The notes below the pieces were generated by a model. The model made no database searches. It was given only the letters and a program-made list of their open reading frames with translations, and was not told the origin of the DNA. Shown piece by piece: positions 1-64,000 of a stretch of DNA of 64,000 nucleotides. The DNA is from a marine bacterium AO1-C (GTDB taxonomy: Bacteria > Bacteroidota > Bacteroidia > Cytophagales > Microscillaceae). The position numbers and the translations under genes were made by a program. The stretch lies in assembly GCA_001890965.1 (NCBI GenBank), contig MLAY01000008.1:296341-360340 (forward strand), given 5' to 3'. How positions within the stretch are numbered: the first letter of the stretch is position 1; the number at the start of each line of letters is the position of its first letter.

Positions 1-1
1 T

Positions 2-1357
2 TTAGCAGATAACTTATTTGCGGGTATTCTAAACAATTCTACGTGGTCGTTCACTATCAACAAAAATGAGAAACCCACTGTAGAAACCTTTGCTCCAGCT
101 GATAATAGTACCAGCAATGATGCCTCTACATTAACCTCTTTATCTATCAACTTTTCGGAAGAGGTACAAAAAGGTACTGGTTATGTTCGCATCAGAAAAG
201 CTGGCTCAGGCACGCTTACACAACTTATTAATATCAGAAGTAGTCTGGTAACTGTCAATGGAAAAACGGTAGCCATTCAACTGGATGGTTTGCTGACTGA
301 TGAAACAAGCTATTATGTAACCATCTCTTCTACTGCTTTACAAGATTTGGTAGGTAATAACTACGGTGGTATCGATAACCAAACCACCTGGAATTTCTCA
401 TTGGGTACGCCCATTGCACCTACTCTGGCTCAAACTTCTCCTACGCACCAAAGTACCAATGTAGAGGTCAATATTCCTTCGCTGAAAATGACTTTCTCTG
501 AAAAAATAGCAAAAGGGGTCAATGGTTATGTGCTGATCAAAAAAGTAGCAAACGACGAAGAAGTTGCCACTGTTGGTATTAACTCAAGTCTAATAAGCAT
601 TCAGGACAAAGAAGCTACCATTAGACTAAACAAGTTTTTGGAACCAACTACACAATACTATGTAAGCGTGCCTTCGGGAACTTTTACCGATGCCGCAGGT
701 TTAGCATTTGCAGGAATTACCGACAGAACCACCTGGCAGTTTACCACAGGAGCATCTAATGTGCCTTTGATAGAAACAGTCTCACCTGCTCATAATAGCA
801 CGGTCAATGCTGCTTTTAATGCATTAACCATCAACTTCTCCGAGGATATACAAAAGGGCGCAGGGTTTATCGAAATATATGATAACAATGATGACTTGGT
901 AGATTTTATCTCAGCCAGTTCTTCGGATGTAGCAATTGAAGGGCAAAAAGCAGTCATTACATTTAATGCTTCTAAACTTGAGCCTAGTACTTCTTATTAT
1001 GTAACGATTCCTTCGTCTGCCTTTAAAAATGCCCAAGGCAACGAGTTTGCAGGTTTTGAGAAAGGGCAATGGGCGTTTAGCACAACTGTAGTGAGTGGAA
1101 TTGCTACTTTGAATCAGGGAACTTTAAAGGTGCACCCCAATCCAACAAGCGATATTGTTTACATTACTTTAGAAAACAACCCAACGAAAACCATTCGTTT
1201 TGAAGCAATAGATATTCGAGGAAAGGTTGTGAAAAGTGGAACTTTAGGAAGAAATCAGCAAAATAGTATCCGCGTTACAGAATGGCCAAAAGGTAATTAT
1301 TTGCTTCGCTTGTATATTGGTAAAACAACTATAAACAAGAGATTTATAAAGAAATAA
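2..1357 (+). CDS. 5'-truncated secreted repeat protein with Ig-like repeats and a T9SS C-terminal sorting domain
   Basis: The frame is open from the window start (LADNLFAGILNNSTW...) with no stop before the listed M at 290. It contains repeated ~100-aa units (...TTWQF...INFSE.IQKG.GY...YYVTI...TD.AGN) and ends with the Por/T9SS tail (KVHPNPTSDIVYITL...GNYLLRLYIGKTTINKRF). Confidence 0.7.
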   Translation, partial: LADNLFAGILNNSTWSFTINKNEKPTVETFAPADNSTSNDASTLTSLSINFSEEVQKGTGYVRIRKAGSGTLTQLINIRSSLVTVNGKTVAIQLDGLLTDETSYYVTISSTALQDLVGNNYGGIDNQTTWNFSLGTPIAPTLAQTSPTHQSTNVEVNIPSLKMTFSEKIAKGVNGYVLIKKVANDEEVATVGINSSLISIQDKEATIRLNKFLEPTTQYYVSVPSGTFTDAAGLAFAGITDRTTWQFTTGASNVPLIETVSPAHNSTVNAAFNALTINFSEDIQKGAGFIEIYDNNDDLVDFISASSSDVAIEGQKAVITFNASKLEPSTSYYVTIPSSAFKNAQGNEFAGFEKGQWAFSTTVVSGIATLNQGTLKVHPNPTSDIVYITLENNPTKTIRFEAIDIRGKVVKSGTLGRNQQNSIRVTEWPKGNYLLRLYIGKTTINKRFIKK

Positions 1358-1432
1358 TCAATAACTCTAAGCCGTTCCTCACATTCGGAATGGCTTAGAT
1401 TTTTTAGGTGATTCAGCAATACGTTCTAAGTT

Positions 1433-1900
1433 TTATTCCTTAAAAAGACCAAAGATTAACGCTATAATCAATTGAATAAAAAGTAAGGTAACAATCGCTG
1501 CCAAAAGCCCCAATAACAAGCCCCGCAGCCCTCCCAATAAAATACCCACCCATATACCAGCTACAATGCTCAAAATTAAAGTTACAAAAGCCAGAATAAA
1601 TAGTATAGCATTTTCGTTTCGTTTGCGATGTGTTCTTTCGGGATGTCGTTTATAACGTTTTTTGGCTTTGCGTATCACTCTTTTTATTACCCATCTGCCC
1701 AATCTGGATCGTAAAAAACGTTGAGCTTTTCTTATTTTTCTTTGTCTACGCCTTTGTTTTCGCCATAATTTTCGTTCAGCTTTGGTTAGAGTAGCCTTTT
1801 GCTGCTGAGCAGGAGGAGCATCGGCAAATGTGGCTATCGGACTTAGTAGTAATAATAAGGCAAAAAAGAGCCAAAACGCCTGTTTTTGAATGATATTCAT
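1433..1900 (-). CDS. hypothetical protein with signal peptide, poly-basic K/R stretch and C-terminal TM helices
   Basis: 155-aa ORF. It has an N-terminal hydrophobic signal (FWLFFALLLLLSPIATFA), about 60 residues of very K/R-rich sequence, and then two hydrophobic helices. No family recognised. Confidence 0.4.
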   Translation of the reverse strand: MNIIQKQAFWLFFALLLLLSPIATFADAPPAQQQKATLTKAERKLWRKQRRRQRKIRKAQRFLRSRLGRWVIKRVIRKAKKRYKRHPERTHRKRNENAILFILAFVTLILSIVAGIWVGILLGGLRGLLLGLLAAIVTLLFIQLIIALIFGLFKE

Positions 1901-2117
1901 TGATGATAAAGCAAGTAATGGATCATTAAATCGGAAAAAAAGTTAGTTCAAGTACACGAGTAATCACTTATTAGTAACACTTTCATTAAATAAGAAACTG
2001 GATTAGTTTAACACCAGGTTTTTGAGAAAATCGACATACCTATTCTCAGCAAAAATTGGCCGAAAGCCGTGAGTCTGTACGGATTATTGTCGTAATCCCA
2101 CCAAGGTCATAAGTTAT

Positions 2118-2149
2118 AAAAAAAGGGAGTGTTATTGTAAAACACTCCC
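2118..2149 (-). terminator. rho-independent terminator downstream of the NHL-repeat gene
   Basis: Perfect 9-bp stem (gggagtgtt / aacactccc) followed on the minus strand by a T-run. Confidence 0.5.
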
Positions 2150-2219
2150 TCATTATTAAATGGGTTAATTTAGATTTAGGAAGTATCTCAGAAATAATTC
2201 TGTATTTCCTACTATCTTC

Positions 2220-4523
2220 CTAACGATTGATCACCAGAGTTTTGGTATTAATTAGCTGACCGTTGGCATTTAATATTCTAATAAAATAAATGCCTGAAGT
2301 CAAGTTATTTAAATTTAACTGAGCTTTACCATTGTTTGTTTTGGTTTGGCTGAGCTGCTTGCCTTGCATATTAATCAGTACCACTTGTTGAGCCGATTTG
2401 TTACGAATGGTCACTTGTTGAGAAGCAGGATTAGGATACACCAACGTAGGTGTTACTCCTGTAACAGATACATTGCTTCGGGTAATTCTTGAAGCTGGAT
2501 CAGGCTTAAGTACTCGGATTCGGTGGTTGCCGCGATCAGCAATGTAAATGTCACCGTTGGCGGCAATGGCAATATCACGAGGCTGATTCAACGCAGCATC
2601 AGTAGCATCAATATTTTCTCCAGTAGCATCTGTTCCGCCGCCAGCAATGGTAGTAATGGCCCCAGTAACTGCATCGATACGGCGAATACGACTGCTATCC
2701 AAATCAGCAAAAAATACGTTTCCACTTCCGTCTACTGCTACTTGTCTCGGTCTCCCAATATTAGGAGCACCTCCCCCTTCCTGAATAGTACCTCCCGCAA
2801 TAATTTTAATGGTATCGTTTTCTATCTTACGTACAATCAAGTTGTTACGATCGCCAATATAGATTACCCCGTTGGCATCTACTGCTATCCCTACTGCTTT
2901 CTTCAACTGGGCATCACTGGCTAGTATGTTGTCACCATTAAACCCTTCTGTACCATCTCCTGTAATCGTAGTAATGGTATCATTTTTTACCCGACGAATG
3001 CGGTTTTGGTTACGATCTGCAATATACACATTTCCGTTATTGTCTACTGCTACTCCAATCGGTACATTTAGCTGGGCATTGGTTGCCAAACCATTATCTC
3101 CTGGATCAATATCCGTAGTATTTCCGTCCCCGGCAAATGTGATAATCTTACCATTAGAGGCATTCACTCTTCTTACCCGATGGTTATGAGAATCGGCAAT
3201 ATATACATCTCCATTGGCGGCTACTTCTACTCCGCCAGCCACATTGAGTAAAGCTCCCGTAGCCAATATATTGTCTTGATTATAACCGCCAGACTTGTGT
3301 CGTATGCCAGCTATATCTGACATAATACCTGTGGTTAAATCCACCTTTACTACCAGGTTATTGATACCATCTGCAATGTATAACAAATTATCATCGCTGC
3401 TAAGCGACACTCCTCCTGGCTCGTTCAATTGAGACTGACTGGCTATAGCTCCTTCCAAATAACCTGCGGTGCCATCACCCGCAATGGTAGTAATGGTGTC
3501 GTTTTCCACTCGACGAATACGATGGTGCTGACGATCAGCAATCAACAGATTTCCATCGGCATCCAGCGTGATATCTCTTGGGTTGTTGAGTTTAGTTTCG
3601 TCAGCAGGCACATTGTCTTGAAAGGTAGAGCCTGATCCCGCAAAAATAGTAGTACTATCAGGAGTCACTTTAAGAATTCGTTGATTGCCCATATCGGCAA
3701 TGTATACAACACCACTGGCATCTACCTCTACCTGGCGAGGCTTTGACATAGGCAAACCCACGGCAAAAGTTGATAAAGTGTCGTTTTCTACTCTAAATAT
3801 TCGGTTGCGATCACGATCTGCGATGTATATTCTATCTGAGGCATCTACTCCAATTCCTACTGGGAAAGACAACAATGCCTGGTCGGCAGGTATATTATTC
3901 GCGGGGTTTGTTCCCCCAGCAAATTTTGAAATATTGTCATTGGTGTCTACCTTATATACAAACCCAGCACGATCTACAATATACACATTTCCTTGACTAT
4001 CCAACTCTAATGCAATTGGCTTTACCAGCTCAGCATCTACTGCTTTTCCAGTATTCGTAGGGTTATCAGATCCAGCAAAACGATAAATTTTATTACTTGA
4101 AGCGTCTATTCTCAACACTCGGCCGCTGTCAGATTCAGCAATGTATATATCGCCGTTAGCCGCTACTGCAAGTGCACCAGGCACTCCCAAAGGCGCATCC
4201 TTAGCCATCATGCCATCGGTAAAGGTATTGGGCTGATCGGTTCCGGCAATGGTCGATACAAGATTAGTAGCTACTTCTATTTTACGAATACGTTTATTAA
4301 TCAAGTCACATATATAAATGTTTCCCTGACTATCAACGTCTACTCCATTGGGAGCATTGAACTGAGCTTTTAATGGGTCAGTTACCAAAGCATTGCCACC
4401 AGTACCAGTACCTACAATGGTAGAAATTTTATACGTGGTTTGGGCAAATGCTGCCGAACAAGCGACAAGCGAAATAAGCATAGTGGCCCTTAAGGAGCGG
4501 GCAAAACTGTTGATTGTTTTCAT
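2220..4523 (-). CDS. NHL-repeat beta-propeller protein with T9SS C-terminal sorting domain
   Basis: 767 aa with a signal peptide. Many NHL-type repeats (D.DGNIYIAD..N.RIRKI / NHRIRRV) and a C-terminal T9SS domain (LVYPNPASQQVTIRN...GIYFIRILNANGQLINTKTLVINR). Confidence 0.8.
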   Translation of the reverse strand: MKTINSFARSLRATMLISLVACSAAFAQTTYKISTIVGTGTGGNALVTDPLKAQFNAPNGVDVDSQGNIYICDLINKRIRKIEVATNLVSTIAGTDQPNTFTDGMMAKDAPLGVPGALAVAANGDIYIAESDSGRVLRIDASSNKIYRFAGSDNPTNTGKAVDAELVKPIALELDSQGNVYIVDRAGFVYKVDTNDNISKFAGGTNPANNIPADQALLSFPVGIGVDASDRIYIADRDRNRIFRVENDTLSTFAVGLPMSKPRQVEVDASGVVYIADMGNQRILKVTPDSTTIFAGSGSTFQDNVPADETKLNNPRDITLDADGNLLIADRQHHRIRRVENDTITTIAGDGTAGYLEGAIASQSQLNEPGGVSLSSDDNLLYIADGINNLVVKVDLTTGIMSDIAGIRHKSGGYNQDNILATGALLNVAGGVEVAANGDVYIADSHNHRVRRVNASNGKIITFAGDGNTTDIDPGDNGLATNAQLNVPIGVAVDNNGNVYIADRNQNRIRRVKNDTITTITGDGTEGFNGDNILASDAQLKKAVGIAVDANGVIYIGDRNNLIVRKIENDTIKIIAGGTIQEGGGAPNIGRPRQVAVDGSGNVFFADLDSSRIRRIDAVTGAITTIAGGGTDATGENIDATDAALNQPRDIAIAANGDIYIADRGNHRIRVLKPDPASRITRSNVSVTGVTPTLVYPNPASQQVTIRNKSAQQVVLINMQGKQLSQTKTNNGKAQLNLNNLTSGIYFIRILNANGQLINTKTLVINR

Positions 4524-4888
4524 TTTGTCTGATGATTTTAGAATTTGAAGTCGTGTTGACCTCTGTGTTTAAAGGAATATTTAAGCTGATTAAATAATTG
4601 TAATGAAGTTTCCGACACGGATTTCTGAAGCAATTTATTGCTAATTTTTCCGAGCTACTACTAGTGGTTATGCTGTTTCGCGATAAGCTTATACTATTTT
4701 GGAATGACACCTTAAAACCCTCCTTTTTCGAAACCCCGTATTTTCACGCTTACATCTTTGGCTAGTCTTTCCGACCTTTGAATCACTAGTTATTACAACA
4801 AGCTTAGGAGCTAGATAAGACAGTATTTGGTCTGCTTCTATAAAATTATTGGGGGAGTTACTTTTTAGGTCTATAAACATCACACATT

Positions 4889-5227
4889 ATGAGAAAAGTA
4901 ACCAGATATACATCAAGCCAATCGGCTCAGCAAGTTTTCTTAAATCAAGTACAAGGGAAAATCTATCAAATTGAAAAGCAACTATCTGATGGTCAGTGGG
5001 TATCATATGGCCAATTGATTTTTCAAGCAAACGAAGTCACTTTCAATTCTGAGGAATTGTCGCATATATCGTATAATGCCCAAACTCAAATGTTGCATAT
5101 GGATTTTGGGTGGGTAAGTTATGAAGGAAGTTGTTGCCTGCATTTCTTTAATCAACAGCAGGTGTTTTCGGGGAATTATAAAAAAACCGGAGAGGGTATT
5201 ACTCAAATTAGAGGGAAGGTCTGCTAA
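4889..5227 (+). CDS. hypothetical protein
   Basis: 112-aa ORF convergent with mutS and followed by a bidirectional terminator hairpin. No recognisable motifs. Confidence 0.35.
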   Translation: MRKVTRYTSSQSAQQVFLNQVQGKIYQIEKQLSDGQWVSYGQLIFQANEVTFNSEELSHISYNAQTQMLHMDFGWVSYEGSCCLHFFNQQQVFSGNYKKTGEGITQIRGKVC

Positions 5228-5300
5228 CGTTTCTCGCCAGGAAGTCGAGATGACTTCCATATCTAAAAACTTAGAACCTTAATAAGGATGTATATATAAC

Positions 5301-5337
5301 CCCAAAAATCCAGTCTTTGATGAAGACTGGATTTTTT
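5301..5337. terminator. bidirectional rho-independent terminator between the convergent ORF 4889-5227 and mutS
   Basis: Stem atccagtctt / agactggat flanked by an A-run on the 5' side and a T-run on the 3' side. Confidence 0.55.
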
Positions 5338-5405
5338 ATTTAGAGTATGAACTTATGTCGAGTCCTAATGCTAAGATTTTTATGTTTTTACCTATACATC
5401 ATTAT

Positions 5406-8099
5406 CTAGCGTTGCCCATTCATCATCCCTTTCAGCTCATTCAATTTGAGTAAGGCTTCTACTGGAGTCATGGTGTTTACGTCCAGTTTACGAATAGCCT
5501 CTTGAATTTTGGCTGCTGTGGGGTCTTGCGCTTCAAAAATACTCATTTGTACTTCTGGCTTCGGAATCGTCTTAGTAGCAGCGGTATCAGTATCTTTTCC
5601 AGGCTTTTTACCAGAATCCTTTTCTGGGTCTTGAGAGCGATTGGCTTCCAGATGATGCATAATATCATCGGCACGTAATACAATCTGGCGTGGCATACCC
5701 GCCATACGGGCTACGTGAATACCAAAGCTGTGCTCACTACCTCCTTCGGCAATCTTACGCATAAATACTACCTTATTGCCTACCTCTTTTACCGTCACGT
5801 GGAAGTTCTTGATACGAGGAAAATCCTTGGCCAGCTCGTTGAGTTCGTGGTAGTGGGTGGCAAACAAAGTCTTGGGACGTCCCTTGCGGTAATCGTGCAA
5901 ATATTCTAAAATCGCCCAGGCAATCGAGATACCATCATAGGTACTGGTTCCCCGACCAATTTCATCCATAAGTACCAAACTTCGCTCACTGAGGTTGTTC
6001 ATAATGCTGGCAGTCTCCATCATTTCTACCATAAAAGTAGACTCTCCTTTGGCAATATTGTCGGAGGCTCCTACTCGGGTAAAAATCTTGTCTACAATAC
6101 CAATATCGGCTGCATCGGCAGGTACAAAGCTCCCAATTTGAGCCATCAACGTGATCAAAGCTACTTGGCGCAACAAGGCTGATTTACCCGACATGTTAGG
6201 CCCGGTAATCACCATAATTTGCTGCTCTTCGTCATCCAGGAAAGTATCGTTGGGAATGTAAGGTTCATCAGCAGGTAATTGGCGCTCAATTACGGGGTGG
6301 CGCCCTGCTTTGATCTCAATACCTTTGCCATCGTTCACAGTAGGTTTTACATAGCTATACTTGCGGGCAATAAAGGCAAAAGATGACAAACAATCCAACG
6401 TGGCCAAAATACGGGCATTTTGCTGAATAGGATTGGTAAAATCTCCCGCTTGAATAACCAGTTCTTTATAAATACCATTTTCCAATTCCCAAATACGCTC
6501 CTCAGCGTGTACAATCTTATCTTCGTAGATTTTAAGCTCTTCAGTAATATAGCGCTCTGCATTTACCAAAGTTTGCTTGCGAATCCATTCTTTAGGCACC
6601 TGGGCTTTGTACTTATTGGTAACTTCCAGATAAAACCCAAATACTTTGTTATAGTCTAACTTAAGCGACTGAATACCCGTTTCTTCAATGGCACTTTGGC
6701 GAACCTTCTCTAAGTACTGTTTGCTGTTGTATACAATTTCGTGTAGCTCATCCAGCTCTTCGTTTACCTTGGGCTTAATCAAACCACCTTCGTTTAGTAC
6801 GTTTTTGGGCTCGTCCAGCAATTCGTTCTCAATTTTCTCAGCCAAAAACTGACATTCATTCAATTGGTTGGCAAACTTTTGAAATTGAGGCAAAGGATGA
6901 TTTTCTAAAATTACTTTCAACGAAGATACCTGGGCCAGTCCCTTCTTTACTTGTAGCAGCTCACGCGGCTTAATGCGGCGAGAAGCCACTTTAGAAATCA
7001 AACGCTCTACGTCTCCGGCTTGCTTAAGGTGTTGAGAGATTTCTTCCAGTAAATCGTTGTCTTGCAATACTGCCTCTACCATCATGAGTCGCTCCTCGAT
7101 GCGTTGGCGATCTTTGAGGGGAAGCGCTACCCATTTGCGCAGCAAACGCGCCCCCATCGGGGTCACGGTATTGTCTAACACCTGAATGAGCGAAATGCCA
7201 TTTTCTTGTTGAGGAAACAGTAGCTCCAGGTTGCGTATAGTAAATTTATCGAGCCACACATAACGGTGAGCTTCAATACGCCCAATGCTCGAAATGTGCT
7301 GTATATTGTTGTGGTGGGTTTCTGTTAAATAATGGAGGATGGCACCCGCTGCGGCAATCCCTTCGGGCAAGTCGGCGATTCCAAAACCTTTGAGCGATTT
7401 GGTTTTGAAATGCTTGTTGAGCAAGTCGTTGCCAAAATTGTACGTAAAAAACCACTCCTCAAGAAAGAAAGCATTGTGGTCATCGCCAAACAATTCGGTA
7501 AACTGCTGACGACGTGATTTACTAAATAATATTTCGGACGGATTGAAGCTTTGCAGCAGCTTATCAATGTATTCAAAATCGCCTTCAGCAGTGAAAAACT
7601 CCCCAGTAGAAATATCTAAAAATGCTACCCCAAATGTCTCTCCCTTTGCCGCCATGCTCAAAGAGGCCAGGTAGTTATTGCGATTGACCTCTAGCACCGA
7701 ATCGTTGTAGGATACCCCAGGAGTGACCAGCTCCGTTACCCCTCGCTTCACTAGTTTTTTGGTAAATCTTGGATCTTCTATTTGATCGCAAATGGCTACT
7801 CGTTGCCCGGCACGTACCAACTTGGGCAAGTAGGCGTCCAATGCGTGGTGTGGAAAACCAGCCAACTCTATTTCACTGGCTGCTCCATTGTGGCGTTTGG
7901 TAAGGGTAATGCCCAATATTTTGCTGGCAGTAATGGCATCTTCGCCGAAGGTTTCGTAAAAGTCTCCTACTCGAAACAACAACAGTGCCCCCGGATATTT
8001 GGCCTTGAAGCTGTTGTATTGCTTCATCATGGGGGTTTCTTTCACTTTCTTCCCTGCTTTTGGAGTCTTGGTCTTTTTGGTCATTTTTTTAATGGTCAA
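5406..8099 (-). CDS. mutS: DNA mismatch repair protein MutS
   Basis: 897 aa. N-terminal mismatch-binding region (TPMMKQY...GDFYETF), Walker A motif GPNMSGKS, the characteristic STFMVEM motif, and a C-terminal dimerisation region. Confidence 0.95.
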   Translation of the reverse strand: MTIKKMTKKTKTPKAGKKVKETPMMKQYNSFKAKYPGALLLFRVGDFYETFGEDAITASKILGITLTKRHNGAASEIELAGFPHHALDAYLPKLVRAGQRVAICDQIEDPRFTKKLVKRGVTELVTPGVSYNDSVLEVNRNNYLASLSMAAKGETFGVAFLDISTGEFFTAEGDFEYIDKLLQSFNPSEILFSKSRRQQFTELFGDDHNAFFLEEWFFTYNFGNDLLNKHFKTKSLKGFGIADLPEGIAAAGAILHYLTETHHNNIQHISSIGRIEAHRYVWLDKFTIRNLELLFPQQENGISLIQVLDNTVTPMGARLLRKWVALPLKDRQRIEERLMMVEAVLQDNDLLEEISQHLKQAGDVERLISKVASRRIKPRELLQVKKGLAQVSSLKVILENHPLPQFQKFANQLNECQFLAEKIENELLDEPKNVLNEGGLIKPKVNEELDELHEIVYNSKQYLEKVRQSAIEETGIQSLKLDYNKVFGFYLEVTNKYKAQVPKEWIRKQTLVNAERYITEELKIYEDKIVHAEERIWELENGIYKELVIQAGDFTNPIQQNARILATLDCLSSFAFIARKYSYVKPTVNDGKGIEIKAGRHPVIERQLPADEPYIPNDTFLDDEEQQIMVITGPNMSGKSALLRQVALITLMAQIGSFVPADAADIGIVDKIFTRVGASDNIAKGESTFMVEMMETASIMNNLSERSLVLMDEIGRGTSTYDGISIAWAILEYLHDYRKGRPKTLFATHYHELNELAKDFPRIKNFHVTVKEVGNKVVFMRKIAEGGSEHSFGIHVARMAGMPRQIVLRADDIMHHLEANRSQDPEKDSGKKPGKDTDTAATKTIPKPEVQMSIFEAQDPTAAKIQEAIRKLDVNTMTPVEALLKLNELKGMMNGQR

Positions 8100-8195
8100 G
8101 ATGGGTGGTCAATGGACAGTTTTTTAGCCTTTGGCTATGATTCGCGCCATTTTTCACTTTACGTTTTTCGCTTTTAATTTTTAAAGCGGTTTTTA

Positions 8196-8308
8196 GGTCA
8201 AAGTTACGCCTTTTGGGCTATTTCTCGAAATAATGATTGGGAAAAGTCAGTGTTTTTTTAATGGTAAATTGGCACTCGACGGGATTTTGAGCATTTATAC
8301 GCTCAGCG
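8196..8308. repeat. copy 1 of an ~110-bp direct repeat, upstream of mutS
   Basis: About 85 percent identical to 9245-9355 (shared core ccttttgggcta..tcgaaataatg..aaaagtcagtgtttttt..aatggta..actcgacg..tttgagcat). Confidence 0.5.
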
Positions 8309-8349
8309 TTTGTTTACATTGTTTATTATTTTGATACAGAATGCATGCA

Positions 8350-9186
8350 CTAAAGCGTAATCTCTTCTTGCTCATTATCTTGGGTATTCAAACTAATCAC
8401 TCCATAAAAATACCATGGTAGGATGGTCATGCCTATTGCAAACCCATTGCTCTTGCCATAACTCTTTGCTATGCTCAGGTTAATAAAGTACTTGGGGATC
8501 AATCGGATAAAAGGAATATAAACTGGAACAATCCACCATAAAGGTCTATTAGATAGTTTTAACAAAACCAGGTGATTCATGATAGGGATCAAGGCCTGGT
8601 AGCCTTCTTTATCATTTTGTTTAAATAAGTAAAAAAGGCTCTCATAAAAAATCACAATTGCCGCAAGGATTACTGGAGTCTGAATCAACGTCAACACGAA
8701 ATAATAAGTCTGAAAGGTCGTAAAAACATCTCGAAGCGTGATAAAAGGGAGAATAAACAGGTGATTGATTGGTCTAAAGCCTGACGTTGCGAAGATATCA
8801 CCAATACTATCAAACAAACCCTGTAGCCCTGTGCGCGTTGGATGTGGGGGTTTATTGATCAGTTCGTTTAGATGATAAAAACCCAGGTTATTGATATAAG
8901 CAATGGTATACGAAATGAGTAAGAAAAGTAAAGTCAATAGCAGTATTGCGTTGAAATGAGTGCCCTGGATTTTTATATATTTTCTATGCATCAATACCAC
9001 AACAATCGCAAAAACCAGGCTTCCAGATATTGGACTAAAAATTATGCTGGCAAACCCAAGCTGGCTAATGTTTTGAATATCGAATATGAGGCAATAGCTT
9101 TTTTCTATAAATCCTGTCAAAAACACCCCTAATAAACTATACAGTAGGCTAATTCTTGCTATCTCATTTAGTTTAATATCCTTCAT
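8350..9186 (-). CDS. multi-pass integral membrane protein, function unknown
   Basis: 278 aa with at least six hydrophobic segments. It is bracketed by the two ~110-bp direct repeats. Confidence 0.6.
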   Translation of the reverse strand: MKDIKLNEIARISLLYSLLGVFLTGFIEKSYCLIFDIQNISQLGFASIIFSPISGSLVFAIVVVLMHRKYIKIQGTHFNAILLLTLLFLLISYTIAYINNLGFYHLNELINKPPHPTRTGLQGLFDSIGDIFATSGFRPINHLFILPFITLRDVFTTFQTYYFVLTLIQTPVILAAIVIFYESLFYLFKQNDKEGYQALIPIMNHLVLLKLSNRPLWWIVPVYIPFIRLIPKYFINLSIAKSYGKSNGFAIGMTILPWYFYGVISLNTQDNEQEEITL

Positions 9187-9244
9187 AACTCATTTGGTGT
9201 ATTTCTAAGACGTATTGTGGTTATCATTAATCTCTTATACTTTC

Positions 9245-9355
9245 AGTCAAGTTTACACCTTTTGGGCTACTTATCGAAATAATGCATGGAAAAAGTCAGT
9301 GTTTTTTAATGGTAGATGGGTACTCGACGAGACTTTGAGCATCTCTTAGTTGCGA
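9245..9355. repeat. copy 2 of the ~110-bp direct repeat, upstream of the membrane protein gene
   Basis: Homologous to 8196-8308 in the same orientation. Confidence 0.5.
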
Positions 9356-9533
9356 GTTTCCTTTATAAAATTTTACGATGGTTAGGATTTCGATGCTTTG
9401 GGGTTGAGTAATATTTTGGTGCAGATAACAATCTACTGATCAACGGTAATATGAGTTTGTCGTCCTGATGATAGGAAGAATCGATAACAATATCATATCA
9501 ACAACTTCTTCCTTTTGTTTTTCCGAATGAAAT

Positions 9534-9583
9534 GAGGGTGAAGTAAGAAATCATCAAGTTTCGTGAACACTTACTGCACCCTC
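9534..9583. other. long imperfect stem-loop (14-bp stem, ~22-nt loop) in an ORF-free region
   Basis: gagggtgaagtaag ... cttactgcaccctc with no adjacent T-run. Possibly part of a ncRNA or a regulatory element. Confidence 0.3.
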
Positions 9584-10306
9584 ACTGAGTTCGGGAGGAC
9601 AGGGAACATTCCCGATAAATACACATATCATCTCTATTGATATGTTTTGGATACAAAAAATCGAAGCTAATCACTTCTCAGAATAACAAAATCCGCACAA
9701 TAGGTCATAAACCATTCTCTAAAAACTTTTACAACAAACCATTTCAGCCTTTCAAAAAGTGAATATATCCAGTATTATACCTGTTAATTCGAATTAGGCC
9801 ATTGTTTACTTACTTACACCATTTATAAAATACAGACCACTGTAAATCAAGCTTTTAAAAAACTCGAAGTAACCTGGTATTCCTCCTGTTTACTTCAGGT
9901 GTAGTGTTTCTTGTATGGCGTTTTTCTGTAGTTTACCAATTGTATACTATGACTATTTGAGGCAAAATGTTTCTGCTTACTTTTTGTATACTTATCATTT
10001 TTGCCAAAACCCACCCTAAACTCTAACATTGCCTCAAGACGATTGCAAAACACCTCATTAAATAATTTGGTGTTTAGGCAATCACCCAAATTTTATATTA
10101 CACAATTATACTTTAATTAATGATGCAAAGCGTAGCAGTTTGGGAATACCAGATGTGTTCTCTGACTACGACGGCAGTGTTTTAAACTACCTATACTAAG
10201 CAATATGTTCCTAAAACTTCTTGCCATGTTCAATTGGCTAATTTTCGGATATTTTTAATACAACTTAGAGTTTTATAAATACGCCTGGTAAGAAGCAGGA
10301 AGAGGA

Positions 10307-10336
10307 CCTCAACATAGTGATGTGTTGAGGTTTTTC
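10307..10336 (+). terminator. orphan rho-independent terminator
   Basis: cctcaacat-agtg-atgtgttgagg followed by ttttt. No annotated ORF of 60 aa or more lies upstream. A 17-codon hydrophobic micro-ORF at 10205-10258 precedes it. Confidence 0.4.
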
Positions 10337-10524
10337 TGTGTTTTATGGAGTACATCACTTCGTGGTATAACTTAATCAAGTATTTTCGTCAGCATTTGAA
10401 TTATATGTTCAACATTTTGAATGATACGTCCAAGTAATTCAAACCTTATTTTCACTCCTTTGCAACAGTTAATTTAAATCAGGGAATCGTTCAGATTTTC
10501 CTTAAGTATAAACCCAAACTGAAC

Positions 10525-10773
10525 ATGAAATCATTGCAAAAATTCAAAAAGCAAGTACTCAATAACACAGAGCAAAGGTATATCAAAGGAGGGGATTCTT
10601 TTCAGGAATGTGGCAATATGGTATACTATCATGACAACTACCGTTGGCAATTTTCGGGCTGTTATCGAGTAATTCTAAGAAATGATGGATCAGCTATTTA
10701 CCAAGGTTTGACTCAGCATGGTATTATGACCCTTCATTGCCCACCAAAAAACCAATTAACTGCCCCTGATTGA
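10525..10773 (+). CDS. GG-leader peptide precursor (Bacteroidetes double-glycine type; RiPP or bacteriocin candidate)
   Basis: Leader MKSLQKFKKQVLNNTEQRYIKGG, then a 59-aa core with three Cys. It matches the MKK...L......IKGG pattern of GG-Bacteroidetes natural-product precursors. Confidence 0.7.
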   Translation: MKSLQKFKKQVLNNTEQRYIKGGDSFQECGNMVYYHDNYRWQFSGCYRVILRNDGSAIYQGLTQHGIMTLHCPPKNQLTAPD

Positions 10774-10831
10774 TTAAACACAGGGATCAAATTTATTAAA
10801 CAGTAAGTATACAACCCAATTTATATCTCTA

Positions 10832-11086
10832 ATGAAAAAACTTCAGAACTTCCAACATCTGACACTTTCCCAACAGGAGAAAAAGAGTATCCTAGGAGGA
10901 ACAACTTATACTCGCTATACCTGCAAAAGCGCAAACTCCAGGCTAAAACCATTTGGAATTATCGCAAGCAGTGAAGAAAATCTCGCTAAACAAATAGATC
11001 ATTTAAACGAGAATGGTGCTGACATTACATACTGTTCCGTTGTATCTAGTAGCAATTCTCTTGTTGGTTTAGATAGTCCAGGCTGA
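10832..11086 (+). CDS. GG-leader peptide precursor (paralog)
   Basis: Leader MKKLQNFQHLTLSQQEKKSILGG, then a 61-aa core with two Cys. A strong terminator follows. Confidence 0.65.
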   Translation: MKKLQNFQHLTLSQQEKKSILGGTTYTRYTCKSANSRLKPFGIIASSEENLAKQIDHLNENGADITYCSVVSSSNSLVGLDSPG

Positions 11087-11148
11087 TAAAACAAAGCGCT
11101 GTCCCATAATAATTTTTCAATAAAGGTTATTGTAAACAGTAGTACATA

Positions 11149-11184
11149 CCTGACAGGTTTCCAAAACCTGTCAGGATATCTTTT
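11149..11184 (+). terminator. rho-independent terminator after the second GG precursor
   Basis: Perfect 12-bp stem cctgacaggttt / aaacctgtcagg followed by atatctttt. Confidence 0.6.
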
Positions 11185-11195
11185 CAAGCCATTCT

Positions 11196-12611
11196 TTAAT
11201 CACAACTATCCGATTTCTCTAAAAACACCCTACTGCCACGATCAAACTGCTCTTCATAACGTTTGCGCATCTTTTTGATTTTTTCACAACTGACCTTATC
11301 CAGTAAAAAGTTATATACTTTGGAAATCTTCATTGGTCTACGTCGATAATCATTCGTGGCTTCATTGGTTTGCATATAGTCATAAAACAACGATTCATAA
11401 AAAGCGGTGATCTGCTGCTGCATTTTCGCTGGATAGAAGTCATAATTCTCATTGACTACTCGCTTTACCCTATATTCATTATCCCAGTAGCTTTCTACAT
11501 TCAACAGTTCGTTCAAATGCCTTTGTACCGCCTCATGATTGCCAATAAGTAGGAGAAATTCTACCGCACTTTTGACTCGCTTTACACGTGTACCCTGCAA
11601 AACCCGAATGCTTTTGGCTTCTATTTGTTCAATGTAACGTTTCTCGAGTTTCGTTTCAGTTTCATTATTCATCTTTATTCTTTCCAGAAAATAAGCAGTA
11701 GCCACATCCTCAAAGGTTCCTCCCCATTTACTCACCAAGGTAGCATCTAGCTTTTGTACTTCTTCTTTCTCCGATAACATCAGAAACAATTGAATATAAT
11801 TCGGTATCTGCTTTTTCATAAAGCCTCTGTTTGACTGCAGAAACTTACCCGCTTTTTCTTTGGCTAGCTTCTTCCAGTCTACATATTTATCTTTAATCTG
11901 ATTGATTCGTTTGGGGTTAAAATATGCCTCAGCCAATGCTCTATTGGGCCATTGGTCAAAAAAGGCAATGGTTTCCTGCTCGCTTAAGTTCTGTTGAGAA
12001 AAATACTGCACAAAGGCCTGGTCGGCTGGGGTTTGCACATTTCCTGAGATGATCCGTACTCGATTGTGAATTACGTCTTGTAAAAAGGAGACCTCGTTGG
12101 GCAAACTGGTCAAATCTGTTTGGCTGAGTGATTGTTGTTCATATTCTTTTCCATAAGGAGACTCATAATATAGTTTCCCTATTTTTTGCAAAATCACCTG
12201 CGTTTTGTCTTCATAAGCCGCTGCCAGATAATAATTGTTTGAGGTAGCTTTTAGCGTTACTTTATCTTCATATACTTCTAAATCTTCTTTGGCCTTGGCG
12301 GGTAAGGTTTGCACCAAATATTCTTCTCCTTCAATCTCTACTTCCACCACTACCCGATAAGAGGATGATGTCTTGGATACATCAAACAATTTTCGGCTGT
12401 TGCGTCGATAACGAGTTGTTTTTTTGAGCGCAGCTCTAATAGTTACAGGAACGCCATTCACTTTTATTTTTTTGGAATCAGTTTTAACCACTCGGGTAAG
12501 GCTACAGCTCCTTTGGCAGCTTCCCAATACTAAGAGTGTCAAAAAAGTAAGCCAGGAATACGCCCGAAAGCGGGGTAGATGGGTTTTGATAAATTGTAGA
12601 TTTATATTCAT
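11196..12611 (-). CDS. hypothetical lipoprotein
   Basis: 471 aa. N-terminal signal with a lipobox-like LVLGSCQ. No recognisable catalytic motifs. Confidence 0.55.
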   Translation of the reverse strand: MNINLQFIKTHLPRFRAYSWLTFLTLLVLGSCQRSCSLTRVVKTDSKKIKVNGVPVTIRAALKKTTRYRRNSRKLFDVSKTSSSYRVVVEVEIEGEEYLVQTLPAKAKEDLEVYEDKVTLKATSNNYYLAAAYEDKTQVILQKIGKLYYESPYGKEYEQQSLSQTDLTSLPNEVSFLQDVIHNRVRIISGNVQTPADQAFVQYFSQQNLSEQETIAFFDQWPNRALAEAYFNPKRINQIKDKYVDWKKLAKEKAGKFLQSNRGFMKKQIPNYIQLFLMLSEKEEVQKLDATLVSKWGGTFEDVATAYFLERIKMNNETETKLEKRYIEQIEAKSIRVLQGTRVKRVKSAVEFLLLIGNHEAVQRHLNELLNVESYWDNEYRVKRVVNENYDFYPAKMQQQITAFYESLFYDYMQTNEATNDYRRRPMKISKVYNFLLDKVSCEKIKKMRKRYEEQFDRGSRVFLEKSDSCD

Positions 12612-12840
12612 AATTATTGATAGTTAAGGAAATGGTATGTAGGTATTTAGAGAGACACTAGACCTTCTTAGATATAGCTAGAGGCTATTATTGGGTATTT
12701 CACACAACAAATTGACCGATTTGACCAGTATTTTGGGCAAAAATTCTAAAGCTTTTTTCTGTCAACCCTCTACTTTTGAAGCATTTAAGTCAGCAAGATA
12801 TTTCGCTACTTGAAAGTAAGTTAACCCTAATTTTATTTTT

Positions 12841-13026
12841 ATGAAAAAGTTAAAAAAATTATCATTAAACAAAGTTGTGATCTCTAAACTAGATGCTACA
12901 AAAGTTACTGGCGGAACTGCTGGATCTGGGGTAAGCAACCCTCCTTGGTGTCCTGATGCAAGTTTAGGATGTGATACGGCTGACCCAAAGCCCGCACTAA
13001 CACTAAAAGGTTGTCAAAATAATTAG
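12841..13026 (+). CDS. GG-leader peptide precursor (near-consensus GG-Bacteroidetes leader)
   Basis: Leader MKKLKKLSLNKVVISKLDATKVTGG, then core TAGSGVSNPPWCPDASLGCDTADPKPALTLKGCQNN (three Cys, Pro/Gly-rich). A hairpin lies downstream. Confidence 0.75.
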   Translation: MKKLKKLSLNKVVISKLDATKVTGGTAGSGVSNPPWCPDASLGCDTADPKPALTLKGCQNN

Positions 13027-13270
13027 CATACCTGATTCAGTTTTTTAATTAACACTGAATCACCTATTCCTATTTGAAAGGCTGTCTCGTTAAGAATTGT
13101 TAATTGATTCAAAACTACTACGAGATAGTCTTTTTACTATTTCATCCGCACTAGTTTCAGACTACCTAATCTTTAGATAATTTTCACCTAATTTATCCCG
13201 CCTCAATACGTATAGCTGAGACTAACCATCTATATGTATTTATCTTCCTGATTTTCCCTACCTTTATCAT

Positions 13271-14464
13271 ATGAACGACTCCTACTTCCAACAACTCAAT
13301 CAAACCCTCCGATCTTATAAAAGAGCCATTCCATCTTTGATGATCGATTTGGATCGGCTAGACCATAACCTGGCTACACTCCAAAGTATGATCACTCCTG
13401 ACACAAATTTTAGAATTGTGGTGAAGTCGTTGCCCTCTATTCCTTTACTAGATTATGTAATGGAAAAATCGAAAACAAACCGATTAATGGTGTTTCATCA
13501 ACCATTTTTGTCTACCCTGGCCCAGCATTATGGTAGCAAAATAGATATTTTGTTGGGTAAACCTATGCCTGTGCAAACCATCCGCTATTTTTACGAAACG
13601 TTGGACAAACAAAGTAATTTCCAACCTCCACAACAATTGCAGTGGCTCATAGACACCAAAGCACGGTTGCATCAATACCTTGAACTGGCCAAAACACTCA
13701 ATCAAAAGCTACTGATTAATGTAGAAATAGACATTGGGCTACATCGGGGAGGCCTGGGTAAACTGGAAGCTTTGCGAACTGTATTACAGGCAATCGCTGA
13801 CAATCCTGAGCACCTCACGTTTACGGGTTTTATGGGGTATGACCCTCATATTGCGGCCCTACCCAAAGCCTTACGTTCTCCTAAAAAATCGTTTCGTCTG
13901 GCCAATGATTTTTACAAAAGCTGTATCGCCTTGGTACAACAGGACTTTCCTGAACTTTGGAACAAAAACCTTACTTTCAATGGAGCGGGAAGCCCTACCC
14001 TGGCCTTCCATCAAACCGATGCATCGGCTCCCAATGAGGTAGCTGCAGGCTCAGGATTGGTTAAGCCTACTCATTTTGACATTCCCACCCTCAAGGACTT
14101 CAAACCCGCTTGTTTTATTGCCACCCCTATCCTCAAAAAAATGCAGGGAACTACACTCCCTATGCTCGAGAAATTCAAGGGGGTAATGAATGTATTTAAG
14201 CCCGCATTTAAGCAATCTTATTTTATCTATGGAGGGTATTGGAAAGCCGATTATTGCTACCCACCTAAAACTTCAGTGAATACCATCTTTGGGGCTTCTA
14301 CCAACCAATCTATGGTAAACACTTCGGCTAAGGTAGCATTGGAAGTAGACGATTTTATCTTTTTGCGCCCCTCTCAAAGCGAGTTTGTGTTTTTACAGTT
14401 TGGAGATATGCTTGCGTTTAGAGATGGAAAGGTGGTGGAAGAGTGGGAAGTTCTCAAAAACTGA
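13271..14464 (+). CDS. type III PLP-fold enzyme, alanine racemase N-terminal domain family (DSD1 / D-threonine aldolase-like)
   Basis: 397 aa. The N-terminal pattern PSLMIDLDRLDHNL....FRIVVKSLP resembles the P.L.IDLD.L..N...LRPH.KTHK signature, with the candidate PLP lysine in VVKS. Confidence 0.55.
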   Translation: MNDSYFQQLNQTLRSYKRAIPSLMIDLDRLDHNLATLQSMITPDTNFRIVVKSLPSIPLLDYVMEKSKTNRLMVFHQPFLSTLAQHYGSKIDILLGKPMPVQTIRYFYETLDKQSNFQPPQQLQWLIDTKARLHQYLELAKTLNQKLLINVEIDIGLHRGGLGKLEALRTVLQAIADNPEHLTFTGFMGYDPHIAALPKALRSPKKSFRLANDFYKSCIALVQQDFPELWNKNLTFNGAGSPTLAFHQTDASAPNEVAAGSGLVKPTHFDIPTLKDFKPACFIATPILKKMQGTTLPMLEKFKGVMNVFKPAFKQSYFIYGGYWKADYCYPPKTSVNTIFGASTNQSMVNTSAKVALEVDDFIFLRPSQSEFVFLQFGDMLAFRDGKVVEEWEVLKN

Positions 14465-14616
14465 ATCTACCACTGCTTCTCTTACCTAAATGCAAGCATT
14501 CTATATGCCCTGGGAAATTCAGATTTGGGTTATTCCTGAAATCTCGTATCATTTCCCCTGTTAACCTTTCTTCCCCCTCCCCTATCAATTTATAAAACCT
14601 AAACTCATCAAAACTT

Positions 14617-15258
14617 ATGAAACATTTAATTTGGTGTTTGGCGTGTGTCTGCTTTTTGGGCGCTTGCCAAAATCTCGACAATTTATTGAATGAAAATGTC
14701 CCTTTGGGTGATCCCATTACGGCTACCTCTGGCACCGATACTACTGGTAATACCACTACTTATTTTGTAGAGCTCAATCGTTTGCCTTTGCATATTCAAC
14801 GTTTTCAGGAGGTACAACAAAGCGTAGCCACTACCCCTCAAGGAGGTGCTGCTATGTTTATTATGGCCCTGAATGTATACCAGCAATACAATCGTGAAGG
14901 AGTTAAAGCATTGGTAACTTCAGCTACGGGTCCTGCACTCAAATCTGATAGTGGCGATGAAAGCTACAACGGCTTTGCGTTACTTAGCCAGGAAATGTCA
15001 CTCATTAAAGTGCAACTACAGGATCATCCTGAACTTACCAAGGCTTATTATAAGGGGGCTACCCCTACCAATGGTTACCAGCCATCTACGCCGTTCCGCC
15101 TGGAGTTTACCAATTTGCAAGACGTAACTGGAACCAATCGTAAAAAGTTATTCGTGATTACCGCTGGGGCAGCTTCTCCGCGCCCCATTACCGTAGCTCC
15201 CGAAGGAAACATCTGGAAAGTTACCGAGTATAGTAGTGTGTTGGTAGGTGTGCAATAG
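14617..15258 (+). CDS. hypothetical lipoprotein
   Basis: 213 aa. Signal peptide with lipobox FLGAC. Confidence 0.55.
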   Translation: MKHLIWCLACVCFLGACQNLDNLLNENVPLGDPITATSGTDTTGNTTTYFVELNRLPLHIQRFQEVQQSVATTPQGGAAMFIMALNVYQQYNREGVKALVTSATGPALKSDSGDESYNGFALLSQEMSLIKVQLQDHPELTKAYYKGATPTNGYQPSTPFRLEFTNLQDVTGTNRKKLFVITAGAASPRPITVAPEGNIWKVTEYSSVLVGVQ

Positions 15259-15614
15259 CCCAATGTCATTAAGCTAAGTGGTTTTATTAGAAAAATGAAT
15301 ATTGAATATCGACCAACGAGTTTCGAATAATGAAGGTAAAACCTTGATTGATTCTTTGTATTAGGGTGTCAACGCCTTTCTTAAACCAAACATAGAGAAC
15401 TCACCACAGATAATCTTGATCAGCATTCTTTTTACTAACAAAACGACATTGGGCAATTGCCAGACTAATGTGATGCTTTCTGCTCTCCAAAAACAGATAA
15501 CTTAACTCATAGACAACACTGCTCGTTATGTTTTTATATAATAAAGTGCAAATCCAGTTTAAGTTTAAAAAACACTGATTGAAACTGTATAAAAACCTCG
15601 AATGACCTTGTCTA

Positions 15615-16565
15615 ATGAAATATCTCACGCTGTTATTAATTTTTTCTAATTGTTGGTTTGCCAAAGCCCAAACGGTAGAAACTGACCTTCAGAAAATGGG
15701 ACTCAAACATTTGGTAAAAAAAGTAACTGATAGCATTGTATATACCAAAAAAGGAGGGGCATATCAAATAAACCATGAACATTACGTCTTTGATCGTCAC
15801 GGTTTTATGACAGAAAAACAGTTAGATGCTAAGTGGGCTATACAAAAATTTACCCCTAAGTACTTTAACGGGAAAATCATTGAGAACAGAAAAACAGGCT
15901 ATCGTTATAACAAACAAGGCAAAGTAAAGCTAGAGTATTCGATCAATGCCAATGGTAAGATGTCTTCTAAAAGCACTTATGAATATGATGTCAAAGGAAG
16001 GCTCATCAAGCAGAAATCTTATATTTATGAAGGAGGAACAACTGTTTTTCACCCAGAAACTGATGAATACGAGTTTATTTATGACAGCAAAAGTCGTGTC
16101 ATCCAGGTAAATCATTCAGAGTCGTCTCATCCTTATAAATTGATTATTTACGACGATAAAGCGCGAACCAAAACTACCAAAATATTTAGATTAGGCGATC
16201 GTCTTTATATAATGGAAGTGATTCAATACGACCAAAAAGGGAACCCTGTAAAAGAGACGCTGAAAAACTATACTAATTCAGAGGATGCCTCTATCATCTT
16301 AAAGAAATATGATGCTTACAACAATTTAATCGAGAAACAATATTATGCCTCTGCTGCTTACCCCAAGCCTTATGGTATCATTAATTACAAGTATGATCAA
16401 CACCAGCAACTTATTGAGCATATCGAGTTCAACTACAAGCAAGAAATAATTACTAAAGATCAATACAAGTACGACAATTATAACAACTGGATACAAAAGA
16501 TCGCTTATTGGAAAGATCGATATCAAAAAACTATCTACCGAACTATTGAATATTTTGATAAATAA
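15615..16565 (+). CDS. small secreted YD-repeat (Rhs-like repeat) protein
   Basis: 316 aa with a signal peptide. It carries repeated Y.YD..G.L motifs (YEYDVKGRLIKQ, YKYDQHQQLIEH, KYDAYNNLIEKQ, QYDQKGNPVKE, YKYDNYNNWIQK) and no C-terminal toxin domain. Confidence 0.55.
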   Translation: MKYLTLLLIFSNCWFAKAQTVETDLQKMGLKHLVKKVTDSIVYTKKGGAYQINHEHYVFDRHGFMTEKQLDAKWAIQKFTPKYFNGKIIENRKTGYRYNKQGKVKLEYSINANGKMSSKSTYEYDVKGRLIKQKSYIYEGGTTVFHPETDEYEFIYDSKSRVIQVNHSESSHPYKLIIYDDKARTKTTKIFRLGDRLYIMEVIQYDQKGNPVKETLKNYTNSEDASIILKKYDAYNNLIEKQYYASAAYPKPYGIINYKYDQHQQLIEHIEFNYKQEIITKDQYKYDNYNNWIQKIAYWKDRYQKTIYRTIEYFDK

Positions 16566-16583
16566 GACAAGTCTTGGAATCAG

Positions 16584-17640
16584 CACGTCGTGAGACAGTT
16601 CGGTTCCACACGTGTGTAGCCACAGGCGTTGCGACTACGGGGCATCGCTCCCTCATATCCACAATAACAGCATTGATCCTTCCTCAGAATGAACGCCCAA
16701 AGCGCCGTAACTAACGACATTCTTATTTAATCTGGGTAGTTTGACTGGGGCAGCTGCTTGCCAGCGGGAGGTTTGGCACCTAGATGTCGGCTCGTGCCGT
16801 GAGCAAAATGGTTAAACACCAAGGCTTAGGCTGTTTGCTCATTAAAATGTCTGGCTTTCTGGATAAACACCCTCGGAAAAGTCGAAGCAAACAAGGCTTT
16901 TCAATGAATATTTATGGTCTAAACCTGTTGTTTTGAGAAGCTCGTTTATCAATCCCCTTGAAAGAATTGATGGGGACTCACCCAAGGTATTTTTCATCCA
17001 CAAAACAGTAAAATAGCCACATTTTTAGAGTCGTTTTTACGAATCAGATGAGGAAATTATGCAGTAATTATCACACACCATAAAAACACCTCTAAATACC
17101 TGATATTTTTGATCATTTCAAGGTTACTTTTTTAGCAACATCTGGTTACTTTAATCGCTGCACTTTAAGTTTACCCCAAACTACTATTTTCGCACTTAAG
17201 GGTATTCTTAACGTACTTTTCGGTTTAACTTTCATCATCAAAAACCAAGGTTTTCAATAGGTTTTCTGGGAAATCAACATGTCACTTTAGAGGTAGCATT
17301 TCATATATACCCAAAACCTCTAATTTAGCCCCAAACATCACCTGTTTGTACCCTAAAACAAGTCCTATTTACAGTTTTTTCCACCTTAAAATCGTGGGAG
17401 TTGACAAGGGTCTACATTACTGCATAAATTGTAGGTTTTTAGAGTAACATATCCCTATAAAAACTATAGTTTTTGGGTCAAATTGTAATACCAATGTCGG
17501 TGGCTCATATACTGGTCCCAGTGATAAGGTTTGGTAGACATTTTAAGCACTATAACGGGACTAAGGTAGCAAAATTCTTTGTTGGGTGGTTTGTTTTCTT
17601 AAAAGCGAAGTGCTCTACTAACTGAGTTTGTGAGATTATA
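16584..17640 (+). pseudogene. degenerate, rearranged 23S rRNA-like relic (fragments of domains IV-VI)
   Basis: ORF-free. Segments at about 65-80 percent identity to universally conserved 23S motifs: cacgtcgtgagacagttcgg (cf. AACGUCGUGAGACAGUUCGG); ggtagtttgactgggg; gtttggcacctagatgtcggctc (cf. GUUUGGCACCUCGAUGUCGGCUC); caaggcttaggctgtttgctcattaaaatg (cf. CAAGGGUAUGGCUGUUCGCCAUUUAAAG); and, further downstream, atgtcggtggctcatatactggtccc and cactataacgggactaaggtagcaaaattctttgttggg (cf. ACUAUAACGGUCCUAAGGUAGCGAAAUUCCUUGUCGGG). The order is scrambled and large spans are missing. Confidence 0.5.
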
Positions 17641-17765
17641 GGGTAAGTAATTACCAAATTCGTTATTTGAGTCACACACCTTTGACCTTCCCCTTACCAA
17701 ACAACCGCTCTGGCAACTGTATTCTGAAGATCACGGAGTGTTTTTTCAGTAAATACAGTTGGTAA

Positions 17766-17812
17766 GCATCCCTGATTGTCACGCAAGAGGTCGCGGGTTC
17801 GTATCCCGTATA
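17766..17812 (+). pseudogene. tRNA-like 3' fragment (anticodon loop ttGTCac plus T-arm), probable tRNA-Asp relic
   Basis: Canonical T-arm ggtcgcgggttcgtatcccgt preceded by variable loop aggtc and anticodon loop T-T-GTC-A-C. The D-arm is weak and the acceptor stem does not pair, so it is not a functional tRNA. Confidence 0.35.
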
Positions 17813-18000
17813 TTTTTGTTTTATTAATTACTGGAATGATGAGGTATCACACAGAACAGTTTTCATCTGTAATTTATCACCTTCAGTTATTTTTTTACGT
17901 AAGTTAAATTCTATGGTAGATTGCATTACATAATAGTGATGAACAAACTACTTCTCATAAACATACATAGTGATATTTCAAACCCAAAAACCGCCAACCG

Positions 18001-21000
18001 ATGAAAACCTTTTTTAATGCGAACAGTGACCCTGATTTTCAGAAAAAACTAACTACCTATTACCAGAAACATACCCCCGAAAAGATCTACTTACATACCG
18101 ATAAACCTTTTTATGCCCCAGAAGAATATATTTGGTTTAGTGGGTATCTGCTAGGCGAAAAAGATACTCTCCCTGAAGATTTAAGCAGTATTGTTCATGT
18201 AGAGTTATTTGATCCCAAAGAGAGTAGCTTGGGCGAATTAAAGTTGCCCGTAATCAATGGCAAATTTCACGGCGATTTTTACTTAAATCGTAGAGCAGTT
18301 GGAGGCCTGTACAAGATCAAAGCATATACTCGATGGATAGCAGGTGCTCTGGAAACAAGTTTTGAAAAAACCTTACAGGTACAAACGGTTATTAAGCCCC
18401 GTTTATTACTTACCCTTGACTTTGACCGTGAGGCTTATGGTAGTGGTGATGAAGTAACTGCCCAATTAAAAGCCCGTGATTTGCGAGATAAGCCTATAGC
18501 GGTACGCAAGATTGACTATACCCTACATTTGGGTGGAAAAGTACATAGTAGCCACGAAACAACTACCGATGGCAAAGGAGAAGCTCAGATTAAGGTTAAA
18601 CTCCCCGAAAACCTTTCAAACAATGATGGTCTGTTGACCTTATTCTTCGAACATCAAGGTGTATCAGAATCCATATCACGCGCTGTACCTATTGTACTCA
18701 ATAACATCACTTTAGATTTTTTCCCGGAAGGAGGCTACTGGATCGCAGGTGTGTCAGGTAAAATGGCATTTAAAGCTTTGAACGAATTTGGCAAACCTGC
18801 CGATATCGAAGGAATAGTTGTCAACGAAAGTGGTAAAGAAATAACTCAATTTAAGAGTTTTCATCAAGGAATGGGGGCATTTGAGATGCAGCCAGTAGTG
18901 AATGAACATTACCAGGTAAAAATTACCAAGCCTAGTGGTATCGATACCCAATATACGTTGCCCGAAGCAACAAGTGACGAGTATGGCCTGAGCGCAGAAC
19001 AACTTACCCCAGATCAACTCAAAATCAATGTATTTAACCCCACAAACCATGCGGCTTATTTAGTAGTACAAAGCGGGCACAAAGTAATGCATTCTGAAAA
19101 AATAAAAACAATCAAAGGCCTCAGCAGTCAAACAATCTCTACCAATCATTTCCCAATTGGAATTAGCAGAATAAGCCTATTTGACGCTAAACGTAGAATC
19201 CGTTGTGAGCGATTGGTATTTGTGAACCCTCATAAACAATTGAAGGTTGTGATGCAGGCCAGACAGCGTAATTATCAGCCTCGTCAAAAAGTAGAAGTAG
19301 ACATATTGACCACCAATGAGCAAGGTACGCCCGTAGCCGCTAATTTATCCTTGGCTGTAGTTGATGACAAGATATTCACGCTTGCCAATGACAAACAAGA
19401 TAATATTTTATCAGGCTTATTGATGAGTGCCGAACTCAAAGGTAAGGTGCACGAGCCTAACTTTTATTTCCAACCAGATGAACCCAAAGCTACGCCTGCC
19501 CTTGACTACGTAATGCTGACCCATGGCTGGCGTAAATATCAATGGGACATCGTGATGGCCCATTCAGTAGCAACTCATACTAACAAATGGAAACAAAAAG
19601 TAGTAAAAGGGCAAGTAGTATACAAAGAAGGCAAACCTAAGCCTGTAAAGGCTAAAGTTGTTTTGTTTGAATTGGGAGGAGCCTATCGTAAACTGGAAAC
19701 AGTTACAGGTAAAGACGGTAAGTTTATATTTGAAAATATACCTACCAACATTCCTGTACAACTATTTGCCCAAAAACAAGGAACTAGTGCCAAACTCTGC
19801 AAAATTGAACTGGATAATCACGGTCGCTCTGAGTCTTCTTCAGATTTTGATATTTACTATTCTCAAATCGAAATGGAACGACTAAAAAAGATGAAACCGT
19901 CAGAGCAGCAGTTTTATAAAGCATCACGTGTCGCCAAAAGTATAGGTTCTCGTGCATTATCGTTAGGAGAGTTTGACTTTTCTTCCACATTCGCAGAATT
20001 TGACAAATTTGAAGAACGAATCTTGGAAGCAGAAAAATCAAATGAACTTACATTTTTTGATGACAGTTGGCCAGAGGCGCTACTGGAAACTGAGGAAGAA
20101 CCTTTTGATGTAGACAAGGATATCGAAAAATTGAGAAGGTGGTTAAATGAAGGCGTCAAGCCTTATTTTACCAATCAGAACCCTACACAATCGAAAAAGA
20201 AACGCCCTCACTTTATTAATTATAGTATCAACAACCGTAGTGACTTGACAGAAGAGGTGTTGTTTTATTTAGATCTTGATAAAATTGAATCACTAAAGTT
20301 ATACTACGATTATAAACTTAATATTAATACCTCTGAAACAATCTCAAGTGAGATCAAGCCTAAGCGCTCACCATTAATGGGTAAATTCTTAAATTCAATT
20401 CAGTACTCAGAAGTCAATGTATACCGCCCAAAAGTATATGATACCAAGGACCAATCACCTGAGGTACGCACTGACTTTCACAATACTATTTACTGGAACC
20501 CTAAAGTGCAAACCAACCAGGAAGGAGAAGCAACTCTTACATTCTGGAACAATGACTCCCTGACTACTTTTAGGGTAGTAGCTGAGGGCTTGGGGCAAAA
20601 CAACCAACTAGGGCGCGCCGAATGTACTTACTTTACAAAATTGCCTTTTGAGCTAACAGCCAAGATTCCTCCTTACTTTTTGGTAAATGACCACTTAGAA
20701 CTCCCCATTTATCTTACCAACAATACCACTGAGGTTGTTGAAGGTAACTTAAGCCTGGTTACTCCCAATGCTATTCGCTTTGAGCAAACCTCGCTCAGTA
20801 TACAGCTTCCTCCCCAAACTACTCAAACCGTTTATTTCAAAGGTGTAGCACTCAATGCATTAAGTGTCGGTAAACAAGAGAAGTTATCGGTGAAGTTTAC
20901 TAATCCCTTATACAATGAGAGCTATAGTCAACCAATCAAAATATTAGACAAAGGATTTCCTGCAGAACTTGCCTATTCGGGCAATCAACCCAACAACCAG

Positions 21001-22548
21001 TTTAACTTTAAGGTACCTCCTACAATTGATGAATCTTTGCAAGTAAAATTGGTAGCCTATCCCAATATTTTAGGCGATTTGATGGATAGCATAGCAGCCA
21101 TCATAAAGCAACCTTATGGCTGTTTTGAACAAGCATCCGCTAACACCTACCCCAATATACTGGCACTGCAATTTTTAGAAACCTCTGAAAACACTGATGC
21201 CTATATTAAGCAGAAGACCCTTGTATATATTGAAGAGGGATACAAAAAGCTAATCTCCTTTGAAACCCATCAACAAGGTTTTGAGTGGTTTGGAATGACT
21301 CCTCCTCATGAAGGTCTCAGTGCATTTGGTTTACTTGAATTTTTGGAGATGAAAAAAGTATATCCCCAAGTAGATGATGCGATGATTGATCGCACTACGA
21401 AAATGTTGCTATCACGTCGCGACGGGAAAGGTGGCTTTCACCAAAACCAAGGGAAGTATGGCTTTGCAGGCGCATCCAAAGAAGTAACCAATGCTTATTT
21501 GGTGTATGCGTTGGCACAAGCTGGGATAAATGATTTAGAAAAAGAATATCATACAGCTTATACTGAGGCAATTCAAAGTGAAGATGCTTATCGTATGGCT
21601 CTAATGTCACTTGCCTCTACTGCCCTAGATAAACCTACTGCCGCTCTTGAAATATTAGGCAAGCTTCGTATACAGGTACAACAGCTTAAACCTGGTCAAC
21701 TAAAAGCTGACCACAGTCTTGTACGTTCTTATGGGAAATCGCTGCAAATAGAAACTTGTGCATTGATAGCTTTGGCAGAAATGCACCAACCCACGCCTGA
21801 TGTTACTTATTTGACACCCTTGATCGAATACATCATTTCCAATCGAAACGGAGGCTATTTTGGTTCTACTCAGGGTACTATTTTAGCTTTACAAGCATTG
21901 ACTAGATATACCACATTGCAAACCAAACAAGCTCCTGACGGTTGCTTGTTGGTATATAAAGATAGTACCTGCATTGCGAGTGTAAACTACAATAAATCAC
22001 AAACGCAAAAGTTAGCGCTTGACGGGCTGGAAAAACACGTGAATGAAGGCGAACACAACATTGAGGTGACCTTTGAAGATCCATCCCAAGCAATTCCTTT
22101 TACTCTTAACATATCCTACAGCGCTGCAACTCCTAATTCAAGTCCAGATTGTAATATCGCACTTAGTACTCAGTTAGCGGTTAGAGAGGTAGTTACTAAT
22201 CAAACCGTGCGACTCACGACAATCGTAAAGAACAAAAAAGAGGAGGGTCAGCCATTTACCATTGCCTTAGTAGGTATTCCTTCTGGATTGAGCCCTCAAC
22301 CTTGGCAATTGAAAGCCTTGCAAGAAAAGGGCTTAGTAGATTTCTATGAAATCCACGACAGCTATATTGCTTTTTATTTCAGAGAATTGGCTCCTCAGGC
22401 AATTAAAACTTTACTATTGGATCTCAAGGCAGATATTCCTGGCACCTACAAAGCCCAGGCAAGTGTGGCCTACTTGTATTATACCAGCGAACACAAACAT
22501 TGGCAAGAAGGAACCGCTGTTACAATATTGCCAGAAAAAGGTTCATAA
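18001..22548 (+). CDS. alpha-2-macroglobulin family protein (bacterial thioester-containing protein, MG-domain repeats), no signal peptide
   Basis: 1515 aa. Thioester-type motif PYGCFEQ about two-thirds of the way along (cf. GCGEQ / CLEQ). An N-terminal beta-sandwich repeat region and a carboxypeptidase-regulatory-like segment (GQVVYKEGKPKPVKAKVVLFE...GKDGKFIFENIP). An in-frame stop sits 9 codons upstream of the ATG and there is no hydrophobic N-terminus. Confidence 0.65.
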   Translation: MKTFFNANSDPDFQKKLTTYYQKHTPEKIYLHTDKPFYAPEEYIWFSGYLLGEKDTLPEDLSSIVHVELFDPKESSLGELKLPVINGKFHGDFYLNRRAVGGLYKIKAYTRWIAGALETSFEKTLQVQTVIKPRLLLTLDFDREAYGSGDEVTAQLKARDLRDKPIAVRKIDYTLHLGGKVHSSHETTTDGKGEAQIKVKLPENLSNNDGLLTLFFEHQGVSESISRAVPIVLNNITLDFFPEGGYWIAGVSGKMAFKALNEFGKPADIEGIVVNESGKEITQFKSFHQGMGAFEMQPVVNEHYQVKITKPSGIDTQYTLPEATSDEYGLSAEQLTPDQLKINVFNPTNHAAYLVVQSGHKVMHSEKIKTIKGLSSQTISTNHFPIGISRISLFDAKRRIRCERLVFVNPHKQLKVVMQARQRNYQPRQKVEVDILTTNEQGTPVAANLSLAVVDDKIFTLANDKQDNILSGLLMSAELKGKVHEPNFYFQPDEPKATPALDYVMLTHGWRKYQWDIVMAHSVATHTNKWKQKVVKGQVVYKEGKPKPVKAKVVLFELGGAYRKLETVTGKDGKFIFENIPTNIPVQLFAQKQGTSAKLCKIELDNHGRSESSSDFDIYYSQIEMERLKKMKPSEQQFYKASRVAKSIGSRALSLGEFDFSSTFAEFDKFEERILEAEKSNELTFFDDSWPEALLETEEEPFDVDKDIEKLRRWLNEGVKPYFTNQNPTQSKKKRPHFINYSINNRSDLTEEVLFYLDLDKIESLKLYYDYKLNINTSETISSEIKPKRSPLMGKFLNSIQYSEVNVYRPKVYDTKDQSPEVRTDFHNTIYWNPKVQTNQEGEATLTFWNNDSLTTFRVVAEGLGQNNQLGRAECTYFTKLPFELTAKIPPYFLVNDHLELPIYLTNNTTEVVEGNLSLVTPNAIRFEQTSLSIQLPPQTTQTVYFKGVALNALSVGKQEKLSVKFTNPLYNESYSQPIKILDKGFPAELAYSGNQPNNQFNFKVPPTIDESLQVKLVAYPNILGDLMDSIAAIIKQPYGCFEQASANTYPNILALQFLETSENTDAYIKQKTLVYIEEGYKKLISFETHQQGFEWFGMTPPHEGLSAFGLLEFLEMKKVYPQVDDAMIDRTTKMLLSRRDGKGGFHQNQGKYGFAGASKEVTNAYLVYALAQAGINDLEKEYHTAYTEAIQSEDAYRMALMSLASTALDKPTAALEILGKLRIQVQQLKPGQLKADHSLVRSYGKSLQIETCALIALAEMHQPTPDVTYLTPLIEYIISNRNGGYFGSTQGTILALQALTRYTTLQTKQAPDGCLLVYKDSTCIASVNYNKSQTQKLALDGLEKHVNEGEHNIEVTFEDPSQAIPFTLNISYSAATPNSSPDCNIALSTQLAVREVVTNQTVRLTTIVKNKKEEGQPFTIALVGIPSGLSPQPWQLKALQEKGLVDFYEIHDSYIAFYFRELAPQAIKTLLLDLKADIPGTYKAQASVAYLYYTSEHKHWQEGTAVTILPEKGS

Positions 22549-22699
22549 CATTTAGGGGGGTGTAGAAAATAACTTTTACAAAATTCTTGTGGGTATCTGT
22601 ATTTGGGTGCCCATAAGCTTACAAAACTCAATCTTACGCAAAAAGCGTTCATAAAAATTATAAGAGAATTGTGTAAATGATTGCTTAGGTAAGAGCTTA

Positions 22700-22954
22700 C
22701 TACATCGCTCTTCTCCGCTTACGACCAGAGTTTATTTTAGTGTTGTTTCGCTCAGGCTTCGAGGAGGTGTTGAGGTGGTTCCAATCCAATTCATCATCAT
22801 CTCCTGCCAAACCACAATCAATGGCAACCTGGGCAAGTGCTCCAGGTTGCGACCAATCCAATGCGTTATCCTGGAATTGGCCTAGTTCTTCGGGCTTGTT
22901 CCAGTCGGGCACAGGAGGTGGCGCAGGGACAATATATCTTCTTTTTTTCTTCAA
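22700..22954 (-). CDS. hypothetical small protein in a locally GC-rich patch
   Basis: 84-aa ORF that is basic at both ends and acidic with a DW motif in the middle. It overlaps an antisense ORF (22740-22961 on +) that is low-complexity. Which strand codes, if either, is unclear. Confidence 0.25.
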   Translation of the reverse strand: MKKKRRYIVPAPPPVPDWNKPEELGQFQDNALDWSQPGALAQVAIDCGLAGDDDELDWNHLNTSSKPERNNTKINSGRKRRRAM

Positions 22955-23100
22955 TGAATAGATCGGTGATTTCTATAGCTTTATACGCATAAATGGTCAG
23001 AGGTTAATCTCATAACGCAAAATAATAGGTTTCATTTGTAATTTCAGCACACATTTCTGTTAAATTTGACTATTTCAAGTTTTTTCTCATAATTTACTTT

Positions 23101-23622
23101 ATGACCCAGGCGTTCAACGTGAGTACTGAAGGTGTACTAGTTCTTTGTACACAAGCAGGTTTAAAAGGTTATTATCAGGATAAGACCTTCGATTATGACT
23201 ATCCTGAAGGCATTTTGCCATTGATAAATCAAGGAATTGCATTAGCTATTACTACTGAGAGCGGAGATGTTGTATGCTTAAAAGTAACTTTTGATACACC
23301 TTCTGATGTCAGCAGTTTTCAAGATTTAGGTACCTATCAGATACAAGTACAAGCTGAAAACACTTTATTGTTCTTAGATCACGCCACTTTTACTCAAATT
23401 TGCGACTGGCATAAAGGGGATATCAGCAAGTATGAATTTGATGAAACATATAATCCGAAAGTTACGCTGGAAGATGTACCTGCAGGTTGGTATCAAGTAA
23501 CCGTATATGGCCAAACACTCGATGAATTTGAAGAAAAAGAGTGTTATATAGAAATGATCCTCATTTTCACTCCTATTAACCACCAAACAAATCTGAAGAT
23601 TAAAGATATAGCCGCTATTTAA
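23101..23622 (+). CDS. hypothetical cytoplasmic protein
   Basis: 173 aa with no signal or TM segments. It is convergent with a GG precursor; a shared hairpin lies between them. Confidence 0.5.
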   Translation: MTQAFNVSTEGVLVLCTQAGLKGYYQDKTFDYDYPEGILPLINQGIALAITTESGDVVCLKVTFDTPSDVSSFQDLGTYQIQVQAENTLLFLDHATFTQICDWHKGDISKYEFDETYNPKVTLEDVPAGWYQVTVYGQTLDEFEEKECYIEMILIFTPINHQTNLKIKDIAAI

Positions 23623-23630
23623 AGTATGTC

Positions 23631-23664
23631 CTCCAACAAAAAACCAGGTTTGCAACAAACCTGG
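23631..23664 (-). terminator. rho-independent terminator after GG precursor 4 (also directly 3' of the plus-strand gene)
   Basis: Perfect 9-bp stem ccaggtttg / caaacctgg. On the minus strand it is followed by tttttg. Confidence 0.55.
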
Positions 23665-23696
23665 CTTGGTGTAATCAATATTTTCCAGACAATGCC

Positions 23697-23933
23697 CTAT
23701 TCAAAACTAAAAAATGGTACTTGCTCACAAACCACCATTGTAGGATGATCTTTCATAAACCTACGTACTCCTCTCTTTGTATCTTCAATCTCCGCAGGAA
23801 AGTCATGGCCATTCACATCAGTACACATGTACTTCTTCTTGTCTTTCTCCTTCGATCCAAAAAGCCCACCTTTAATATTTCTTGCCTGACTGTTAGATAA
23901 TCGTTGTTTACTGAATTTTTCAATCTTATTCAT
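23697..23933 (-). CDS. GG-leader peptide precursor (paralog)
   Basis: Leader MNKIEKFSKQRLSNSQARNIKGG, then a 55-aa core with two Cys (KYMCTD...VVCEQ). Confidence 0.7.
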   Translation of the reverse strand: MNKIEKFSKQRLSNSQARNIKGGLFGSKEKDKKKYMCTDVNGHDFPAEIEDTKRGVRRFMKDHPTMVVCEQVPFFSFE

Positions 23934-24048
23934 ATGTTTTGAAATTGAGTTGTTGAATCATTTGTAATGGTACAAAACTAGTAACAACACCTCAAAAGTA
24001 GTTGGACATATCGCTCAGATACTTGGACAAATAGTGCTTTATGGGCTA

Positions 24049-25224
24049 CTAGCGAATTTTATCTTTTAATAACCCATCTTTACGAATGATATATTTAAAT
24101 TTTTCGTAAGGCACAATAACTTCATATCCGTTTGGTAAGCAAGGTTTTGGCAAACCAATCGCATAGCTATAACAAAGTTGAATCCCAGCATCTAATATCC
24201 TAAAGGCATTGCTTAGGTAAAAGATATCCCTACAGGTCTCATCACCTTCCTTCTCTCCCATGACAGTCTGAAAAGCCACCTGCTCAAAATCCTCTAGCGA
24301 ATCATCAATCAACAAATCAGCTAACTCAATTTTTTTTCCTGTGAATTTATCATAGTGGTCAATTTGCACAAAAGTCTCAGGACGAGCTTGGCCCACAAAC
24401 CAGGAGCTGTTATTTTCTACTGTCACTAAATATTTAGTCTCGGTCAAAGAAGTGGCGTCCTCTATCCACCAATTATTCCCTATTGAATGTTTTGAAAACC
24501 AGTGATGCAATGTATCTACCACCGCCTCTGGGCTAGTTATTTTATGAATTACTCCCATTGCAGGACTTCCATAAGTAGTAGGCTTTTTAGGAAGCTTATC
24601 TATCAAATATGCTGGAGCTTTGATGATTTCTGGATAGGATAAGGTATAATGTACACAACCATTACTGTGAGGCTCACACCCCTTATAACTTTCAGAAAAT
24701 TCACGTTGTACAAATGTTACTACTGCTTTATCAAATACTTTAGCCTCTTTATAAAACGCAATTTTATAATTGGCATCAAACGAAAGCTCAAGCAATACTT
24801 TTGCATAGTATCCTCGCCAGGAAAAAGACAATGGTACCTTGGCCAGATACCCTTTCACCTTTAACTTATCTAAATCTACCTGATAATTTACCTGCTTCTT
24901 TGTGCTTAAAAAACGATTCACTTCTGCCGCAATCTGGGCAGGAGTCACATTACGCATTCCAATATATTGTCCTACTTTTGGAGAGAAATTATCTCGAATG
25001 GCTGCTTCATAGGCCTCATTATTCAGTTTTTCGCAATAATCGCGAAGAGTAGCCTTCATCTTATCTTGAGTAATGGCCTTTACATACTCTGGTTGCTCAT
25101 CTTCCTCCACTTCCTTCTTTTGGGTAGATTGGTTTTGTGATTGATTATTCTTGGTTTGATCGTTTTTAGATTGGCAACTTGTAACAATCAGTGCCCATAG
25201 TATCCAATAAGTAAGTGTTTTCAT
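24049..25224 (-). CDS. hypothetical lipoprotein
   Basis: 391 aa. Signal with lipobox (LIVTSCQS) followed by an N/Q/E-rich linker. Confidence 0.6.
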   Translation of the reverse strand: MKTLTYWILWALIVTSCQSKNDQTKNNQSQNQSTQKKEVEEDEQPEYVKAITQDKMKATLRDYCEKLNNEAYEAAIRDNFSPKVGQYIGMRNVTPAQIAAEVNRFLSTKKQVNYQVDLDKLKVKGYLAKVPLSFSWRGYYAKVLLELSFDANYKIAFYKEAKVFDKAVVTFVQREFSESYKGCEPHSNGCVHYTLSYPEIIKAPAYLIDKLPKKPTTYGSPAMGVIHKITSPEAVVDTLHHWFSKHSIGNNWWIEDATSLTETKYLVTVENNSSWFVGQARPETFVQIDHYDKFTGKKIELADLLIDDSLEDFEQVAFQTVMGEKEGDETCRDIFYLSNAFRILDAGIQLCYSYAIGLPKPCLPNGYEVIVPYEKFKYIIRKDGLLKDKIR

Positions 25225-25291
25225 AACTATGATTTGTCAGGTAAATTTTAGTGACTATTAGCAATCAATTAAACTACTTGATTAAAGGTAA

Positions 25292-26605
25292 TTATAAATT
25301 TTGCGTCTTGAAAAAGGCTAATAGGTGTGGTTGTCCATCTTTTAAGACATATATTTGTACTGTACTAAAAAGATTATTGATTTCGCTTATTGAATCAAGT
25401 TGCATCTCATTTACAATTGCCTCAAAATCAGCTTCCTTAATCGCATAACTATAACGCAAAACAACTTCTGAAACATTTTCTAACGAGGTAAAATGAACAC
25501 TCTGCGTAATAGTTTTAGCTGCTTTTATTCCATCATACCCATCAGTAAATGAATTGAATAACTCGAGCGTTGTGCCTTCTTGTACAAGTTGTAAAACCAT
25601 CAACCCTTCGTCGTCAGGATAAAGCACTCCTTCCTGCTCGTCATATTCACCATGGTATTGCAGCCGTGCTGATTCATTAGCGAATTTAATTCTACGATAA
25701 ACATCTGATGGAAAAAACTCAAAACCTAACGTAGAAAGCTCTTCTGGCAGAATTTCCTCAGAAATGGAGTGTAATTTTATTGGGCCTGTAAATTGATAAA
25801 CTTGTATTACATCTGATGGGACTTCTCGCAATAAGGATTCTTCAATATCTGATTGGGAAATAAGTTGATAAAATAGTTTTTTAAGGCGATTAGGTAAGCC
25901 ACCTATTTCAATAGAATATTCTTGTCCTTGTACTGTCTTGATTTGAATCAACTGATGCCCTGGATAAACGTTTCCCTCTACTTCAATAACATCCTTAATA
26001 TTAATTTTTACAGGTTCAGAATTATCAAGGATAATAAGTGCAAGAGGAGTAAAACAATAAAGTGCTTGACTCGTCTCTACATGCCCATACACCAGTTCTC
26101 TTTTATTTAGAACAGAAGCCAACTGAGGGTATTTTCTCCCCTCTGGATAGTATTTTGCTTGATCACCACTCGACAATGTCCCAAATTGTTTGAAAGTGTC
26201 CAAAATGAGCTGTTTACGCTGTATGATCAATAACTTGTTGGGATACAAGATTCTCAGAAAAATCACCCTGATCAAAAGAATTATTTCACCTACAACAGTT
26301 AGGACTAAAGCAACCAGTATTCGCGCTAAAATTTCCTGTCCTTCACTATCAGGTATTTCATTTTGCCCATAATACACCAGTAGAATAATAATAACAACAG
26401 TGAAACTGATGAACATCAGATATTTTAGTATAAGTTTATCCCACGTCTTTATTGACAAAGGTTTCTGCTGAGTCTGATTCATATGCATTATTGGTTCGAT
26501 GTTAAAAAAGACTCTCCAGCCAAACCTTATAAAATTAGCTGTCGTCTTCAAAAATTTGTTTACCAAAACTAATAGTAACTCCTCAAAAACATCTGGACAT
26601 ATCAA
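25292..26605 (-). CDS. membrane protein with two TM helices and a cytoplasmic domain (bacterial PH-like topology), unknown function
   Basis: 437-aa ORF. The likely true start is an internal M near 26488 (MHMNQTQQ...), followed by two hydrophobic helices and a ~330-aa soluble domain. Confidence 0.5.
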   Translation of the reverse strand: MICPDVFEELLLVLVNKFLKTTANFIRFGWRVFFNIEPIMHMNQTQQKPLSIKTWDKLILKYLMFISFTVVIIILLVYYGQNEIPDSEGQEILARILVALVLTVVGEIILLIRVIFLRILYPNKLLIIQRKQLILDTFKQFGTLSSGDQAKYYPEGRKYPQLASVLNKRELVYGHVETSQALYCFTPLALIILDNSEPVKINIKDVIEVEGNVYPGHQLIQIKTVQGQEYSIEIGGLPNRLKKLFYQLISQSDIEESLLREVPSDVIQVYQFTGPIKLHSISEEILPEELSTLGFEFFPSDVYRRIKFANESARLQYHGEYDEQEGVLYPDDEGLMVLQLVQEGTTLELFNSFTDGYDGIKAAKTITQSVHFTSLENVSEVVLRYSYAIKEADFEAIVNEMQLDSISEINNLFSTVQIYVLKDGQPHLLAFFKTQNL

Positions 26606-26646
26606 TCAGGCGTTTGGACATATTGTTCTTTGTAAAAGTATAGTCA

Positions 26647-26675
26647 ATAGATCACTGGTAATAAGACGATTATAC
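26647..26675. repeat. 29-bp direct repeat, copy 1 (atagatcactggtaataagacgattatac)
   Basis: 27 of 29 positions identical to 26830-26858. Confidence 0.55.
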
Positions 26676-26829
26676 TAATCCACTACAATAATCCGTACAA
26701 GTATACGGCTGGAAGCCTCCTAATATCACTCACTCGGCTAGAGTCGAGCGAGAACGTATTCGTCGCTTGCCTCGGGGCAAGGGGCAACTATCATAGGGCC
26801 TCTGGTGTACGGGTTTTCTCAAAGGGCCA

Positions 26830-26858
26830 ATAGACCACTGGTAATAAGACGATTACAC
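26830..26858. repeat. 29-bp direct repeat, copy 2 (atagaccactggtaataagacgattacac)
   Basis: Direct repeat partner of 26647-26675. The 154 bp between the copies are GC-rich with several short hairpins. Confidence 0.55.
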
Positions 26859-26859
26859 A

Positions 26860-26888
26860 CAAAAACCCTGACAGTAGTACTGACAGGG
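26860..26888 (-). terminator. rho-independent terminator after GG precursor 5
   Basis: ccctgacagt-agt-actgacaggg with a T-run on the minus strand. Nearly the same stem recurs at 27429-27451. Confidence 0.55.
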
Positions 26889-26954
26889 TTTGGTGATTTT
26901 TATCGAAATAACTATACTAAAAACTTTAATTCATTTTGGTTGGTCTGATATAAA

Positions 26955-27185
26955 CTAACCAATTTCTAAAGGATTAGAATCTCTTGCAGGTAAACCATAA
27001 GGCTTGCAGTGTATTTCCCAATAATAACCTGCCAAGGCTAATGTTTCAGCGTCTCCGCTAGCTTGGGCACTTTGTGCAATTGCTGCGTTTTGATCACAAT
27101 ACTCTGCTCGGGTAACCCCTCCTTTAATATACATTGCTTGGTCTTTGGTCAACGCGTGGGATTTGAACTTATTCAAAATTTGCAT
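26955..27185 (-). CDS. GG-leader peptide precursor (paralog)
   Basis: Leader MQILNKFKSHALTKDQAMYIKGG, then a 53-aa core with two Cys (EYCDQ...EIHCKPYG). Confidence 0.7.
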   Translation of the reverse strand: MQILNKFKSHALTKDQAMYIKGGVTRAEYCDQNAAIAQSAQASGDAETLALAGYYWEIHCKPYGLPARDSNPLEIG

Positions 27186-27422
27186 AATTATTATTTTTTA
27201 GGATTAAAGACTCGCTTCTTGACATAAACTAGAAGCATATTCAAAAATAAAGACTCTCTTCGCACCTAAATAGTATCGGTTATGCTAATAAAGAATAGGT
27301 TTATACCAATTAAGAATAAGAACTCATCTAGACTTTTAATAATGAATTATAAATCACTGAAAGAAGTGATTTTTCTTTCCTCCACTCTTTATAAATTCTG
27401 TGATAACTAAGTAGACATCAAT

Positions 27423-27451
27423 AAAAAACCCTGACAGTGAAACTGACAGGG
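27423..27451 (-). terminator. rho-independent terminator of the atp operon (after atpG)
   Basis: ccctgacagt-gaaa-ctgacaggg followed by a T-run on the minus strand. Confidence 0.6.
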
Positions 27452-27479
27452 CTTATATTATAGACAAAAAACGTCTTGC

Positions 27480-28409
27480 TTAATTGTTCAAAGCTTCGGC
27501 ACCACCCACAATCTCGAGGATTTCTTTGGTAATGGCTGCCTGACGTGATTTGTTGTAAGTCAACTTAAGTTCTTTTACTAATTCCTCTGCATTTTCAGTA
27601 GCTTGATCCATCGCCGACATACGAGCACCGTGCTCTGATGCATTAGAATCTAATATGCTGCTATACAACTGAATCTTCAAACTTTTAGGAATCAACTCTT
27701 CTACAATTTCAGCTTGAGAAGGCTCAAACAAATAATCAATAGAGTCAAAATCTTTATCTTTGATCTCCTGACTGTCTGCTTCCTCAGGTAAAATTGGTAA
27801 AAACTGATTGCGACGTACAATCTGAGTAATTACATTTTGGAATTCATTATATATCAACTCTACACGATCTACTTCACCACTTTTGAATTGCTCCAAAATT
27901 ACTTCTGCAGTATCCTTGATATTGGCAAAGCTCAGATTCTGGAAGACTTCAACAGTTTCCATTTCTCCAGCTTCGTTTTTCTTCTGAGGTAAGATAGTTT
28001 TGTAACCACGAGTAGTTAAACCCTCATATCCTCTTTTACCAATACACAAAAAGGTCAAATTTCCCTTAGCTTGCTGATCGGCATATTTCTCATTCACCAA
28101 AGCCACAGAAGCTTTGATAATGTTATTATTAAAAGCACCACAAAGACCACGGTCAGAAGTAATGGCAATAATCAATACTTTTTCCGGAGCGCGCTCTTCC
28201 ATGAATTCACTGGAAAGGTCTTCGCTACTTACATTTTTAGATAAATTGTCGATAATTCCCTTAAGCGTATTTGCATAAGGGCGCATACCTTCAATCGCAT
28301 CCTGAGCCCGACGAAGTTTAGCCGCAGCCACCATTTTCATTGCTTTGGTGATTTGCTGGGTAGACTTTACCGAACTTATTCTCGTTCTGATTTCTTTTAA
28401 GCTTGCCAT
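27480..28409 (-). CDS. atpG: F0F1 ATP synthase subunit gamma
   Basis: 309 aa with N-terminal MASLKEIRTRISSVKSTQQITKAMKMVAAAKLRRAQ. Operon position fits. Confidence 0.9.
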   Translation of the reverse strand: MASLKEIRTRISSVKSTQQITKAMKMVAAAKLRRAQDAIEGMRPYANTLKGIIDNLSKNVSSEDLSSEFMEERAPEKVLIIAITSDRGLCGAFNNNIIKASVALVNEKYADQQAKGNLTFLCIGKRGYEGLTTRGYKTILPQKKNEAGEMETVEVFQNLSFANIKDTAEVILEQFKSGEVDRVELIYNEFQNVITQIVRRNQFLPILPEEADSQEIKDKDFDSIDYLFEPSQAEIVEELIPKSLKIQLYSSILDSNASEHGARMSAMDQATENAEELVKELKLTYNKSRQAAITKEILEIVGGAEALNN

Positions 28410-28591
28410 ACTTTTTTTCTAGGTTTTGGGCGCTGGGTACTAGTCATTAGAAAACGCTAACACCTCGACCAACTTAAAATCCTTTTATTGGGTTTCAGAG
28501 ATTGGGGCATCTCCCAACGCACAACCCGTACGAACAAATATTTGAAAAAAGGCTAATGATCAATGATTTATTGACCATTAACCATTTATAA

Positions 28592-30196
28592 TTACTTATT
28601 GATATATCGCTTAGCGATCATTTTGGCGGTTTCTTCCAAGGTCTTCTTGGTGTTTTCCCACTCTTCACCCTTTGGCTTAGTTTTCTTATTTCCAAGAGCA
28701 GCCATCAAGTCTTTGTGATTTAAGTTCAAAGAATCAAGGTATTCTTTCTCAAACTCTTTTACCTTATTGGTAGGGATTTCATTCAAGAAACCATTAGTAG
28801 AAGCATAAATAATAGCTACCTGGTCTTGTACAGTTACCGGAGCATACTGACCTTGCTTCAATACTTCCTGGTTTTTACGTCCCTTCTCAATAGTCAATTG
28901 AGTAGCTGCATCCAAATCAGAACCAAACTTAGCAAAGGCTTCCAACTCACGGAATTGCGCTTGGTCTAGTTTCAAAGTACCCGCTACCTTCTTCATTGTT
29001 TTAATCTGAGCCGAACCACCCACACGAGATACCGAGATACCTACGTTAATCGCAGGGCGAATACCCGCATTAAACAAGTTGGTTTCCAAGAAGATCTGAC
29101 CATCAGTAATAGAAATTACGTTGGTAGGAATATAAGCAGAAACGTCACCTGCTTGAGTTTCAATGATTGGAAGTGCAGTCAATGAACCACCACCTTTTAC
29201 TTTATCTTTGATAGAAGGAGGAATATCGTTCATTTGCTTGGCAATATCATCTGACTCATTAACTTTTGCAGCACGCTCTAACAAGCGGCTGTGCAAGTAG
29301 AATACATCACCAGGATAAGCTTCACGACCAGGAGGACGACGAAGTAATAGAGAAACTTCACGGTAAGCAACTGCTTGCTTAGACAAGTCATCATAAATTA
29401 CCAAGGCAGGACGACCAGTATCACGGAAGTACTCACCAATCGCAGCACCTGTAAATGGAGCAAAGAACTGCATTGGCGCTGGATCAGAAGCAGAAGCAGA
29501 AACTACAGTAGTATAGTTCATCGCTCCAGCATCAGTCAAGGCTTTTACTACCTGAGCTACTGTACTTGCTTTTTGCCCTACGGCTACATATACACAGTAA
29601 ACAGGCTCACCTCTGTCATAAAATTCTTTTTGGTTGATAATGGTGTCAATCGCTACTGCAGTTTTACCAGTCTGACGGTCACCAATAATCAATTCACGTT
29701 GTCCACGACCAATAGGAATCATCGCGTCAATCGCTTTAATTCCAGTTTGTAGAGGCTCATCTACCGGCTGACGGTAAATTACCCCAGGAGCTTTTCGTTC
29801 CAAAGGCATATCATATACTTCGCCTTCGATAGCTCTATCACGATCATCAATAGGCTGAGCCAAAGTATCTACTACTCGGCCAATGATACCTTCACCTACT
29901 TTAATAGAGGCAATCTCTTTGGTACGCTTAACGTTGTCTCCTTCTTTAATACCTGCGGAATCACCGAACAATACAACCCCTACGTTGTCTTCTTCAAGGT
30001 TTAATACCAATCCACGAAGACCGTTATCAAACACTACCAATTCACCGGCCTGGGCTTTGCTAAGTCCATATACACGGGCTACCCCGTCACCAATTTGCAA
30101 TACGGTACCTACTTCCTCTAGTTCGGCTTCGGTTTTAAAGTTAGAAAGCTGCTCTCTTAGAATAGCAGAAACTTCATCGGGTCTAATTTGAGCCAT
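28592..30196 (-). CDS. atpA: F0F1 ATP synthase subunit alpha
   Basis: 534 aa. Alpha-type P-loop GDRQTGKT. Confidence 0.95.
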
Positions 30197-30220
30197 AATG
30201 AGTATATTTTAATCGCCTTG

Positions 30221-30760
30221 TTAAGAACGAAAATTCTGTTTTAGTTTTTGTAATTGACTTTTGATAGAATTATCCAATTGAGTGTCACCAATACGAATGG
30301 TCATACCACCAATAAGGCTTTCGTCGATTTTGGTTTCGACTTTTATAGTTTTGCCTGTACTCTTCTCGAGGGCGGCTCTCAATTCATCTTTCAAAGGATC
30401 AGAAAGCGCAACTGTACTAGTTACATATACTTCCTGAATATTTTTGTATTTGTTATACTGCTCGCGAAATGCTACGCTAATTGCATACAACATTTCTTCG
30501 CGGCTTCTTCGGGCAAGAATTTCAAAGAGCAAAATCATCACATCAGATACTTTGTTTCCAAAGATATCCTTGAGTACCGCTAGTTTTTTATGCGCCCGAA
30601 TAATTGGGTTATGCATTACTATAAAAAACTGACGGTTTTCGTCATTTACCCGTTGGAAAAGCTCCATGTCTTGCTCTACTTGATCCAATATACCTTTTTC
30701 AATGGCTAGGTCTAGCACCGCTTTGGCATATCGTTGGGCAATTTGATTATCAGACACCAT
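30221..30760 (-). CDS. atpH: F0F1 ATP synthase subunit delta (OSCP)
   Basis: 179 aa. Sits between atpF and atpA. Confidence 0.8.
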   Translation of the reverse strand: MVSDNQIAQRYAKAVLDLAIEKGILDQVEQDMELFQRVNDENRQFFIVMHNPIIRAHKKLAVLKDIFGNKVSDVMILLFEILARRSREEMLYAISVAFREQYNKYKNIQEVYVTSTVALSDPLKDELRAALEKSTGKTIKVETKIDESLIGGMTIRIGDTQLDNSIKSQLQKLKQNFRS

Positions 30761-30813
30761 TTGTTAATACTTTAGATCGTTTGATTTAAAAATTTACACG
30801 GACAAGCAAAAGA

Positions 30814-31308
30814 TTAATTTACCTTAAGGTCGTTGATCAATTCTTTCATCAAACCTTCTTGTTTGTTGTTGTCTGACAACTCACGTTTAAGCAATTTTTC
30901 AGCTACCTCTACCGAAAGCACACTGATTTGGCTTCTGATATCTGCTACAGCAGCTTGTCTTTCTTTCTCAATGGCTTCTTTGGCTGCAGTTTCGGCATCA
31001 CCAACAATTTTATTAGCCTTGGCAGTAGCTTCTTCCAGGTTTTTGTCAGCTATAGCTTTCGCTTCCTTCAATATCTTATCCTTTTCGATACGGGCAGCCT
31101 CTTCCATATTCAATTGTGCCTTTTTAAGCTCTTCTACTTCCTTACGAGCAGTAGCAGCTTCGTCTAAAGCATTCTGAATAGAATCTTCACGATCTCTCAA
31201 AGATTTCATGATAGGTTTCCAGGCATAACGGCTCAATAAAAATAGCACCACCAAGAAGGTGACTGTCTGCCAAAATATCAATCCAATTTCGGGAGTGACT
31301 AATTGCAT
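30814..31308 (-). CDS. atpF: F0F1 ATP synthase subunit b
   Basis: 164 aa. N-terminal TM helix followed by a long charged coiled coil (E/K/A-rich). Confidence 0.85.
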   Translation of the reverse strand: MQLVTPEIGLIFWQTVTFLVVLFLLSRYAWKPIMKSLRDREDSIQNALDEAATARKEVEELKKAQLNMEEAARIEKDKILKEAKAIADKNLEEATAKANKIVGDAETAAKEAIEKERQAAVADIRSQISVLSVEVAEKLLKRELSDNNKQEGLMKELINDLKVN

Positions 31309-31509
31309 TTGTATATAAAGTTTTAGTAAAGACTAGAATAATGATTATTAATGATTGATGATTGATTTTGAATCAATGCTAACATCAAATAATTTCTTGA
31401 TTTTACTTAATTAAATACTTTTCTTAATAAGTGTTTAACTTAGCTCGCTCAATAAAATTAAAACTACAAGCTGACCTAGCGTCAGCCCGTAGTTTATTTT
31501 TCTTTGTAA

Positions 31510-31797
31510 TTATTTCAAAGAGATCAACAGACAGATTACCAATCCAAGAAAGGCAGCTCCCTCAATCAAAGCGGCAGCAAGAATCATGTTACCTCTAATG
31601 TCACCAGCAGCACCTGGGTTACGGGCAATACCTTCTACAGCACTACCACCAATGCGACCAATACCAACACCTGCGCCTAGTGCAACAAGTCCGGCTCCAA
31701 CAGCGGCACCCATCATAGCATAACCAGTACCAGCACTCATGCCTCCTGCAGCTTGCAAGAAAACAGTTGAAATAATAGATAAAATTTGAGCTAACAT
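31510..31797 (-). CDS. atpE: F0F1 ATP synthase subunit c
   Basis: Gly/Ala-rich two-helix hairpin with the conserved acidic residue (AALIEGAAF). The true start may be the internal M (MSAGTGYA...), giving about 76 aa. Confidence 0.85.
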   Translation of the reverse strand: MLAQILSIISTVFLQAAGGMSAGTGYAMMGAAVGAGLVALGAGVGIGRIGGSAVEGIARNPGAAGDIRGNMILAAALIEGAAFLGLVICLLISLK

Positions 31798-31883
31798 AGT
31801 TTTAAACTTATGTAATTGAAAAAAAGAAAAATATTAATTAATAGGAGCACTAGTTGCTCCTGTAACTAATTTCGTTGATATTT

Positions 31884-32978
31884 TTAATGCGAATGTGCAT
31901 CATCGTGATGATGCTCTTCTATTGCAGCTGCAAAATAAGAAGCTGACAACATAGTAAATACATACGCTTGAATAAATGCCACTAATAATTCGAGTAAGTT
32001 CATCAAAATAGCGAAAGCTGTCGCTGCAACTCCTACTCCTATGTTGGCAAAGATAAAGGTCAAACCAAAGAAACTTAACATTACAATGTGACCTGCAGTA
32101 ATGTTGGCAAACAATCGGATCATCAAAGAGAAAGGCTTAATAAACATCCCTACGATCTCGATAGGTACCAGGATTATGTAAAGTCCCTTAGGTACAGGAG
32201 GTAAGAAAATGTGCGCCCAATAGTTACGATTACCACTCAAAGTAGTGATAACAAACGTAATCAAGGCTAATACCATAGTCACGGCAATGTTTCCAGTAAG
32301 GTTGGCAGCAGCAGGTGTTAAACCTAACATATTACCAAACCAAATAAAGAAAAATATAGTGAGTAAATAAGGGGTGTATCTTTCGTACTTAGGACCAATG
32401 TTTTCTTTAGCAATATCATCTCTTATGAAAAGAATGATAGGCTCAAAAAATGATTGTATACCTCGGGGAGCTTTACCAGCGTTCTTTTTATAACCTTTGG
32501 CTACACTAAAAAACACTAACATCAGCAAGGTAACAGTCAAGAACAATGAAGCTACGTTTTTTGTAATAGAAAAATCTAATACTTTACCACCATTGGCTAG
32601 CTTAAAGTGGCCATGATTGTATATGTATATATTTTTACCGCGCTGAAACTTAATACCTGCATGGCCTTCTTTGCCATGGTCTTTCTCTCCTTTTTCTCCA
32701 TGTCCTGTCTCTCCATGTCCCTCTCCACCTTTCTTAGGTTCTGCGTGAGGAATGGCAGAAGACATAAAAATATCTAGTCCGTTGTCAGTATATAATATTA
32801 CAGGCAATGGAATAGAAACTCCGTGAAAAATCTCCCACTTGTGATCATCACCTACGTGGTGCATAATCATATCTTTAAGATCTGTTGCATCAAACTTCTT
32901 TTCTTCTTTACCACCTTTTGCTTGGGCAAATTGAAAAAGACACAGGAGGCCAACCAGTAATAGCGTTTTTTTAAGCAT
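31884..32978 (-). CDS. atpB: F0F1 ATP synthase subunit a
   Basis: 364 aa with a signal-like N-terminus. Conserved motif RLFANITAGH with the essential Arg. Confidence 0.85.
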   Translation of the reverse strand: MLKKTLLLVGLLCLFQFAQAKGGKEEKKFDATDLKDMIMHHVGDDHKWEIFHGVSIPLPVILYTDNGLDIFMSSAIPHAEPKKGGEGHGETGHGEKGEKDHGKEGHAGIKFQRGKNIYIYNHGHFKLANGGKVLDFSITKNVASLFLTVTLLMLVFFSVAKGYKKNAGKAPRGIQSFFEPIILFIRDDIAKENIGPKYERYTPYLLTIFFFIWFGNMLGLTPAAANLTGNIAVTMVLALITFVITTLSGNRNYWAHIFLPPVPKGLYIILVPIEIVGMFIKPFSLMIRLFANITAGHIVMLSFFGLTFIFANIGVGVAATAFAILMNLLELLVAFIQAYVFTMLSASYFAAAIEEHHHDDAHSH

Positions 32979-33014
32979 TTTATTATATATGATAGTCTCT
33001 ATTTTTCGTACTTT

Positions 33015-33413
33015 TTACTCTGATGTCTCAGATTTTGCGCGCAAATTACCCAACAGGAAATAAATTTCAAAAACAAAGTACAAGAAATAAAACACAAAGA
33101 AATTTATCACAAACAGGTTACGTCCTTCTATTCTGAGAAAAATGCAAATAAACACAAAAATTATACTCAAAAAGAAGCGAACCCCAATAGAGGTAAAATA
33201 GTATTTATGAAAGCCGTCAGGGTTGGCTTTCATTCCATAAGAAGTAATGAAAGTGGTAAGCAAAGAGCTAAGTACAAAAAAAGCCAATAAGCCCCACTTG
33301 GAAAAGTGCATCAAGGTATACTTCTCGATAAAAATATCCACGATGATGAATAACAACGCAATTAAAGAAGGAATACCAATCTGTTTCAGATGTTTCTGCA
33401 TATTAGAATACAA
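33015..33413 (-). CDS. small polytopic membrane protein upstream of atpB (AtpI-like candidate)
   Basis: 132 aa with four hydrophobic segments. The call rests on position only. Confidence 0.4.
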   Translation of the reverse strand: MYSNMQKHLKQIGIPSLIALLFIIVDIFIEKYTLMHFSKWGLLAFFVLSSLLTTFITSYGMKANPDGFHKYYFTSIGVRFFLSIIFVFICIFLRIEGRNLFVINFFVFYFLYFVFEIYFLLGNLRAKSETSE

Positions 33414-33426
33414 TTAATCCTAGTTT

Positions 33427-33636
33427 CTAGCCAGAAAGTTTTTTTATCAAAAGAAAAATGGCACCAATTGAAGCGCCAAAAGAAAAGATAAGAGTAAAAA
33501 CCGGGGTTTCCAGTGCTAACTGTTTATCTATCCATTTGCCACCTAAAACTGATGCCACAATTAATATTACCATTTCCATGGCAATAGAAGAATAACGTAC
33601 ATAGTCGTTAGACGACTTGTTTTTGTTTTGAGTCAT
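33427..33636 (-). CDS. small membrane protein, AtpZ/AtpI-like candidate
   Basis: The ORF 33427-33717 overlaps the bactofilin 3' end. A plausible start is the internal M (MTQNKNK...). It has one or two TM helices. Confidence 0.3.
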   Translation of the reverse strand: MTQNKNKSSNDYVRYSSIAMEMVILIVASVLGGKWIDKQLALETPVFTLIFSFGASIGAIFLLIKKLSG

Positions 33637-34054
33637 GGGCGTTTTTCTTGGTGTTATCGTTGATTTTGATCTCTTTGACCATATTACCCATTTTACAGCT
33701 TCCGTTAGAAACTGCACCAGCTTCTACAATTAGTTTATTACAAACAATGTCGCCATTGATTACGGCAGTAGATTTAAGTGTAAGCAAGTCTACAATCTCG
33801 ATCAAGCCCTTTACTTCTCCTGAGATTTCAGCGTTTTGAGCCAAAATACTTCCCTGAAGCGAAGAAGTTTCTCCTAATACTACTCTCGACTTACTTTTAA
33901 TATTACCTACTATTTTTCCATCCAGGCGAACAGGGCCATAGGTCTCAATATTACCATCTAAAATGGCTCCTTTACCAATACGGGTTTCTGCGTTACTCAA
34001 TTCTGTAATATCTTTTTTAGTTTCTTTGCTTGTGTTGTTTCCAAATACAGCCAT
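33608..34054 (-). CDS. bactofilin (polymer-forming cytoskeletal protein)
   Basis: 148 aa. Beta-helical repeat signature (GKGAILDGNIETYGPVRLDGKIVGNIKSKSRVVLGETSSLQGSI...). Confidence 0.8.
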   Translation of the reverse strand: MAVFGNNTSKETKKDITELSNAETRIGKGAILDGNIETYGPVRLDGKIVGNIKSKSRVVLGETSSLQGSILAQNAEISGEVKGLIEIVDLLTLKSTAVINGDIVCNKLIVEAGAVSNGSCKMGNMVKEIKINDNTKKNAHDSKQKQVV

Positions 34055-34078
34055 GAAAATATTATTTTAGGTAGTTAA

Positions 34079-34960
34079 TTAAAATGAAACAAATTCCTCG
34101 GGATTTACGGGACTCCCCTTATACCATAACTCAAAATGCAAACGAGGCTTGGTACTGGTCTTATTATCAAGCAAAGCAATAGCCTCACCTGCTTTTACAA
34201 AACTACCTGTTTTACGTTTTTTAAACAAAGCAGTACAATGGGTGTAAACCGAGATTAGATTTGACTGATGTTGTATAGCCACTACATATCCTTTGTCACT
34301 TGTCCAGGAAGTCATAATGATTGTACCATCAGCAATAGAAGCTACTGGGCTTTTTTGCTGCTTGGCTACAATATCTACTCCATAGTTTTTCTGACGAGGA
34401 TTATATTTCTTAGCAATTACTCCTTTTAAAGGAGCAAACAAATACAATGATTTTAGATTTTGAGATCCTTCGTTACTGGTAAGATAACTGGTAGTGTTGG
34501 GCGATGAACCCTCAAATTCTTCACGAAGTTTGCGATCATTGGCATCTATATGATCGGGATTGATAGAATCAGAAACTTTACGAATCGTAGGGGCTAGAAC
34601 TTTTCCAGTATCTTTGTCATTAAAATACTTCACCTTCCCTCCCATTACGTTTCTAAAATTATTAATAAAAAAGTCTCTGCCTTGAACCTGGGCTGAGAGC
34701 GAATCTATCTTTGTGTTCAAGATCTTTACTCTGCGCACAAATTCGGCCCCATTATCACTGGTGAGTTGACCTTCACTAAAAAAGCGTTGAGATATAAAAA
34801 AACCTAAACTGAACACAAGTCCAAAAAAAAGAGTGGCCACGAAAATAAGGGCAGAATAAGTATAAGGTATTTGCTTCTTCTCTTCTAGGCTTTCTTCGTT
34901 TTTGATAATTAGCCTATACCGGGTAGTAAGCCAATTAGATAATGTTTTCTTTACTTTCAA
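34079..34960 (-). CDS. M23 family (LytM-like) metallopeptidase
   Basis: 293 aa. N-terminal TM segment, a coiled region, and a C-terminal M23 signature (GVDI...G..I.A...G.V...HFELWYKGSPVNP). Confidence 0.8.
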   Translation of the reverse strand: MKVKKTLSNWLTTRYRLIIKNEESLEEKKQIPYTYSALIFVATLFFGLVFSLGFFISQRFFSEGQLTSDNGAEFVRRVKILNTKIDSLSAQVQGRDFFINNFRNVMGGKVKYFNDKDTGKVLAPTIRKVSDSINPDHIDANDRKLREEFEGSSPNTTSYLTSNEGSQNLKSLYLFAPLKGVIAKKYNPRQKNYGVDIVAKQQKSPVASIADGTIIMTSWTSDKGYVVAIQHQSNLISVYTHCTALFKKRKTGSFVKAGEAIALLDNKTSTKPRLHFELWYKGSPVNPEEFVSF

Positions 34961-35345
34961 TGTGGTATTATTTTGTTACACATCCGGACTGTCCCCACAA
35001 ATTCAATGCAAAGTAACGTATTTTTATTCACATGGGGTGTTAATTTGCCGAAAAAACTAATTGAATGTAAGTTTTTTATGTAATTTTGATATTGTGTTTT
35101 AGGCAAAATTTGCCAGACAATATTCTAATAAAAAAACAGTCTAAAACCTTGTTGTAAAGACCTTGCCAGTCTTTACTTTTGAAAGGTATATACCCTTAAC
35201 TCACATGAAATAATCAGGAATATCTCCATTTTTTTGTACTCCATAAAGTATTGGTAATGAGGAGATGTTATTTAATTATTTCTCTGTTACTTAGCATAAG
35301 CTCTGTGTAATTAAAGATAAAGACAAAAACCCAAATATAAAAGTT

Positions 35346-37490
35346 TTGAAGAGTTTTAAGATTTTCGTTGTTACCCTCCTTTTTGCAGGCGCTATACTCC
35401 AGGCCTGTAAACCTTACCATAATGTAACTGCACGCTATAATGCCTATTTTCTAGCCAATGAACGCATGCAGGAAATAGAAAAGAAAATGTTCTTGAAACG
35501 TACCGAAGACTATAATAAGGTCTTGGATGTGCATCCTTTTATAGATACCAACACTATGAAGCAGCACGATGCGGATATTAAATACTGTCTTGAGAAAGCA
35601 GCTATCATTTATCACAAACACGAGGAAAGTAACTGGATGGATGATGCTTATTATGTGATTGCTAAGTCTCGCTTTTATGCCCGCAATTACGAACAAGCAG
35701 TGGTAGGTTTAAAATTTGTCAATACTCAGAGCGAAGATGATAATTTGCGTCATAAGTCTTTAATCTTCTTAATTCGAACTTTTTTACGTGTAAAGCAAGA
35801 TCGCAACGCACTTACTGTAATTAATTATTTGCGACAACAAGAGCTTAGTAAAGAAAACTTGCGTGAGTTTTTGATCATGCGGGCACATTATTATCGCACC
35901 AAACTTAACTACAAAAGAGCTTTGCGTTATTTGGCTCAAGCAGTAAAGTTGATGCCTCGGGGAGAACGTAAAGGGCGCATTCATTTTATAGTGGGTCAAA
36001 TGTATCAACGTTTTGGAAAGTTCCAAGAGGCTTATACCAATTACCGTTCAGTTTTAAGAAATAATCCGCCTTATGAATTGGCCTTTTATGCTCGCCTAAA
36101 AATGACTCAGGTTTCGGATGTACAAGATGATAAAGATGTACGCAAAGCGCGTAGGTATTTCCGTAGACTATTGCGTGATGTTAAAAACAAAGAGTATCAC
36201 GACAAAATTTACTATGAAATGGCTCTGTTTGAACTTCGTCAAGATAGTACAAATCGAGCAGTAGCTATGCTCAAAAAATCTATTGACGAGAGTGCTGGAA
36301 ATAAGGTGCAAAAAGCCTACTCCTATTTAAAATTAGGGGAAGTACACTACCGTCCTTTAGAAAAGTACGAATTAGCTAAAAAGTATTATGATAGTGCGAT
36401 GGTAAGTCTACCTAAAAATGTAGAAAACTATCGTTTGATCAGTCGTAGGGCGCGTATTCTGGGAGATTTTGTAAAATACCTCAATACTGTTCGTCTGGAG
36501 GATAGCTTGCAACGAATGGCCAAAATGGATACGTTAAAACTAGCCGCTTATTTAGACAAATCTTTGAAAGCCCAAAAAGAAAAAGAATACGACGAAGAAC
36601 AACGCCTGAAAAAAATTGCTGAAGAAAGAGCCAAGCGTAATAGAGGAGGAAATACTAGTACATTGAAAGAATTACAAACCAATGTCTGGTATTTTTATAA
36701 CCCTCAGCTGGTTACTCAAGGGCAAATTAAGTTTGATCAAAAATGGCAAAACCGTCCATTAGAAGACAACTGGCGTCGTAGAAACAAAGATCCAGAAGAG
36801 CCCGATTCTTTGTTTAAAACTGTTGACAAGAAAGGTCCTAGCAAGGAAGAAGTAGTTGCCAAAAGAGTTAAAGAAGCCAAAGCAGAGCTTTATAAAATTA
36901 TACCTTTTACTAAGGAAGCCTTAAAAGCTTCGCATAAGCGTTTAGAAGATGGCTTTTATGAATTGGGTAAAATTTATAACCTACACTTGGGAGAAGACAA
37001 AAAAGCAGTGGGTGCCTTTGAAGAATTGTTGAAACGTTACCCTACTACTCAATACGAGCCTGAAGTGCTTTACTTCCTATACCTAATCAATCAAAATCTG
37101 AAAAATAAAAGTCGCAGGACATACTATAAGGATCAGGTGCTAAGAAAGTTTCCTAATTCTGTGTATGCCAGCATGATCAAAAACCCAAATTGGATAAAAG
37201 AAGCCAAAAAACACGAAAAGGAAGTAAAAGATGCCTACAAGAAAGCCTATGAAGCTTATGAGGCTTTGCGTTATGAAGAATCTCAACAGATCATGGATGG
37301 TATTCTCAAAAAATTTCCCCAGAACCTGATACAGGATCGCTTTGCTCTATTGCAAGTACTGATTATTAGCCGAACCAAATCTCGTGAGGCACGAGAAGAA
37401 GCTTTACAGCAGTTTCTAAAAGATTACCCAGGAAGTAAATTGAAAAAGTTTGCTAATGAGTTACTAAAGAAGTCAAAAGCCATGCAGTAA
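35346..37490 (+). CDS. tetratricopeptide-repeat lipoprotein
   Basis: 714 aa. Lipoprotein signal (LLFAGAILQACKP) and multiple TPR-like helical repeats. Confidence 0.7.
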   Translation: MKSFKIFVVTLLFAGAILQACKPYHNVTARYNAYFLANERMQEIEKKMFLKRTEDYNKVLDVHPFIDTNTMKQHDADIKYCLEKAAIIYHKHEESNWMDDAYYVIAKSRFYARNYEQAVVGLKFVNTQSEDDNLRHKSLIFLIRTFLRVKQDRNALTVINYLRQQELSKENLREFLIMRAHYYRTKLNYKRALRYLAQAVKLMPRGERKGRIHFIVGQMYQRFGKFQEAYTNYRSVLRNNPPYELAFYARLKMTQVSDVQDDKDVRKARRYFRRLLRDVKNKEYHDKIYYEMALFELRQDSTNRAVAMLKKSIDESAGNKVQKAYSYLKLGEVHYRPLEKYELAKKYYDSAMVSLPKNVENYRLISRRARILGDFVKYLNTVRLEDSLQRMAKMDTLKLAAYLDKSLKAQKEKEYDEEQRLKKIAEERAKRNRGGNTSTLKELQTNVWYFYNPQLVTQGQIKFDQKWQNRPLEDNWRRRNKDPEEPDSLFKTVDKKGPSKEEVVAKRVKEAKAELYKIIPFTKEALKASHKRLEDGFYELGKIYNLHLGEDKKAVGAFEELLKRYPTTQYEPEVLYFLYLINQNLKNKSRRTYYKDQVLRKFPNSVYASMIKNPNWIKEAKKHEKEVKDAYKKAYEAYEALRYEESQQIMDGILKKFPQNLIQDRFALLQVLIISRTKSREAREEALQQFLKDYPGSKLKKFANELLKKSKAMQ

Positions 37491-37861
37491 AAAATACTTT
37501 AGTGAAAAATGAAAAACTAAAAGTGAAAAGTGGGCGCGAAGCGGAAATTAATCGATAGTTGTTTTTTAGTCAATGGTCCATAGTATTGCTACGCATCGCG
37601 CAACACGTTGTCTTAAGCGTAACCGAAGGCACTAACAATAGAACAATCTGCCGAAGGCGGAAAAATGAAACAATAGAAATTAATCAATTCATAATTAATA
37701 ATTCCCTGTTAACCAATAGTCATTAATCTCTAATAATTCATAATTAACCATTAAATCTAAAGGGTTACTTCCTATTTTTTTTTGTATAAAGAGCATTATT
37801 AGGCAATAACTATATCAAAAATCACTAATTTTGAAACACTATTTAAAAACACTATTTCACA

Positions 37862-40111
37862 ATGGGTAAGAAAGACAGACCATTTTATAAAAAAGGATAC
37901 TGGCGGCTTATTATGTTTATATGGACTAGTTTTCTGGTAGTGGTACTAGGAACAGTTCTTTATTTTACCGCATTAGAACATGATTTTATGGGCTTTTTTG
38001 GTCCAATTCCTAGCTTAGAGACCTTAGAAAACCCCAAAACTGAACTAGCTTCTGAAATTTATTCAGCAGATGGCAAGCTGATGGGTAAATATTACCGGGA
38101 AAATCGTAGTCCCGTAGAATATGAAGAAATCTCTCCTTATTTGATCAATGCTTTGATTGCTACTGAAGATATCCGTTATGAAGATCACTCGGGAATAGAT
38201 CTCAAAGGACTAATTAGGGCAGTAGTAAAACTGGGGAAAGATGGAGGAGCCAGTACTATTACCCAACAATTGGCCAAAAACCTTTACCGTACCCGTGGTG
38301 CCCAAAGCAAAGGAAAACTTCATGACTACCCTGTAATTGGCTTTTTTGTATCAAAAACAAAAGAGTGGGTAACTGCTATAAAAATAGAACGCAATTATAC
38401 CAAGAAAGAGATTATTACCATGTATCTCAATACAGTAGAGTTTGGTAGTAATGCCTTTGGAATTCAGACTGCTGCACGTACCTTCTTTGACAAACACCCT
38501 AGTCAACTTAATGTACCTGAATCAGCAGTATTGGTAGGTTTATTAAAAGCACCTACTCGTTACAGTCCTATTTCCAGCCCTGAAAGATCGAAGCGGCGAA
38601 GAAATACTGTACTCGAACAAATGCAAAAGTACAAGTTTATTACCGCAGCCCAGGCATCTTATTTTAAGTCTCAAGAAACTCAATTGCGTTTTGGAGTAGA
38701 AGACCACATTGGAGGTATTGCTCCCTATTTTAGAGAAGAGGCCAAAAAATTCTTGAAAAAATGGGCGAAAGAGTCAGGCCATGATCTTTATACTGACGGA
38801 CTTAGAATTTATACCACTATTGACTCTCGTATGCAAGCTTACGCTGAAAAGGTGATGCAAAAGCATATGAAAGAACAACAAAAGATATTTTATAATCACT
38901 GGAAAGGACGTAACCCCTGGGTAGATGCTTTTAATGTGGAGTTACCCAACTTCATAGAAAACCTGGCAAAAGCCACCACTCAGTATCGTGCCTTTAAAAA
39001 GATGTATGGTGGAGATACAACCAAGATCAAGCGGGCTATGAACACCCCAGTAAAGATACGGGTTTTCTCTTGGGGAGGTGAAAAAGACACCTTATTAAGC
39101 CCGATGGATTCTCTACGTTATTATAAACACTTTTTGCATACTGGTTTTATGTCAATGGAGCCTACTAGTGGGCACGTAAAAGCCTGGGTAGGAGGAATCA
39201 ATTATAAATACTTCCAGTATGATCACGTAAAACAAGGTCGTCGTCAACCTGGCTCTACCTTTAAACCTATTGTGTATGCGTCTGCTATTAATAATGGTTA
39301 TACCCCTTGTCACCAATTTGTAGATCAGCCTGTAGCTTTTAGGGGCGAAGGTGGTGGTACTTGGGTGGCTCGTAATGCGACACTGTCTTACACTGGTCAA
39401 CCTATGACTTTACGTCAAGCATTAGGGCAATCTATTAACTCGGTTACCGCAGGATTGACGAAAGCTATTGGTTTGCGAGAAATCGTTAAACACGCAGAAG
39501 AATTAGGAATTGCTTCACCTTTGCGTTCGGTACCTTCTTTATGCCTTGGCTCAAGCGAGGTTACGCTATACGAAATGTTGGGCGCCTACAGTACTTTTGT
39601 AAATAAGGGTAAACATACTGAACCCTTGTTTATCACTCGTATAGAGGATCGTAATGGTAACCTGGTAAAAGAATTTATTCCCAAAGTAACCCGAGTGCTG
39701 GATGAACAAACTGCTTATACGATGTTGCATATGCTAAGGGCAGCATTGGAACCAGGGGGAACTTCTACTCGCTTATGGGGATATGGCGTAGCCAATCGTA
39801 ATCAGGTAGGTGGTAAAACCGGAACTACACAGAACAACTCTGATGCTTGGTTTATTGGGGTAACCAAAGATTTAGTATCTGGAGCCTGGGTAGGTGGCGA
39901 TAATCGTAGTATTCGTTTTAGAAGTATCGTGTTTGGGCAAGGAGCAGTATTGGCTTTACCAATGTGGGGATTGTACATGCAGAAAGTTTATGGCGATAAA
40001 GAACTTCCTTATACTCGTGGAGTGTTTGATCGTCCTGATAAGGCAGATATTGAGCTGGATTGTGCTAAAATGCGAGAAAAACGAGCCAAAATGTTATTAG
40101 AAGAAGAATAA
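37862..40111 (+). CDS. class A penicillin-binding protein (PBP1A-type bifunctional transglycosylase/transpeptidase)
   Basis: 749 aa. N-terminal TM anchor, GT51 motifs (ATEDIRYEDHSGID, QQLAKN), transpeptidase motif SxxK (GSTFKP), and KTGT. Confidence 0.9.
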   Translation: MGKKDRPFYKKGYWRLIMFIWTSFLVVVLGTVLYFTALEHDFMGFFGPIPSLETLENPKTELASEIYSADGKLMGKYYRENRSPVEYEEISPYLINALIATEDIRYEDHSGIDLKGLIRAVVKLGKDGGASTITQQLAKNLYRTRGAQSKGKLHDYPVIGFFVSKTKEWVTAIKIERNYTKKEIITMYLNTVEFGSNAFGIQTAARTFFDKHPSQLNVPESAVLVGLLKAPTRYSPISSPERSKRRRNTVLEQMQKYKFITAAQASYFKSQETQLRFGVEDHIGGIAPYFREEAKKFLKKWAKESGHDLYTDGLRIYTTIDSRMQAYAEKVMQKHMKEQQKIFYNHWKGRNPWVDAFNVELPNFIENLAKATTQYRAFKKMYGGDTTKIKRAMNTPVKIRVFSWGGEKDTLLSPMDSLRYYKHFLHTGFMSMEPTSGHVKAWVGGINYKYFQYDHVKQGRRQPGSTFKPIVYASAINNGYTPCHQFVDQPVAFRGEGGGTWVARNATLSYTGQPMTLRQALGQSINSVTAGLTKAIGLREIVKHAEELGIASPLRSVPSLCLGSSEVTLYEMLGAYSTFVNKGKHTEPLFITRIEDRNGNLVKEFIPKVTRVLDEQTAYTMLHMLRAALEPGGTSTRLWGYGVANRNQVGGKTGTTQNNSDAWFIGVTKDLVSGAWVGGDNRSIRFRSIVFGQGAVLALPMWGLYMQKVYGDKELPYTRGVFDRPDKADIELDCAKMREKRAKMLLEEE

Positions 40112-40135
40112 AGATCTTTATTCATATACAATAAG

Positions 40136-40168
40136 AACCTACTAGATATCTATTTAGTAGGTTTTTTT
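40136..40168 (+). terminator. rho-independent terminator after the PBP gene
   Basis: cctactag...ctagtagg stem followed by ttttttt. Confidence 0.55.
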
Positions 40169-40258
40169 GTTAGAAGAGCACTAATTTTCTATAAAACCTA
40201 CTTTTTTTTGTTTTTTACAGCCAGCATTACGTAATAATAGTAGCATTACTTTGGACAA

Positions 40259-41107
40259 TTGAGAATCATGCAGGCGCTATCAAAAACTTTTAATCAAATA
40301 TTTAAAATACCCAATAAGGCATTAGACTGGCTTATTTTTCATAACTTTTATATTTCCTTAGGCGCCGTAGTTCTTACCTTTACCTCATTTGTACTGTTAG
40401 GGGTCCCTATTAATGAAGTTGATTGGGCATTACTTATTTTTATTTTTTGCGCCACCATTTTCACCTATAACATAGATCGGGTTCCCTTTTACTTTGATCG
40501 TTGGTTCCCTATTACCCTTCAAACCTTAGCAACTGTAGGTATCATTATTTGCAGCTTTTGGTTTTCCTGGACATTGCGATTCTTTTTAATTCACCTGGGG
40601 TTTATTGCGGTATTCTATTCCATTCCCAAAGGTCTAGGGTGGGTCTCCTGGTTTTCGCTCCGTCGCATTCCTTTACTCAAAATTTTTTTAGTGGCTTATG
40701 GTTGGGCAGCAGTTACCGTCATTTTACCAGTAATTAGTCTTCAAGCTGACTGGCAAACCAATCAAATTTTCTATTTATTTGTTGAGCGCTTTCTATTCAT
40801 TTTTATTATTACCATTCCTTTCGATATTGGAGACTTCAAAAATGACCAACTTAAAGGCATTATTACGCTTCCTGTTTGGATGGGCATTAAAAACACACGC
40901 TGGTTGGGTTTTGGCTTAGTAGCCCTGTTTTTACTAATCACCATTGGTTATCAAAGTAACCTTCAGTTTATACTTTCTGCTACCTTACTTATGGCGGCTT
41001 GTTGTGTTTTCTTAGTACAAGTAAATGTGCAAACCTCTAGAATGTATTACAAAAAATATGTAGATGGCTCCATGTTTTTGTATTTTGCATTGTTCAGCCT
41101 CGCTTAA
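40259..41107 (+). CDS. polytopic membrane protein, possibly UbiA-like prenyltransferase superfamily
   Basis: 282 aa with 8-9 TM segments. Two Asp-rich loops (YNIDRVPFYFDR and DIGDFKND) loosely resemble UbiA motifs. The call is tentative. Confidence 0.35.
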   Translation: MRIMQALSKTFNQIFKIPNKALDWLIFHNFYISLGAVVLTFTSFVLLGVPINEVDWALLIFIFCATIFTYNIDRVPFYFDRWFPITLQTLATVGIIICSFWFSWTLRFFLIHLGFIAVFYSIPKGLGWVSWFSLRRIPLLKIFLVAYGWAAVTVILPVISLQADWQTNQIFYLFVERFLFIFIITIPFDIGDFKNDQLKGIITLPVWMGIKNTRWLGFGLVALFLLITIGYQSNLQFILSATLLMAACCVFLVQVNVQTSRMYYKKYVDGSMFLYFALFSLA

Positions 41108-41162
41108 CTCTCAAAATATCTTATGAAGTTATCATAGCTTCCTAATCAAAAACGCGCTATTT

Positions 41163-41591
41163 ATGAAAGAAAGTAAGATTAAAACCCTTGATATTATTTG
41201 GCTTGGCTTCATGGGCGGGCAAGTCATCTTTTTAATGGTTGTATTGTTAGCATTGAAAGGAGATATGGCCCAAGAAGGACTTCGGGGAATGATTGACATT
41301 ATAGCAGCAGCTTTTTTAGTACCTAGCCTGGCCATGAGTCAACTTTTGTATAAAAAACTTATCCAACGTGCCCAGGACGCTAAAGCTACACTTCCTGAGA
41401 AATTAGCCATTTATCAAAACGCTACTATTATAAAAGGTGCTTTGATGGAAGGAGGTAATTTATTTTGTATTGTAGCCTTAATGCTTACCAATTCTCAATG
41501 GCTGGTAGTTCCTATTGTCATTGTCTTAGGCTTTTTCTTTTTACAAAGGCCTTCTGTCAATAAATTTGAAACAGAACTGGAAGGAATATAA
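41163..41591 (+). CDS. hypothetical membrane protein
   Basis: 142 aa with 3-4 hydrophobic helices. Confidence 0.45.
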   Translation: MKESKIKTLDIIWLGFMGGQVIFLMVVLLALKGDMAQEGLRGMIDIIAAAFLVPSLAMSQLLYKKLIQRAQDAKATLPEKLAIYQNATIIKGALMEGGNLFCIVALMLTNSQWLVVPIVIVLGFFFLQRPSVNKFETELEGI

Positions 41592-41632
41592 AAATGGGGT
41601 GGTTGAAATCACCCCACCTATTATAATATCTT

Positions 41633-42700
41633 TTATACTGGAGTTACAAGTACAGTCTGTTGCTCTACCTCAGCTATAATCTCTCTCCATGCCTCAAGTT
41701 CTGGAATACCCGGCTTACGCTTCCCAAACAATTGTACTACCTGTTTACCTTCTGCATCAAAACACTCAAGAGCAGTTACCATTCCATCTTTAGTAGGTTT
41801 ACGCACCACCCACACATCTTTCAATGAGGGTTCTTTCACATGCAAGTTAAAATCAGGATCCATTATGTTGAACCATTCCTGATGATCCAACAATCGCTTC
41901 ACAGGCCCAGTGTGGATTTGAATCATCCCTTTATTACCCACAAACACCATAATGGGCGTATCTCTCTCAGCAGCCAGAGTAACCACTTTACGAAAAGCAA
42001 TCGGATCAACTTTTACCGCGTAGTTTCCTTCTGGTGCCAAGCGTAAAGCTTGAGTACGGGTAACTTTATATTTTTTTAATAATCCGAAAAAATCATGGGT
42101 GTCTTCCAACTCAACCCATCCTTTTTGAAAAGCTTGAGTATTAATACTCTCGTCAGGGTGTTCAATCACTTCTTCGTCCCAGGCAAACACCTCTTGTCCT
42201 GGATTTTGATCCTCCTGACGGAACTTCGTGATTAAGCTTTCATAAGCAGTCATATCACTGTGAGGGGTCATATATATCTTATGAACAGCTTCGCCATCTT
42301 TGGCAAAAAACTGAATACTATGGCGAGGTTTATCTCGTACAATGTCAGTTACTGCATATACTGATGCCCAAGACTTAAAGAAAATACGCAAATCAATATC
42401 GGCTCCTACAAAAAGCCCTACGTGAGGATTGCTCAATGATGGATTTAAATACACACCTTTGCGTTCGTGCACCACGTCATTGTTACGAGTAAGAGCCATT
42501 ACTTTGCCTAGTTGCTCGATACCTTCTAATATATTAGCAAACTCAGGACGCAAACGCACTACATCTTCTCCGCAACGAGTCGCCAATAATTCTACTTCGC
42601 TTACGCCCAACGCTTCGGCAGCATTGCGAATACGCAAATGAGGTTGCTCGTTTTTTAATGCCTGCCATTGGGTTTTCAAGTTTCCAGAAGTGCTTTCCAT
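41633..42700 (-). CDS. hemin-degrading / heme-trafficking protein, HemS/ChuS/HmuS family (putative)
   Basis: 355 aa, the typical size for this family. It lies immediately downstream of, and co-oriented with, the hmuTUV genes. Confidence 0.55.
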   Translation of the reverse strand: MESTSGNLKTQWQALKNEQPHLRIRNAAEALGVSEVELLATRCGEDVVRLRPEFANILEGIEQLGKVMALTRNNDVVHERKGVYLNPSLSNPHVGLFVGADIDLRIFFKSWASVYAVTDIVRDKPRHSIQFFAKDGEAVHKIYMTPHSDMTAYESLITKFRQEDQNPGQEVFAWDEEVIEHPDESINTQAFQKGWVELEDTHDFFGLLKKYKVTRTQALRLAPEGNYAVKVDPIAFRKVVTLAAERDTPIMVFVGNKGMIQIHTGPVKRLLDHQEWFNIMDPDFNLHVKEPSLKDVWVVRKPTKDGMVTALECFDAEGKQVVQLFGKRKPGIPELEAWREIIAEVEQQTVLVTPV

Positions 42701-42792
42701 ATCTTTAATGGTTTATGATGAATAGTAAAAAGGAACATGCCTTTTAAATAACTCTACTCATTCATCAGTGAATAATTTTAAGTTACAAAAAA

Positions 42793-43599
42793 TCAGTTAA
42801 TCCCTACTGTTTCGGGAAAATTACCAAAATATACCACTGGGCAATGATGGTAAGGATGATGCTCCACCTTTACTGGGAAATCATAGCATAAACGTAGGTT
42901 TTCCTCTGTCAATACCTCAGTGGGACTCCCAAATCCAACTACTTGCCCTTGGTGTAGCAATAATATCTTATGGGCATACATGGCTGCCAGATTAAGATCA
43001 TGCATCACCATCAATAGCACATTGCCTTGTTGAGCAAATGTCTGTGAAAGTCGCAAACAATTATGTTGATGCCTTACATCCAGGTTGTTCAAAGGCTCAT
43101 CCAGCAACAATAGTTTGGCAGAATGCGTCTGAATATCGTGCAATTGTGCCAAAGCACGCGCCAATTGTACTCGCTGTTTTTCTCCTCCTGAAAGTGACGC
43201 ATATGACCTTTCCTTAAAGGTCAGGGTATCGGTTTGCTGCATCGTGGCTTTTATCGCTTCCCAATCTTGGGTTTGAGGGTAATTTTTAAAATGTGGGTAG
43301 CGTCCCATAAGTACGACTTCGTTTACAGGAAAATCATGACTCATTTGAATATTTTGCGTAAGCACTGCTCGCTCAAGGGCCATTTGTTGGGCAGAGGTTT
43401 TACGTAAAAGCCGCTTTTTCCATACAATATTCCCTTTATAAGGTTTATATTCCTGGCTCAAAAGCTTGATTAAAGTAGATTTACCTGCTCCGTTGGCTCC
43501 CAAAATAGCAATAAATTCTCCTGCACCAGCCTCAAATGAAATTTCCTGCAGAATATACTTATTTTTTATGCGAAATGAGATATTTTCTACCTGTAACAT
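42793..43599 (-). CDS. hmuV: heme/iron-siderophore ABC transporter ATP-binding protein
   Basis: 268 aa. Walker A GANGAGKST, signature LSGGEKQR, Walker B LLLDEP. Confidence 0.8.
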   Translation of the reverse strand: MLQVENISFRIKNKYILQEISFEAGAGEFIAILGANGAGKSTLIKLLSQEYKPYKGNIVWKKRLLRKTSAQQMALERAVLTQNIQMSHDFPVNEVVLMGRYPHFKNYPQTQDWEAIKATMQQTDTLTFKERSYASLSGGEKQRVQLARALAQLHDIQTHSAKLLLLDEPLNNLDVRHQHNCLRLSQTFAQQGNVLLMVMHDLNLAAMYAHKILLLHQGQVVGFGSPTEVLTEENLRLCYDFPVKVEHHPYHHCPVVYFGNFPETVGIN

Positions 43600-43602
43600 G
43601 GT

Positions 43603-44637
43603 CTAAACTTTAGCTTTTTGTTGGTACAAAATCAAAAGAAATACTGGTGCTCCCATTAGGGCTGTAATTACCCCTATTGGAACCTCCGCAGGTGCCACCA
43701 GGGTACGAGCAATGGCATCAGCCCAGCATAGTAATAGGGCTCCTCCTAGTGCTGAAGCTGGTAACAAGTACCTAAAGTTCGCCCCGCCAATAAGCCGTAA
43801 CACATGAGGCACCACCAAACCCACAAACCCAATCACCCCACAAAAGGCTACTGAAATACCTACCGAAAGGGCTGTTAGTATAATTACTTGAGTTTTGAGT
43901 CGCTCTACGGGCATTCCAATATGTCGGGCTTCTTGTTCGCCCAAAGCCAATGCATTGAATACTTTTGGTAAGCGTAGCAAAAACACAATGCTGGAAAATG
44001 TAGCACCTGCAATCAAACCAGTAGTAGTCCAGGTAGCTCCTCCCAAACTGCCCAATGTCCAAAAAGTAATGCTACGAAGTTGGGCATCATCAGCTAAAAA
44101 TATCAAAACCCCAGTACCTGCACCTGCCAAAGCATTGATGGCAATACCTCCTAGTAGCATCACTGTAACATTAGTTTTATGCTTTTGTCGAGACAGAGCA
44201 AAGATGAACAAGGTAGAAGCCACAGCACCCGCAAAAGTAGCGATTGATAAAAGAGAACCAGCCAACCAACTCGTAGCAAAGGTCAAGGCAGAACTGGCTA
44301 GTACAATTACCAATGACGCTGAAAATGCAGCTCCAGCCGAAATACCAATAATGGATGGCTCTGCCAATGGATTACGAAATAACCCTTGCAATGCCGTACC
44401 ACAAATGGCTAACGAAGCCCCAACCAAAACACTTGTCAATACTCTGGGTAAACGGATTACCCACAATACTGCCAATTTTTGCCCATCTACTTCTCCTTCC
44501 CACAAGCCTAGTTTGTAGAGCAATATCTTTCCCCACTCTGCCGCAGAGATACTTACTGCTCCTATACCTGAGGCCATTACCAGAGAACAGATGGCGGCAA
44601 TGAATAGGGCTATAATGATGATTTTACTTCGCTGCAA
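43603..44637 (-). CDS. hmuU: FecCD-family ABC permease (heme/iron complex)
   Basis: 344 aa with about 9 TM segments and a FecCD-like Gly/Ala-rich pattern. Overlaps hmuT by 14 bp. Confidence 0.8.
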   Translation of the reverse strand: MQRSKIIIIALFIAAICSLVMASGIGAVSISAAEWGKILLYKLGLWEGEVDGQKLAVLWVIRLPRVLTSVLVGASLAICGTALQGLFRNPLAEPSIIGISAGAAFSASLVIVLASSALTFATSWLAGSLLSIATFAGAVASTLFIFALSRQKHKTNVTVMLLGGIAINALAGAGTGVLIFLADDAQLRSITFWTLGSLGGATWTTTGLIAGATFSSIVFLLRLPKVFNALALGEQEARHIGMPVERLKTQVIILTALSVGISVAFCGVIGFVGLVVPHVLRLIGGANFRYLLPASALGGALLLCWADAIARTLVAPAEVPIGVITALMGAPVFLLILYQQKAKV

Positions 44638-45628
44638 TAGATGAAGATTCTTTGAGTTTTTTATTCAATTCAAGAGCTGCTTCGCCCAAACGAGGTCCAA
44701 AACCATTCAAAAACTGACCATCCATGGTAATGAATGCTTTGTTCCGTCCTGCATTGGTTTCTTTTACTCCAGGTGCTTTCAACAATCCTTCTGGGCCTTC
44801 AAGGCTTTTCAAGCCACTATCAAACATCAAGATCACATCAGGATTGGCTTTTATAAGTGCTTCGGCGGTCAATGGTTTAAAGCTTTCAAAACCACTAATC
44901 GCATTTTGTCCACCTGCCAAAGTAATCATTTGCTGTACCGAAGTGCCATCACCTGCTACCATCATGGTACCAGTACCGCGAGCATATATAAACAATACCT
45001 TAGGTGCTTTTTCAAGTTTATCCACTTGCCCCAATTGTTCTTTGATTTTGTTATTCAGCTCCTCCCCTACTTTTGTTTTATTCAATTGTTGGGCTACCTG
45101 GGCAATCAATTGCTGGGTTCCTTCAGGGGTGGCTTTCATTTCAAAAAGTTGTAAATCAATCTTGGCAGCTTTGATTTGTTGGGTCAACTCAGGTTTTATT
45201 TCTCCTTTTTTGCCTATTACTAAAGTAGGCTGTAGCGAAAGTACCCCCTCAGCTTGAATGTTACGGTTGTGCCCTACTTTAGGAAGCTTGCGTACACTGG
45301 CGGGGTAAGTACTGGTAACATCTACTCCTACTATATTCTTTTCATAACCCAGTGCACATAAGATTTCGGTCAAGGTGCCATTGAGTGAGACAATTCGTGT
45401 TTTTTTATCAATATTCAGTGACTGTTGATTGGCCACTTTTGCCGAAGCAGTATCTCCTTTAGGAGCACTTTTACCCTGGCATCCTCCCATTATACTGCAT
45501 AATAATAATCCAGCCCAAATGGATAGAAAACTCAGGCGGTAACGATTCATGTTGTATGGTATTTTATGTTGTTCCATCATACCTAATGTTTTATTGGTTG
45601 GCGTACTATTTAATTCTGAGGCAAACAT
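44624..45628 (-). CDS. hmuT: periplasmic heme/iron-complex binding protein (ABC substrate-binding lipoprotein)
   Basis: The likely start is the internal M (MNRYRLSFLSIWAGLLLCSIMGGCQ) with a lipobox. Class III (TroA/FhuD-like) SBP architecture. Confidence 0.7.
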   Translation of the reverse strand: MFASELNSTPTNKTLGMMEQHKIPYNMNRYRLSFLSIWAGLLLCSIMGGCQGKSAPKGDTASAKVANQQSLNIDKKTRIVSLNGTLTEILCALGYEKNIVGVDVTSTYPASVRKLPKVGHNRNIQAEGVLSLQPTLVIGKKGEIKPELTQQIKAAKIDLQLFEMKATPEGTQQLIAQVAQQLNKTKVGEELNNKIKEQLGQVDKLEKAPKVLFIYARGTGTMMVAGDGTSVQQMITLAGGQNAISGFESFKPLTAEALIKANPDVILMFDSGLKSLEGPEGLLKAPGVKETNAGRNKAFITMDGQFLNGFGPRLGEAALELNKKLKESSSIAAK

Positions 45629-45698
45629 ATCGCTTATTTAGACTAATTAAAAATAAATAGTTATTTTTATTTGGATTTATTCTAAATAACGTATTTGT

Positions 45699-47816
45699 TT
45701 GTGGCATCAATCGGAGAGAAATAACTCAGAAATGATGATGAAAAAAGTTGTTATAATATTAATAATCAGTGGATTGACCTTTCTAGAAGGGTTTTGTCAG
45801 ACAACTACTCCTGATAGTTTATCGCCAAAAGTATTGGAAGAAATTGTAGTGACTGCTACTCGTACTGAAAGACAATTGGGGTCGCTTACCACTCCCCTTA
45901 CGCTTATCAAAAAGCAGCAAATCCAAGCTTTGGGTGCACTTCGGCTAGCAGAAGTTCTTCAGGAACAAACAGGACTAGCCATTATCAGTGATCATGGGCA
46001 AGGCATTCAAATGCAGGGGTTCGACGCTGATTATACACTTATATTGATTGATGGAGAGCCTTTGATTGGACGTACTGCGGGTACTTTGGCGCTCTCGCGC
46101 ATAGCCGTTAATAATATCAAACAAATAGAAATTGTAAAAGGGCCAAGTTCAAGCTTATATGGCTCGGAAGCCTTGGCGGGAGTTATCAACATCATTACTG
46201 ATAGTCCTCAGAGTACTCAAGGAGGGCTTAATGTACAATATGGTGCCAATCAAACCCTGAATGTGAACGGGCAAGTAAGCTTTAAACATAAAAAACTAGG
46301 TGTTTCGCTTTTTGCAGATCGCTACAGCAGTCAAGGATACGATCTCAACCCTGGCACTTATGGGGCTACCGTAGAACCTTTCTCCAACTATACATTCCAG
46401 AGTAAACTCCAGTATACCTTCAATCCTGATCTAAAACTGACTCTTTCTGGCAGGTATTATCAAGAAACCCAGGAACAACGCAGTGACCTGGGAGACACTA
46501 GCCCACTGATTGTGAGTGGTGAAGGGGTACAAACAGATGGTAATTTTCAATTGACTTTAGACCAAAAAATTGGGAAAAACTTAAAGTTACAGTACAAGCT
46601 ATACCATACACTTTATGACACTGAATCGAATCTGCACTATGAGACCGATCGACAGTTATACGACCAAAGCTTTTTTAAGCAAAGGTTTACTCGCCCTGAG
46701 TTAGTTGCTAATTACTTTTTCAATGATCAACATTTTTTGACGCTGGGTGTAGGAGGAACTCTGGAATCGGTGAGGGCTACTCGCTATGAAGGTGAAAGAA
46801 GATTTAATACTCAGTATATGTTTGGTCAATACGAATGGACTCCTGTTCGAAATTTAACAGTAATGGGAGGAGCACGATTGGATATGCACTCGGTATATGG
46901 ACACCAACTCAGCCCAAAGTTGTCGGCTCGCTATCAAATCACCCCTTGGTTGGCTTGGCGAGGTTCAGTCGGAGTGGGTTTCAAAGCCCCCGACTTCCGA
47001 CAATTGTACCTCAATTTTACCAACACTACGGTAGGCTACAGTGTGTTTGGTACCGAAGAAGTAGTAGCAGGAGTAGAACGCTTTAATCAAGCAGGAGAGA
47101 TTTTAAACATTTTCACCGATCCAGCCAGCTTCACCACTTTAAACCCTGAGCGATCCATTGCTTATAATTTCGGCATAGATATGAAGTGGAAAAACGGATT
47201 GAAAGCTGAAGTGAATTTGTTTAGAAATGACATTGAAAATTTGATAGAAACCCAAATTGTGGCTCGTAAAACGAATAACCAATCCATCTTTAGTTACCTC
47301 AATTTACGTGAAGTTTTTACCCAGGGAGCAGAAGTAAATGTGACTTATAACTTCTCAAAAAACCTTCAAATCAAAGGTGGATATCAATACTTGATTGCCA
47401 AAGATAAAGCGGTAATGGATAGGTTAGATAGAGGCGAAATTTTCAAACGTGATCCTCAAACGTTGGTTACCACACGAGTAACTGCTAGTGAATATGGAGG
47501 CTTATTTAACCGCTCTCGCCATATGGCCAACGTACGGTTATTTTACACAAATAAAACGATCACCGCTAGTTTGCGCACAATTTACCGAGGTCGCTATGGA
47601 TTAGGGGATTTGAACGGGAATCAAATTTTGGATGCTGACAATGAGTATGTGTCAGGTTACTGGTTATGGAATACCTCGGTAGCTAAAGAATTTGGTAGGG
47701 TTTTGAGATTCCAGGTAGGTGTAGACAATCTACTGGATTTCAAAAATGAAACAATGATTCCAGGCATTGCAGGTAGACTTTGGTATGTGCGTGCCAGCTT
47801 CAATTTCACTAAATGA
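45699..47816 (+). CDS. TonB-dependent outer-membrane receptor (probable heme/hemoprotein receptor)
   Basis: Signal peptide (likely start at MMKKVVIIL...). Plug domain motifs (EEIVVTATRTERQL, TonB box-like), a long beta-barrel, and adjacency to hmuTUV. Confidence 0.85.
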   Translation: MWHQSERNNSEMMMKKVVIILIISGLTFLEGFCQTTTPDSLSPKVLEEIVVTATRTERQLGSLTTPLTLIKKQQIQALGALRLAEVLQEQTGLAIISDHGQGIQMQGFDADYTLILIDGEPLIGRTAGTLALSRIAVNNIKQIEIVKGPSSSLYGSEALAGVINIITDSPQSTQGGLNVQYGANQTLNVNGQVSFKHKKLGVSLFADRYSSQGYDLNPGTYGATVEPFSNYTFQSKLQYTFNPDLKLTLSGRYYQETQEQRSDLGDTSPLIVSGEGVQTDGNFQLTLDQKIGKNLKLQYKLYHTLYDTESNLHYETDRQLYDQSFFKQRFTRPELVANYFFNDQHFLTLGVGGTLESVRATRYEGERRFNTQYMFGQYEWTPVRNLTVMGGARLDMHSVYGHQLSPKLSARYQITPWLAWRGSVGVGFKAPDFRQLYLNFTNTTVGYSVFGTEEVVAGVERFNQAGEILNIFTDPASFTTLNPERSIAYNFGIDMKWKNGLKAEVNLFRNDIENLIETQIVARKTNNQSIFSYLNLREVFTQGAEVNVTYNFSKNLQIKGGYQYLIAKDKAVMDRLDRGEIFKRDPQTLVTTRVTASEYGGLFNRSRHMANVRLFYTNKTITASLRTIYRGRYGLGDLNGNQILDADNEYVSGYWLWNTSVAKEFGRVLRFQVGVDNLLDFKNETMIPGIAGRLWYVRASFNFTK

Positions 47817-47859
47817 TATTAGAATTTCAATTAATAATCAATGATAAATCAACAAACAG

Positions 47860-48477
47860 ATGTATAAATTTAGACTCTTTTTACTATTAGGACTTTTAGT
47901 GGCTTTTACGGCTTGCAAAAAGGAAGATTCGGAAACAGTAACTCCAGCACTTGAAGCGGTTACCTTTAGTAATTTAGCTGCTCCTGGCGATGTAATTGAT
48001 CGCACCACAGGGCAAGTAACGCAGGCCAATCCTTTTATTTATTTTAGTTTTGAAAAAGGCACTACAGTGAACGAATCTGAAAACTGGGATATCGGATTCA
48101 AAGGCACAACTCTCATTTTTAATAGCGGAGTAAGTGGTAATGGCCAAGGGGGTGCTATTATCAAAACAGGTACTTTTGACGAATTAACCGAAGCACCTGC
48201 TAGCACTGAATTCCGTCAAGACACTGCCTCTGAATTAGCGGTTCCTACGGGTAGCGACAATGGCTGGTACAACTATGCTGGTGCCCCTACTCATTTGATT
48301 ACTCCTCTTGCTGGAAAAATTATCATGGTCAAAACCTTTGACGGAAAATACGCCAAAGTGGAGATTTTGAGCTACTATAAAGATGCCCCTGCTCAGCCTA
48401 ATGCCTTTACTGATCAGTCAGCTACATATACTTTCCGCTATATGTATCAGGCTGATGGAAGTACAACCTTGAAATAA
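47860..48477 (+). CDS. lipoprotein, HmuY-like heme-binding candidate
   Basis: 205 aa with a lipobox (LVAFTAC). It is co-transcribed immediately downstream of the TonB-dependent receptor. Family assignment is by context only. Confidence 0.35.
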   Translation: MYKFRLFLLLGLLVAFTACKKEDSETVTPALEAVTFSNLAAPGDVIDRTTGQVTQANPFIYFSFEKGTTVNESENWDIGFKGTTLIFNSGVSGNGQGGAIIKTGTFDELTEAPASTEFRQDTASELAVPTGSDNGWYNYAGAPTHLITPLAGKIIMVKTFDGKYAKVEILSYYKDAPAQPNAFTDQSATYTFRYMYQADGSTTLK

Positions 48478-48658
48478 CCGTTACTTTCTAATTTGATATA
48501 CACAAAACCTAACTAGTTGATTCACGAAAAACAGAAGCCTAATTATAATAGATTATTAAACAATTTAGTTGAGTTTCAGCTCAATTGTTTTCGCGATAAA
48601 TATAATAATAGGGATATTCGGATAAACATTATCTGAAAATTTACATTGGTTTACAAAG

Positions 48659-48688
48659 AGCGAGGGCAATGTCCTCGCTTTTTATTTC
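48659..48688 (+). terminator. rho-independent terminator
   Basis: agcgagg-gcaatgt-cctcgct followed by ttttt. Confidence 0.55.
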
Positions 48689-48830
48689 CCTTTCAATTGT
48701 GTGATTTCATCCTTGGTATCTGTTTGAGGCCAAGTCCAGGCAGCAAATAGATTCTAAGTAGGTTAATATTTAAACTTTGCATCCTTTTATCAGCAAATAA
48801 TTTTATTGTTTGTAAAGGTCTTCAATTCTG

Positions 48831-49433
48831 TTGAGGGCCTTTTTTTATACCACATTAGGGAGTAGCTTTGTGGTATTATTCACACGCAATTCAACTATTA
48901 TGATCAAAAGATTTGTTATATATATCACATTGGTAGCCGTGGTAATGGCTTGCCAATCAGGCTCAAATAAAGAAAACCAAACCAGCACAGACACTACTTC
49001 ACATAAAGAGCACAAACATTCTCATAAGGGCAAAACAAATACTAATAATTCCGAAGAAAACTTTGACTGTCGTCATTGTGGAATGCCCTCACAAGAGTAT
49101 CCCAAATGGAAAGCCAAAATTGTAACCGAAACAGGCAATATATGGTATTGCTCCCCTCGCTGTATGTTTATTAGTATCTTGAATAAAGAAAAAGGCCCTA
49201 AAGGGGTCAAGTCTATCGAAGTTATTAGTTATTATGATACCAAACCCATCGATGCCCAAACCGCTTTTTATGTGACAGGAAGTGATGTCTTGGGGCCTAT
49301 GGGGCACGATTTGGTTCCTTTGAAAGATAAAGCCGCTGCCGAGGATTTTAAAAATGAACATAAGGGTCAAACCATTGTAACCTTCAAAGATGTGAACATG
49401 AAAATCATTCAGGAACTGGTAAATAAGCAATAG
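48831..49433 (+). CDS. NosL-family lipoprotein (copper-chaperone family) candidate
   Basis: The likely start is the internal M (MIKRFVIYITLVAVVMACQS). CxxCGM and YCSPRCM motifs, plus a V.GSDVLGPMGHDLVP..A..F segment resembling NosL. Confidence 0.5.
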   Translation: MRAFFYTTLGSSFVVLFTRNSTIMIKRFVIYITLVAVVMACQSGSNKENQTSTDTTSHKEHKHSHKGKTNTNNSEENFDCRHCGMPSQEYPKWKAKIVTETGNIWYCSPRCMFISILNKEKGPKGVKSIEVISYYDTKPIDAQTAFYVTGSDVLGPMGHDLVPLKDKAAAEDFKNEHKGQTIVTFKDVNMKIIQELVNKQ

Positions 49434-49543
49434 AAGTAAGTTTTCGGTAGAGTTAATTAAGGTAAAATTTCACTTTTTAGCAATCGCTCAATACCTTTGT
49501 CGCCTGCTTCTTCACAAAAGAAAGAGGCTTAAATCTATAATCA

Positions 49544-49888
49544 ATGAAGCAAGAATCTTCTTCTACCTCATCGGTGGGTTGGGTAGCTCGCCTTCAGGAA
49601 AAATGGGCTCTGCAAAGTGTTTGGCAAGTAATCGCAGTATTGGTTACTTTTTCATTGGCAGGCTCTAGTGTTGTCATTTTACGTAAACAATTGTTTTGGT
49701 TACTAGGCTTTGATCAGGAAACAGCCTGGTGGGTCAAAACGGTGACTTATATTTTATTGATTTTCCCTATGTATCAGATTTTGCTCCTGGCCTATGGCTT
49801 TTTGTTAGGACAATTTTCGTTTTTCTGGGAAAAAGAAAAGAAACTGGTTCGCTGGTTTGGACGCAAACTAGGACTTAGAAAGTCTTAA
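49544..49888 (+). CDS. small membrane protein
   Basis: 114 aa with two TM helices. A perfect terminator lies downstream. Confidence 0.4.
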   Translation: MKQESSSTSSVGWVARLQEKWALQSVWQVIAVLVTFSLAGSSVVILRKQLFWLLGFDQETAWWVKTVTYILLIFPMYQILLLAYGFLLGQFSFFWEKEKKLVRWFGRKLGLRKS

Positions 49889-49914
49889 AAACTGATACGA
49901 CTTATAATTTTAAT

Positions 49915-49955
49915 GCCCGAATGACAAGAAAACTCAATGTCATTCGGGCTTTTTT
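49915..49955 (+). terminator. rho-independent terminator
   Basis: 12-bp perfect stem gcccgaatgaca / tgtcattcgggc followed by tttttt. Confidence 0.6.
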
Positions 49956-49976
49956 ATGCTTTATTTTATTAATACA

Positions 49977-52900
49977 TCAGTATTTTATAATCTTTCGGGC
50001 AATTTGCTGGTCTCCTACCTGCATCATCATTGTATAAATACCTGATCGTAAATCACTTACTACTATTTCCAGTATTTGATTTTTACTCATCGCTATAGTT
50101 TGTTGCTTCACTACCTTTCCTTGGTGATCAATGAATTGTACTTGTATCTTTTGAGCTACAACCTGGCTTATTTTCAAAAATAACCGTTCACTTGTCGGAT
50201 TAGGAAATGTCTTGATAGTACCCATAGATAGTTGCTCTGGCAATGCAGTAGGATTCAATACTTCTCCTTCAATGGCAAATGTGTAGCTTCCTTCATCTGC
50301 ATCATTGTTAGCAATTACTATTTGGGCTTGTTTAACTCCTGCTGATGTAGGTGTAAAAGTAATCTGGAAAGCAGTCTGATTTCCTTTGTTCAACTCTGAC
50401 GCAGGTTGAGCAGTCAATGAAAAGTCAGCGGCATTGGCTCCCGTAATTTGAACCACAGGATTTCCCGTAAGTTTCAATATACCATCGCCTACGTTTTCTA
50501 TAAAAAACGTACGAACTACTGAAGTACCTGAGGCTTCCAAAACTCCAAAATGAGTATGGTTATCCGTTTGCGCAGTAGCACTTCCATTTACAATGCCTAC
50601 TCCATTCCCAATCAAGTTAATTTCGGGGTTATTAATTACAGTACCTGATAGCGTCAGTTCAAAAGTACTTTGAGCAGGATCGTTGGTGTTAAAAGATAAT
50701 ATTCCGGCAATATCACCTTCATCGCTGGCATCTAACTGAAGCTGAAAGGAAGCCGTACTACCAGAAGTAATCACTGAGGGAAAAATACCTACAAGGCTAA
50801 ATCCATTAGGTAAATTTAGATTGTCTAAGGCTAGATCTTTGGCTCCCAGATTTTGAACACTAAATGCCTGAGATATTGTAACTCCTAATGAAGTTTGGCC
50901 AAAATCAATGGTGTTCCCTGTATTAATTTCACTCCCGTCTGCTTTAGCCAGTACTAGTTTCGGTGTAGGAGATTTTACCAAAAAACTTTGCTCAACCTCA
51001 GCCTTCAGATAATTATCGCTTCCTACTTGGGTTGCTTTCACAGTCACCATACCTACCCCATTCATTGTTAGTAGTTTACCGTTGAGCGTTGCTGGTCCAT
51101 TTACTACACTAAAAGTAATGTCTAAACCTGTAGAAACTGTAGCCTGCAGTTCAAAATCTGCATCACCCAACACCTTGCCCTGAATAGGGACAAATGTTAA
51201 AGTTTGACTGGCTTTATTTATCGTAAAGGTTTGACGAACGGCATTAGCTGCTAAATAATTACCATTCCCTGCCTGATTGGCTTCTATCACTACGGTTCCT
51301 GCACCTGTAATCGTCAAAGTTTTGCCGTTGAGAGTTACAGGGCCACTAATGATTTGAAAATCTATGGTCAACCCACTATTTGTAGTAGCCTCTAAATCAA
51401 AGTCTGTATCTCCATAAATTTTATCAGCAATTGGTTTAAAATCAATAGTTTGTACCCCTTTAGTTACCATAAAAGTACGTCTGACAGCATTGGCTGCCAG
51501 GTAGCGATTGTTCCCTGGCTGGGTAGCTTCTACGGTAATAGTACCCAACCCAGTAAAGGTCAATGTTTTGCCATCCAAGGTAGCCGGACCGCTGACTACC
51601 TGAAACTCAACAGCTAAACCACTGCTGGCAGTAGCTTCTAAATCAAAGGATTTTTCGTCAAAAGTTTTATCAGCAATGGCTGGAAAATCAATCGTTTGAT
51701 TCACCTGAATTACCGAAAAAGTTTGACGTATTGAATTTGCTGCTAGGTAGTTGTCATTGCCAGCTTGAGTGGCTTCCACTGTTATTGGGCCTGCTCCCGT
51801 AATGGTTAATTTTTTACCTTCAATAGTGGCATTACCGCTAACTACCTGAAAACTCACCTCAAGACCACTATTAGACGTCGCTTCCAACTCAAAAACTCCT
51901 ACCAATGACTGATCAGCAATGGCTGGAAATGTGATGGTTTGAATAGCTTTATTCACTTGAAAAGTTTGCTGTACAGCTGGTGCAGCCAAATAATCATCAT
52001 CTCCAGGCTGATTGGCTTCTACAGTAATTGTTCCAGCTCCAGTAATTGTTAACTTGTTGCCATCAACAGTAGCAGGTCCACTAACGACTTTAATGCTTAC
52101 GCCCAAACTACTGGTAGCATTGGCGCTCAGATCGATTGGAGCTACCCCAAAAGTTGTATTCCACAACGTAGAAAAATTGATGAGTTGTTGCTTTTTCGGC
52201 AGGCGTTTAAATATTGTACCATTACTAATTACGGCATACCCAGTACCAGAACTTGGGAAATACACATCATTTGTTATAGAGTTTATGCGCTCACTTTGGT
52301 GAGTTGTCCAATCATCCGAAGTCTTATATAACCCATCAAAATACTGTATGGTTTGAGCATCCAAAAACTTACGCCCTCCTATATTATTATTCAATATTGA
52401 CCAACTCACCCCACCATTGGTAGTTTTCAAAATAAAGCGAATACCTAACGCATAACCTGTCAACCCATCTGTAAAATAAATATCTTCAATAGCATCTGAA
52501 GCTATCACACCTACTTTTACCCAGATGGCTCCATTGTCAGAAGATTTATACAATTCATTATAACTTACCCCATAAATAACTCCAGAACTTCCCTCAACAT
52601 AGTGAATGTATCTAAGGTTTGAGCCACTTGGAAAGGTTGATTGTTGCCAATGTTGTCCTCCATCTAATGTATAATAAGGGGCATTATGACTCCCATACAC
52701 TATTCCAATAGTGTTGTTTTTAAAGGTGACACCTCCTTGACTATTATTTGGCAAGTCAATACGTTTTACCCAACTTATTCCACCATCAGTAGTTTGATGT
52801 AATGCGTTTCTGGTGCTTATCCAGCCAGTATTTACATCCGTAAAATAAAGCCCCAAAACCTCACCTGTAGCAATATTATTTGGCAGCGAAGTCCAGGTAG

Positions 52901-55334
52901 CACCTCCATTAGTGGTTTTGAGCAAAACTGAAGAAAGAATGCCTTCTCCCGCAGCATAACCTACCTTGTCATCTACAAAAAATACTGATTGCAAAGATCG
53001 ACTCGTACCACTGTTTTGCTCAATCCAGTAACTGTCTACGTTATATTTGGCTTGATAAATAGCAATGGTATGAGTTAAATCACCACTCTTTATATTTAGC
53101 GCAATAGATCTCTCAAAAGAGTTGTTATTTGGCTCCATATCTATTACAATATTGGTGGTTCCACTTTCACCATTACTTGCACTAAGGTGAACCCAGGAAG
53201 GCACTCCACTAATGGTCCAACTACTGCTAGAGTTAATGGTAATAGTTCGCTGACTTGCCTGAGAAATCATATGTAAGTCATCATCAGATACCCCTAAATA
53301 GCTACTGCTTATCTGATTATTCTTAAATATTTTACCATCACTCACCACTGCATAACCCGCATTAGAACTCGGAAAATATACATCTTTGGTAAAACTATTA
53401 TAATTACTAATGCGCTCTTCATTAAAAGTTATCCAATCATCTGAAGTCTTATATACTCCGCCATAATACTGTATAGTTTCAGCGTTGACAAGTTTGTCTC
53501 CTCCTACATTCTCATTTAAAACTACCCAGTTCACTCCACCATTGGTGGTCTTTAAAATGAAGTCAACATTTAGCGCATAACCTGTCAATTCATCTGTGAA
53601 ATAAATATCTCCAATAAATTTAGAAATATTACCTCCTACTTTATTCCAGGTAACCCCATCGTCTAAAGATTTATATAACACGTCACCATTTGAAATTGCG
53701 TAAACAACCTTGGAACTTCCTCCAACATAGTGAACCTGCTTAAAACTTACACTACTGGCAAGGGTTACCTGTTGCCAATGTTGCCCCCCATCTAATGTAT
53801 AATAAGGGGCATTATTATCCCCATAAATCATCCCAGTAGTAGTGTTTTTAAAGGCAACCCCACCACGGTTATACAACACATCGATATGCTTTGTCCAACT
53901 AATTCCACCATCAGTAGTTTGATATGCCCCCTTTTCAGTAACCATCCAACCACTATTCGCATCCATAAAATAAAACCCCAAAACCTCACCTGTAGCAATA
54001 TTATTAGCTAATGATGTCCAGGTAGCACCTCCATTGGTAGTTTTGAGTAAGGTGAGGGAAAGAATACCTTCTCCCCCAGCATAGCCCACATTATCATCTA
54101 TAAAAAATACCGATTGCAAAGGCCGACGTGTGCCACTATTCTGTTCGTTCCAGGTGTTATTTATGTTCAATTTGGCTTGAAAAATAACGATTGAGCAAGT
54201 TAAATCACCACTCTGTATGTTTATGTTCGCGTTTCTATCGTAAGTATTGTTATTTGCCTCAATATCAATTACCACATTAGTCACCCCACTACTGCCACTA
54301 GTTGCACTCAAATGAACCCAAGGAGGCACCCCGTTGCTAGTCCAATTATTATTGGAATTAATAGTAATGGTTTGTTGGCTTGCTTGAGAAGCCGTGGTGA
54401 TTTCAAACGCTGACATTCCTAAGTAAGCACTACTTGTATGGCTTCTCTTAAATATTTTGCCTTCGATACTTACTGCATAGCCAATATTAGCACTTGGAAA
54501 ATACACATCGCTTATAGTAGTTCCTCCTGTACGCTCCTTTCCATAAGTTACCCAATCATCAGAGGTTTTGCGCAAGCCTTCATAATATTGTATAGTTTGA
54601 GCATCCAAAAACTTACGGCCTCCTACACCATCATTCAATATTGTCCAACTCAACCCACCGTTGGTAGTCTTTAAAATAAAATCAATGCCCAAAACATAGC
54701 CTATCAACTCATCTGTGAAATAAATATCTTCAATAGATTTAGAAGTAACCACTCCTACTTTAGTCCAGGTGATTCCATCATCCAAAGATTTATATAAATC
54801 ACCCTCATTTGAAACTCCAAATACAACCTTAGAGCTTCCTCCCAAATAGTAAACCTGATCAAAGGGGATGGTTGTTTTTTGCCAATTTTGACCTCCATCT
54901 ACTGTATAATATGAAGTATTATGAATCCTATGAACCATTCCAACCATATTATTTTTAAAGGTCATCCCTCCACGATTATGATAGAATAAATCAATCCGCT
55001 TTGTCCAATTCTCTCCTCCATCAGTAGTCTGGTATAAGCCATTATCAACGAGTATCCAACCAGCACTCATACTCGTAAAATGAAGCCCTAAGATTTCACC
55101 AGTAGAAATGTTATTAGCTAGAGAAGTCCAGGTAATTCCTCCATTAGTAGTTTTGAGCAAAGTCGGAGAAAGAATATCTGCTCCTCCAGCATAGCCCACA
55201 TTATCATCCAAAAAAAACACTGATCTTAAACGTTGATTTGTGCCACTGTTTAGCGTTGTCCATTGCGCCTTCGTAAAAAATGGCATAGAAACAATACTCC
55301 ACAATAGGAGTATCTGAATTGCTGATGTTTTCAT
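49977..55334 (-). CDS. giant modular T9SS-secreted protein: 3x (Ycf48-like BNR beta-propeller + BACON) + 5x Ig-like + T9SS C-terminal domain
   Basis: 1785 aa with a signal peptide. Three ~500-aa tandem repeats carry TTNGG.TWTSL / TTDGG..WTK / S.DDG.TW.KVG blades, each followed by a BACON-like segment (W.S.GVP.WVHLSA..G.SG.TN.VID.E.NNN..R...I.SGDLT..I.I.Q). Five ~90-aa Ig-like repeats follow (Q.I.F..IADK.....F.LEAT..SGL...F.VVSGPATL.G..LT.TG.G...V.A.Q.G). The C-terminal sorting tail is IKTFPNPTSERLFLKI...GIYTMMMQVGDQQIARKII. Confidence 0.85.
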   Translation of the reverse strand: MKTSAIQILLLWSIVSMPFFTKAQWTTLNSGTNQRLRSVFFLDDNVGYAGGADILSPTLLKTTNGGITWTSLANNISTGEILGLHFTSMSAGWILVDNGLYQTTDGGENWTKRIDLFYHNRGGMTFKNNMVGMVHRIHNTSYYTVDGGQNWQKTTIPFDQVYYLGGSSKVVFGVSNEGDLYKSLDDGITWTKVGVVTSKSIEDIYFTDELIGYVLGIDFILKTTNGGLSWTILNDGVGGRKFLDAQTIQYYEGLRKTSDDWVTYGKERTGGTTISDVYFPSANIGYAVSIEGKIFKRSHTSSAYLGMSAFEITTASQASQQTITINSNNNWTSNGVPPWVHLSATSGSSGVTNVVIDIEANNNTYDRNANINIQSGDLTCSIVIFQAKLNINNTWNEQNSGTRRPLQSVFFIDDNVGYAGGEGILSLTLLKTTNGGATWTSLANNIATGEVLGFYFMDANSGWMVTEKGAYQTTDGGISWTKHIDVLYNRGGVAFKNTTTGMIYGDNNAPYYTLDGGQHWQQVTLASSVSFKQVHYVGGSSKVVYAISNGDVLYKSLDDGVTWNKVGGNISKFIGDIYFTDELTGYALNVDFILKTTNGGVNWVVLNENVGGDKLVNAETIQYYGGVYKTSDDWITFNEERISNYNSFTKDVYFPSSNAGYAVVSDGKIFKNNQISSSYLGVSDDDLHMISQASQRTITINSSSSWTISGVPSWVHLSASNGESGTTNIVIDMEPNNNSFERSIALNIKSGDLTHTIAIYQAKYNVDSYWIEQNSGTSRSLQSVFFVDDKVGYAAGEGILSSVLLKTTNGGATWTSLPNNIATGEVLGLYFTDVNTGWISTRNALHQTTDGGISWVKRIDLPNNSQGGVTFKNNTIGIVYGSHNAPYYTLDGGQHWQQSTFPSGSNLRYIHYVEGSSGVIYGVSYNELYKSSDNGAIWVKVGVIASDAIEDIYFTDGLTGYALGIRFILKTTNGGVSWSILNNNIGGRKFLDAQTIQYFDGLYKTSDDWTTHQSERINSITNDVYFPSSGTGYAVISNGTIFKRLPKKQQLINFSTLWNTTFGVAPIDLSANATSSLGVSIKVVSGPATVDGNKLTITGAGTITVEANQPGDDDYLAAPAVQQTFQVNKAIQTITFPAIADQSLVGVFELEATSNSGLEVSFQVVSGNATIEGKKLTITGAGPITVEATQAGNDNYLAANSIRQTFSVIQVNQTIDFPAIADKTFDEKSFDLEATASSGLAVEFQVVSGPATLDGKTLTFTGLGTITVEATQPGNNRYLAANAVRRTFMVTKGVQTIDFKPIADKIYGDTDFDLEATTNSGLTIDFQIISGPVTLNGKTLTITGAGTVVIEANQAGNGNYLAANAVRQTFTINKASQTLTFVPIQGKVLGDADFELQATVSTGLDITFSVVNGPATLNGKLLTMNGVGMVTVKATQVGSDNYLKAEVEQSFLVKSPTPKLVLAKADGSEINTGNTIDFGQTSLGVTISQAFSVQNLGAKDLALDNLNLPNGFSLVGIFPSVITSGSTASFQLQLDASDEGDIAGILSFNTNDPAQSTFELTLSGTVINNPEINLIGNGVGIVNGSATAQTDNHTHFGVLEASGTSVVRTFFIENVGDGILKLTGNPVVQITGANAADFSLTAQPASELNKGNQTAFQITFTPTSAGVKQAQIVIANNDADEGSYTFAIEGEVLNPTALPEQLSMGTIKTFPNPTSERLFLKISQVVAQKIQVQFIDHQGKVVKQQTIAMSKNQILEIVVSDLRSGIYTMMMQVGDQQIARKIIKY

Positions 55335-55907
55335 GTTGTTAAGGGTTGTTTGTTAGTACCTGATGTATTGCAGGATTTAAAAATTGTGCACTTAGCAATT
55401 ATTATCATTACCAAAAGCTTCTTACTGCTTTTACAAATGCATCCAAAACCAAAAAGCCTGTTGATTTATAATCACCAAAAATTACTATTGCGAAAGATTC
55501 CTTATGAACACTCAATTAATACCTAAGTGTCAGAGTCTAATCACAAGAAGTAGCAAGTAAAAAAAGTTATCGTCAAAAAAGGTATCAGTGAGTGTATTGA
55601 GACGTCTCAAATCTAGGTTTTGAAACCTTTTCAATTATAAGCAACTGAAATTCAACACATTTACTTTTCTCGTTTTATGTAGAATGAGTTTCTATCTATT
55701 TATTTACAAAGCAAAAAGAAGTGAAGACTATCTGGATGTGTCAGAAAGGAAAAAAGGTTAAACACTCAACTTGAACGAGAAAGGAAAGATAATAAATAGT
55801 AGGAGGGAACAACTGTTTGAAGATATTATTAAAGTCTAATATCTAAAATAATTTATAATACAAGTATTGTCACCAACTCGCCTGTTGGCAACAACACTTG
55901 AAAACCT

Positions 55908-56570
55908 TTAGAAACGTCTCATATATCCTACTCCTAAATGATAGCCTCGGTTTTTGGAGGTTTGAAACTCATCAAAGTCTCGTTGGCCAGCATAGTAAAG
56001 CGACTCTACAAACAGTTGATTAGCTCCAATATCAAACGAGAAACCTAAACTCCCGTATAGTCCATGATCCCATTTCTGATAACGAGGACTAGAGTCAAAA
56101 TCAAGTATTTCTCTGATGGTCGGTTGATCTGTTCCCAGAAAAGCTGTTTCCTGATAAGCCGATACAATTCTGGCCAATCCATACCCAGCTTTACCAAATA
56201 CTTTGAATTGACGGAATATTGGGATACTCACTCTTGCCATCAGTGGCAATTCTACATAATTCAACAAAAACTTGGTATCTCCTACAAATAACCCTCCCCC
56301 AAATCCTGGGATGCAGGCAGCACCACGTTGTACAAAACCAGGCTCTATGCCAAAACTAAAGTACTTATTGACTGAATAATAAGCCAAGGCTGACACCTGA
56401 AGGCGATCTACATGAATGGTGGCATCATCGGGTAGAGCTACATTGCCGTACTCTTCCCAAGAACGAGTAAAGCCGCCGCGAACGCCGACTGAAAACTGCG
56501 CTTGAATATCTAAGGCAAGCAAACAAATAACAGCAGTTAGTAAGGTGGATTTTAGTGTATTCATAAGCAA
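55908..56570 (-). CDS. outer-membrane beta-barrel protein (porin/OmpA-like barrel family)
   Basis: 220 aa with a signal peptide, an alternating amphipathic beta-strand pattern, and an aromatic C-terminus. Confidence 0.6.
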   Translation of the reverse strand: MLMNTLKSTLLTAVICLLALDIQAQFSVGVRGGFTRSWEEYGNVALPDDATIHVDRLQVSALAYYSVNKYFSFGIEPGFVQRGAACIPGFGGGLFVGDTKFLLNYVELPLMARVSIPIFRQFKVFGKAGYGLARIVSAYQETAFLGTDQPTIREILDFDSSPRYQKWDHGLYGSLGFSFDIGANQLFVESLYYAGQRDFDEFQTSKNRGYHLGVGYMRRF

Positions 56571-56619
56571 AAAATTAGGTGGTTTTTCTGCCTATACGCA
56601 CTGCAAGGATTGATTGTGT

Positions 56620-57489
56620 CTAATGCCGTTGGGCAAATTTTTGTAAACTAATGGTGGGTTTACCCAACTTTTGCCAGGTAGCCTCAGCCTCAAATTCTTC
56701 AGGATAATTATTAAGTGCTTCGATAATGTACCTTCCATAATTGAACCTGGGTGTGAAGCTTCCAAATAATTTCATGAAGCCAAAGGGCAGCTTGATAATT
56801 GTAAGCTTTTTGGGAGAGTTTTCTATAAAAGTTTTGGCAGCAGCATCGGCATTGAATCCTTCTTGCCCTTGAATAACAAATTCATAGTTTTGGTCATCTT
56901 CTAACTTTAATGCATTGGCCACTTGTCGTCCATAGTCTTCCGCAGCAATAAAGTACATGGCATATTCTGAGGTGCCCGCCAGCATAATTCTGTTTCCTTG
57001 TCGATAATTGCCCACTGTGAAGTTTTCCATAAAGGTAGAAGGGTAAAAAACAGTAGAAGGAATTGGGAGTTTTTTAATAATTTGTACCGCCTGAAGTTTA
57101 ATTGCAAAAACCCACCAGTCAAAGCCGTTTACCCCTTGATAACTTTGCACCAAAGAAGATAAATAAGCAATGCGCTTAAGGCTGGTATTGCCTTCTAATG
57201 CTTTTGCAATATTTTGGATACCTTCTCGTTCAGGTTGGAAGTGTTTTTGGCGAGACTCTGGTTTTACCGATAAGTTGAGATACAGGGTATCTACCTGATT
57301 TACAAAAGTTTCTATTTTAGTAATGTCTTTTAAGTCGCCTTGTATCAAAGTAACTTCTGCGGGCAATACTTTGGAGGCCTTTTGGGTATCTCGCACTAAA
57401 ACTTTTACGGCAAAACCTGCCTTGAGTAGTTCTTTTACTACAGGTTTACCCAACATACCAGTAGCTCCAATCACACCTATTTGATCCAT
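56620..57489 (-). CDS. NAD(P)H-binding NmrA-like / atypical SDR protein
   Basis: 289 aa. N-terminal Rossmann motif IGVIGATGMLGKPVVKELLKAGFAVKVLVRD. Confidence 0.75.
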   Translation of the reverse strand: MDQIGVIGATGMLGKPVVKELLKAGFAVKVLVRDTQKASKVLPAEVTLIQGDLKDITKIETFVNQVDTLYLNLSVKPESRQKHFQPEREGIQNIAKALEGNTSLKRIAYLSSLVQSYQGVNGFDWWVFAIKLQAVQIIKKLPIPSTVFYPSTFMENFTVGNYRQGNRIMLAGTSEYAMYFIAAEDYGRQVANALKLEDDQNYEFVIQGQEGFNADAAAKTFIENSPKKLTIIKLPFGFMKLFGSFTPRFNYGRYIIEALNNYPEEFEAEATWQKLGKPTISLQKFAQRH

Positions 57490-57524
57490 ATAAATACATT
57501 TAACCCAAAAAGTGCAATACTTTA

Positions 57525-58259
57525 TTACCCTCCAATAATTTTTTTCAGGTTACTCTTATAGACACTTCCTATGGGTAATTCCAATTGATTGATTTTCACC
57601 ATATTTCCTTCTATCACTTGCACCTTCTTTATGTTTACAATATAAGATTTATGCACCCGAACAAAAAGGCTTTGGGGCAATGATTTTTCGTAGCTACTCA
57701 AACGCTCTAAGGTAATGATCACCTGATCGGCCAGGTGAAATTTCACATAGCTTCCCAAACTTTCCAGGTATAGTATATCCTGATAGTATACCTGGTATAC
57801 TTTCTTATCCGATTTGAGAAAAATACTCTCTTGGGTGGTATTTGTTTGTGCAAAAACAGGTGGGGTTGCAGCAGGTGATGGAGTGGGCTGTTCTTTCATT
57901 TTCTTGAACTCAACTGCTCGATTCACTGCCTTGATAAATCGCTCAAAGCTATAGGGTTTGAGTAGATAATCACACACTTCTAACTCGAAGCTCTCAATGG
58001 CATATTCCTGATAAGCAGTAGTGACAATAATCAATGGTGGGTTTGCAATAGTACGCAAAAATTGTAGCCCCTTGAGCTTAGGCATGTTGATATCCAGAAA
58101 AATAAGATCAGGGGTGGTTTCGTTCAAAAAATCTATTGCCTCAAAGGCATTATAACAATTACCTATCACCTCTATACTTTGCAAACTTGTGGCAAAGTTG
58201 GCAATTACCTCATGGGCCAGTGGTTCATCATCTACAATCAGACATTTCAGCTTCATCAT
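57525..58259 (-). CDS. LytTR-family two-component response regulator
   Basis: 244 aa. Receiver domain (IVDDEPLA...LDINMP) plus a C-terminal LytTR DNA-binding domain. Confidence 0.85.
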   Translation of the reverse strand: MMKLKCLIVDDEPLAHEVIANFATSLQSIEVIGNCYNAFEAIDFLNETTPDLIFLDINMPKLKGLQFLRTIANPPLIIVTTAYQEYAIESFELEVCDYLLKPYSFERFIKAVNRAVEFKKMKEQPTPSPAATPPVFAQTNTTQESIFLKSDKKVYQVYYQDILYLESLGSYVKFHLADQVIITLERLSSYEKSLPQSLFVRVHKSYIVNIKKVQVIEGNMVKINQLELPIGSVYKSNLKKIIGG

Positions 58260-58265
58260 TCGTTC

Positions 58266-59300
58266 TTATTTATTAATAAACAAATCTACCTTGTATACCT
58301 CCTCATTATCGCTCATATCAAGCTGGTATTGGCTACCATACAACAGCTCAAGGCGACGATGGACGTTTTCCAACCCTACTCCTCCTTTGGGTTGTCTTTC
58401 CTCTGCATCGTAATTATTTTCCAGCTTAAAATGAATCAGGTGTTCATCCGCTTCTAGGCCTACTTTGATATAAGCACCACTAGTCAGGGTTTCAAGCCCA
58501 TGTTTAAAAGCATTTTCCAGAAAAACAATCAACAACAAAGGTGCAATCGTAGCTCGTTCGTCGGTAACATCTATGTCAAATGTAATACAACCCCGCTCGT
58601 GTAAACGAATTTGCTGCAAGCTGATATAGTTTTGTAAATAATCTATCTCCTGTTTGAGCAATACTTGTTTTTCCTTACAATCATAAATTGTATAACGCAT
58701 CATATCGGAAAGCTTCAGGATTACATTGGGAGCTTCATCCGATTTGATCAATGCCAGCGAATATAAGTTATGGAGGGTATTGAAGAAAAAGTGAGGGTTC
58801 ATTTGATTTTTAAGCAAGACAAGCTCAGTATTCAGTTGTTCGTTTTCGAGGCGCACAATCTTATTCAATTGAAAAAACCAACGGTAAGACAAGTTGACAA
58901 AGGTGCTAATTGCAATCACGAACAGTATAGCTATAAACCCAAAAGGATAATTTCTCAAATTCAATTCGTCTTCGTCGTGGTCAAAGAAAAGCACATCTAG
59001 CAAATTATCTACATAAAAAGCAATTGGAGTCCATATGGCCACCAAGGCAAGTATCCCCAGTAAATAATAAGTGTACTTTTTTTGAGCCAAAAACCGAGGA
59101 ATGAGCACCAAGGTATTGACATAAATTCCTGGCAACAAAATGAGTGACACCCCCATAAGTATTTGCAAAAAATGCTTAAAATATCCTGCATCAGGATATC
59201 GATTATCCTTGAAAAGGGCAATGCTCAACAAACTTATAACTAACAGCCAAAAACCTATATTGATGCCCCAGATAATTCTGGTTTGTTTCTTTGAATTCAT
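58266..59300 (-). CDS. sensor histidine kinase, LytS/His_kinase (PF06580-type)
   Basis: 344 aa. N-terminal 5-6 TM domain and H-box NPHFFFNTLHNLYSL, adjacent to the LytTR regulator. Confidence 0.85.
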   Translation of the reverse strand: MNSKKQTRIIWGINIGFWLLVISLLSIALFKDNRYPDAGYFKHFLQILMGVSLILLPGIYVNTLVLIPRFLAQKKYTYYLLGILALVAIWTPIAFYVDNLLDVLFFDHDEDELNLRNYPFGFIAILFVIAISTFVNLSYRWFFQLNKIVRLENEQLNTELVLLKNQMNPHFFFNTLHNLYSLALIKSDEAPNVILKLSDMMRYTIYDCKEKQVLLKQEIDYLQNYISLQQIRLHERGCITFDIDVTDERATIAPLLLIVFLENAFKHGLETLTSGAYIKVGLEADEHLIHFKLENNYDAEERQPKGGVGLENVHRRLELLYGSQYQLDMSDNEEVYKVDLFINK

Positions 59301-59532
59301 ATCTTCCTCAGCTCATTTGTTGTAATAATTCACAAAAGCAGGCGTCAGCTTTTGTTTCAGTCTTAGTAGGTTGCATGATACATTTATTGCGCAAAGATCA
59401 CCAATTTCTTTAACCAACCCCTCATTTTATCTCATCAACTGGTCATTTTCATCCACCAACGAGTTGATTCACGATAACCCCTCATTGGTGTGGGTTTTAA
59501 GGGAGTTCGTTTAAATAATTTTATAGAACACC

Positions 59533-60498
59533 TTGAGTATTGTTGTTTTGAAGCACATCAAAACCAATATACTCATGACAAACGCATCGGAAACGACTTC
59601 ATCTCAACACCAATTAAAAATATCAAAGCTAAGTAAAACATATGCCAATGGTACCAAAGCACTACAACAAGTAGATTTACACATTTCTACGGGTATGTTT
59701 GGCTTGCTAGGCCCCAATGGTGCTGGTAAATCTACCTTCATGCGTATTTTGGCCACCCTTCAGGAAGCCGACTCAGGAGCAGCCTATTTCAATGATATCA
59801 ATATTCTTAAAGACAAACACGCACTACGAAACCAACTGGGTTATTTGCCTCAGGAATTTGGCCTATATCCCAAAGTAAGCGCCGAAAACCTTTTAAATCA
59901 CCTGGCAATTCTGAAAGGCATTTTGCATAAAAAAACTCGTCAACAGTTGGTAGCCTCACTTTTGCAAAAGACTAATTTATATGATGTGCGCAAGAAAAAA
60001 GTAGGTGGCTTTTCGGGAGGGATGAAGCAGCGTTTTGGCATTGCTCAAGCACTCATCACCAATCCAAACTTAATTATTGTAGATGAACCTACCGCTGGGT
60101 TAGATCCTGCCGAACGTAATCGTTTTTATAACCTATTGGCTGAGTTGGGCGAGCAGGCCATTGTGATTTTATCTACCCACATTGTAGAAGATGTCAAAGA
60201 ATTATGCACCGATATGGCAGTGCTCAATAAAGGGCAAATCCTTCTAAAAGCCAGCCCTGCCAAAGCAATACAAACGCTGGAAGGTAAGATCTGGGAAAAG
60301 CATGTAAATAAAGCTGAGGTGGCCGAGCTTAAAACCCATTTTCAGGTAATCTCAGAAAAAATGTTTGCAGGCAAGCCCCTGGTACATGTGTATAGCGATT
60401 CCCAACCTACTACTGGGTTCCGCCTGGTAGAACCAGATTTAGAGGATGTGTATTTTTCTAAAATCTTTGGAGCCACTGCTACTCCCGCTTTAGTCTAG
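59533..60498 (+). CDS. ABC transporter ATP-binding protein (ABC-2 / NosF-like subfamily)
   Basis: Walker A GPNGAGKST, signature FSGGMKQR, Walker B IIVDEP. The start may be at the internal MTNASETT. Confidence 0.85.
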   Translation: MSIVVLKHIKTNILMTNASETTSSQHQLKISKLSKTYANGTKALQQVDLHISTGMFGLLGPNGAGKSTFMRILATLQEADSGAAYFNDINILKDKHALRNQLGYLPQEFGLYPKVSAENLLNHLAILKGILHKKTRQQLVASLLQKTNLYDVRKKKVGGFSGGMKQRFGIAQALITNPNLIIVDEPTAGLDPAERNRFYNLLAELGEQAIVILSTHIVEDVKELCTDMAVLNKGQILLKASPAKAIQTLEGKIWEKHVNKAEVAELKTHFQVISEKMFAGKPLVHVYSDSQPTTGFRLVEPDLEDVYFSKIFGATATPALV

Positions 60499-60549
60499 GT
60501 CTAGTCCTCCTTTATTCACTCTATTCTTTGTTTACCAAATCATATAACT

Positions 60550-63500
60550 ATGAAATTTCGTGAAATCGTCTCGTTTGAACTCAATTACCGCAAAAATCGA
60601 CCAGCTACCTATATATACTTTTTTATCTTACTAGCCATCTCAGTATTAGCCTTATCTTCTAAAGCAGTCACCTTATTTGGAGCTGGACAATTGGTAAGCG
60701 CCAACTCTCCTGTACTCATCGCCAAAATGATGAGTGCCCTCTCTCTGGTTTTTGTATTCATTACTTCTGCCGTGATGGGGGTCAGTGTATTGCGTGATTT
60801 TGAACACAAAATCGCCAGTTTGTTATACATTACTCCTATTCGCAAATGGCAATACCTTTTGGGGCGTTTTACGGGTTCATTCATTACCTTATTGCTTATT
60901 TTTTTGGGGATTATCATTGGTATGTTATTTACCGAGTTTATTCCCACTCGTCATTCGGCTACCTTATTGCCCTTTAATTTCAAGACTTATCTGTATCCAT
61001 TTTTATTCATAGTACTACCCAACTTATTATTCACTGCCACTTTGTTTTTTATGGCTGGAGCACTCAGTCGCAGTATGTTGTTTGTATACGTACAAGGCAT
61101 TGCATTATTTTTAATTTATACCATTCTCGACGAATCAGTATTTGAGATGATGGGCAACAAAACCCTGGCTGCTCTGCTCGATCCTATGGCTTTGCATACT
61201 TTATTGATAGAGAGCGAGTATTGGTCGGTAGCCCAGCAAAATCAGCAAATGATCAGTCTTAATAGCTTACTCGGTCTCAATCGTCTCATTTGGCTAAGTA
61301 TTACTGTGGTATTATGGCTAGTTGCTTTCAAAAAATTCAAATTTGAACTGATTGGTAAAAAAGTAGTATTCCTGAGAAAGAGAGCCTCTAAAAAAGCACT
61401 TAAACCCACTCCTGCAATCTTAACTCCTGTAGTTCAAATTACTCAAGATGGTTTGCTGAAAAATTTACGTCAAATTCTACGTCAATCATTTTTCTATGCC
61501 AGAATGGTACTAAAAGAAACTCCTTTTCGAGTAATTATGGCTGGCGCACTGGTATTTCTCATCATTGCTTCACTCAACATCGGGGGGAATTATGCCAATG
61601 TAAAAACCTATCCCCTCACCTATATGGTGTTAGAAGCTTTTGGGCGCCTGTCTATATTTTTTATGACTATTATTATCTTCTATGCAGGTGAACTAATTTG
61701 GAAAGAGCGTAGCACCCATTTTGATGTTATTTATGATGCTTTGCCCACCCAAACTTATGTAAACCTATTGGGTAAAATGCTAGGCATGATTTGGGTATTT
61801 GTGGGAGTATTGGGTTTTCTGGTATTAGCTGGTATCATCATCCAGAGTAGTTATCAATACTATAACCATGAAGTGCCTTTGTATTTGCAGGTATTATCTA
61901 CCCAAACCCTGTTTTTTGTGATTTGGTATACAGTATTGGCATTTTTTATCCAAGTAATCATCAACCATAAGTTCTTGGCATACATCGTTACCTTCCTGGT
62001 ATTTGTTACCATCCTTTTGATGGACTTTATTGGCTTAGAACACGGTTTATTCAAATACGGACAAGCAAGTTTAGGGAGGTATTCCGATATGAATGGTTTC
62101 ACTCCAGTATCGTCAGGTTTTGTAGCTTATAGTGTGTATTGGTTTTCTTTGGCAGCCATGCTTATTATTTCAGCAGCATTGCTTTTTGTAAGAGGTAAAG
62201 AAACCACCTTTAGATATCGTCTAACAATTGCCCGTCAGCGATTTGGCAGACCATTGTTCTTTACAGGTATTGCCAGTGCTGTAATTTTTCTTTGCTCAGG
62301 GTTTTATATCTATTACAATACTCAAGTATTGAATGATTTTCAAACTAAAAAGGCGCAAGATTACAAACAAGTAAGGTATGAAAAACAACTCAAACAATTT
62401 GAGGATGTTCCTCAACCTAAAATTACCGATGTAACCCTCAAAATTGATCTGTATCCAGCACAACGACGATATATAGCCAAAGGAGAATACTTGCTTAAAA
62501 ATCTGAATAACCAACCTGTGACTGAAGTTCATGTACAGCATAACCGCATGCTTGACCCACAGGCAAGGCTTACAAACATAACATTTGATAAAGCAGCTAC
62601 TCAAACAAAGGATTTTAAGGAGTTGCCATACACTATCTACAAACTTCAGCAGCCTCTGCAACCTCAAGAGCAAATCAAGATGAGTTTTGTTACCGAATTT
62701 ACAACCGAGGGATTTGTAGAGAAACCTTCTGAACTCTACGAATCGGTGCTTGCCAATGGTACTTTTATGGATAATAGCCATTTCCCTACTTTGGGGTACA
62801 ACCCTGACCTGGAACTGGATGTAGCCAGTGCCCGAAAAAGATACGGATTGCCCGCAAAACAAAACACTTTTGACAGCAACCATCCCAAAGCCCATCAACA
62901 CGGTATTATGGGAGATGATGCTTACAAAATCAATCTAGAGGTAGTGCTTAGCACCGAAACAGATCAAATCGCCATTGCTCCAGGGTATTTACAAAAACAA
63001 TGGAAGCAAGGAAATAGAGCTTATTTTCATTACAAGATGGATCAGCCTATAGAGAATTTTTACAGCATTGTTTCAGCACGTTATCAAGTACTCCGCGATT
63101 CAGTAATGATTCAAGATGGAGAAAAGTCTAAAAAGGTAGATTTGGCCATTTATTATGATGCCAAGCACCAGTATAACCTGAAGAGTATGATGCGTTCTAT
63201 GAAGCATTCATTGCAGTATTGTTCTAAAAACTTTTCACCCTACCAATACCGTCAGTTACGCATTATGGAATTTCCCCGTTATGCTGGTTTTGCTCAGGCA
63301 TTTGCCAATACAGTTCCTTTTTCAGAAGGTATTGGGTTTGTATTGGATCAACGTCAGGCAATAGATATTGCTTATAAAGTAACAGCCCACGAAGTAGGGC
63401 ATCAATGGTGGGGGCACCAGGTAATGGCTGCCCATGTACACGGGGCAGGTATGGTGCTAGAGTCGCTGGCTCAATACAGTTCTGTAATGGTCATGAAAAA

Positions 63501-64000
63501 CCATTTACCTCAGGAACAATTGCAAAAGTATATGGAGTTTGAGCACCATCGCTATTTCCGGGGCCGTACCCGACTAAGAGAAAAAGAAACGCCGCTTAGC
63601 GAAGCCAGTATAGATCCCAATTATCTACAATATGGCAAAGGAGCGGTTAATTTGTTTGCTTTACAGCACTACATTGGTGAAGATAATGTAAACCGAGCTT
63701 TGCGTAACTTTATTCGCCAAACAGATTCATTATCGAAAGAAGAAATCACACATTATGCAACTACTCAAGAGCTCATTGCTTGTATCCGTAAACAAACCCC
63801 CGATAGTTTACAAGTATTTGTGACCGATTTGTTTGAGAAGATTATTTTGTTTGATAACAAAGCCACTAAAGCCAAAGCTACAAAGCAGGGCAATGCATAT
63901 ATGGTGGAATTAACCATAGACGCTCAAAAATTTAAGGTAAATGATCAGGGGCAAGAGCAAAAAATAAAGATCAATGATTGGGTAGATGTGGGCATTTATG
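60550..64000 (+). CDS. ABC-2 family permease fused to an M1 (aminopeptidase N-like) zinc metallopeptidase; 3'-truncated at window end
   Basis: The frame is open from ATG 60550 to the window end (about 1150 codons read without a stop, so it is absent from the ORF track). The N-terminal ~560 aa are polytopic, with 12 or more hydrophobic segments. The C-terminal part carries a gluzincin motif HEVGHQWWG...(18 aa)...LESLAQY (HExxH + E). Listed minus-strand ORFs here are antisense artefacts. Confidence 0.75.
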   Translation, partial: MKFREIVSFELNYRKNRPATYIYFFILLAISVLALSSKAVTLFGAGQLVSANSPVLIAKMMSALSLVFVFITSAVMGVSVLRDFEHKIASLLYITPIRKWQYLLGRFTGSFITLLLIFLGIIIGMLFTEFIPTRHSATLLPFNFKTYLYPFLFIVLPNLLFTATLFFMAGALSRSMLFVYVQGIALFLIYTILDESVFEMMGNKTLAALLDPMALHTLLIESEYWSVAQQNQQMISLNSLLGLNRLIWLSITVVLWLVAFKKFKFELIGKKVVFLRKRASKKALKPTPAILTPVVQITQDGLLKNLRQILRQSFFYARMVLKETPFRVIMAGALVFLIIASLNIGGNYANVKTYPLTYMVLEAFGRLSIFFMTIIIFYAGELIWKERSTHFDVIYDALPTQTYVNLLGKMLGMIWVFVGVLGFLVLAGIIIQSSYQYYNHEVPLYLQVLSTQTLFFVIWYTVLAFFIQVIINHKFLAYIVTFLVFVTILLMDFIGLEHGLFKYGQASLGRYSDMNGFTPVSSGFVAYSVYWFSLAAMLIISAALLFVRGKETTFRYRLTIARQRFGRPLFFTGIASAVIFLCSGFYIYYNTQVLNDFQTKKAQDYKQVRYEKQLKQFEDVPQPKITDVTLKIDLYPAQRRYIAKGEYLLKNLNNQPVTEVHVQHNRMLDPQARLTNITFDKAATQTKDFKELPYTIYKLQQPLQPQEQIKMSFVTEFTTEGFVEKPSELYESVLANGTFMDNSHFPTLGYNPDLELDVASARKRYGLPAKQNTFDSNHPKAHQHGIMGDDAYKINLEVVLSTETDQIAIAPGYLQKQWKQGNRAYFHYKMDQPIENFYSIVSARYQVLRDSVMIQDGEKSKKVDLAIYYDAKHQYNLKSMMRSMKHSLQYCSKNFSPYQYRQLRIMEFPRYAGFAQAFANTVPFSEGIGFVLDQRQAIDIAYKVTAHEVGHQWWGHQVMAAHVHGAGMVLESLAQYSSVMVMKNHLPQEQLQKYMEFEHHRYFRGRTRLREKETPLSEASIDPNYLQYGKGAVNLFALQHYIGEDNVNRALRNFIRQTDSLSKEEITHYATTQELIACIRKQTPDSLQVFVTDLFEKIILFDNKATKAKATKQGNAYMVELTIDAQKFKVNDQGQEQKIKINDWVDVGIY

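Follow-up and report, generated by a model that had tools for sequence, protein, structure and literature searches.

Genes and transcription signals

The window analysed here, meaning the whole 64-kb stretch of DNA, derives from marine bacterium AO1-C, a marine Cytophagales, and contains five small open reading frames (p1 to p5) whose products begin with a leader ending in a double glycine (GG). The original prediction had placed five such genes in this region, and all were verified in position and strand. Each is an annotated CDS at NCBI and is intact, with start, GG and Cys residues present. The genes and their associated signals are as follows.

10525..10773, + strand: p1 (BKI52_23945), 82 aa; leader MKSLQKFKKQVLNNTEQRYIKGG, 59-aa core, 3 Cys
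10832..11086, + strand: p2 (BKI52_23950), 84 aa; leader MKKLQNFQHLTLSQQEKKSILGG, 61-aa core, 2 Cys
11149..11175, + strand: intrinsic-terminator hairpin ending the p1-p2 unit; 12-bp stem, -18.8 kcal/mol, z -5.4
12771..12778, + strand: candidate -7 promoter box of Bacteroidota type (TAnnTTTG) preceding p3, inferred from the motif
12841..13026, + strand: p3 (BKI52_23960), 61 aa; leader MKKLKKLSLNKVVISKLDATKVTGG, 36-aa core rich in Ser/Thr/Cys, 3 Cys
13076..13136, + strand: hairpin and U-run 3' of p3, a likely terminator by folding energy
23641..23667, - strand: intrinsic terminator of p4; 12-bp stem and T-run, -17.2 kcal/mol, z -2.9
23697..23933, - strand: p4 (BKI52_23995), 78 aa; leader MNKIEKFSKQRLSNSQARNIKGG, 55-aa core, 2 Cys
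23973..24000, - strand: pair of TAnnTTTG boxes preceding p4, candidate promoter by motif
26860..26891, - strand: intrinsic terminator of p5; -17.9 kcal/mol, z -4.8, followed by UUUUU
26955..27185, - strand: p5 (BKI52_24010), 76 aa; leader MQILNKFKSHALTKDQAMYIKGG, 53-aa core, 2 Cys
27242..27249, - strand: TAnnTTTG box preceding p5, candidate promoter by motif

The leaders are 23-25 aa long, within the 15-30 aa expected of double-glycine leaders, hydrophilic and Lys-rich, lack the hydrophobic core of a signal peptide, and end in GG at residues 22-23 (p1, p2, p4, p5) or 24-25 (p3). As originally described, the cores behind them are unrelated to one another (blastp, best E=4.4), span 36-61 aa and carry two or three Cys, a residue accounting for 4.55% of the cores vs 0.50% of the large ORFs in the window (P=1.6e-8). 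With pI values of 4.4-6.9 and negative GRAVY, the cores range from acidic to neutral and are hydrophilic, in which they differ from typical cationic, membrane-active bacteriocins.

Each gene had been credited with its own terminator. This holds for p2, p3, p4 and p5, which are followed by strong hairpins with U-runs, but not for p1: the 58-bp gap between p1 and p2 contains no hairpin (-5.1 kcal/mol, z -0.8), and p2 is probably co-transcribed with p1. Taken together, these signals define four predicted transcription units, namely p1-p2, p3, p4 and p5. The terminator of p3 was missed by a simple hairpin scan because its loop is long; another hairpin, AT-rich, occupies 13033-13062, and the two jointly reach -30.1 kcal/mol (z -5.6). 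TAnnTTTG boxes occur less than 100 bp upstream, on the appropriate strand, of three of the five genes (p3, p4, p5), for which we roughly estimate a chance probability of ~0.003.

Leader relationships and curated models

Membership of a common leader family was assessed with an HMM trained exclusively on sequences from other organisms and run on 953 stop-to-stop segments of the window. The five ORFs took ranks 1-5 (p4 27.4, p5 27.0, p1 26.1, p2 22.7 and p3 14.2 bits), with the next segment at 5.9 bits. The ranking was unchanged across 1812 segments of 20 aa or longer, and the window thus holds no sixth member. A leave-one-out leader search inside the window recovered p1 (28.6 bits), p4 (23.0) and p5 (13.5), returned p2 marginally (7.6 bits, E=0.29), and did not recover p3. 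As judged from their leaders, p1, p4 and p5 are clearly related, and p2 is related more weakly. The term 'five paralogous' genes is thus too strong; p3 has a different leader subtype.

Curated models tell a less generous story, as all five ORFs fall under the cut-offs of TIGR04149, PF14406, TIGR04194 and NF038153. TIGR04149 (GG_sam_targ_CFB, precursors of radical-SAM-modified RiPPs) gives 13.0, 16.0 and 14.7 bits for p1, p2 and p3 against a cut-off of 25, leaves p4 and p5 unmatched, and expects an adjacent radical-SAM/SPASM maturase, of which there is none in the 64 kb. PF14406 (Bacteroid_pep) gives 21.8 bits for p1, 15.0 for p4 and 11.1 for p2, under its gathering threshold of 25, and does not match p3 or p5. 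TIGR04194 (grasp-with-spasm system A peptide) matches p1 alone, at 15 bits against a cut-off of 33, and describes peptides encoded upstream of a TIGR04192 ATP-grasp, a gene lacking from the window. Hence p5 matches no curated leader model and p4 only PF14406, and the proposed match to the described GG-Bacteroidetes family fails on both TIGR04149 and PF14406. The broader suggestion of a double-glycine precursor architecture of Bacteroidota type fares better: it is borne out by the external HMM, and by the p1 ortholog and p5 family considered below, which keep leader and GG and reside in grasp-with-spasm, C39-like and PCAT clusters.

The leader of p3 stands apart. Its residues 7-17 (LSLNKVVISKL) fit LxLxKx5L, a motif known from class I LanA leaders in Bacteroidota (PMC7268733), and it scores 19.9 bits against NF038153 (class I lanthipeptide leader L1a; cut-off 22). 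Judging by this leader, p3 probably encodes the precursor of a class I lanthipeptide. It resembles the pinensin-type peptides (Walker et al. 2020, PMC7268733) in this motif, the GG and a Ser/Thr/Cys-rich core, and differs from them in its score below the cut-off and in the lack of LanB/LanC (Pfam profiles) or C39 genes in the 64-kb window; p3 is the only one of the five to fit this comparison.

Relatives and neighbouring clusters

The closest relative, from a coral metagenome (L008), is syntenic with the window, the neighbours of the p1 ortholog being 70-91% identical. That ortholog (P0006) shares 69% identity with p1 and retains its leader and GG along with each of the 3 Cys. The codon differences number 22 synonymous and 25 non-synonymous, and the comparison shows p1 to be under purifying selection; its predicted structure is of low confidence (pLDDT 57). 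The p2 slot is occupied in the relative by two other GG-leader ORFs, with DNA identities of 65% in the leader and 35% in the core, which shows, for this pair of genomes, a retained leader and wholesale replacement of the core. The gene p3 is absent from the relative, where the corresponding intergenic region measures 116 bp; the comparison shows presence or absence of the whole gene. The diversifying selection that had been suggested for these cores is not supported by this comparison, which shows core replacement, gene presence/absence and, for p1, purifying selection. No homologs of p2, p3 or p4 were found among 1.84e9 representative proteins, and their coding status is consequently based on leader, signals and annotation only.

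The original prediction also stated that no maturation or export genes accompany the precursors, and neither Pfam profiles nor tblastn detected PCAT, radical-SAM/SPASM, ATP-grasp, Lan or VKOR genes in the 64-kb window. At the same locus, the relative carries a true grasp-with-spasm cluster 6-8 kb from the p1 ortholog (TIGR04192 313 bits, cut-off 230; TIGR04193 334 bits, cut-off 175). Synteny stops directly after the DUF6935 gene, and what the window carries at the site of the cluster is a 316-aa ORF, a 1.4-kb stretch in which no ORF reaches 60 aa, and an alpha-2-macroglobulin gene. A grasp-with-spasm ATP-grasp, so named at NCBI (P0015), is located on another contig of AO1-C. Precursors directly upstream of ATP-grasp genes (L008 11644-11859, the L015 precursor, L012 6166 and 12173) have leaders of 26-31 aa, lengthened at the N-terminus by an extension missing in p1, p2, p4 and p5. 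The short leader of these four occurs elsewhere in Bacteroidota on Cys-rich peptides in grasp-with-spasm, PCAT and VKOR clusters.

Such peptides include the homologs of p5 (P0007-P0012), which are 40-54% identical to it (E 3.8e-12 to 2.7e-5 vs 1.84e9 proteins) and form a small family kept across distant metagenomes. Together with a peptide of contig L016, they share with p5 a GG leader and the pattern V-T/P-R-x-E-Y-C ... G-D ... A-W-x-x-H-C-x-P-Y-G with two conserved Cys; GG, Y29, C30, G44 and C60 are invariant. Leader conservation in relatives, proposed as a check, is thus observed for both p1 and p5. An AF2 model of p5 places helices at 26-43 and 46-59 (residues 31-60, mean pLDDT 88-92), and the core is predicted to be a disulfide-stapled helical hairpin. 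In all three informative contigs (L011, L012, L016), a gene fusing an inactive C39-like domain to VKOR and DsbA (thioredoxin) domains is situated 1-8 kb away from the p5 homologs. No ATP-grasp accompanies them in L011 and L016 (17 kb and 8 kb). Besides two grasp-with-spasm modules, L012 also holds an HlyD gene, redoxins and three peptides whose short leaders are nearly identical and whose Cys cores are unrelated; the homolog P0009 is flanked by two grasp-with-spasm modules. In L018 the fusion and a precursor share one cluster with an ATP-grasp, a gene of SPASM size and an active PCAT (QMDCG...NHFVV). No AO1-C copy of the fusion is among the matches listed, which comprise at least 120 homologs.

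Proposed processing in trans and competing explanations

The five ORFs are real genes with leaders of the Bacteroidota GG-leader superfamily, and we consider it fairly probable that their products are precursors expressed from four small units and processed in trans, with Cys cores locked by disulfides. The hydrophilic leader of 23-25 aa would form a short helix, whose hydrophobic residues at -4 and -12 may dock into a C39-type domain. In the C39 groove of LahT150, hydrophobic leader residues -4, -7 and -12 dock and Leu is required at -7 (PMC6363468). Positions -4 (I/I/V/I/I in p1-p5) and -12 (L/L/I/L/L) are hydrophobic in all five leaders, and -7 is A/A/A/Q/K vs the Leu required by LahT150. 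A PCAT encoded elsewhere in the genome would then cleave after GG and export the core, whose Cys would subsequently be joined in disulfides. For the p5 family, the oxidase may be a dedicated membrane protein composed of the inactive C39-like, leader-binding domain, VKOR and the DsbA-like domain. The peptides may serve in competition, signalling or protease inhibition.

That all or most of the five are instead trans substrates of the genome's grasp-with-spasm system is, in our estimation, rather unlikely. They would then be modified RiPPs (graspetide hybrids), bearing ATP-grasp esters or amides and SPASM thioethers from Cys, and not plain disulfide peptides. The cluster near the p1 ortholog, the ATP-grasp retained elsewhere in AO1-C, the position of P0009 between two modules and the weak TIGR04194 and TIGR04149 matches all speak for it, as does the occurrence of several unrelated Cys-containing GG precursors in branch-5 Bacteroidota loci (PMC8939145). 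However, p1, p2, p4 and p5 lack the extended leader of ATP-grasp-adjacent precursors, p5 homologs in L011 and L016 accompany the VKOR fusion without an ATP-grasp, and the p5 core is predicted to fold as a hairpin in which a Cys pair is what is conserved. The broken synteny after DUF6935, with other content in place of the cluster, raises the further prospect that the local cluster was lost or replaced in AO1-C, leaving stranded precursors, unprocessed and drifting; the singleton status of p2, p3 and p4 would agree with this. We find such decay improbable, as the five ORFs are intact and equipped with terminators and candidate promoters, p1 is under purifying selection, the grasp-with-spasm system persists in the genome, and dispersed precursors distant from their enzymes are normal in other GG-leader systems (prochlorosins; PMC7268733). 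It is harder still to credit that the ORFs arose by chance or encode ordinary small proteins of the cytoplasm, and that GG is no cleavage site. While all curated models remain sub-threshold, an independent model separates the five (14-27 bits) from a noise ceiling of 5.9 bits, homologs in other organisms keep leader and GG within PCAT, C39-like or maturase clusters, and the cores are enriched in Cys.

Several known systems resemble parts of this arrangement. The loci of branch 5 graspetides (Makarova et al. 2022, PMC8939145; TIGR04192, TIGR04193, TIGR04194, TIGR04149, PF14406) share the MKKL-like leader start, the GG end, and unrelated Cys cores behind one leader that differ even between close relatives; p1 and p5 have homologs within or next to clusters of this kind, and the host genome has an ATP-grasp. 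They differ in that the window has no ATP-grasp, SPASM, LPL-family or PCAT gene in 64 kb, and in its short 23-aa leaders without extension and sub-cut-off precursor models. Bacteroidetocins (class IIf; Coyne et al. 2019, PMC6671954) are GG-leader, disulfide-bonded peptides that need a PCAT, a 5-TM protein and a thiol oxidoreductase, the same logic as in the C39-like/VKOR/DsbA fusion beside p5 homologs. Their leaders measure 15-16 aa and their mature peptides, with at least 2 Cys, ~42 aa; the genes form a compact cluster of four, and the peptides kill Bacteroidales (PMC6671954). The peptides p1 to p5 also contain at least 2 Cys, whereas their leaders are longer (23-25 aa), their cores (36-61 aa) acidic and hydrophilic, and the machinery not adjacent. 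Prochlorosins and cyanotins likewise pair divergent cores with one conserved GG leader and scatter their genes away from a single LanM, but differ in phylum, leader family (Nif11/NHLP) and chemistry.

A bolder reading, which is possible but which we hold tentatively, is that the short-leader Cys-rich peptides (p1, p2, p4, p5 and relatives) constitute a distinct, undescribed class of leader-dependent, disulfide-stapled Bacteroidota mini-proteins. The ~23-aa GG leader would be a portable address tag read by the dead C39-like/VKOR/DsbA-like oxidase and a PCAT, with cores that could be swapped and genes that could be scattered genome-wide, independently of the graspetide chemistry in the same clusters.

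Hypervariable GG precursors in closely related Bacteroidota have already been described (PMC8939145). The genes reported here extend this phenomenon to dispersed, enzyme-distant genes of a marine Cytophagales isolate, and do not overturn current understanding. They add five new precursors, three of which are sequence orphans. As far as is known, competition and signalling by peptides in Bacteroidota run mainly on GG-leader peptides, very few of which have, to our knowledge, been characterised beyond gut Bacteroidales. The p2 slot offers a clean natural case of core replacement with the leader kept between two close relatives, and p5 represents a small conserved family for which a helical hairpin is modelled with confidence. 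As a lead, the widespread, functionally unnamed fusion of inactive C39-like, VKOR and DsbA domains may couple leader recognition to disulfide formation.

Five precursor genes and their leaders

The original prediction placed five short ORFs with double-glycine (GG) leaders in the window, and all five, here p1-p5, are present at the claimed coordinates. Each is annotated as a hypothetical protein under its NCBI locus tag (marine bacterium AO1-C, Cytophagales), and neither a regular-expression scan nor HMM scans over every stop-to-stop segment of 20 aa or longer found a sixth member in the 64 kb.

Precursor genes of the window (core, the part behind the GG)
p1: 10525-10773, + strand, 82 aa; core of 59 aa with 3 Cys; BKI52_23945
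p2: 10832-11086, + strand, 84 aa; core of 61 aa with 2 Cys; BKI52_23950
p3: 12841-13026, + strand, 61 aa; core of 36 aa with 3 Cys; BKI52_23960
p4: 23697-23933, - strand, 78 aa; core of 55 aa with 2 Cys; BKI52_23995
p5: 26955-27185, - strand, 76 aa; core of 53 aa with 2 Cys; BKI52_24010

The leaders are Lys-rich, non-hydrophobic and end in GG, spanning 23 aa in p1, p2, p4 and p5 and 25 aa in p3. As had been proposed, the cores are mutually unrelated, with no detectable similarity (best blastp E=4.4). Cys accounts for 4.55% of their residues, against 0.50% of the 14,473 residues of the large window ORFs (binomial P=1.6e-8). The acidic to neutral, hydrophilic character of the cores sets them apart from classical cationic pore-formers and would suit toxins that target a receptor, inhibitors of proteases, or signals.

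The claim of five paralogous leaders was approached with two kinds of model. Leave-one-out leader HMMs, for which the omitted member was sought among 953 window segments, recovered p1 at 28.6 bits (E=7e-8), p4 at 23.0 bits (E=4e-6) and p5 at 13.5 bits (E=0.004); p2 reached 7.6 bits (E=0.29), yet was the top non-training match, and p3 was not recovered. A stricter model drew only on GG-leader peptides of other organisms, namely those of L008 (a coral-metagenome contig from a close relative), of L012 (a 186-kb JGI contig) and of the p5 family. It placed the five ORFs at ranks 1-5 (27.4, 27.0, 26.1, 22.7 and 14.2 bits for p4, p5, p1, p2 and p3, respectively; next segment 5.9), and did so again once orthologs of the window peptides were removed (22.0 to 11.1 bits versus 3.8). 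All five therefore belong to one broad leader family, although p3, unrecovered in the leave-one-out test, is its outlier.

The expected match to TIGR04149 or related GG-leader models did not materialise, as p1-p5 all fell below curated cut-offs. Among the NCBIfam models, TIGR04149 (cut-off 25) scored p1 at 13.0 bits, p2 at 16.0 and p3 at 14.7; TIGR04194 (cut-off 33) scored p1 at 15 bits, and NF038153, a class I lanthipeptide leader model (cut-off 22), scored p3 at 19.9 bits. No NCBIfam match was obtained for p4 or p5. In Pfam, PF14406 (gathering threshold 25) gave 21.8 bits for p1, 11.1 for p2 and 15.0 for p4. Judged from these scores, p1-p5 all fall outside the curated families by those families' own criteria, and the resemblance is one of general leader type.

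The hydrophobic groove of LahT150 holds leader residues -4 and -12 (PMC6363468), and both are hydrophobic in all five leaders (I/I/V/I/I and L/L/I/L/L, respectively, for p1-p5). LahT150 needs a Leu at -7 (PMC6363468), whereas the window leaders have A/A/A/Q/K, a departure which suggests cognate C39 domains of somewhat different specificity. In the p3 leader, LSLNKVVISKL fits the LxLxKx5L motif known from GG-terminated class I LanA leaders of Bacteroidota (PMC7268733). Ser, Thr and Cys are abundant in the p3 core, and the best reading of p3 is that of a class I lanthipeptide-type precursor.

A terminator of its own had been proposed for each gene, and strong hairpins with U-runs do follow four of them:

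11149-11175: after p2, -18.8 kcal/mol, z -5.4
13076-13136: after p3
23641-23667: after p4, -17.2 kcal/mol
26860-26891: after p5, -17.9 kcal/mol, z -4.8

The exception is p1. The 58-bp p1-p2 spacer lacks a strong hairpin (-5.1 kcal/mol, z -0.8), and p1-p2 are therefore most likely a single transcription unit. The Bacteroidota -7 box TAnnTTTG stands no more than 100 bp upstream of p3, p4 (two copies) and p5, and none was found for p1; a sigma-70 promoter scan was uninformative (54 sites versus 52 expected). Hairpins on the motif CCCTGTCAG...CTGTCAGGG apparently act as terminators downstream of p5 and of atpG (~27425-27455), and the perfect hairpin after p2 (CCTGACAGG...CCTGTCAGG) has the CTGTCAGG arm in common with them; the three may represent a common terminator or a REP-like element. 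A 31-nt direct repeat (26645-26675 and 26828-26858; 94% identical, 183 bp apart, with only these two copies in the window) flanks a GC-rich segment of ~150 bp between the p5 terminator and a 437-aa ORF.

Genomic setting and core turnover

Pfam searches of every ORF of 120 aa or longer place the peptide region between mutS and the atp operon. Interspersed among p1-p5 are genes unconnected to peptide processing, namely an Ala-racemase-like gene, DUF6935, an RHS-like lipoprotein, a 1515-aa alpha-2-macroglobulin and several without a Pfam match. The reported lack of processing genes holds for the whole window, with C39, PCAT-type ABC exporter (peptidase-containing ABC transporter), rSAM/SPASM, ATP-grasp, Lan and VKOR genes all absent by Pfam and tblastn. 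The alpha-2-macroglobulin was considered as a conserved partner and rejected, as an anchored contig scan gave only distant loci (34-42% identity) without GG-leader ORFs. No tRNA gene was found in the window, and no Rfam match in it or in its long-ORF-free region at 16.5-18.0 kb.

Homologs were sought with p1-p5 concatenated as one query in an exhaustive phmmer search of 1.84e9 representative proteins, which was needed since a word-indexed search with the five-peptide alignment returned only p1-p5 themselves. It yielded self-matches only for p2, p3 and p4, a single homolog for p1 (P0006, 69% identity) and six for p5 (P0007-P0012, 40-54% identity, E from 3.8e-12 to 2.7e-5).

P0006 lies on L008, which is syntenic to window positions 8.2-16.8 kb, with neighbours at 70% (475-aa protein), 80% (racemase-like) and 91% (DUF6935) identity. 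Between p1 and P0006 there are 22 synonymous-only and 25 non-synonymous codon differences and 3/3 Cys are retained; this indicates purifying selection and hence that p1 is a real gene. L008 keeps the p1 ortholog, whereas the p2 core is swapped and p3 is missing, the corresponding intergenic region being 116 bp. In place of p2 there are two different GG-leader ORFs (46 and 66 aa), and the p2 leader matches the first at 65% DNA identity up to the GG codons and 35% beyond. Turnover takes the form of core replacement and whole-gene gain or loss behind a retained leader, as is known from Bacteroidota graspetide loci (PMC8939145).

Other features were seen near the end of synteny. The 316-aa RHS-repeat-like lipoprotein ORF (15615-16565) has no counterpart at the syntenic L008 position, an indel difference adjoining the point at which a grasp-with-spasm cluster of L008 is missing from the window. 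Segments 16575-16630 and 16762-16816 are conserved with L008 (86% and 78% identity) and GC-rich, with no ORF above 50 aa and no Rfam match. About 1 kb beyond the end of synteny, and ~190 bp ahead of the alpha-2-macroglobulin gene, ~17745-17815 resembles the 3' half of a tRNA (GGTCGCGGGTTCGTATCCCGT then a T-run); neither ARAGORN nor Rfam calls it, and it may be left over from an old integration site.

Candidate processing systems outside the window

Directly after DUF6935, L008 carries a bona fide grasp-with-spasm system (GG precursor, ATP-grasp, 81-aa protein, SPASM maturase and LytTR protein), in which the ATP-grasp scores 313 bits with TIGR04192 (cut-off 230) and the maturase 334 bits with TIGR04193 (cut-off 175). 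By tblastn no trace of this system exists in the window. AO1-C itself encodes P0015, annotated as a 'grasp-with-spasm system ATP-grasp peptide maturase', on a different contig from p1-p5 (recorded as 520,866 bp versus 630,636 bp). The contigs of its closest ATP-grasp relatives, L015 and L017, hold neither short-leader peptides nor VKOR genes. P0014 (L015), the closest of these relatives at 74% identity, and P0007 (L010), the closest p5 homolog at 54%, both come from Logan sample SRR24489651, which suggests an AO1-C-like organism there, also with peptide and enzymes on separate contigs. LytTR proteins adjoin the grasp-with-spasm cluster in L008 and L017. In the window, 57525-60498 encodes a response regulator of LytTR type together with a LytS-type histidine kinase and an ABC ATPase, ~30 kb away from the peptide genes, and by analogy one can conceive of a link in regulation.

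Grasp-with-spasm enzymes might themselves act on the short-leader peptides, given that the p5 homolog P0009 sits between two such modules on L012. The same contig holds two further short-leader peptides with near-identical leaders (MSKL[D/A]KFKEFALTKEEQSKIxGG) and unrelated Cys-containing cores, together with redoxins and an HlyD gene. However, the two precursors directly upstream of its ATP-grasp genes have longer leaders, to whose C-terminal 20 residues the short leader aligns. From this difference in leader length we argue that the short-leader peptides probably bypass the grasp-with-spasm enzymes.

L012 also encodes a 549-aa fusion of Peptidase_C39, VKOR and thioredoxin domains. Fusions of the same architecture (515 or 519 aa) come within 1-1.3 kb after the p5 homologs of L011 and L016, two contigs that carry no ATP-grasp gene. 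The p5 family is therefore linked to the fusion in 3/3 informative contexts.

Fusion genes, all outside the window
L012: 18309-19958
L011: 10685-12232
L016: 6144-7703
L018 (Microscillaceae MAG): 528-2231

The fusion family (~515-570 aa) is widespread in Bacteroidota under generic names only, and its three-part build is backed by profile matches to solved structures (PCAT1/LahT C39 domains, VKOR and DsbA/ScsC-like proteins). A role as leader peptidase was ruled out: Cys occupies the PCAT1 Cys21 column in 0/117 members (mostly N or P) and His the His99 column in only 7, so that the C39-like domain is, on its residues, predicted to be catalytically dead. At least two CxxC motifs are kept in all members (114 with exactly two, six with three). 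The dead domain and the kept motifs are therefore read as a leader-binding domain joined to a disulfide-forming module. A literature search found no publication on strain AO1-C or on C39/VKOR fusions. Neighbours of the fusion include Cys peptides with GG leaders, grasp-with-spasm modules and a PCAT; in L018 the fusion shares one cluster with a PCAT whose QMDCG, NHFVV and ADP motifs are intact, and with genes for a Cys-containing precursor, an ATP-grasp and a small protein as well as one of SPASM size.

AF2, given a 7-sequence alignment, models p5 as two helices (26-43 and 46-59) that form a hairpin, residues 31-60 having a mean pLDDT of 88-92, with the invariant C30 and C60 at its open end, consistent with a stapling C30-C60 disulfide. 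The best Foldseek match of this model in the PDB had E=4.9, and PDB sequence searches with p1, p2, p3, p4 and the p5 profile gave no match below E=0.1. The p1 model is all-beta and unreliable (pLDDT 57), too uncertain for a fold search. A conserved immunity-like partner was also discarded, the proteins downstream of p5 homologs (207, 221 and 275 aa) being unrelated to one another and to window proteins.

Proposed route and significance

In the best-supported route, the precursor would be translated, its leader recognised by C39-type domains, and the core cut off after the GG and exported by a trans-encoded PCAT; Cys pairs would then be oxidised, in the p5 family by the C39-like/VKOR/DsbA protein. 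An experimentally studied precedent is bacteroidetocin, which combines a GG leader and disulfides with a PCAT, a 5-TM protein and a thiol oxidoreductase (PMC6671954).

Hypervariable Cys-containing GG-leader precursors were already known in Bacteroidota. Dispersed precursors distant from their enzymes are known in other phyla, and the enzyme-distant layout in a Cytophagales isolate is moderately new. So are the p5 hairpin family and its link to an unnamed dead-C39/VKOR/DsbA fusion, a link which, lying outside the window, is a lead rather than a result, as well as the clean comparison with a relative in which the leader is kept and the core swapped. The five precursor genes add new members, three of them orphans.
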